IMG/VR virus record: IMGVR_UViG_3300034418_006598
Reading direction: 5' to 3' (one strand)
DNA from: an uncultured virus (IMG/VR IMGVR_UViG_3300034418_006598)
Lineage: Duplodnaviria; Heunggongvirae; Uroviricota; Caudoviricetes
DNA: 20,000 nt
Translations under genes and position numbers: made by a program
Shown here: positions 1 to 20,000 of the stretch, piece by piece
Layout: each line of letters begins with the position of its first letter
How positions within the stretch are numbered: position 1 is the stretch's first letter
The notes under the pieces: generated by a model
The model's database searches: none
What the model saw: only the letters and a program-made list of their open reading frames with translations
What the model was told of the DNA's origin: nothing

Positions 1-405
1 CGGGAAGTGTTAGATGATGGTTCTGAGGTGATGTTGGAGCCGGATCAGAACGCTGTTCGTACGGTGTTGGGTATTATGGATCGTCGTGCGAAGCTTTTGG
101 GTATGAATGTGGAGCGTGCTGTGGTTGAGTTGCAGATGGATGGGGGTGGTGGGGATACCATTGATGTTCGGAGTAGTTTGGCTGGTGCTGCTGGTGGTGA
201 GGTGTTGGAGACGGGGGAGGCTGCGAAGGCGGAGTCGTTGCAGTTGTTGGAGTTGATGGCTTCGTCTGGGGTTTTGGATGAGGGTGTTGTTGGGGATATT
301 TTGTCTAGTGTTGAGGAGCGTGGTGGTTTGGAGGAGGATAGGGTTGAGTTGGATGATTTGGATGTTGTTGATGCTGAGATTGTTGATGAAAGTGAGGATT
401 TGTGA
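1..405 (+). CDS. Partial (5' truncated) terminase small subunit-like / HTH phage protein with acidic tail
   Basis: Frame is open from base 1. AVRTVLGIMDRRAKLLG resembles the 'vl.imdRRAKLLGl' motif of actinophage small-terminase-like proteins. The stop overlaps the next ATG (TGATG). Confidence 0.5.
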   Translation, partial: REVLDDGSEVMLEPDQNAVRTVLGIMDRRAKLLGMNVERAVVELQMDGGGGDTIDVRSSLAGAAGGEVLETGEAAKAESLQLLELMASSGVLDEGVVGDILSSVEERGGLEEDRVELDDLDVVDAEIVDESEDL

Positions 406-734
406 TGTCTAGTGATTATTTGAAGAAGACGTTGTTGGCTGATGAGGTTGCTCGGGCTGAGGCGGTTGGTGCTGTTGAGGCTGCTTTGGTTGAGTCTGTG
501 GCGGGGTCTGTGGATGAGGTGCGTGATAAGCAGGTGCTTATTCGTGTTTCTGAGTCGCAGCGGGATCAGTGGCAGGAGTGTGCGGAGGCTGATGGTTTGT
601 CGGTTTCTGAGTGGTTGCGTCAGATGGCGGATGCTCGGTGGCGTGAGGTGTTTACGTGTATGCATCCGTTGGAGAAGCGGAAGTCGTATCCGTGGTCTGA
701 GTTTTGTTTGGATTGTGGGTCTCGTTTGCGATAG
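405..734 (+). CDS. Ribbon-helix-helix (CopG/Arc-like) protein with C-terminal Cys/His metal-binding motif
   Basis: QVLIRVSESQRDQWQECAEADGLSVSEWLR fits the RHH pattern; CMH...CLDC tail; translationally coupled start. Confidence 0.6.
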   Translation: MSSDYLKKTLLADEVARAEAVGAVEAALVESVAGSVDEVRDKQVLIRVSESQRDQWQECAEADGLSVSEWLRQMADARWREVFTCMHPLEKRKSYPWSEFCLDCGSRLR

Positions 735-745
735 TTTGGGTACGT

Positions 746-781
746 AAAAGGGGGGACCCTCGTGTGGGGGTCCCCCTTTTT
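746..781. terminator. Bidirectional intrinsic terminator
   Basis: AAAAGGGGGGACCC...GGGTCCCCCTTTTT hairpin flanked by A and T tracts, between a + strand gene and the - strand tRNA. Confidence 0.8.
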
Positions 782-967
782 GCGTTGTTGTTTGTTACAT
801 CCAGCGGCTGCGTGTTTTGGTGAGTTCTCGTTCGAGGTCGTCGGTTCAGAGTCTGCTCCTTTAGGGGTTATCTAACTTTTGGTATACCGTGGTGGGGTTT
901 GCTGGTTTTGGTGTGTGGGGGTGGTTGTGGTCACAGTGGGGATACCATTGGGTGTTGTAGTGGCTTG

Positions 968-1044
968 TGGTGGGGCAGGTGAGGCTTGAACTCACTTTCT
1001 CCGCCGTATAAGGACGGTGCATTTACCCGTTATGCTTCTGCCCC
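968..1044 (-). tRNA. tRNA-Ile (anticodon UAU), CCA encoded
   Basis: Reverse complement folds as GGGGCAG-AA-GCAT AACGGGTAA ATGC-A-CCGTC CTTATAC GGCGG-AGAAA-GTGAG TTCAAGC CTCAC-CTGCCCC-A-CCA; 77 nt; position 8 is A rather than U. Confidence 0.9.
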
Positions 1045-1084
1045 GGGTTTGTGGTAGACTATTTATATATTTTGGAGGTTTGTT

Positions 1085-1306
1085 GTGTCTGATATGAGTT
1101 TTCCGAGGGGGCCGGGTCGTCCGGCGAAGCGTGCGGTTGATGGGTTTGCGGGTTTGTCGTTTCGTGTGGATGCCCGGTTGAAGAATTTGTTGTTGGATAT
1201 TGCTGATGGGTATGACATGTCGATGACTGAGCTTCTTCGTTTGATGGCGTTGAAGGAGGCTGGGTTGGAGTCTCTTGATCAGTTTGAGGAAAATTTGGAT
1301 GAATGA
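1085..1306 (+). CDS. Small RHH-like DNA-binding protein with N-terminal GRP (AT-hook-like) motif
   Basis: GGAGG RBS at 1074-1078; PRGPGRPAK followed by LSFRVDARLKNLLLDIADGYDMSMTELLR. Confidence 0.65.
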   Translation: MSDMSFPRGPGRPAKRAVDGFAGLSFRVDARLKNLLLDIADGYDMSMTELLRLMALKEAGLESLDQFEENLDE

Positions 1307-1647
1307 TGGATGATAGTAATGCTTTGACGAAGCTCCACATTTCTGTTCCTGTTTGGTTGAAAAATGTTTTGCAGGAGGCGGCGGATGAGAAGGGCATGAG
1401 TGTGTCTCAGTTGTGTTGCTTCGTTTTAGATGCGGGCGCTAGGGACACCATTGAGCTTCCGAAGAGGCCGGATCCGGCTGCTCCGGTCCCTACCGTAGTT
1501 GACGTGTTGAGAGGGTACGTTGCTGGCGAGGGCGATAGGTTGATTGGGCCTTGCGGTGATCCGTGGCCTTGTAGTTATGATCCTGAGCAGGAGTTTGTGT
1601 TGGGTGAGTTTCGGTTCTGTCATTTTTGTGATGTGTGCGTAGGTTGA
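1303..1647 (+). CDS. RHH/HicB-C-like DNA-binding protein with Cys-rich C-terminus
   Basis: LHISVPVWLKNVLQEAADEKGMSVSQL pattern; C-x4-C...CHFCDVC tail; ATGA overlap with the upstream gene. Confidence 0.6.
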   Translation: MMDDSNALTKLHISVPVWLKNVLQEAADEKGMSVSQLCCFVLDAGARDTIELPKRPDPAAPVPTVVDVLRGYVAGEGDRLIGPCGDPWPCSYDPEQEFVLGEFRFCHFCDVCVG

Positions 1648-1915
1648 TTCGGGGCGGTTTCCATCTGGGGCTGGTGCGTCTGAGGTAGGCGGCTAGCCGG
1701 GGGTGTCGTTCTTCGGTGGCTGCGGGTAGCCAGACGTGTACTACGGCGTCGAGGGTGCGTAGGTACCGGCAGGGGCTGCCGAACCAGTAGCGGCTGGTGG
1801 CTGGCTTCTCGTGGATGCGCAGGTATCGGCTGACTTGTTGGGCGTTTACGTCCCAGGGGTCGAGGCCGATGCGGTCTGCGAGGATCCGGATGCCGATGTA
1901 GTAGTGGTGGAGCAT
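1490..1915 (-). CDS. Hypothetical protein
   Basis: The start overlaps the upstream stop (TGATG on the - strand). The last ~50 codons overlap the convergent gene 1303-1647. Confidence 0.5.
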   Translation of the reverse strand: MLHHYYIGIRILADRIGLDPWDVNAQQVSRYLRIHEKPATSRYWFGSPCRYLRTLDAVVHVWLPAATEERHPRLAAYLRRTSPRWKPPRINLRTHHKNDRTETHPTQTPAQDHNYKATDHRKAQSTYRPRQQRTLSTRQLR

Positions 1916-2352
1916 CAGGCTGGGAGGGGGTGTTCTCGGACGGTGGTCGCCTCTTCGCTCCAGTCACGGGTGTCGAGCCAGTCTGCAAGGTCTTGTAGGT
2001 CCTTGTAGGTCGCTCCTAGTACTTGCATGGTGCATACGAAGTCGTTGGTTTCGGGTTCGTACATGAATTTCATGTTGGGGTAACGGTAGCTGATTTTTAT
2101 GCCTTCTGTCTTTTGGATTTTACTTAGACGGTCGAGCGGGTTGCTTGGTGACTGGGGGTGGCCACCCAGCCCGAATGGGTCGTGTTCCCGGATACCGGCT
2201 GCCTGATCGAGCCAGTTATGGTCTTCGAGCCAGTCGGCAAACTCATAGATCTCAGTCATGGGCGCTCTTTTTAGTTCCATGCTGATGCGGTAGCCTTCGG
2301 GGGCTTCACTGCTGGGCCAATCTTGAGTGATGGTGATGGTGGATCCTGCCAT
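1915..2352 (-). CDS. Hypothetical protein with two internal repeats
   Basis: AAGGAAA RBS before ATG at 2352; repeats EFADWLEDHNWLDQAAGIREH and DLADWLDTRDWSEEATTVREH. Confidence 0.75.
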   Translation of the reverse strand: MAGSTITITQDWPSSEAPEGYRISMELKRAPMTEIYEFADWLEDHNWLDQAAGIREHDPFGLGGHPQSPSNPLDRLSKIQKTEGIKISYRYPNMKFMYEPETNDFVCTMQVLGATYKDLQDLADWLDTRDWSEEATTVREHPLPA

Positions 2353-2363
2353 GTTGGGTTTCC

Positions 2364-2717
2364 TTAGCTGTTGAGCCATTGGTCGAGGTCGTGGGCGGAG
2401 GTGGTCTGCTGTTCGTAAAGCTCTACGAACGCTTCGACTTTTTCGGCGTTGCGGAAGATCAATGTGAGGTCGTTGTAAATCTTGTTTCGATTATTGTTGC
2501 CCATGTGGAAGTCTGACATCGAGCAGCCGAGGATGGCGTGCTTGCAGGTGTCCATGCCGTAGTGGCGGAGGGCTGTAGCCAGCTTGTCCTTGCGCTTGTC
2601 GTCTAGGACGGTGGAGGTTCGCTTGTTGAAGGTGGTCTTCCAGAAGTCGAACAGGGCTTGTACGTCTTCGAGGGGTGCGCCGTTCCATTCTTGCTGGGGG
2701 AAAAGTTCATCTGTCAT
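2364..2717 (-). CDS. Protein resembling the C-terminal domain of phage replication initiators (alternative start 2741)
   Basis: FDFWK...LDDKRKDKL...YGMDTCKHAI...SDFHMGNN...YNDLTLIFRNAEKVEAF pattern; GGAG RBS before 2717. Confidence 0.55.
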   Translation of the reverse strand: MTDELFPQQEWNGAPLEDVQALFDFWKTTFNKRTSTVLDDKRKDKLATALRHYGMDTCKHAILGCSMSDFHMGNNNRNKIYNDLTLIFRNAEKVEAFVELYEQQTTSAHDLDQWLNS

Positions 2718-2850
2718 TTTTGAAAAGCTCCCGTGTGTCATTTCTTTTTAGTGTAGTGTAGTTAGTGAATGGTTGCTAGGGGTTAGTCACTGTTCGTTGC
2801 ATATCTACAGCTACTGCGGGTCGGGCGTACGGGCTGTAAGAGAACGGGAA

Positions 2851-2887
2851 AGACCCCCGCAGCGAGAGAGGTGCGCTGCGGGGGTCT
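2851..2887 (-). terminator. Hairpin terminator downstream of the vWA gene
   Basis: 14 bp stem AGACCCCCGCAGCG/CGCTGCGGGGGTCT followed by a pyrimidine-rich tract on the - strand. Confidence 0.65.
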
Positions 2888-2893
2888 CCTGTT

Positions 2894-4465
2894 TTAGCTG
2901 GCGATGTGTTCTCGCCAACGCTCTAGGATGCGGGGCTGTGGCTTCTCGCCTGCCTGCAATCCTCGAAGGTAGGTGATGGCATCGTCCACGCTGTATTCCA
3001 TGTGGACGCTGTTGCGGTGTGCAACCTTGGCACATTCCATCTCGTCCATGATGCCGCCTCCGTAGCCTCTGTAGACCATGCCGTCGGTGACCCAGAGGAC
3101 TGGGGCCTTGATGGTCTGCTTGAGGCTCAGGGCGTACTCCAGGGCGGGCAGGTCGTTGCCGTTGCCGCCGGGGAAGCGGGGAAGCTCAGCGCAGATTTTG
3201 CCCTTGTCGGCCAGGAGCCAGAGGTTGTGCTTGGAGTCGGCGGCGAACGATGCCGAGTGGGCAAGAACGGTGCAGCCGGGAGCGGCGAGCATGATGTTCT
3301 TTACCTGATCTTTGCTGAGGCTCATCGAGCCGGACACGTCGATCAGAACGACGCCACCCTGCGACTTGACCTTGCGGTCGAAGATGCGCTTCTCGGGGTC
3401 GGTGAGGTAGCGGACCATCCGGCGAGGGTTGCGTCCGACCTGGGACGGTCCTCGCTTGTAACCGATGGCTCCCTGCACCGTGGTGGTGAGAGGCATCTTG
3501 CGGAGGCTGACGGGGATCCATGAGCCTGAGCCGTAGAGTCCGACGTTGCCTTCGAGGAGCCGCTTGGCTTTCTCCTGAATCTCCTTGCGGTCGATCGGCT
3601 GGTCTTGGTCTGCAAGCTCGGCTGCTTCGGCGTCGCCAGTTGTTCGCTTAAGGTTTTCGGGATCAAGTTCGCTTTCACCTTCGGTGGGTTCAGCGTCCTC
3701 GGTCTCGTCCTGCTGCGGCGGCTTGGGGGGCATCGAGGCGATGGACTCGATCATGAGTGCCATCTCGATGCTGTAGTTCATCCCTTCGATCCGGTCGGTT
3801 TGGACGTTGCGTCCGGTGACATGATCGTAGCTGAAGAACGGAGTGGTGCTGCCGTAGTACCCGAGGGTGCCTGCTTCGTCAGCGTACTTGAAGCTGCCGT
3901 ACTTGCCCTTCTTGATCTTCTTGATCTGGTTTTTCTGGTACTTGACAAGCTCCGATGCGATGGTGCGTGCCGAGTCGGCCCATGCCGGGTTCTCCTTGCG
4001 GATGCCGGAGATGAGCGGGGTGAGGCTGCCGGTGTTGATCGAAGCTGCGACTGCGCAGACGAGTGCGTTCCAGTCGCCCTGCTTTGCGATCATCTCACCT
4101 TCGTGCCGTTCGGAGCCGGTGATGAGGGCTTTCATCGGGAACCCAAGTTCCTGGGCGATAAAGTTTACCCTGGCTTCTTCGGCTGCACGGATGGCGTCTT
4201 CACCGACGGCCTCGTTGACATAGGGGGTAATGTCGGCGGGTGAGACCTTGACATGAACCTGCTCGTGACCACGGATGGCACGGGCAAGCTCGGAGTCGTC
4301 CAACGGGACTCGCATGATGCGTCCGGAGACCGTGATGAACGGTTCGCCTCGGACGGCTTTGGCGTTGCCAACGTCCCAACCACCGCTGTTGCGGAGATCC
4401 TGGCGTCGGAACACTTCAGGCATTGGCCTGTTCTTGTTCTGAATCTGTTCTTCGATGTTAGCCAT
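2894..4465 (-). CDS. Metallopeptidase-like (HExxH) plus von Willebrand factor A domain protein (CobT-like AAA partner)
   Basis: GHEQVH and EEARVN in the N-terminal part; acidic linker; MIDAS motif VLIDVSGS and WVTDG in the C-terminal part; AGAGAGGA RBS before ATG 4465. Confidence 0.8.
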   Translation of the reverse strand: MANIEEQIQNKNRPMPEVFRRQDLRNSGGWDVGNAKAVRGEPFITVSGRIMRVPLDDSELARAIRGHEQVHVKVSPADITPYVNEAVGEDAIRAAEEARVNFIAQELGFPMKALITGSERHEGEMIAKQGDWNALVCAVAASINTGSLTPLISGIRKENPAWADSARTIASELVKYQKNQIKKIKKGKYGSFKYADEAGTLGYYGSTTPFFSYDHVTGRNVQTDRIEGMNYSIEMALMIESIASMPPKPPQQDETEDAEPTEGESELDPENLKRTTGDAEAAELADQDQPIDRKEIQEKAKRLLEGNVGLYGSGSWIPVSLRKMPLTTTVQGAIGYKRGPSQVGRNPRRMVRYLTDPEKRIFDRKVKSQGGVVLIDVSGSMSLSKDQVKNIMLAAPGCTVLAHSASFAADSKHNLWLLADKGKICAELPRFPGGNGNDLPALEYALSLKQTIKAPVLWVTDGMVYRGYGGGIMDEMECAKVAHRNSVHMEYSVDDAITYLRGLQAGEKPQPRILERWREHIAS

Positions 4466-4502
4466 GGTATGTCCTCTCTGATGGCTAGGTGGTGTAATAA
4501 AG

Positions 4503-4551
4503 AGTGTAGCGGCCCGGAGTGGTATTCCAACCTCCGGGCCGCTACTTTTTT
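4503..4551 (-). promoter_or_regulatory. Hairpin-embedded promoter for the vWA gene; reads as an intrinsic terminator on the + strand
   Basis: On the - strand: A-tract, TTGGAA-N16-TACACT within a 14 bp stem GTAGCGGCCCGGAG/CTCCGGGCCGCTAC. On the + strand the stem is followed by TTTTTT. Confidence 0.65.
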
Positions 4552-4624
4552 GGAAAGGCGCCAACCACAACACCTTTCCATTGATGTGCCGGTCAGAACC
4601 CTAACTGACCTTTGGAGGCACGAT

Positions 4625-5353
4625 CTAGATGGTTGGTGTGCTGTCGATGGGCCGCATGGTGTCGATGGCGACTGCCTGCAAGAAGGCGTCGGCACGGTCA
4701 CCGAGGATAACCTTGGCTGCCTTTTCAGTGCCGAGGCGCTGGGACAGCTTGTTGAGCGACTGGAACAGTCGAAGCGACATGCGCTCCGATCCGGCGTCGG
4801 CCATCCGGTCGGCGTAGTCTCGCCATGCCATCGGCAGGGTTTCGAGAGCCAGCGGGTGCGGACGGTCGATGCGGATGCGGACCGGGAAGCGGTCGATGAG
4901 TGCCTGAGGCAGTTCTTCGATCTGCTCGACGTTGGTCGTCATGATGACTTGGTAGCCGTGGGCTGCGGTGTGCTTCTCACCGGTCACGGGATGTTCCCAG
5001 ATGGACGAGCCGTCGGAGTCGGTGATGTTGAGCAGGGTAGCGAACACATCGCCACCGGCCTTGTCGATCTCGTCTACGACGAGTCGGCCACCACTGGTCA
5101 TGGCCTTGACGGCGGCACCTTCGATCCATTCGAAGCCTCCGTCTGCGGACGGCAGGAAGCCGCCGGTAACGTCCATGTTGGTCATGTCGTCGGTGCAGGT
5201 GATGCGGTGCGACTCTTGGGCGTGCATCTTGTTGCAGTGTAGAGCGGTGAACGTCTTGCCGGTCCCGGGGGGTCCGTACAGGATGACTCGATCTACGCCT
5301 GCGTGGATGACCTCTTCAAAGAGCGTCCAGCAGTTGTCATTGTTGTCGTGCAT
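4625..5353 (-). CDS. MoxR/CbbQ/NirQ-type (CobS-like) AAA+ ATPase
   Basis: Walker A GPPGTGKT, Walker B LVVDEIDKA, sensor-1 MTTN, ALIDRF arginine finger; AGAGGAGG RBS before ATG 5353. Confidence 0.9.
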   Translation of the reverse strand: MHDNNDNCWTLFEEVIHAGVDRVILYGPPGTGKTFTALHCNKMHAQESHRITCTDDMTNMDVTGGFLPSADGGFEWIEGAAVKAMTSGGRLVVDEIDKAGGDVFATLLNITDSDGSSIWEHPVTGEKHTAAHGYQVIMTTNVEQIEELPQALIDRFPVRIRIDRPHPLALETLPMAWRDYADRMADAGSERMSLRLFQSLNKLSQRLGTEKAAKVILGDRADAFLQAVAIDTMRPIDSTPTI

Positions 5354-5393
5354 TGTGGTTGCGCCTCCTCTGGCACTTGTTGGTTCCCCCTCT

Positions 5394-5442
5394 AAGGTAG
5401 CGGGGGCTGGGTGGTTTACCAACCTCGTTGTGAAAGTTTTTC
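5394..5442 (-). promoter_or_regulatory. Promoter for the AAA ATPase (same family as the early promoters)
   Basis: AAAAACTTT...GAGG-TTGGTA-N17-TACCTT on the - strand. Confidence 0.65.
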
Positions 5443-5561
5443 TTGTGGCTGGTTGGCTGGGGACACCATTGGCAGTGGTAGACATGTGTCTGCTGCGGGG
5501 GGTGGCTTCAGCGCTGAGTTCGATGGTAGGGGTTGGGGGCCGGTTCGACAACCTGCAAGTG

Positions 5562-5577
5562 TGTGACATATGTCACA
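5562..5577. promoter_or_regulatory. CRP/GlxR-type box TGTGA-N6-TCACA
   Basis: Perfect palindrome TGTGACATATGTCACA in the divergent intergenic region. Confidence 0.55.
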
Positions 5578-5654
5578 TAAGTTGGGGGTGTGAAAGGGTG
5601 TGGTGCACGGTAAGGTGGGTACTGCCATCGACAACCACCTAGAGAGGACAAACC

Positions 5655-5858
5655 GTGGCTACGAAGAAGAAATACACCGTCAAGTTCAGTATCGACTTCT
5701 GTGGCGACTACGGCACCAAAGAGGTCATCGCATACGAAGAGCCTGACATGCACGAGTTGTGGGACATGGCTTTGGAGCATTTCCAGCCCGAGGCCGAGGT
5801 CATTGACGAGGAAGAACTCGAAGAAGGCGACGAAGGATACGAGGAAGAAGATGCCTAA
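5655..5858 (+). CDS. Small acidic hypothetical protein
   Basis: AGAGAGGA RBS, GTG start, very acidic C-terminus. Confidence 0.75.
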   Translation: MATKKKYTVKFSIDFCGDYGTKEVIAYEEPDMHELWDMALEHFQPEAEVIDEEELEEGDEGYEEEDA

Positions 5859-6483
5859 TCTTTGCGGTAACATTTTGTGGATGCGGTTCCCGACGCCAGA
5901 GGAAGCTGAGGCTTTCGTGGTAACCGTTGAGAACGGAGACGGTCTGGCCCGTACGTTCATGCCGATGCCTGAGGTGTTGGAGGGTACACGCTCTCCAACG
6001 CCGGAGGGCGAGTTCGATCCCAACGGACGCTTCCAAGCGTTCGTGGACGACCCGGCCAACGAGTATTGGACTCCCGAGCACTACGAGGAAGAGAAGGCTG
6101 AGCACTACCTGCTGGTCGAAAAGTCTAAGCAGGCTTTCGCTGAGACGACCTTCCACAACTGGTACGATTGGGCCACCGGCTGTTGGGGTACCAAGTGGGG
6201 CGACTACGATCTTCAGATTGAAGCCTATGCCTCGGTTGTCGAAGCATCGTACACGACGGCTTGGGGACCGATGAGCGATTACTTCTTTGAAACTTTGTCT
6301 GAGAAGTTCCCCACGGCTCAGATTCTGATGGACTACGAGGAGCCTGGAATGGGCTTCCAGGGTGCTGCAAGTTTCTTCAACGGGCAGTGTGTGTTTTCGG
6401 AGTCGCAGGAGTATCGTGACTTGAAGTATGCTGCCGAGTTCGCCTTGGACGAGGCTGTCGATAGTTTGGCTAAGGAGAGCTGA
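5851..6483 (+). CDS. DUF1281/YubB ferredoxin-like domain (Api92-like) protein
   Basis: MPNxCxN start, NWYDW...WGTKW, YTTAWGP, LSEKFP and YEEPGMGFQG motifs. Confidence 0.75.
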   Translation: MPNLCGNILWMRFPTPEEAEAFVVTVENGDGLARTFMPMPEVLEGTRSPTPEGEFDPNGRFQAFVDDPANEYWTPEHYEEEKAEHYLLVEKSKQAFAETTFHNWYDWATGCWGTKWGDYDLQIEAYASVVEASYTTAWGPMSDYFFETLSEKFPTAQILMDYEEPGMGFQGAASFFNGQCVFSESQEYRDLKYAAEFALDEAVDSLAKES

Positions 6484-6487
6484 TGAC

Positions 6488-6835
6488 ATGAATACCGACG
6501 ACAACAACCAATACAAGTCCATCGAAGTGGGAAACCAAACCATCATCATGGATGAGGCACAAGCCTTCCATATTCTCCACGCTATGAAGCGAGAGTTCGG
6601 ATGGGCAGGTACCGTGTTCAGCGAGGGCGACATCCGAGAGTCTATCGCAGACCGTCGTGAGGCAGACGACAAGGAGCCTTACACCGACGAACGGATGGAT
6701 GAGGCTGTCGCTGCTGTTATGAACGGCGGTGCTTGGCAAAGGCACATGGAAGAATGGATGTGTCAAGAGGGTTGGGAAGTTCTAGGCACAATCATCTTGG
6801 ACGAAGTGGAATACCCTGAGACAAAGGAGAACTGA
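6488..6835 (+). CDS. Hypothetical protein
   Basis: AAGGAG RBS, acidic composition, tight packing. Confidence 0.75.
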   Translation: MNTDDNNQYKSIEVGNQTIIMDEAQAFHILHAMKREFGWAGTVFSEGDIRESIADRREADDKEPYTDERMDEAVAAVMNGGAWQRHMEEWMCQEGWEVLGTIILDEVEYPETKEN

Positions 6836-6836
6836 T

Positions 6837-7190
6837 ATGGGAGCAACATTTGTGTTCGCTACAGCGGACATCACACAACCCAAAGAATACTGGCAGAACT
6901 ATCTCGGAGAGATGGACGACGGTCAGATGCAATCGTTCATCGACTACAGCGATGAGATGTTCGACTGGGAAGATGCCTTAGATCCTTTCTCCGCTCAGGA
7001 CGTTGCGGAGCGTGTCAGCGAAGCCATTGAGGTGGCCTACGATGACTTCAGGCGAGATGTGGGCTACTGGCAAGAGGGCGACACCCTGTACGCTCTTTCT
7101 GGTGGTCTTAGCTGGGGCGATGAACCCACCGACGCCATGCGTGATCTGATGATCTTCAACTACCTACAAGTTTGGGCGAAAGGAGCCTAA
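6837..7190 (+). CDS. Hypothetical phage protein (SGGLSWGDEPT motif)
   Basis: AAGGAG RBS; tight packing. Confidence 0.75.
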   Translation: MGATFVFATADITQPKEYWQNYLGEMDDGQMQSFIDYSDEMFDWEDALDPFSAQDVAERVSEAIEVAYDDFRRDVGYWQEGDTLYALSGGLSWGDEPTDAMRDLMIFNYLQVWAKGA

Positions 7191-7191
7191 C

Positions 7192-7491
7192 GTGGATTTC
7201 ATTGTTCATCCCGGTACGGGAACCATCATGGCAAGCAGGGAGTGCGTTTGGCTTCCTGCCCATGCTCTAGAGAAAGTCGATCCCGACGATCTTGAGGAGT
7301 TGCAAGACGCTATGGACAAGCACGCTGTCCCGACGGACGGACCGATCCATATCGTCTCTGTCGGCAACGCACACGACGGCATCACCCTGTTCGGTCCGTT
7401 CATCACGGCAGAAGACGCTGGCGACTGGGCCGCACAGAACTGCGTTGACGACTGGCAGGTGGTAACTCCCCAGACAGGAATCTTCTGGTAG
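7192..7491 (+). CDS. Hypothetical protein
   Basis: AAGGAG RBS, GTG start. Its stop TAG forms the start of a polar motif copy. Confidence 0.7.
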   Translation: MDFIVHPGTGTIMASRECVWLPAHALEKVDPDDLEELQDAMDKHAVPTDGPIHIVSVGNAHDGITLFGPFITAEDAGDWAAQNCVDDWQVVTPQTGIFW

Positions 7492-7619
7492 GGACACCAT
7501 AGGTCAGGTTAGAAAGCACCTCTCCTCCACCGGAGGCAGGCAGGGCGGCTCGACCCCTTCGGGGGCGGGCACGCTCTCGCCGGTAGGCCGGACCCCCGTC
7601 GGGGCCTCCCGGCAGGCCG

Positions 7620-7759
7620 TCGGAAAAACTTGGCTGGCGAGGTTGGTAAAGGGTGAAACTCTAGGTACGGTATTGAGTGCTGCCGATAGCAGCCGGGAAA
7701 AACTTTCTCGGAAAAACTTGGCTGGCGAGGTTGGGAAACCTTGCCTGAGCCGATACGGT
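7620..7759 (+). promoter_or_regulatory. Two tandem promoters sharing a 27 bp direct repeat
   Basis: TCGGAAAAACTTGGCTGGCGAGGTTGG at 7620 and 7708; TTGGTA-N17-TACGGT and TTGGGA-N17-TACGGT. Confidence 0.7.
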
Positions 7760-7797
7760 AGTGAATGTCAACAACCCGACCCGAGGAGGTCACCACT

Positions 7798-8694
7798 ATG
7801 GGCTACATGCTCAGCAACAACAAGCAGTACGAGGGCGCTAACGCCATCGACGCTGCGCTCGACTGCGAGGCTCTGTTTGAGCCGAAGGTCACCGGCACCA
7901 TTCTCCCCAACGGGAGCGTGGACGAGGGCACGTTCACGGTGTACCGAGAGTACGCCGATGGCTCCCAGGCCGTCCTGAACGCAGGCGTCAGCAACAGCTA
8001 CCACGCTGGATCGTACGAGTCGCTGCTCAACACCGCCGAGGCGATGTTCCCGAACAGCGTCACCGGCATCCAGACCTACGATCACGGTGCCGTGCTGGTC
8101 ATGACGCAGGAGATCGAGGAGCCGTACACCTTCGGTGACGGCGACACGCTCACCCGCAACGTCATGTACACGGCCAGCCTGAACAGCGTGTTCAGCACCC
8201 GTGCCATCGGGTTCTCGTTCCGTCCCTTCTGCACCAACCAGGAGAGCCAGGGCACGCTCCAGCTTGCCCAGAAGCGGACCAAGAACCACGACGAGATGCT
8301 GTTCAGCAAGGCCCGCATCATGGCTCAGGCTGCCGAGGCATTCGACCGGTTCATCAGCAACGCCACGATGCTCAAGGGTCTGGCAATGACCCCGAGCCTC
8401 AAGGCCCGAGTGCTGGACGAGGTTGCTCCGCTCATCACCGACCCGGACGCCAGCCCCAAGGCTGTGAACCACGCCGAGCGTCGCCGTGACGGCATCCTCT
8501 ACTTCTACGGCGAAGAGGCCGACACCTTCGGGGAGAACGCCTACTCGCTCTACCAGGCGGTGCAGTCCTTCGAGTACCACACCGCCACGAAGGGCAAGCA
8601 GCAGGCCATCAAGCAGGTCCGGGTCGTGAGTGACCCGGAGAAGGCCCAGGGCCTCACGCTCCGAGCCTCGGAGATGCTGCTGGCCGCAGCCTGA
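7798..8694 (+). CDS. DUF932-family (phage/plasmid-like) protein; an in-frame leaderless start at 7765 is possible
   Basis: GAGGAGG RBS; V.nsY, RPFCTN, RTKN and AYSLYQAVQSFEYH motifs typical of DUF932; strong GC3 bias. Confidence 0.7.
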   Translation: MGYMLSNNKQYEGANAIDAALDCEALFEPKVTGTILPNGSVDEGTFTVYREYADGSQAVLNAGVSNSYHAGSYESLLNTAEAMFPNSVTGIQTYDHGAVLVMTQEIEEPYTFGDGDTLTRNVMYTASLNSVFSTRAIGFSFRPFCTNQESQGTLQLAQKRTKNHDEMLFSKARIMAQAAEAFDRFISNATMLKGLAMTPSLKARVLDEVAPLITDPDASPKAVNHAERRRDGILYFYGEEADTFGENAYSLYQAVQSFEYHTATKGKQQAIKQVRVVSDPEKAQGLTLRASEMLLAAA

Positions 8695-8858
8695 CGGCTA
8701 GGGCCGGGGGGACCGACTCCCCGGCCCGCACCGCCGTCCGTCCGGGCCGACGACGGGGAGCCGGTCACCGAGGCCCCGGTGGCGATGCTGCACCACAAGC
8801 AGGTCAGCATCGCCTAGCCGGGAGGGGCTAGCCCCCGAAACAAATCTCACCTACGAGG

Positions 8859-8887
8859 TTGGTTTCGGGGGCGACACCCCCTACTCT
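8859..8887 (+). promoter_or_regulatory. Promoter
   Basis: A-rich tract then TTGGTT-N17-TACTCT. Confidence 0.65.
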
Positions 8888-8917
8888 AGAAAGCTCACCA
8901 ACCAAGGAGGTACCCCG

Positions 8918-9310
8918 ATGGGGGACCGAGCAACTATCCGAATCGAACAGCGGTCACACGTTGTCCACTACTACACGCATTGGAGCGGCTACCGAGTCAA
9001 GGAAATCTTGGCTGACGGAATCATCAAGGCTGCGGCGGAGGGTCGTCTGAACGACGAGTTCTACGCAGCCCGGATCATCTTCGACACCCTGACCGGGTGT
9101 GAGGGTGGCGCCACCGGTTACGGCATCATCGCAGGCGACGAGAACATCCCCGGCGACCTGCAGTATGACTCGCCGTCGATCCGCTGGGGTGACTGGGGCG
9201 AGAGGCCCACCGTCACCATGTGGAACCCGTACAGCATGCTGAAGCCCTGGGCACAAGAGATCGACGCCCTGGAATGGGCCGAGGAGATCCGCCGGGTAGC
9301 CACGGTCTAG
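8918..9310 (+). CDS. Conserved phage hypothetical protein (MGDRA...YxHWxG type)
   Basis: AAGGAGG RBS; N-terminal MGDRATI...YYTHWSG motif. Confidence 0.8.
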   Translation: MGDRATIRIEQRSHVVHYYTHWSGYRVKEILADGIIKAAAEGRLNDEFYAARIIFDTLTGCEGGATGYGIIAGDENIPGDLQYDSPSIRWGDWGERPTVTMWNPYSMLKPWAQEIDALEWAEEIRRVATV

Positions 9311-9359
9311 AAAAAACTTTAGGTGGGAGGTTGGGAAACTGACCTCCCACCTGTACCCT
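9311..9359 (+). promoter_or_regulatory. Hairpin-embedded promoter
   Basis: AAAAAACTTT, TTGGGA-N17-TACCCT, stem AGGTGGGAGGT/ACCTCCCACCT. Confidence 0.7.
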
Positions 9360-9390
9360 GGGTTATGTCGTCAACGGAAGGAGACACAAC

Positions 9391-9792
9391 GTGGAACAGC
9401 TCCACATCCCAACCACCAACATCACCGTCAACGCCGACAAGGTGGCCGAACGGCTCGCCATCACGGTCGTGGAGGCTCGTACTGCTCTGGCTGACGCCAA
9501 GGCAGCGGTCGAAGCAGCCGAGCGTGCGTTCAAGGCCACCGGCACCGAGTCCGTCCTCCTGCAGGACGGCACCAAGGTGGCGCTGGTGAAGCAGCAGCGT
9601 CGTTCGCTCGACACGGTGACCCTGAAGGGTCTGCTCGCCAAGGGCAGGTTCCAGCGGGTCAGCCGCCGAGTGGCCGACATGGCGCTGGTGGACGGCGAGA
9701 TTGCGGCTGGCCGCATGACCGCCGACGAGGTGGCCGAGGCCATCACCGTGAAGGATGTCGTCGCCCTCAAGGTGACCCAGCCGAAGCGGTGA
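9391..9792 (+). CDS. Hypothetical protein with short coiled coil
   Basis: GAAGGAG RBS, GTG start, strong codon bias. Confidence 0.8.
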   Translation: MEQLHIPTTNITVNADKVAERLAITVVEARTALADAKAAVEAAERAFKATGTESVLLQDGTKVALVKQQRRSLDTVTLKGLLAKGRFQRVSRRVADMALVDGEIAAGRMTADEVAEAITVKDVVALKVTQPKR

Positions 9793-9798
9793 GAATCT

Positions 9799-9838
9799 CA
9801 GGGGAGAGGTTGGGAAACCAGCCTCTCCCCTGTACCCT
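9799..9838 (+). promoter_or_regulatory. Hairpin-embedded promoter
   Basis: CAGGGGAGAGGTTGG-GAAA-CCAGCCTCTCCCCTG; TTGGGA-N17-TACCCT. Confidence 0.7.
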
Positions 9839-9845
9839 TGTCGTC

Positions 9846-9986
9846 ATGGACATGGGTCACCACTACTGCTACGACGGGAGTGATGTGCGCTGCCGGTTCT
9901 GCGATTGCAGGGCCGGTGGCCGTCACGCCCAGCAACCCTGCGAAGCGGGAGGTACCAACCCTCCCCGTAAGAACGAGGTACAATAA
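9846..9986 (+). CDS. Small Cys/His-rich protein, probably leaderless
   Basis: ATG lies 7 nt after the -10 TACCCT; HYC...CRFCDC...H...C. Confidence 0.5.
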   Translation: MDMGHHYCYDGSDVRCRFCDCRAGGRHAQQPCEAGGTNPPRKNEVQ

Positions 9987-9990
9987 AACT

Positions 9991-10173
9991 ATGGCTAAGA
10001 CTAAGAAGAACAAGAAGCAGAGGACGCAGGGGCAGATCATGTCTGACCTGCTCCGTCAGGAGTATGTGGACGCCCTTCGGGACGGTCGCCGCCAGCGTGC
10101 TGCCACGTTCACCGACCGTAAGAAGCAGGCCGACCGTAAGGCTTGCCGAGGCCGGGTGACCGATCATGGCTGA
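9991..10173 (+). CDS. Small basic protein, probably leaderless
   Basis: TACAAT -10 immediately upstream; MAKTKKNKK...DRKKQADRKACRG. Confidence 0.65.
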   Translation: MAKTKKNKKQRTQGQIMSDLLRQEYVDALRDGRRQRAATFTDRKKQADRKACRGRVTDHG

Positions 10174-10468
10174 GGGTGCGATCGTCCGAGAGGACGCTAC
10201 CTACCTTGATCTGAACGATCGGGGCCTGTTGATGCTGACGGGCGCCCGGATGATCGGTCAAGGCATCCAGGCTCTCCGAGAGGAAGCTCTGGAGTCTGGT
10301 GAGGTTGAGGACGAGATGGAAGCGTTCGATATGTTCGAGGGACGTGAGAAGATGGCGTACTTCAGCATGGTCAACGGTATGGCTGTCGATCAGGATGACG
10401 CTAAGGATCTGATGCAACTGTTCGTTGTGTTGACCTCGCATCTGTTCGAGGATGAGGACGAACTCTAA
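10166..10468 (+). CDS. Acidic hypothetical protein
   Basis: Overlapping start and stop with the upstream gene; protein-like composition. Confidence 0.7.
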   Translation: MAEGAIVREDATYLDLNDRGLLMLTGARMIGQGIQALREEALESGEVEDEMEAFDMFEGREKMAYFSMVNGMAVDQDDAKDLMQLFVVLTSHLFEDEDEL

Positions 10469-10516
10469 AAATCTTAGGTGGCGGGTTGGGGTTTGGTCCC
10501 CAGCCCGCTACCCTAG
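10467..10516 (+). promoter_or_regulatory. Hairpin-embedded promoter
   Basis: TTGGGG-N17-TACCCT within GGTGGCGGGTTGGGG/CCCCAGCCCGCTACC (G:U pairs). Confidence 0.65.
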
Positions 10517-10555
10517 GTATTGCTGGTGAAGCACAGTAGCCAGCTAGGAGGAAGC

Positions 10556-10780
10556 GTGGATATTCACGAAGACGATCTCAACGAGATCCGTAAGGATCTG
10601 GCGGATATGGAAGCCGATCAGGAAGCCGAGTACGATGAACAGTACGAGGCGTACCTGATGGAGCCGCCCACCTGCCCTATCTGCGACGCTTACGGCTGTG
10701 GCGGTGACGGCGGTGGTTGTTACCGTTACGAAGGTCGGGGAGAGATTAGCGATCCTCGGGACTTCGATCCGGTCTTCTGA
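10556..10780 (+). CDS. Small acidic protein with CxxC...C...C motif
   Basis: AGGAGG RBS before GTG; CPICDAYGCGGDGGGC. Confidence 0.7.
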   Translation: MDIHEDDLNEIRKDLADMEADQEAEYDEQYEAYLMEPPTCPICDAYGCGGDGGGCYRYEGRGEISDPRDFDPVF

Positions 10781-10791
10781 TAAATCCCCGG

Positions 10792-10827
10792 TAGCGGGTT
10801 GGTGTTCCCTCACCGGCCCGCTAACAT
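10792..10827 (+). promoter_or_regulatory. Hairpin-embedded promoter
   Basis: TTGGTG-N17-TAACAT; stem TAGCGGGTTGGTG/CACCGGCCCGCTA. Confidence 0.65.
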
Positions 10828-10860
10828 GGGGGTTACTGCAAGCAACACACAGGAGGAACT

Positions 10861-11121
10861 GTGAAAAACGCTAAACGAATCGAACGTGACCTCTGGCATG
10901 GCGGCGGTAGCTCCGGCTCTGTTTCCATCCCCAAGGAAGTCTCTGACAGCATCAACACCCTGACCGACTTCGTAGCTCAGATGATCCCCGACGGGGAAGA
11001 GCTTATGATCGACCTCGGGATGAAGATCGCAGAGATGCTAGACAACTATGATCCCACGCCCTACGCCATCGCATTCGACGGTCGGCCCATGAGCCGGGAC
11101 GAGTTCTCAACATCGGCATAG
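10861..11121 (+). CDS. Hypothetical protein
   Basis: AGGAGG RBS, GTG start. Confidence 0.75.
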   Translation: MKNAKRIERDLWHGGGSSGSVSIPKEVSDSINTLTDFVAQMIPDGEELMIDLGMKIAEMLDNYDPTPYAIAFDGRPMSRDEFSTSA

Positions 11122-11175
11122 ATAAAGCCGTAGAGAGCAGGGCGGGCGTGCGGCCCTGGTAATACAACAGTACGG

Positions 11176-11206
11176 TATCCTCCTGAGCATGAGGATAAAC
11201 TGCTCA
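11176..11206 (+). ncRNA. H-type RNA pseudoknot
   Basis: Stem 1 is TATCCTC/GAGGATA; loop TGAGCA pairs with downstream TGCTCA after an AAC linker. Confidence 0.55.
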
Positions 11207-11210
11207 CCAT

Positions 11211-11322
11211 GCTCCACCAAAGGCTGGGAACCTACTAGCGTGGACAGGCACCGGTTCGGCGGTTGTCCCCGTGAGACTGGATGTCGCTAGTAGAGGGCAG
11301 AGTTCGACTCTCTGCTGGGGCA
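11211..11322 (+). ncRNA. tRNA-like structured RNA with branched insertion replacing the anticodon loop
   Basis: Acceptor-like GCTCCA/TGGGGC, D-like AGG-CTGGGAA-CCT, stem ACTAGCG/CGCTAGT, T-arm GCAGAG-TTCGACT-CTCTGC. Confidence 0.6.
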
Positions 11323-11405
11323 CTTACCTCCCCCTATCCCCCGGCCCTGCGTATGCGGGGTCCGGGGGGTTCGGGAGTGAGCCAGTAGGCTACGGGGTTT
11401 GCCCG

Positions 11406-11586
11406 TAGGGACACCATAGGCTCTGTTAGACACACAGAGTAGGAGCGGGAGACGCTGACCCGCCCCCGCTGGCGGGCACCCGCCGAGGCGAACATTTGTT
11501 CGTTCCACTATGCGGAACTGTTCCACAATACGGAACACAAAAAATCTTGGCTGAGAGGTTGGAAACCGTGTTTCAGCCGGTACTAT
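11406..11586 (+). repeat. Composite intergenic module, copy 1
   Basis: Polar motif 11406, CGAACATTTGTTCG 11489-11502, palindromes 11502-11518 and 11520-11536, promoter TTGGAA-N16-TACTAT. Confidence 0.85.
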
Positions 11587-11626
11587 CGAATGGCGAGGGA
11601 ACGTCCCTCGGAAGGAGGCACCGACC

Positions 11627-11959
11627 ATGCCCAAGATGGTCATCAACACGTGCTGGGGAGGCTTCAGCCTTAGCGATGCGGCGCACCGCCGCCTCGGCTC
11701 GGTCTACGTCGAAGCGGACGACACCGAGTACGGCTTCGGCTACTGGAACACTAACCCCTGGAGTCAGGGCATGGAGTCCCACGAGCTGGAGTACCGCAGC
11801 TTGCCCGCTCTGGTCGAAGTGGTCGAACTGCTGTGCGACGAGGCCAGCGGCAGCTACTCCCGACTCAGGGTCGTGGATGTGCCCGACGACGCCGAGGTTT
11901 ACATCTCGGAGCACGACGGGCGGGAAACGGTCCGAGAGGTCCACCGTAGCTGGGGCTAA
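11627..11959 (+). CDS. Conserved phage hypothetical protein (VIN.C.GGF.LS family)
   Basis: AAGGAGG RBS; VINTCWGGFSLS...PALVEVVE...LRVVDVPDD...ISEHDGRE motifs. Confidence 0.85.
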   Translation: MPKMVINTCWGGFSLSDAAHRRLGSVYVEADDTEYGFGYWNTNPWSQGMESHELEYRSLPALVEVVELLCDEASGSYSRLRVVDVPDDAEVYISEHDGRETVREVHRSWG

Positions 11960-12006
11960 GAAACTTTAGGTAGCGGGTTGGTGTTTCGATGCCAGCCCGC
12001 TACCTT
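11960..12006 (+). promoter_or_regulatory. Hairpin-embedded promoter
   Basis: AGGTAGCGGGTTGGTGT-TTCG-ATGCCAGCCCGCTACCT; TTGGTG-N17-TACCTT. Confidence 0.7.
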
Positions 12007-12048
12007 GGTTTACACAGGGCAGCCAGCCCGAACAAGGGAGAAGAAACC

Positions 12049-12228
12049 ATGAGCATCTGCAAGACCTGCGGCACGTTTGAGTCGGTGAACGCCGACCCGT
12101 ACAAGCGTCCGCTGCCGCTGTTGAACCCGACCCGGCAGGAAGTCGTCGCCTACCACCGTACCGGTGAGTGCGTCACGATGGACCCGCCCGGGATCAACTA
12201 CAACAACCCGGCCAACTGGGGCCGCTGA
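12049..12228 (+). CDS. Small CxxC...HxxxxC protein
   Basis: AAGGGAG RBS; MSICKTCG...YHRTGEC. Confidence 0.65.
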   Translation: MSICKTCGTFESVNADPYKRPLPLLNPTRQEVVAYHRTGECVTMDPPGINYNNPANWGR

Positions 12229-12243
12229 GCACAGGAGAGGAAC

Positions 12244-12516
12244 ATGGAAGACACGAAGACCACCATGTACCACGCCCACCTTCACGCCATCGCCATGACG
12301 GTGAGCAAGGCCAACCGGTTCCAGCCGGTGGTCCACTGGACCCCCGAGGACTGGCAGTGGTTGGAGTACACGATCGTGGACACGGCCAAGACCAACGAGG
12401 ACGGTGAGCCGGTGACGGTGGCTGAGCTTTCCACGATGGGTGATGCGATCCGTATCGCTTTCGAGTGGAGCCGGGTGCCGGAGCGTGCCAGCAACGACTG
12501 GACGGGGGTGCTCTGA
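12244..12516 (+). CDS. Hypothetical protein
   Basis: GGAGAGG RBS. Confidence 0.75.
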   Translation: MEDTKTTMYHAHLHAIAMTVSKANRFQPVVHWTPEDWQWLEYTIVDTAKTNEDGEPVTVAELSTMGDAIRIAFEWSRVPERASNDWTGVL

Positions 12517-12608
12517 TGGGCTACCTCCCTCCGGGAGTCACTGACCGTCAGTTTCGGCGGACGCTAGCGTTTCTGCTCGGGGTCGTGCCGAACCTCGGAT
12601 AGTTTCCG

Positions 12609-12656
12609 AAAAACTTTAGCTAGCGGGGTGGGAAACGGTTCCTGCCCCGCTACGCT
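12609..12656 (+). promoter_or_regulatory. Hairpin-embedded promoter
   Basis: AAAAACTTT, GTGGGA-N17-TACGCT; stem TAGCGGGGTGGGAA/TTCCTGCCCCGCTA. Confidence 0.65.
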
Positions 12657-12704
12657 TAGAAGAAGTGGAGCGACCGCTCCCGCAGGGTAGGAGGCCCTAA
12701 CAGT

Positions 12705-12941
12705 ATGACACTCCCCAACTACGACGCATGGCTCACCACCAACACCTCCCAGGAATACTGGGACAAGGCGTACGAGCACTGGCTCAAGCACCACGCCGCC
12801 TGGGACTACGAGCGGGCCATCGACAACAACGATGTCAGCTACCACTCCCCTGATGTCATCGACACGCTCGAACAGTGGATCGACAGCGCCTGGGGCGAAC
12901 GGTACTTCGAGGCTTGGGAAGAAACCCAACGCCGAGACTGA
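12705..12941 (+). CDS. Trp-rich hypothetical protein (LPNYDAWLT start)
   Basis: AGGAGG RBS. Confidence 0.75.
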   Translation: MTLPNYDAWLTTNTSQEYWDKAYEHWLKHHAAWDYERAIDNNDVSYHSPDVIDTLEQWIDSAWGERYFEAWEETQRRD

Positions 12942-13009
12942 CCCGGCGGGGTCGGGGGCTTCGGCCCTCGGCTCCCCCTCCGGGGGTACCTGAGGGTCGT
13001 GGGTTCCCG

Positions 13010-13201
13010 ATGGCAGAGCCTGACCCGGACGATGAGTTCTGGTGGGACGCTGACGATTCCTGCCTGGCAGACATGAGCGGTGACGTGCTTGTGGTTGCTG
13101 TTGGCGATGACTACCGACACCGAGTGAGCGTGAAAGACTTGCTCCCAATCCCGGACGACGACTATTGTGGGTCGTGCGGCCAAACCGGCTGCGCCCACTG
13201 A
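13010..13201 (+). CDS. Small acidic protein with C-terminal YCGSCGQTGC motif
   Basis: Protein-like composition; RBS weak, so the start is uncertain. Confidence 0.6.
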   Translation: MAEPDPDDEFWWDADDSCLADMSGDVLVVAVGDDYRHRVSVKDLLPIPDDDYCGSCGQTGCAH

Positions 13202-13212
13202 GAGGAAGCACA

Positions 13213-13338
13213 ATGAAGGACAGAGCTATGGACGAAGACGGAAACGTCTTGGTAGGAATCTTCTGGGCGACCGTGTTCAGCATCCCCTTGTGGATTCTGA
13301 TTGCACTCGCCACCCGAGCCGTATGGGGGCTTCTCTAA
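13213..13338 (+). CDS. 41 aa membrane peptide (not in ORF track)
   Basis: GAGGA RBS; MKDRAMDEDGNVLVGIFWATVFSIPLWILIALATRAVWGLL. Confidence 0.6.
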   Translation: MKDRAMDEDGNVLVGIFWATVFSIPLWILIALATRAVWGLL

Positions 13339-13417
13339 TGGACGACGAACGAGAGTTCTGGATCATCCCTGAGGCTGAGGGCAAGTAAGGCTCTCAAAAG
13401 AAAATGTTACCTAGGCG

Positions 13418-13445
13418 TTGGTTTCTTCGCAGAAACCGCTACCCT
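13418..13445 (+). promoter_or_regulatory. Promoter
   Basis: A-tract, TTGGTT-N16-TACCCT. Confidence 0.6.
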
Positions 13446-13477
13446 AAGTAATAGGACACAAGGGAAGGAAACAAGCT

Positions 13478-13654
13478 ATGTGGTCCGGAAATGACGCCGC
13501 CGAAACGAAGCGGCTTCGCAACAAGGCCCGCCTCAAGGACGGGCAGTGCCTGTTCTGCAAGCCGCACCGTGGTGAGAACCACGGCAAGCGGGACGGCAAG
13601 TACCTTTGGCCGAACGGAGAGTTCCGACCCTCCAAGAGCAAGGCGAAGAAGTGA
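13478..13654 (+). CDS. 58 aa basic protein with CxxCxxH motif (not in ORF track)
   Basis: GAAGGA RBS; MWSGNDAAETKRLRNKARLKDGQCLFCKPHRGEN...KSKAKK. Confidence 0.6.
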   Translation: MWSGNDAAETKRLRNKARLKDGQCLFCKPHRGENHGKRDGKYLWPNGEFRPSKSKAKK

Positions 13655-13743
13655 GTATCTTCATCTGGGCCATCGGTATCGGGCTGTACGTCCTCTTCGA
13701 GACTCACCGCACCCGGTGAGTCTCGGAGGGGGCGACCCCTGCC

Positions 13744-13927
13744 GTGGGGCACCATAGGTAGTGATAGACACACAACCTTTGAGCGGGAGATGCTGGCCCG
13801 CCTCCGGCGGCGCCCCTTCGGTCGAGGCGAACATTTGTTCGTTCCACTATGTGGAACAGTTCCGTATTGTGGGACGCAAAGAAATCTTACCTAGCACGTT
13901 GGTAAACCGTGCTCGATGCCCTACCCT
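13744..13927 (+). repeat. Composite intergenic module, copy 2
   Basis: Polar motif variant 13744, CGAACATTTGTTCG 13828-13841, palindromes 13841-13857 and 13859-13875, promoter TTGGTA-N17-TACCCT. Confidence 0.85.
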
Positions 13928-14042
13928 AAAGGGTGGCGCTGATGACGGACCGTCCGTTCTCACCGTCAGGGAGTACCCATGTTCTCATCCGAACAGATCA
14001 TCAAGGCGGCGATGACCCGCCTCTACTGACAAGGAGTTGTCA

Positions 14043-14189
14043 ATGAAGTCCAACCAGGCCCAGAACACGGGCTACCCCGCCCACTGCTCGACGATCTACG
14101 CCGAGCGCCCGGACCCGACCACCCTCAATCGCACCATCCATCTCATCCACGGCGCACGGTCGCCCTTCCCCAAGGAGAACAACCGATGA
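14043..14189 (+). CDS. 48 aa hypothetical peptide (not in ORF track)
   Basis: AAGGAG RBS; ATGA overlap with the next gene. Confidence 0.55.
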   Translation: MKSNQAQNTGYPAHCSTIYAERPDPTTLNRTIHLIHGARSPFPKENNR

Positions 14190-14506
14190 TGATCCATCCC
14201 ACCGAGCTGCAAGTGAACGACGTCCTGGTGACGGACGCACCGCACGCTGACCGTGTCATCAAGTGCGTGGCACGCAACGCCCAGGACGGCGCCGTCATGG
14301 CGACGGCGAAGTCCGGCAAGGAGTACCGCTACCTGCCGGTCGGTGACCTGGAGATCCAGCGCTCCCGGTACAACGTGTTCGTCGCCGGGTGCCCGTCGTG
14401 CGACGCACGCAAGGACGGCACCGACCCGCACGGTCCGGCTCACGAGGCGAGCGACCGGTGCGAGTCGCACCGCCGCCCGCACTGCTCGTGCGACCGGTGC
14501 TACTGA
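14186..14506 (+). CDS. Protein with C-terminal Cys/His-rich zinc-binding domain
   Basis: AAGGAG RBS; CPSC...PAHEASDRCES...HCSCDRCY. Confidence 0.75.
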   Translation: MMIHPTELQVNDVLVTDAPHADRVIKCVARNAQDGAVMATAKSGKEYRYLPVGDLEIQRSRYNVFVAGCPSCDARKDGTDPHGPAHEASDRCESHRRPHCSCDRCY

Positions 14507-14512
14507 CAGCCC

Positions 14513-14557
14513 TGTGACACACGTCACAGTGGAAGTCCTCAAGTTCCCCGATACACT
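14513..14557 (+). promoter_or_regulatory. CRP-type box abutting a promoter
   Basis: TGTGACACACGTCACA (14513-14528) followed directly by GTGGAA-N17-TACACT. Confidence 0.6.
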
Positions 14558-14600
14558 GACCGATACAGATACCATCACCCATACCAAAGGAACCACCACC

Positions 14601-14801
14601 GTGAAGACATCTCTCCTCAACCTCCGAGTCCGCACCGACGCCGGGTGGACCGGCATCGTGACCGGCCTGTCCCGGATCCCGGGCTACTATCAGGTGACCC
14701 CCGTGTCCCTCAAGGACGCCGCCCTCGGCATCGACGGGGAGCCGACCTCGGTCCCCTTCCTGCACGACGAGCTGACGGTCCTGCCGGAGCGTGGGCGATG
14801 A
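14601..14801 (+). CDS. Small beta-rich (SH3-like?) hypothetical protein
   Basis: AAAGGA RBS, GTG start, ATGA overlap with the next gene. Confidence 0.65.
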   Translation: MKTSLLNLRVRTDAGWTGIVTGLSRIPGYYQVTPVSLKDAALGIDGEPTSVPFLHDELTVLPERGR

Positions 14802-15019
14802 GCAGCTACGACGCCCGACTCGAAGCCCCGTACGAGAGGCGAGCCGCCATCGAGCACGACATCGAGCGTGTCGAGGAGGAGATCTGGAACGCTGACACCC
14901 CGCTGTCAGTGGCGCTGCGCCTCGTCACCGAGGCCGTGCCCGCCCCGCTGACCGAGCGCCTCGACGCCCTCGTCTCGGACTGGGCCGAGCTGATCGTGAG
15001 CGAGGGGTACCAGCTGTGA
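14798..15019 (+). CDS. Hypothetical protein (MSSYDARLEAPYE)
   Basis: Coupled start; strong codon bias. Confidence 0.7.
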   Translation: MSSYDARLEAPYERRAAIEHDIERVEEEIWNADTPLSVALRLVTEAVPAPLTERLDALVSDWAELIVSEGYQL

Positions 15020-15046
15020 GCGCCGACGACCGGCCCCCGGTACCCG

Positions 15047-15238
15047 TAGGGATACCATAGGCTCTGATAGACAAGCGCGTATGGGGGCGGGAGGGTCTCA
15101 CCCTCGGGCTGCTCGCCCGCCTCGCCGCTGTCGTCCGCCTGTTTGTCGCCTGTTCCGTATGGTGGAACTGTTCCACAATGCGGAACGTAAAAAAATCTCA
15201 GCTAGCACGTTGTGAAAGGGTGTGCAGGCCGGTACCGT
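15047..15238 (+). repeat. Composite intergenic module, copy 3 (no LexA-like box)
   Basis: Polar motif 15047, palindromes 15152-15168 and 15170-15186, A-tract, TTGTGA-N17-TACCGT. Confidence 0.8.
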
Positions 15239-15282
15239 AGGGGGTGCCGCTGGGGATCGACCTCAGGGCACTAGGAGGTACC

Positions 15283-15573
15283 GTGCAGACTTCACTGCCG
15301 AAACTGCTTGACGTGAGTCGGGCCAACCCCGACCGTGACGTGAAGGCGTCCACCTGGGTGGCCCACACTCACGCCGGACAGACCGACGTGTGGCACTACT
15401 CGACCCTGATGTTCACGGTGTCCGATGACCGTGACGTAGCGGCGATCTCGCCGGGTTGGGGATCGCAGTCCGACAAGGCCGGGGTGTCCCGCATCCTGCA
15501 GGGCTGGTCGGAAACGCCGACCGATGGCCCCGACCGGGTGCCGGTCCTCACCTACGCCGCCCTCTACGGGTGA
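15283..15573 (+). CDS. Hypothetical protein (WHYST...GWGSQSD)
   Basis: AGGAGG RBS before GTG. Confidence 0.75.
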   Translation: MQTSLPKLLDVSRANPDRDVKASTWVAHTHAGQTDVWHYSTLMFTVSDDRDVAAISPGWGSQSDKAGVSRILQGWSETPTDGPDRVPVLTYAALYG

Positions 15574-15674
15574 CGGGCAGGGGGTCGGGGTGGATGGTCC
15601 ACCCCGGCCCTGATGCCGTGCACCGGGAGGCCCTGACCCCGGCAAAAAGTTTCTGGAAAAGTTTGGGTGAAAGG

Positions 15675-15702
15675 TTGTTGTTCGTCCCGTGACCTGTAGA
15701 CT
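15675..15702 (+). promoter_or_regulatory. Promoter
   Basis: A-tracts, TTGTTG-N16-TAGACT. Confidence 0.55.
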
Positions 15703-15753
15703 GTTCTACAGGTGGCCGGAGGAGCCACCACCGACAGACTGGGAGGTCTGCAA

Positions 15754-15921
15754 ATGTCCATCATCTACGTGCCAACCAAGCGCCGCAAGATCAGTCGGGC
15801 GGCGTTCGGTCCCGGAGCGTTCCTCACCCGTGAGATGCGGGAGCGCCTGGAGGCCGCAGAGGCCCAGCGGGTCGCCCGGGATCACGCCCGGTGCGAGCGC
15901 CTGAACCAGGCGCAGGGCTAG
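15754..15921 (+). CDS. Small basic protein, paralogous to the N-terminus of 18134-18451
   Basis: GGAGG RBS; IIYVPTKRRKISR...GAFLT. Confidence 0.7.
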   Translation: MSIIYVPTKRRKISRAAFGPGAFLTREMRERLEAAEAQRVARDHARCERLNQAQG

Positions 15922-16034
15922 CGCCCAGGGGCGGGGGTCACACCCCGCCCCGCACCCCGGCCCGCCCCTGGCCGGGAGGCACCGACCCCGCATCGGCGCC
16001 CCGAAACTTTCTGCCAAGAAATCCGGCCCGGACG

Positions 16035-16062
16035 TTGGTTTCCTGACAGAACCTGCTACACT
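16035..16062 (+). promoter_or_regulatory. Promoter
   Basis: TTGGTT-N16-TACACT. Confidence 0.6.
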
Positions 16063-16091
16063 AGGAAGTGGTAAGGAAGAGGAGGGCCGAG

Positions 16092-16244
16092 ATGGCTCAG
16101 TTTGACAGGAGCGACGCACGTCGCCATCAGGAGAGGGTGGAGTGCGCCCGTGGGGTCTACGGCCCCGCTGCCAGCAGGGTTCTTGCGAACCGCAAGACCG
16201 ACAAGGAATGGGGGCAGTTCTATGCCCCTGAGGAGGGAGAGTGA
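16092..16244 (+). CDS. 50 aa hypothetical protein (not in ORF track)
   Basis: AGGAGG RBS; MAQFDRSDARRHQERVECARG... Confidence 0.55.
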   Translation: MAQFDRSDARRHQERVECARGVYGPAASRVLANRKTDKEWGQFYAPEEGE

Positions 16245-16247
16245 CCG

Positions 16248-16472
16248 ATGACTGACACCCCGACACCCGACCTCGTGGAACGGTTGCGAGTCAAGGTCCA
16301 CGGCGGTTATCCCGACGCAGATGCAATCGCTGCCGCCGACGAGATCGAACGGCTACAGGCGAGGTGCAAGCGGTGGGAGAACGCAGCGTTTCGGATGACC
16401 GGGATGTCGTCGATACGTGAGCGCAATGCTGAGTACCTCGCCGCCGCTACCGAGGAGCCGACCGATGACTGA
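16248..16472 (+). CDS. Phage 'DLVERLR...AADEIERL' coiled-coil protein
   Basis: GGAG RBS; characteristic motif. Confidence 0.75.
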   Translation: MTDTPTPDLVERLRVKVHGGYPDADAIAAADEIERLQARCKRWENAAFRMTGMSSIRERNAEYLAAATEEPTDD

Positions 16473-16746
16473 CACCCCGACACCCGGCGAAATCGTGAAG
16501 TGGCTGCTTGCCGATACGGCGTCGCTGGGGTGCGACTGCTCTTGGACGGATGCCGCAGACCGACCTAAGTCGTTGCGACAGATGGCCGCCGCCGAGATCG
16601 AACGGCTACAGGCGGAGGTCAACCTCGCTCGATCGGGAGACATCCCGCACCTGTTGGGGATGTTGGAAGCGTTCGACAGGCCCGCCCCGAAGTTCATCCA
16701 GACGAACCAAGACCGATGGAGAGAGGCCCTGTCCGATGACCGCTGA
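16465..16746 (+). CDS. Paralog with AAAEIERLQ motif
   Basis: GAGGAG RBS; same MTDTPTP start as the upstream gene. Confidence 0.7.
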   Translation: MTDTPTPGEIVKWLLADTASLGCDCSWTDAADRPKSLRQMAAAEIERLQAEVNLARSGDIPHLLGMLEAFDRPAPKFIQTNQDRWREALSDDR

Positions 16747-16912
16747 CCAGACACCCGACGTACGGCTGTTCTCGTTCACGCACCGAGGCGGCACCTACCA
16801 CCAAACCGTGATCGACGTTGGCCGCAAGGTCGAGGTCACCACATCCCCGACGGGGCGATCGGTTCATGTGTGGGTCGATGGCGTGAAGTGGGAACCGACC
16901 GATGACCGCTGA
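16736..16912 (+). CDS. Small beta-rich hypothetical protein
   Basis: GAGAGG RBS; shared junction motif. Confidence 0.65.
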   Translation: MTADQTPDVRLFSFTHRGGTYHQTVIDVGRKVEVTTSPTGRSVHVWVDGVKWEPTDDR

Positions 16913-17015
16913 CACCCCGCCCGACGAACTGAGGATCGGCACTGTGCGCTACGAACTCCGCGACGTCTCATCCGGTCGCTGCAAGCCGCCCGGCATCGGT
17001 AGCTACAAGGACTAG
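16902..17015 (+). CDS. 37 aa peptide or truncated cassette (not in ORF track)
   Basis: Begins with the same junction, MTADTPP. Confidence 0.4.
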   Translation: MTADTPPDELRIGTVRYELRDVSSGRCKPPGIGSYKD

Positions 17016-17060
17016 GATCACCTCCCCCCTGGGGGTGGGGGCTACGGCCCTCGCCCCCGC

Positions 17061-17252
17061 TGGGGACACCATCGGCAGGGATAGACACACAACCTTTGAG
17101 CGGGAGATGCTGACCCGCCTCCGGCGGCGCCCGCCTCCGCCCGCCTCCGTCCGCTTCCGCTCGCCGTTCCACATGGTGGACCCGTTCCACGATACGGAAC
17201 GCTGAAATATCTCACCTGACAGGGTGGAAAACGGTGCAGCAGCCGGTACTCT
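17061..17252 (+). repeat. Composite intergenic module, copy 4 (no LexA-like box)
   Basis: Polar motif 17061, about 50 bp nearly identical to copy 2, palindromes 17166-17182 and 17184-17200, GTGGAA-N17-TACTCT. Confidence 0.85.
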
Positions 17253-17303
17253 AGTGAATGGCGTTGGGGCCGGACGGTCCGCCTCCACCGCCTGGGAGAA
17301 ATC

Positions 17304-17768
17304 ATGATTGACCACTGCAAGCACGGCGTCTACGTCGGCGGCTGCGGCATCGACTGGATGTGCCACGCCTGCGAGATGGGCGACGTTGATCCGACGCCGA
17401 CCGAGGCTGCCGAGCACATGGTGACGGCGTTTGAGCGCTACATCAGCCGTCGCAGCGAGCTGCTGATGCTGATCGCATCGGCCAAGGCTGCCAACACCTC
17501 GGGTGATACGGCCCATCTGGACTCGCTCGCCGGTCGCATCCTGAACGGCGACCAGTCGCTGCTCGGTGCCGACAACTACGCCAACTTCCGCCGCGCCGTC
17601 AACAGCTGGCTGGAAGCCTGCGAGTGGGCCGAAGGGCCGGACGACAACGACTGGCTCGCCCGTCGCCACCGCATCCTCACCGAGCAGGAAATGGCATACC
17701 GTGAAGGTTGGGACATCAACGACCACATCGCCGCCCTTCCCCTTCACGTGCAGGAGGGCAGCTACTGA
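17304..17768 (+). CDS. Hypothetical protein with N-terminal CKHG...C...CxxC motif
   Basis: GGGAG RBS; strong codon bias. Confidence 0.8.
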   Translation: MIDHCKHGVYVGGCGIDWMCHACEMGDVDPTPTEAAEHMVTAFERYISRRSELLMLIASAKAANTSGDTAHLDSLAGRILNGDQSLLGADNYANFRRAVNSWLEACEWAEGPDDNDWLARRHRILTEQEMAYREGWDINDHIAALPLHVQEGSY

Positions 17769-17852
17769 ATCCTCCCCCCTCGCCCCGGTCCGGTTCACTC
17801 CGGGCCGGGGCGCCGGGGCCGGGGCCGACTTGCATTCTGGCCCGACCTGTGC

Positions 17853-18066
17853 TAGGGACACCATAGGTAGGGATAGACAAGCGCGTGCGTGCCGGGAGGT
17901 GCCCACCCGGGCGCAGCCCGCCTGCCGCCGAGCGTCCGCCGAGCGTCCGCCGGGGCGAACAGGCGTTCGTTCCGCATGGTGGAACAGTTCCGCATCGTGG
18001 AACCGAAACATTGGTCGAAATTTCTTTGGTGAAATGTGCCGCAACCCGTCCGAATGGGTGTACACT
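17853..18066 (+). repeat. Composite intergenic module, copy 5
   Basis: Polar motif 17853, CGAACAGGCGTTCG 17956-17969, palindromes 17969-17985 and 17987-18003, -10 TACACT 18061. Confidence 0.8.
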
Positions 18067-18133
18067 CGGTTCTACCGACACCGAGTCGGTGCCCCGCAGA
18101 TAGGGGCAGGATCCAGAACCGGGAGGGTTCACC

Positions 18134-18451
18134 ATGGATACCAAGATTGTTCACATCCCGATGCAGCGTCGGCCCATCAGCCGCAACCGCACGGGCGGCT
18201 TCCTCACCAAGGCCGAGAAGAAGGCCATGCAGGCCGAGGAAACCGCACGAGTCGAGCGTGACCGCCAGCGCTGCTACTGGGCCAACATGCTCGCCGCCCT
18301 AGAGGGTTGCCTGGTTCCGGGCTACGACCTCCACGGCCAGCGCATCGAGGCCGAGGCCACCGACGCCGACGCCGACGACGCCGAGGCCGAGGCCATCGAG
18401 CGTGCCGCCGAGCAGTCCGCCGAGGACAACCTGGGCGGCTTTACCGACTGA
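18134..18451 (+). CDS. Hypothetical protein with basic N-terminus and acidic C-terminus
   Basis: GGAGG RBS; IVHIPMQRRPISR...GGFLT. Confidence 0.75.
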   Translation: MDTKIVHIPMQRRPISRNRTGGFLTKAEKKAMQAEETARVERDRQRCYWANMLAALEGCLVPGYDLHGQRIEAEATDADADDAEAEAIERAAEQSAEDNLGGFTD

Positions 18452-18529
18452 TTCCTCCCCCGACCCCGGCCCGGTTCCCCCACCGGGTCGGGGCTACGGG
18501 AGCGACTTGCAATCCGGCGCAGGGTGTTC

Positions 18530-18577
18530 CCCCACACCTCGCCCCACACCTCGCCCCACACCTCGCCCCACACCTCG
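18530..18577. repeat. Tandem repeat, 4 x CCCCACACCTCG
   Basis: Four exact 12 bp units. Confidence 0.95.
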
Positions 18578-18633
18578 GGGCACACCCGACCCAAAGCAAT
18601 ACGCCGAGGAAACTCGGCGGGAGGAAAGACACA

Positions 18634-18912
18634 ATGGATATTTACTGCACCACCTGCGGAGAACCCTGGGACGTTGAGTCCCTCCACGATGCCGTGGAAG
18701 AGGGCAACGCCGAGGACTACCAAGACGCCCGCATGATCTTCTTCGGATCAGGCTGCGGAACCCTGTTCAACCGCCGCCCCTGCGAGCGCCCCGAGACTGG
18801 TGGCCCCGCCGTCATGCGTGCCAACGTCACCGCCGCCCTGGTCGATGTTCTCGGGGATGACCTCGACGGGATCGCATCTGAGCTAGAAGGCGCTGCCTGG
18901 ATGTTCAAGTAA
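18634..18912 (+). CDS. Conserved phage hypothetical protein (MDIYCxxCGEPWD type)
   Basis: GGAGG RBS; characteristic start and LGDDLDGIAS end. Confidence 0.8.
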   Translation: MDIYCTTCGEPWDVESLHDAVEEGNAEDYQDARMIFFGSGCGTLFNRRPCERPETGGPAVMRANVTAALVDVLGDDLDGIASELEGAAWMFK

Positions 18913-18988
18913 GACCTCCCCCAAACCCCGCCCCGGCATCCGTCGGGGTGGGGTGACGGGTGGACTTGCGTCCCGGCCCGAAGTGTGG

Positions 18989-19205
18989 TAGGGACACCAT
19001 CGGCTCTGTTAGGGAGCGCAGCCGCCGCCGGGAGGTCCCGACCCCTCCCGCTGCCCTCCGCCTACCCCCCGCCGGAGGCGAACACTCGTTCGTGCGAACG
19101 CCTGTTCGTTCCACAATGCGGAATCGTTCCACAATGCGGAACGGCGAAATCTCTCAGATTTCTGGCACGACATCCACCGCAACCCGTGCGAACGGTGATA
19201 GGGTA
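18989..19205 (+). repeat. Composite intergenic module, copy 6 (two LexA-like boxes)
   Basis: Polar motif 18989, CGAACACTCGTTCG 19079-19092, CGAACGCCTGTTCG 19095-19108, palindromes 19108-19124 and 19126-19142. Confidence 0.8.
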
Positions 19206-19253
19206 GTCGCAGACCTCCCCACAGGGGGGAGGCAACGCATCGGGAGGTGCACC

Positions 19254-19538
19254 ATGTGGAGAGAAATCCTGATCCTAGAATCCACGGTCCCGGCGGGCGA
19301 GTCCTACGACAAGCACGCCGCCAGGATCGCCGCCTATCTTCCCCTCAACTATGCGGTGATCCCGCCCTCGTTGAGGGAGATCGGACCCCCTACCGTCGTC
19401 CGCATCGCCGGGGTGGACCGTGCGGGGTGGACGGCGGACGAGTACGTCATCCCCCGCCTCGCTTCCGGGCTGATCGCCTGCCGGGTGGCGGATTGCGTTC
19501 CGATCACGCGGGAGCTTTCGATCCTGCTGGCACCGTGA
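19254..19538 (+). CDS. Conserved phage hypothetical protein (G.D.AGWT...YVIPRLASG type)
   Basis: GGAGG RBS; motif GVDRAGWTADEYVIPRLASG. Confidence 0.75.
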   Translation: MWREILILESTVPAGESYDKHAARIAAYLPLNYAVIPPSLREIGPPTVVRIAGVDRAGWTADEYVIPRLASGLIACRVADCVPITRELSILLAP

Positions 19539-19675
19539 GCGGGCAGCGGCGGGCATGGTCCCGTTGGCTGGACGTGGCGTTCCTAGTGGGAATGCTGGCA
19601 GTCATCACCTACTGCGCCCTGGCAATCTGGGCGAACGTGCAGGACCCTAGCGTCTGCTGGACTTCCTGCCCGTAG
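19535..19675 (+). CDS. 46 aa single-pass membrane peptide
   Basis: GTGA overlap; hydrophobic VAFLVGMLAVITYCALAIWA. Confidence 0.55.
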   Translation: MSGQRRAWSRWLDVAFLVGMLAVITYCALAIWANVQDPSVCWTSCP

Positions 19676-19697
19676 GGTGACACCGGGGCGGGGTGCC

Positions 19698-19791
19698 CCC
19701 ACACCCCGCCCACACCTCGCCCACACCCCGCACCCCACACCCCGCCCACACCTCGCCCACACCTCGCCCACACCCCGCACCCCACACCCCG
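19698..19791. repeat. Tandem repeat, 8 x CCCACACCYCG
   Basis: 11 bp units, two preceded by a CAC insertion. Confidence 0.9.
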
Positions 19792-19849
19792 GACCGCACC
19801 CCACCGATCCGGGGCCGGAAAGATTCCTGAGAAATATCGGCGGATGACG

Positions 19850-19877
19850 TTGCAAGCATCGCCCGCCACGCTATACT
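19850..19877 (+). promoter_or_regulatory. Near-consensus promoter
   Basis: TTGCAA-N16-TATACT after an A-rich tract. Confidence 0.7.
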
Positions 19878-19923
19878 GACAGCAGTCGCCCAACGGGGGC
19901 GGCAACTACCGCCGGGAGGCATC

Positions 19924-20000
19924 ATGCAATACATCACCGTTCGGGCAGCATACGGTCGGGAGTACCGTAACCAGACCGACGCCCGCAAGGACTGGAACGG
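19924..20000 (+). CDS. Partial conserved phage protein (AYGR.Y...DW type), 3' truncated
   Basis: GGAGG RBS; MQYITVRAAYGREYRNQTDARKDWN. Confidence 0.65.
   Translation, partial: MQYITVRAAYGREYRNQTDARKDWN

Follow-up and report, generated by a model that had tools for sequence, protein, structure and literature searches.

A strand-polar 12-mer at the head of repeated leaders in an actinobacterial myovirus is most likely a phage-specific transcription signal

The 20,000-nt stretch of DNA analysed here (the window) comes from one end of a contig of ~122 kb that belongs to an uncultured aquatic, whiB-encoding actinobacterial myovirus. It contains 10 exact matches to the 12-mer TRGGGAYACCAT, all on the + strand (starts 150, 937, 1440, 5458, 7489, 11406, 15047, 17061, 17853 and 18989). 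The initial annotation had described 11 polar copies including a variant at 13744, none on the - strand, at a frequency expected far less than once per 20 kb by chance. Our counts bear this out: an exact search of the - strand returned nothing, and the mean over 200 dinucleotide-preserving shuffles was 0.01 matches, with at most 1 in any of them. Allowing up to two mismatches to TRGGGAYACCAT yields 11 matches, all on the + strand, versus 4.16 expected on both strands; these are the 10 exact copies and a probable chance match at 14564. The eleventh copy, at 13744, is the variant GTGGGGCACCAT; three of three relatives carry the canonical TAGGGACACCAT at the orthologous place, which marks the variant in the window as derived by mutation. 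The fixed-spacing extension HGG-N6-TAG (also written nGG-N6-TAG) is present, as annotated, in 9/11 copies and absent at 150 and 1440, and TAGACA follows in six. The copies and three associated genes are listed below.

150..161, + strand: core-only copy TGGGGATACCAT, within ORF 1..405 and 252 nt upstream of the RHH1 start (GTG 402)
402..1647, + strand: three ribbon-helix-helix (RHH) genes on the upstream border of the motif region, namely RHH1 (402-734, NikA-like), RHH2 (1085-1306) and RHH3 (1303-1647)
937..963, + strand: copy with nGG-N6-TAG, 148 nt upstream of the RHH2 start (GTG 1085, with Shine-Dalgarno)
1440..1451, + strand: core-only copy within the RHH3 gene (1303..1647), translated A-R-D-T-I
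5458..5484, + strand: full copy in a divergent intergenic region, heading the leader of a + strand operon that starts at GTG 5655
7489..7515, + strand: full copy whose TAG is the stop of ORF 7192..7491, heading the leader of a DUF932 gene (ATG 7798)
11406..11432, + strand: full copy, leader head; next gene start ATG 11627
13744..13770, + strand: mutated copy with intact extension; next Shine-Dalgarno-supported start ATG 14043
15047..15073, + strand: full copy, leader head; next gene start GTG 15283
17061..17087, + strand: full copy, leader head; next gene start ATG 17304
17853..17879, + strand: full copy, preceded by TTGCAT-N17 with TGn; next gene ATG 18134
18989..19015, + strand: full copy, preceded by TTGCGT-N17; next gene ATG 19254

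The location of copies 150 and 1440 inside coding sequence (+ strand ORFs 1..405 and 1303..1647) and the reuse of a stop codon by the 7489 copy (TAG 7489-7491) had been recognized correctly. The same annotation took copies 937 and 5458 as evidence that orientation is independent of transcription, a view that does not hold, since both precede + strand genes (GTG 1085 and the operon at GTG 5655). Their only - strand neighbours are the tRNA-Ile gene (968-1044) that adjoins the 937 copy and a divergently transcribed AAA ATPase gene (start 5353) beside the 5458 copy. More generally, a + strand start codon with a Shine-Dalgarno sequence lies 148-309 nt downstream of 10 of the 11 copies, where zones at this distance upstream of such starts make up 24% of the window (P=6e-6 for motif placement). 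The 5458 copy lacks an upstream + strand gene and heads the first + strand operon, which fits a start signal and not an end signal.

Each of these 10 copies stands at the 5' end of a leader of ~250 nt, a repeated unit with palindromes and a host-type TTGnnA-N17-TAnnnT promoter, and these leaders precede small-gene cassettes of the phage accessory region. The host-type promoter lies 32-45 nt from the start codon in six of eight full leaders, and the motif lies 130-165 nt upstream of this proximal promoter in the same leader. Leader elements in the window include the following.

5562..5577: perfect 16-bp palindrome TGTGACATATGTCACA, read from the sequence, immediately 5' of the 5458 leader's proximal promoter
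5588..5616, + strand: putative host-type proximal promoter GTGTGA-N17-TAAGGT, assigned by consensus match only, with a UTR of ~32 nt to GTG 5655
7731..7759, + strand: proximal promoter-like TTGGGA-N17-TACGGT, with a duplicate at 7643-7671
11502..11536: two tandem 17-18-bp palindromes GTTCCAC-N3-GYGGAAC inside the 11406 leader
13841-13875, 15161-15186, 17166-17200, 17969-18003 and 19106-19141: equivalent palindrome pairs in leaders
11559..11586, + strand: proximal promoter-like TTGGAA-N16-TACTAT
13899..13927, + strand: proximal promoter-like TTGGTA-N17-TACCCT
15210..15238, + strand: proximal promoter-like TTGTGA-N17-TACCGT
17224..17252, + strand: proximal promoter-like GTGGAA-N17-TACTCT

A count across metagenome contigs gave 129 copies in 42 of them, with mixed strands in none of the 28 contigs that have at least two copies. 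The 12-mer is letter-identical in relatives of 42-66% GC. Among orthologous copies, the 12-mer and G14 are invariant while position 13 and the N6 vary, and the copy within RHH3 (1440) is identical in relatives of 42-62% GC despite diverged flanks, which argues for selection on the DNA. The 150 copy is absent from the orthologous position in low-GC relatives. Three TAGR boxes, TAGG(1-4), TAGG(12-15) and TAGA(22-25), are phased at 10-11 nt, one helical turn apart, and low-GC relatives contain whole motif units duplicated in tandem at an exact 11-nt period. The element is phage-specific: in the metagenome-assembled genome G001 all 12 copies fall on one related contig, and the other 300 genomes of its order have 0-5 scattered copies. 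The idea of an asymmetric, orientation-dependent, non-random element is thus supported in the form of a cis element conserved in related phages.

The 12-mer is most likely a phage-specific transcription signal and not a packaging or ejection signal. We tentatively favour, at somewhat less than even chances, a phage-specific upstream promoter with YACCAT as its -10 element and a G two bases beyond. Such a promoter would fire rightward, in tandem with the host-type promoter 130-165 nt downstream. Open complexes of the sigma-70 family depend on A-11, T-7 and a G two bases after the hexamer. By analogy, the YACCAT register fits, as it would place A at -11 and T at -7, and the invariant G would be the base contacted by sigma region 1.2. 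TRGGGA would serve as an upstream extension that substitutes for a -35 element, and transcription would start ~6-8 nt past CCAT to give a transcript covering TAGA and a GC-rich foldable segment. TACCAT also agrees with the TACnnT pattern of the proximal promoters inside these leaders. Sister lineages have their own polar motif 5-6 nt upstream of a TAnnnT hexamer, with a Shine-Dalgarno sequence and ATG following ~30-40 nt downstream of the motif, which is therefore part of a promoter.

Several observations run against the promoter reading. In six of the eight full leaders a host-type promoter is already in place, which makes the motif dispensable as one, and there is no conserved -35 element 16-18 bp upstream of YACCAT. 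TTGCAW-N17(TGn) precedes 19 of 50 high-GC copies and points to TAGGGA as the hexamer instead, a register that fails in TGGGGA copies because A-11 is lost. In the 128,360-bp relative G302, the first downstream ORF with a good hexamer score is on the other strand at two of six loci; these ORFs lack family hits. The 1440 copy faces convergent - strand genes, an arrangement that sits poorly with a promoter there.

Polarity, conservation, confinement to one region, placement relative to genes and leader anatomy are observed directly; promoter activity, register and the identity of the reader are what we infer. The reader could be RNA polymerase with a phage sigma-A-like factor, or host sigma-A aided by a phage protein. 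The proximal promoters vary with GC content (TTGACA/TTGTCA types in G302 versus TTGGnA/TACnnT types in the window), whereas the motif is identical across 42-66% GC, which suggests a phage-encoded reader. Every motif-bearing record that reaches far enough (G302, G303, G304, G309 and G341) encodes a sigma-A-like factor, which was found in 0/28 records of motif-less sister lineages, eight of them at least 90% complete. This co-occurrence in the vWA/RHH phage group traces to one clade and so amounts to one evolutionary contrast. The phage sigma retains region 1.2 and a standard region 4.2, and its -12-reading helix is altered (WWCRQACQ). All 11 aligned phage sigmas have C, C and Q at positions 435, 439 and 440 (E. 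coli numbering); the corresponding residues in four aligned cellular sigmas are I, then M or I, then T (three) or Q (one). This factor may read the motif, but the same sigma also occurs in motif-less phages: among 22 further sigma-bearing records, one has a motif array, one has a single copy and 20 have none, and the 24-34 kb at the sigma gene are motif-free in three large sigma-bearing records. The link between sigma and motif is thus loose.

Promoters read by phage-encoded or phage-modified sigma factors include those of SPO1 gp28, T4 middle and late genes, and phiEco32 gp36. Like the motif, they are phage-specific, highly conserved, asymmetric words unlike host promoters, can lack a -35 element and mark a temporal gene class. 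The candidate here differs in being a sigma-A homologue of group-1/2-like type, nearly full length and standard in region 4.2, from a family also present in phages without the motif, and the motif marks small accessory genes instead of late structural genes. Promoters of T7-group single-subunit RNA polymerases (SP6, Syn5) are likewise compact, contiguous, polar words of ~15 nt whose last letters read ..ACAC.ATAG, the putative start being G(G). Compared by eye, the SP6 promoter string matches the motif at 10 of 14 positions ungapped, and the Syn5 promoter shares GGGCACC with the 13744 variant. The motif's second conserved box (TAGA) is nonetheless too far downstream for this type of promoter, a search for a single-subunit RNA polymerase gene found none (PF00940 in 0/6 records), and the large unassigned G302 ORFs show no RNA polymerase features.

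A less probable explanation, though the strongest competitor, is a polar operator or stoperator-like roadblock, in which a DNA-binding protein of the phage, perhaps one of the three RHH proteins, would bind the 12-mer with its phased TAGR boxes and either stop RNA polymerase coming in from the cassette upstream or adjust its entry into the leader. The site is asymmetric with its orientation tied to gene direction, and the helical phasing and 11-nt tandem copies fit a protein array no less well than they fit a promoter. G302 carries a second polar motif, TTGACCGTAG (14 copies, one strand), which behaves alike and shares ACC-R-TAGG; copies of the 12-mer are frequently located at the 3' end of the preceding gene, with the 7489 copy overlapping a stop codon; and copies 150, 937 and 1440 lie within or beside the RHH genes, as autoregulation would predict. 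Yet these candidate binders occur across the phage group including motif-less lineages (RHH1 in 22/32, RHH2 in 24/32 and RHH3 in 31/36 records), and RHH3 beta-strand residues do not track the motif types of sister lineages. The distance to the proximal promoter exceeds the classical operator range, upstream + strand transcription to block is absent at the 5458 copy, and box recognition alone does not explain the invariant GACACCA spacer that separates the first box from the second. In Cluster A mycobacteriophages such as L5, stoperators are spread genome-wide in both arms and are bound by the temperate phage's immunity repressor. They resemble the motif as asymmetric 13-14-bp actinobacteriophage sites present in many copies with orientation tied to transcription. 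The sites here, in contrast, fill one ~18-25-kb region and head long leaders instead of occupying short intergenic gaps, and neither a repressor nor an integrase was seen.

It is rather unlikely that the signal acts as RNA, with the transcribed UAGGGACACCAU and foldable segment forming a processing site, stability element or antitermination site (boxA-boxB- or put-like). Strict co-orientation with genes fits this equally well, and in both GC classes a linear conserved block is followed ~20-25 nt on by a stem (GCGGG..CCCGC in high-GC members, GTCCCG..CGGGAC in low-GC members). The two GC classes do not share the same stem register, which leaves the covariation evidence weak; fold energies of eight window segments are not clearly better than shuffles (z -0.06 to -2.2), and the motif and foldable segments have no Rfam matches. 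TATACT 5 nt upstream of some low-GC copies would place the motif at a transcript 5' end but is not general, and no + strand promoter is apparent upstream of the 5458 copy.

The earlier suggestion that cassettes are moved by site-specific nicking or recombination at the motif retains a slight footing and seems very unlikely. Cassette content differs among close relatives, and some homology blocks begin exactly at the motif (15044/15046 in four relatives). Contig WLWH01000028.1 has one leader where the window has two leaders and a cassette (13906..15044). Leader zones (-100..+300 of the motif) cover 22% of the window and contain just 16 of the 48 distinct homology breakpoints (P=0.049, with non-independent endpoints). 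No recombinase or nickase gene was found beside the array, gene-internal copies are not cassette borders, and homologous leader repeats of ~170-250 nt suffice for ordinary homologous recombination; the WLWH01000028.1 event, the one clean cassette indel, looks like such recombination between ~170-nt repeated leaders. The description of promoter-early stem-loop cassettes (PeSLs) of T4-like myoviruses, a stem-loop with a sigma-70-type promoter, proposes ordinary homologous recombination between repeats and reports middle-mode versions (PmSLs) with an extra regulator box (PMC4122927). PeSLs as presented there and the leaders here are short, composite, repeated, co-oriented regulatory sequences concentrated in hyperplastic small-ORF regions of myoviruses, and their flanked ORFs differ between close relatives. 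The leaders here are longer (~250 nt), have paired palindromes, belong to phages of actinobacteria and show only a marginal link to indels; the strictly conserved asymmetric 12-mer at their head lacks a counterpart in PeSLs as described there.

The remaining proposal, that the motif marks genome polarity in a KOPS/Chi-like way for packaging, ejection or translocation, draws on the strict single-strand polarity and is effectively ruled out, with hardly any probability left to it, because in whole records the motif is restricted to one stretch. All eight G302 copies lie within 50,027-67,745 (17.7 kb; 14% of the genome), and the rest of that genome has none. Confinement is comparable in G303, G304, G307-G311 and G341, and the exact extended pattern occupies a single ~12-20-kb stretch in each of two ~122-kb contigs. 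Elsewhere in whole records, including structural and replication modules, the motif is absent. Where copies occur, they share the orientation of the local genes, and they do not extend across the whole genome.

A recount of the polar DNA word TRGGGAYACCAT in the window agrees with the initial annotation, which had described 11 copies on the + strand. Ten are exact (150, 937, 1440, 5458, 7489, 11406, 15047, 17061, 17853 and 18989) and the eleventh, at 13744, is a variant. The mean number of matches in 200 dinucleotide-preserving shuffles was 0.01, and a two-sided test of all 11 copies falling on a single strand gives P=0.001. The absence of - strand copies also held when up to two mismatches were allowed: this search returned 11 matches, all on the + strand, made up of the 10 exact copies and a likely chance match at 14564. 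The fixed-spacing extension previously assigned to nine copies was recovered as well (nGG-N6-TAG in 9 of the 11), and six copies go on as TAGACA. Because 3/3 relatives have the canonical word at the orthologous place, the 13744 variant is a derived, mutated copy.

For ten of the 11 copies, a + strand start codon accompanied by a Shine-Dalgarno sequence follows 148-309 nt downstream (P=6e-6, such zones making up 24% of the window). The sole exception, at 1440, sits inside the third of three + strand ribbon-helix-helix genes (RHH1, 402-734; RHH2, 1085-1306; RHH3, 1303-1647) and faces a convergent - strand operon (1650-5353) that contains zero copies. Both coding copies (150 and 1440) are in one shared reading frame, encoding x-R/G-D-T-I. 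The 1440 copy is identical letter for letter in all relatives, with diverged flanks; in low-GC relatives the 150 copy is absent from the orthologous position, and the gene has a copy at another place instead. Across orthologous copies the 12-mer and G14 (numbered from the start of the word) are unchanged, and position 13, G15 and the N6 stretch vary. A three-frame stop-codon module was considered and rejected, as the window TAGs at 1, 12 and 22 span two frames only.

Alignment of seven window sites places the 12-mer at the head of a ~250-nt leader, a control region ahead of small-gene cassettes that is repeated at 70-80% identity.

Elements of the repeated leader
Element 1: TRGGGAYACCAT, the 5' head
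Element 2: nGG, N6 (N7 in the relative G302), TAGA(c/a)A
Element 3: GC-rich foldable segment, CGGGAG..ACCCG in high-GC members and GTCCCG..CGGGAC in low-GC members
Element 4: one or two palindromes of 16-18 bp, GTTCCAC-N3-GYGGAAC, or TGTGACATATGTCACA at 5562
Element 5: A-tract
Element 6: host-type promoter-like site (the proximal promoter), TTGnnA-N16/17-TAnnnT, in 6/8 full leaders
Element 7: UTR of 32-45 nt, Shine-Dalgarno sequence and start codon

In the accessory region of this uncultured aquatic myovirus of actinobacteria, the motif forms the 5' boundary of PeSL-like regulatory leaders. As in the PeSLs of T4-like phages, a stem-loop and a sigma-70-type promoter-like site form a composite that is repeated in a hyperplastic region of a myovirus, the stem-loop being the weak part of the likeness. 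Since the folds of eight leader segments were not clearly better than those of shuffles (z from -0.06 to -2.2), we do not lean on the stem. The motif belongs to known kinds of element, namely phage-specific transcription-control words and regulatory cassettes, and is not a new category.

The window (60.6% GC) is 99.86% identical to 19529..1043 of a 121,926-bp metagenome contig, and a further contig, with 122,949 bp, belongs to a relative at 84-97% identity and has the same array in its interior. The DNA runs that contain the window are labelled freshwater metagenomes, and no RNA run was among those listed for it. No match was obtained by megablast of the window against INPHARED phages, or by tblastn of its 559-aa vWA protein (2894-4573, - strand) against phages and plasmids. 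This protein combines an N-terminal HExxH motif with a C-terminal vWA MIDAS motif (DxSGS) and is spanned in whole by no Pfam family. Its homologues number more than 231, on contigs as long as 137 kb; with an AAA_5 (MoxR-like) ATPase it forms a conserved gene pair (2894-5353, - strand). A pattern scan of IMG/VR gave six single matches only, two of which later proved true relatives. A locus search with the single vWA protein gave nothing, and one with an alignment of its homologues gave 80 loci. Whole IMG/VR records were thus retrieved through the vWA protein, that is, independently of the motif.

One of these records, G302 (128,360 bp, 42% GC, estimated completeness 87%), encodes a tail sheath, tube, baseplate, portal, large terminase and major head protein, hallmark genes that identify it as a myovirus, and in addition a family-A DNA polymerase, ribonucleotide reductase, a sigma factor and WhiB-like proteins. 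WhiB genes occur in 34/36 records of the phage group and, among 14 control genomes, in Corynebacterium only. WhiB serves as an actinophage marker in PMC10914622; given this use and the prevalence of WhiB in the group, the hosts are probably actinobacteria. The motif offers a concrete cis-regulatory handle on this large and widespread group of ~120-145-kb whiB actinophages of fresh, estuarine and marine waters, in which almost no accessory gene has a known function. The words 'sigma' and 'promoter' have 0 occurrences in the same COBRA paper on whiB actinophages (PMC10914622).

The initial annotation had proposed scanning related phages for strand polarity, and the scan upheld it. In the nearest MAG, G001, 12/12 copies lie on a single related 20-kb contig, on one strand throughout; the other 300 genomes sampled from its order have 0-5 scattered copies each. 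A pattern scan of the metagenome collection found 53 loci on 42 contigs, including two single-copy contigs that look cellular and unrelated. We counted 129 core copies in these contigs, and none of the 28 contigs with at least two copies mixes strands, although the contigs are not independent because many are overlapping assemblies of similar phages. The 12-mer is identical across contigs of 43-67% GC. Among the whole records, the near lineage (vWA 50-56% identical) is represented by eight, each with 3-8 copies confined to a single strand; the 28 of the sister lineages (vWA <=39% identical) have 0-3 scattered copies, on both strands in G313 and G322. Among the 20 of 291 papers listed from a full-text literature search for the motif 10-mers, all matches were primer coincidences and none had to do with a phage motif. 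As a cis element the motif is real and strictly polar, under strong selection and specific to its clade, and it can be used to find clade members and cassette-region borders in metagenomes whether it is a promoter or a polar protein site.

Every sister lineage has its own polar word, which is part of a promoter at the three loci where this was examined.

Arrangements of sister-lineage words
L077: TGTCACACCC-N6-TACACT, ~30 nt before GGAGG and a start codon, 9/9 sites
L090: TGTCCGACCCC-N5-TACACT
L102: TGACACACCC between TTGACC and TATACT

Sister loci including L077, L090, L102, L135 and others of L077-L148 carry strictly polar 10-17-mers in 5-14 copies per ~20 kb; besides the three words listed, examples are (T)TGACGGTGGCGGAAAG and GTGAGTAGGTGA. 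A further polar word, (C)TTGACCGTAG, occurs in G302: its 14 copies all sit on the motif strand, in the neighbouring 41-50.6 kb (C1:41165-50579, - strand). Part of them are tandem duplications with a period of 11 nt, a similar stem comes after the word, and it has ACC-R-TAGG in common with the first one. As both the sister lineages and G302 have words of their own, lineage-specific polar words heading cassette leaders are a general trait of the phage group.

To judge from its sequence, the motif is a putative phage-specific promoter, a reading that we favour tentatively and would put a little short of even. YACCAT would be the -10 hexamer, with A8 at -11, T12 at -7 and G14 two bases past the hexamer. 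Bases at these positions (A-11, T-7 and the downstream G) are flipped out or specifically contacted by sigma-70-family factors in the open complex, the G being a contact of sigma region 1.2. YACCAT is present in 11/11 window copies, the 13744 variant included, and is unchanged in all orthologous copies, most copies having been found with a pattern that demands these bases. ACCATnG is likewise present in 11/11 window copies, and TACCAT is similar to the TACnnT hexamers found in the proximal promoters of the leaders. At 16-18 bp upstream of YACCAT nothing resembling a -35 hexamer is conserved, and this register has neither a -35 nor a TGn element. A second register, with TAGGGA as the -10 hexamer, is the less favoured one: TGGGGA copies would lose A-11 and the final base is A, not T. 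In 19/50 unique high-GC copies, all from a small number of related subfamilies of leaders, TAGGGA is preceded at exactly 17 bp by TTGCAW, with TGn just before the hexamer; this element is in register with TAGGGA, not YACCAT.

Counting against the promoter reading, most leaders already have a proximal host-type promoter, the 1440 copy faces convergent genes, and at 2/6 G302 loci the first well-scoring downstream ORF is on the other strand, an assignment based on hexamer score with no family matches. Should the word prove to be a promoter that a phage-encoded factor reads, it would define a temporal gene class and yield a compact promoter-sigma pair, independent of the host, for use in actinobacteria.

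A candidate for such a reader is a sigma-70-family gene of ~300-310 aa, found in every motif-bearing record that reaches far enough (G302, G303, G304, G309 and G341) and in 0/28 sister-lineage records.

Candidate reader
G302:C1:71660-72592 (L155:11660-12592), - strand: phage sigma gene, with family members among proteins P0121-P0210

Among proteins of solved structure, mycobacterial SigA and Streptomyces HrdB are the best relatives of this sigma, which keeps regions 1.2, 2 and 4. An alignment of 11 phage and four cellular sigmas has WWCRQACQ in all phage members against WWIRQA(I/M)(T/Q) in the cellular ones, with the region 4.2 helix unchanged in phage members. The changes are at what we take to be E. 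coli sigma-70 positions 435, 439 and 440, in the helix by which the -12 end of the -10 element is recognised. The phage proteins form a distinct family closest to actinobacterial SigA/HrdB, with two cysteines in this helix in all 11 aligned. The altered helix would fit a promoter with mostly C at -12 (CACCAT) and an unusual upstream extension. A specific proposal, that the motif is the promoter of an orthogonal pair in which the WWCRQACQ-type sigma, a nearly full-length sigma-A homologue, reads GGGA-CACCAT-nG without a -35 element, is more speculative, and we consider it unlikely. Were it true, one aquatic actinophage clade could keep an identical promoter word across hosts whose phages span 42-66% GC, and could drive its accessory cassettes without relying on the host-type promoter that each leader also contains.

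The link between sigma and motif is loose. The same family occurs in 22 further IMG/VR records, one with an array, one with a single copy and 20 without the motif; within the vWA/RHH group both mark one clade, which amounts to one evolutionary contrast. In three large sigma-bearing records the motif is absent from the 24-34 kb covered at the sigma gene; being without RHH genes as well, these records represent another phage group. The sigma family is thus also present in a second phage group without the vWA/RHH cluster. No phage-type sigma was found in MAG G001, and the window's own phage is known here from part of its contig.

A third register, a T7-group-type promoter, is disfavoured, as neither a PF00940 scan nor the large G302 ORFs yielded a polymerase gene. 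The PF00940 single-subunit RNA polymerase was found in 0/6 records (G001, G302-G306), a negative of uncertain sensitivity, as the control genomes likewise gave no match. The G302 ORFs of at least 780 aa without assigned function (975, 1100 and 2434 aa) had no Pfam or PHROG function match, and the 975- and 2434-aa ORFs had no RNA polymerase match among PDB sequences and the protein atlas. The 2434-aa ORF (G302:C1:117653-124957; L159:54-7358, - strand) lies in the head-morphogenesis module, has no PDB sequence match and has an unnamed viral protein as its nearest atlas cluster (score 0.92). By eye the word is like the SP6 promoter string at 10/14 positions. Promoters of T7-group single-subunit polymerases are one contiguous block of ~19-23 bp, from -17 to +6; the motif has 15 contiguous conserved positions, 6-7 variable nt and then a second box, TAGA.

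The main alternative to the promoter reading is that the word is a polar site for a DNA-binding protein, an operator or stoperator-like element, which we regard as possible but doubtful. Tandem units at an 11-nt period and TAGR boxes phased 10-11 nt suit a protein array and to that extent count against a promoter. Stoperators of Cluster A mycobacteriophages, which are bound by the phage immunity repressor, are likewise asymmetric, present in many copies and oriented with transcription, as the motif is (11 copies all +, 10/11 upstream of + genes). Stoperators, however, are spread genome-wide over both transcription arms, whereas the G302 copies occupy 17.7 of 128.4 kb. A scan of the proteins brought up neither a repressor nor an integrase. 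Reading by the RHH proteins is disfavoured by the presence of their genes beyond the motif lineage: RHH1, RHH2 and RHH3 occur group-wide (22/32, 24/32 and 31/36 records) and are therefore not specific to it. The residues in the RHH3 beta-strand show no correspondence with the motif types of the lineages, and in sister lineages the RHH3-internal copy is not matched by the lineage's own motif. A polar protein site would extend stoperator-like logic beyond temperate mycobacteriophages.

That the motif acts at the RNA level is improbable, given the weak fold z-scores of the leader segments and the lack of any Rfam match at the leaders.

A role as a recombination site is less probable still. In WLWH01000028.1, a relative's contig, a single leader takes the place of a cassette and two leaders of the window (13906..15044), a clean leader-to-leader indel, and G001 has a different cassette between those same two leaders. 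The initial annotation had asked whether gene-content breakpoints map to the motif, and the association is at most marginal: over all relatives, 16/48 distinct homology breakpoints fall within -100..+300 of it against 22% expected (P=0.049, the endpoints not being independent). Indels and replacements that distinguish closely related phages are flanked by PeSLs. Ordinary recombination between repeated leaders would give a pattern such as the one seen here, which calls for no site-specific enzyme. Recombination of this kind has been proposed for PeSLs in T4-like phages (PMC4122927).

The KOPS/Chi-like genome-polarity signal raised by the initial annotation can be set aside, because the motif is regionally confined in 9/9 motif-bearing whole records (G302-G304, G307-G311 and G341), all eight copies of G302 falling within 50,027-67,745 (17.7 kb, 14% of the genome), and no genome-wide skewed distribution was found.

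Several further features of these genomes were recorded.

Additional features
Window 742-785: hairpin with a 20-bp stem and T-runs on both sides, directly 3' of RHH1; the window's only strong intrinsic-terminator-like site
Window 968-1044, - strand: tRNA-Ile (anticodon TAT) between RHH1 and RHH2, directly after the 937 copy (Rfam 61 bits and ARAGORN)
Window 7798-8694: DUF932 gene, inverted relative to the AAA/vWA genes between the high-GC window and low-GC relatives (e.g. L053, G302:60041-60943)
Window 11233-11321: ARAGORN tRNA-like fold with a 2-nt anticodon, probably a false call because it has no Rfam support
Window 18530-18577, + strand: perfect 12-nt tandem repeat, CCCCACACCTCG x4
Window 19697-19791, + strand: 11/36/47-nt repeat array, CCCACACCCCG-like

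Both repeats are apparently inside or between small ORFs. The first 2500 nt of the window (1-2500) have an extreme + strand G+T excess (GC skew <=0.53, AT skew -0.40), although the + strand is coding there (RHH genes).

Follow-up and report, generated by a model that had tools for sequence, protein, structure and literature searches.

The mascRNA/menRNA family (RF01684) is a eukaryotic, non-decoding mimic of the acceptor stem and T-arm of a tRNA, located at the 3′ end of a longer transcript and processed by RNase P and RNase Z. In phages, 3′ fragments of tRNAs and tmRNAs are common knowledge, and those at attachment sites consist of a T-arm with an acceptor strand, encode no CCA and occupy intergenic positions that vary.

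The layout most relevant here is that of phage tmRNAs without a coding sequence (CDS), phage-encoded RNAs of about 80–110 nt that have no anticodon and that combine an acceptor helix, a stemless GG loop, a helix with a short interior in place of the anticodon arm, a 3–4-nt linker and a canonical T-arm. The mycobacteriophage DS6A is reported as a ‘TLD only’ example, and a similar molecule consisting of the tRNA-like domain alone is a strong inhibitor of tmRNA regardless of its capacity for charging, perhaps through titration of SmpB, according to the available text of the two reports (PMC4131195, PMC11915505). Non-decoding tRNA mimics with a T-arm and a D-like loop also occur in phages among the YrlA Y RNAs, which the available text of PMC4201824 describes as circularly permuted, with their ends at the anticodon side and a loop-closed acceptor, and as encoded beside a Ro60 gene. 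The tRNA genes of Lak megaphages carry extra sequence in the anticodon region, short ‘enigmatic introns’ left unexplained in the available text of PMC6784885; their presence varies among close relatives, and tRNAscan gives a type, an anticodon and an excision point.

Here we analyse a 20,000-nt stretch of viral DNA (the window) in which a preliminary description had pointed to a tRNA-like RNA with an insertion in place of the anticodon loop. The element would represent an insertion of 113 nt into the untranslated spacer that follows a small early gene, in a freshwater phage of approximately 122 kb. It shares with each of the systems above the features just listed for CDS-less tmRNAs, the acceptor and T-arm mimicry of mascRNA/menRNA, the T-arm and D-like loop of YrlA, the extra anticodon-region sequence and uneven presence of the Lak genes and the variable intergenic position of attachment-site fragments, and it differs from each of them in ways that we set out below.

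A tRNA-like upper half

The pairings named in the preliminary description (a T-arm, an acceptor-like stem, a GG loop, a 7–9-bp helix and sub-hairpins) and the missing CCA can all be found in the sequence (Table 1). Every conserved position of the T-arm is matched, with equivalents of G53, T54, T55, C56, G57, A58 and C61 within 11297–11315, and the T stem and acceptor together can be drawn as a 6 + 6-bp, 12-bp stack, the length of the ‘ruler’ or upper half of a tRNA, with an acceptor half that is thermodynamically fragile and ambiguous in its partner; T11210 and A11322 offer a possible seventh acceptor pair. The junctions between the 9-bp helix and the adjoining T-arm are likewise of tRNA-like length. 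In the best register, C occupies both the U8 and the A14 positions, a 3-bp mini-stem is possible but there is no proper D stem, and pair 3–70 is U3·G70 rather than G3·U70. Two sub-hairpins can be drawn inside the interior, GGACA/TGTCC (11242–11246 with 11264–11268) and CCG/TGG (11269–11271 with 11278–11280). When a 126-nt stretch (11205–11330) is folded in isolation, the MFE and centroid structures both take the cloverleaf-like shape as drawn. With its stemless D loop, P2-like helix, short linker and T-arm, this architecture matches the tRNA-like domain of tmRNA; the layout is that of such a domain and not that of a tRNA.

Table 1 Features of the tRNA-shaped element and of its surroundings (positions in the window)
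Feature	Position	Strand	Basis
Whole tRNA-shaped element, including the optional T11210–A11322 pair and one further base	11210..11323	+	Sequence; MFE of 11205–11330; absent from G001:C128
Acceptor-like 5′ strand, GCTCCA	11211..11216	+	Partner is 11316–11321, with one U·G pair
D-like loop, stemless, 15 nt, with GGG inside; without U8 and A14 equivalents	11217..11231	+	Sequence; MFE gives a 3-bp mini-stem at most
5′ arm of perfect 9-bp helix in the anticodon-stem position	11232..11240	+	One of 20 perfect inverted repeats of at least 9 bp in the window
44-nt interior replacing the anticodon loop; two competing folds, GGACA/TGTCC or a long imperfect rod	11241..11284	+	Sequence, folding
3′ arm of the 9-bp helix	11285..11293	+	Sequence, inverted-repeat list
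Canonical T-arm: 6-bp stem GCAGAG/CTCTGC (11297–11302 / 11310–11315), loop TTCGACT (11303–11309)	11297..11315	+	Sequence
Acceptor-like 3′ strand TGGGGC with a discriminator-position A; the next bases are CTT instead of CCA	11316..11322	+	Sequence
Upstream 86-aa ORF; likely source of any read-through transcript	10861..11121	+	RNA-library contigs cover it
GC-rich hairpin after the 86-aa ORF, 6 bp, 9-nt loop, no T-run; inside the stretch identical in the relative (11080–11158)	11138..11158	+	
Small hairpin CCTC/GAGG; duplicated in the replacement cassette of the relative	11179..11194	+	
Strong GC-rich hairpin after the element; kept in the relative; likely end of the transcription unit	11338..11368	+	
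Downstream 110-aa ORF (phrog_16527); a repeated regulatory cassette of its own lies ahead of it (11402–11586)	11627..11959	+	

Setting and transcription of the locus

The window has a GC content of 52–67% and encodes small ORFs mostly without a family, together with a CobS-like AAA_5 ATPase, a DUF932 protein (the gene of which lies 2.5 kb upstream of the element on the same strand) and a real tRNA-Ile(UAU) at 968–1044 on the minus strand, which scores 61.2 bits in Rfam and has its CCA encoded. A Pfam search of 31 window ORFs found neither an integrase family nor a TROVE (Ro60) protein. Gene starts of the Shine–Dalgarno type suggest that the host is probably a bacterium. An identical copy of the studied region is carried by a metagenome contig of 121,926 bp, the single match of a 23-nt pattern in the JGI metagenomes, and all sampled words of the stretch are present in 14 freshwater DNA runs.

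The ORF-free gap of about 500 nt that had been noted around the element measures 505 nt (11122–11626) and holds no plus-strand ORF of at least 50 aa. Shorter ORFs of 33–45 aa cross the element, none of them with a Shine–Dalgarno-like lead as judged by eye, and a small protein gene was rejected, as was a promoter of its own for the element, a promoter scan of 10800–11700 having called none. Because no promoter-like site was called nearby, any transcript of the element would be read-through from the upstream gene. Downstream, the hairpin at 11338–11368 precedes one of eight repeated regulatory cassettes, and analogous hairpins stand before the others. TAAACT at 11196–11201, picked out by eye alone, is at most a candidate promoter word.

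Contigs assembled from four RNA libraries bear on transcription, with the provisos that such contigs may include DNA and that breaks at a polymorphic site would give the same ends. Those of three runs end at 11170–11173, 12–15 nt past the hairpin at 11138–11158 and before the element, at most a weak hint that the abundant transcript stops short of it. One contig (X16) covers 11068–11275, running from the upstream ORF into the element, possibly as DNA carry-over, and 11276–11448 is covered by no RNA-library contig, although missing cover proves nothing.

Could the arrangement arise by chance?

One account, distinctly possible if somewhat short of even, requires no tRNA ancestry: within a hairpin-rich and fast-evolving 3′ UTR, a T-loop-like loop would have arisen by accident and a G-rich tail would find C-rich partners, RNA function being limited to the hairpins at transcript ends. 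Several counts favour it. The canonical T-arm motif, present twice in the window (in the element and in the real tRNA-Ile), occurs at least once in 25 of 300 dinucleotide-shuffled windows; the window holds 20 perfect inverted repeats of 9 bp or longer; and the G-rich 3′ acceptor strand has four alternative upstream partners, starting at 11153, 11211, 11248 and 11265.

The rarity of the full arrangement speaks against chance. In a joint test, the T-arm and its 3′ strand were taken as given, and a helix of at least 9 bp ending 2–8 nt before the T-arm was required together with a contiguous 6-bp acceptor partner 8–25 nt further upstream. Given the T-arm, shuffling the real upstream sequence 20,000 times produced this full arrangement in 4 cases, and the same combination of helix and acceptor was found at 20 of 15,884 anchor positions in natural sequence. 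The joint chance of an element-like arrangement is about 2e-5 to 1e-4 per window, rare for a single window, yet a handful of such cases are expected across the approximately 250,000 windows scanned, as an accidental origin would predict. A further point against accident is that this phage group carries tRNA-like genes, namely the tRNA-Ile here and a CDS-less tmRNA at the locus L034 described below.

Folding is more favourable to chance. The MFE of the element gives a z score of −1.16 against shuffles, 23 of 200 of which are equally stable, and the element is therefore not better than shuffled sequence, whereas the full 299-nt spacer shows strong structure (z −3.29) with an MFE fold that drops the cloverleaf. 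The acceptor forms with a probability of about 0.7 solely when the element is exactly excised, falling to 0 with roughly 15–25 nt of extra flank per side; the 9-bp helix has a probability of about 1.0 in the context of 11180–11345, and in contexts of 300 nt or more it is displaced by other pairings, as is the T stem. The control tRNA-Ile, folded with flanks of 90–100 nt, kept all four of its helices, most pairs reaching 0.9 or more and two anticodon-stem pairs about 0.55.

Distribution among relatives

The nearest available genome, G001, has a collinear 20-kb contig (C128) with aligned blocks that are 69–97% identical to the window (84–97% for the long collinear ones) and with many indels. The flanks of the element are kept on this contig, 11080–11158 being identical and the sequence after 11324 about 94% identical, and 11209–11323 is replaced by 89 unrelated nucleotides, which duplicate the small CCTC/GAGG hairpin. 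Neither a tRNA nor a T-arm motif occurs on this contig, and comparison of relatives marks the locus as a hot spot for indels. Among the more distant, DUF932-anchored relatives in IMG/VR, the element was absent from 7 of 7, and in a survey of the genus (28 genomes) and the order (401 genomes) the flanking DNA recurs solely in G001.

Wider searches were equally empty. At the DNA level, no cultured phage in a collection of 50,697 records showed similarity; a 28-nt pattern of the element and a pattern of the downstream hairpin each had 0 matches in IMG/VR. Searching the 41 genomes around G001 with a covariance model built on the element (R3) returned 0 matches, and the same model gave nothing better than E 0.76 in the loci of relatives, bar four loci preselected for sharing the T-arm. 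Searches anchored on the neighbouring genes yielded one distant locus for the 110-aa protein, which is without the element, and no homologue locus for the 86-aa protein, the contigs of representative genomes likewise giving none.

A few partial likenesses were set aside. Three IMG/VR loci (L021–L023) have the same 19-nt T-arm, and none of them is called as a tRNA. The piece in L021 that has 11 of 12 bases in common with 11210–11221 (shuffle p 0.03) was rejected and is treated as chance because it comes from a region that P1-like phages of enterobacteria conserve in the absence of the T-arm. An exact 10-mer common to L022 and 11217–11226 (p 0.0125 before correction for four comparisons) was not counted as homology, and neither was a follow-up pattern scan in which, of 80 loci among the matches listed (at least 116 stretches), two have the T stem, about the chance rate. 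A BLAST search against phages returned a lone 24-nt match to a Mesorhizobium phage tRNA-Leu (E 4), a likeness generic to T loops and acceptor ends. That no homologue was found besides the identical copy, and that relatives are without the element, again favours chance. The preliminary description had itself named a lack of covarying homologues and of a discrete transcript as grounds for abandoning its proposal, and as far as these methods reach we found neither such homologues nor such a transcript.

An integration or recombination scar seems highly unlikely. The 3′ 26–40 nt (T-arm plus acceptor strand) would then have been captured from the 3′ end of a tRNA, host or phage, in the manner of an attP or attR core, and the upstream complementarity would be incidental. 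Consistent with such a capture, tRNA-like sequence is confined to the 3′ part, the 5′ part being without a tRNA-like D arm, the position is prone to indels, and 3′ fragments of tRNA and tmRNA in phages are mentioned in the available text of PMC9004378. In the window, however, unlike at attachment sites, the upstream complementarity completes a fold, and no identical host tRNA was found: a search of 185,579 species, each represented by one genome, returned 0 exact matches to the 24-nt string of T-arm plus acceptor, and BLAST of the 41 genomes around G001 gave a best E of 0.106, four fetched matches to the T-arm region not being tRNA genes. The lack of an integrase family among the 31 window ORFs scanned also argues against capture.

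Comparison with CDS-less tmRNAs

Seven IMG/VR loci encode a DUF932 protein 68–73% identical to that of the window, and ARAGORN makes calls in none of them. At L034, a canonical T-arm lies 2.35 kb downstream of the DUF932 gene on the same strand, as part of an 82-nt element. The Rfam tmRNA model aligns to this element with its two ends, at a score of 46.9 bits (E 4e-17; gathering score 47). In the element, 304 middle positions of the model give way to 13 nt, and G3·U70 and the A discriminator are present; judged by its sequence, it is a CDS-less tmRNA reduced to the tRNA-like domain alone.

Searching IMG/VR with a degenerate pattern turned up at least 120 stretches of this kind, with 80 loci among the matches listed, and ARAGORN was silent on 67 of these 80. 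A model of the L034 element at E ≤ 1e-5 had 62 matches among the 80 listed loci (at least 62 in IMG/VR). In the resulting family alignment 97.8% of cells are paired, and 9 of 17 pairs show compensatory changes, among them all five of the P2-like helix; 49 of 50 distinct sequences have G3·U70, where the pattern fixed G3 but not U70, and the remaining one has a gap. A firmer side result is that CDS-less tmRNAs, which ARAGORN misses, look far commoner in viral contigs than DS6A, the single example named in the available text of the reports cited above, would suggest.

The element in the window shares the layout of this family but is not a member of it. A covariance model built from the 62 viral family members (R2) gives the element 14.1 bits (E 0.66), aligns it in a different register and ranks it under the ordinary tRNA-Ile (23.3 bits). 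The 5′ GGGG, G3·U70, the UCGAC/GGAC motifs and the conserved inner hairpin of CDS-less phage tmRNAs are all missing, and the interior comprises 44 nt in a 9-bp helix, compared with about 23 nt in one of 5–8 bp. That the element is nonetheless a diverged member of the family acting as an SmpB sponge appears very improbable: the common layout, and a position on the same strand at a similar distance after the DUF932 gene (2.5 kb, compared with 2.35 kb in L034), would fit such a descent, whereas the lack of an Rfam tmRNA match at E ≤ 10, the R2 result, the U3·G70 pair where nearly the whole family has G3·U70 and a gene content between DUF932 and the element that is not common to the window and L034 all count against it.

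Decoding capacity

At gathering scores, Rfam found nothing in the whole window but the tRNA-Ile. When the threshold was relaxed to E ≤ 10 for 601 nt and then for 141 nt around the element, no match to tRNA (RF00005), tmRNA (RF00023), permuted tmRNA or YrlA (RF02553) appeared, and the sole plus-strand match over the element was to mascRNA/menRNA, with 18.3 bits where the gathering score is 42.5 (E 0.55 for 601 nt, 0.13 for 141 nt). This match takes another acceptor register (11265–11271) and is at chance level. A YrlA RNA was rejected, given that the element ends at its acceptor and is not permuted, has no RF02553 match and has no TROVE protein encoded among the 31 ORFs. A standard or permuted tmRNA was likewise rejected, with no match in Rfam or ARAGORN, the tmRNA mode of which returned nothing on the element. 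The earlier statement that the element is neither a normal tRNA nor a tmRNA stands on these results and on the R2 score.

ARAGORN does make calls on the element, but they are artefacts. Its default call (11233–11321) has a 2-base anticodon and a mismatched acceptor, and its intron mode returns a tRNA-Asp at 11153–11323 that has C at position 37 and needs both an intron of 77 nt and a variable arm of 23 nt. We rejected this tRNA-Asp, the 5′ acceptor strand of which belongs to the conserved hairpin at 11138–11158 and the D stem of which is unpaired in the sequence of G001:C128. The T-arm (11297–11315) is the anchor of every partial call that ARAGORN and Rfam make on the element. Of the checks first proposed, Rfam turned up no tRNA or tmRNA at E ≤ 10 and ARAGORN in intron mode gave an intron that is artefactual.

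To assess excision directly, all internal segments starting at 11238–11255 and ending at 11262–11291 were removed in silico and each of the 540 variants was run through ARAGORN. None was callable as a tRNA at the default threshold, and a relaxed threshold gave 176 calls spread over at least 20 anticodon labels. A reading of the sequence found no 7-nt stretch that could serve as an anticodon loop by having U at 33 together with a purine at 37, inspection by eye found no 3-4-3 bulge-helix-bulge motif at the junctions, and the Rfam scans, in which no intron family appeared, gave no group I intron core for an insert of merely 44 nt. Given the detector and excision results, the body of the element is weakly tRNA-like and holds no intron whose removal would mend it. 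The intron-containing tRNA that had been suggested, a decoding gene interrupted by 44 nt removed after transcription, is scarcely credible, as the precedent of short introns in Lak megaphage tRNA genes (PMC6784885, in its available text) and the ARAGORN call are outweighed by the 0 of 540 excisions that restore a tRNA (compared with the defined types, anticodons and excision points of the Lak genes), the scatter of relaxed calls, the lack of any possible U33/purine-37 loop, a length far under that of group I introns with no intron family matched, and a model that borrows a different 5′ half from a conserved hairpin and needs a 23-nt variable arm. The suggested decoy for anticodon nucleases would lack its substrate, as the element has no anticodon loop.

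Discussion

The element has the shape of a tRNA upper half, is unique apart from its identical copy, is absent from relatives and fails in every family test. We tentatively favour, with nearly even confidence, the reading that it is an orphan, strain-specific and non-decoding tRNA-shaped module, derived from a tRNA and either a relic or a mimic. It is favoured by the complete T-arm, by the 12-bp stack with its discriminator A, by a helix arrangement that is rare among shuffles, by the shape of the isolated fold, by the recurrence of the architecture in the functional-looking CDS-less tmRNA of the relative L034 and its family and, unless it is DNA carry-over, by contig X16. A decaying relic derived from a tRNA is a somewhat unlikely form of this reading; an active, non-decoding ‘top-half’ mimic is unlikely and would be a little less probable still. 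The tRNA-like non-coding RNA first proposed keeps its tRNA-like shape in the upper half, but the claim of a functional RNA does not follow, as the only copy found is identical, the closest relative is without it and we saw no discrete transcript. As a working RNA the element has the backing of no program, relative or transcript, and it is a weak curiosity, not yet a discovery.

Its transcription, its processing and any function are matters that we infer. If the module were active, it would be co-transcribed with the 86-aa gene as far as the strong hairpin at 11338–11368. RNase P would cleave 5′ of G11211, the 3′ end would be trimmed to A11322 and CCA would be added, and, by analogy with tmRNAs reduced to the tRNA-like domain, the freed RNA of approximately 112 nt would present a tRNA elbow to tRNA-binding factors. 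In its most specific form, which we consider quite improbable, the module would be a working, lineage-specific mimic of the tRNA elbow, built to the plan of the tmRNA tRNA-like domain without alanine identity and released by RNase P from the 3′ UTR of an early transcript, that may titrate a host factor able to bind tRNA or tmRNA, for example SmpB, a modification enzyme or a defence protein that senses tRNAs. Were this so, it would mark a second, independent origin of such decoys in phages.

The locus also carries a caution, in that a perfect T-arm with complementary strands in a GC-rich, hairpin-rich spacer is insufficient for calling an RNA gene. If the module is real, it would join a growing number of phage RNAs in which the upper half of a tRNA is kept and decoding is lost. 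It would also indicate that the alanine-type tmRNA lineage is not the only source of such mimics, and would implicate host factors recognizing the tRNA elbow as points at which phages interfere with the host.

Sequence turnover and a possible transcript end near the element

At 10864-11173 of the window, contigs of three RNA libraries from three studies cover an 86-amino-acid ORF. All of them end at 11170-11173, 12-15 nt past a hairpin at 11138-58, and this common stop reflects either a genuine 3' end or a break in assembly where the variable region begins. The collinear relative contig L025 (G001:C128) has unrelated sequence in place of the tRNA-shaped element of the window, and this replacement cassette (9741-9829, minus strand) carries a duplicated CCTC/GAGG hairpin with the TAA(A/T)CTGCTC motif that follows it. 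Two other small hairpins have been added in the same cassette, at a site that is a hot spot for indels.

A composite intergenic cassette occurs in eight copies in the window. Each comprises, in order, a GGGACACCATAGG...TAGACA box, two operator-like GTTCC-N7-GGAAC inverted repeats, and a promoter-like TTGGnA-N16/17-TACnnT pair. Three further copies stand in reversed context (149, 936 and 1439), and the cassette is also repeated in the collinear relative. A weak match to the Tymovirus tRNA-like structure within one copy (11418-11505, minus strand; 18.7 bits, E 0.17) is probably due to chance.

Tandem units of 11-14 nt each, of the form CCCACACC(T/C)CG, were also observed at 18531-18589 and 19698-19802, amounting to eight register copies divided between two arrays that are separated by about 1.1 kb. 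At 2894-5569 (minus strand), a CobS-like ATPase of the AAA_5 family, with the phrog label 'porphyrin biosynthesis', adjoins a 559-amino-acid protein of unknown PHROG, an arrangement similar to the CobS/CobT pair, which is common among large aquatic phages.

Positions of repeated and tRNA-related features
Feature	Position	Strand	Remark
Cassette copies, window	5454-5484, 7485-7515, 11402-11432, 13740-13770, 15043-15073, 17057-17087, 17849-17879, 18985-19015, and neighbours		
tRNA-Ile(UAU), window	968-1044	-	CCA encoded
T-arm locus, L022	about 285-354	-	19-nt T-arm exact

Other tRNA-like loci and a CDS-less tmRNA family

Two IMG/VR loci, L022 and L023, carry a T-arm identical over all 19 nt to that of the window element, and neither is called as tRNA. 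The former folds into an acceptor/T minihelix of 12 bp, behind which come A and CCA (z -3.74), and it has a 10-mer in common with window 11217-26; the latter (278-327) forms a small tRNA-like structure, about 47 nt long, with a 5-bp acceptor.

In L034, a relative of the window phage, an 82-nt CDS-less tmRNA consisting of the tRNA-like domain only (7012-7093, plus strand) matches Rfam tmRNA at 46.9 bits (E 4e-17). The tRNA-Ile(UAU) of the window, in which position 8 is A and not U, is identical to it over the first 8 bases and scores 22.6-23.3 bits with the two models of the CDS-less tmRNA family. DS6A is the phage named as an example of such RNAs in PMC4131195 and PMC11915505.

The L034 element is a member of a large viral family. 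A degenerate pattern retrieved at least 120 stretches from IMG/VR, and among the 80 loci listed (L044-L123), 62 match a model of the L034 element at E<=1e-5 and 67 receive no call from ARAGORN. Covariation is strong, and G3.U70 is retained in 49 of 50 distinct family sequences. The CDS-less tmRNA family is apparently broad and appears to lie in a blind spot of ARAGORN.
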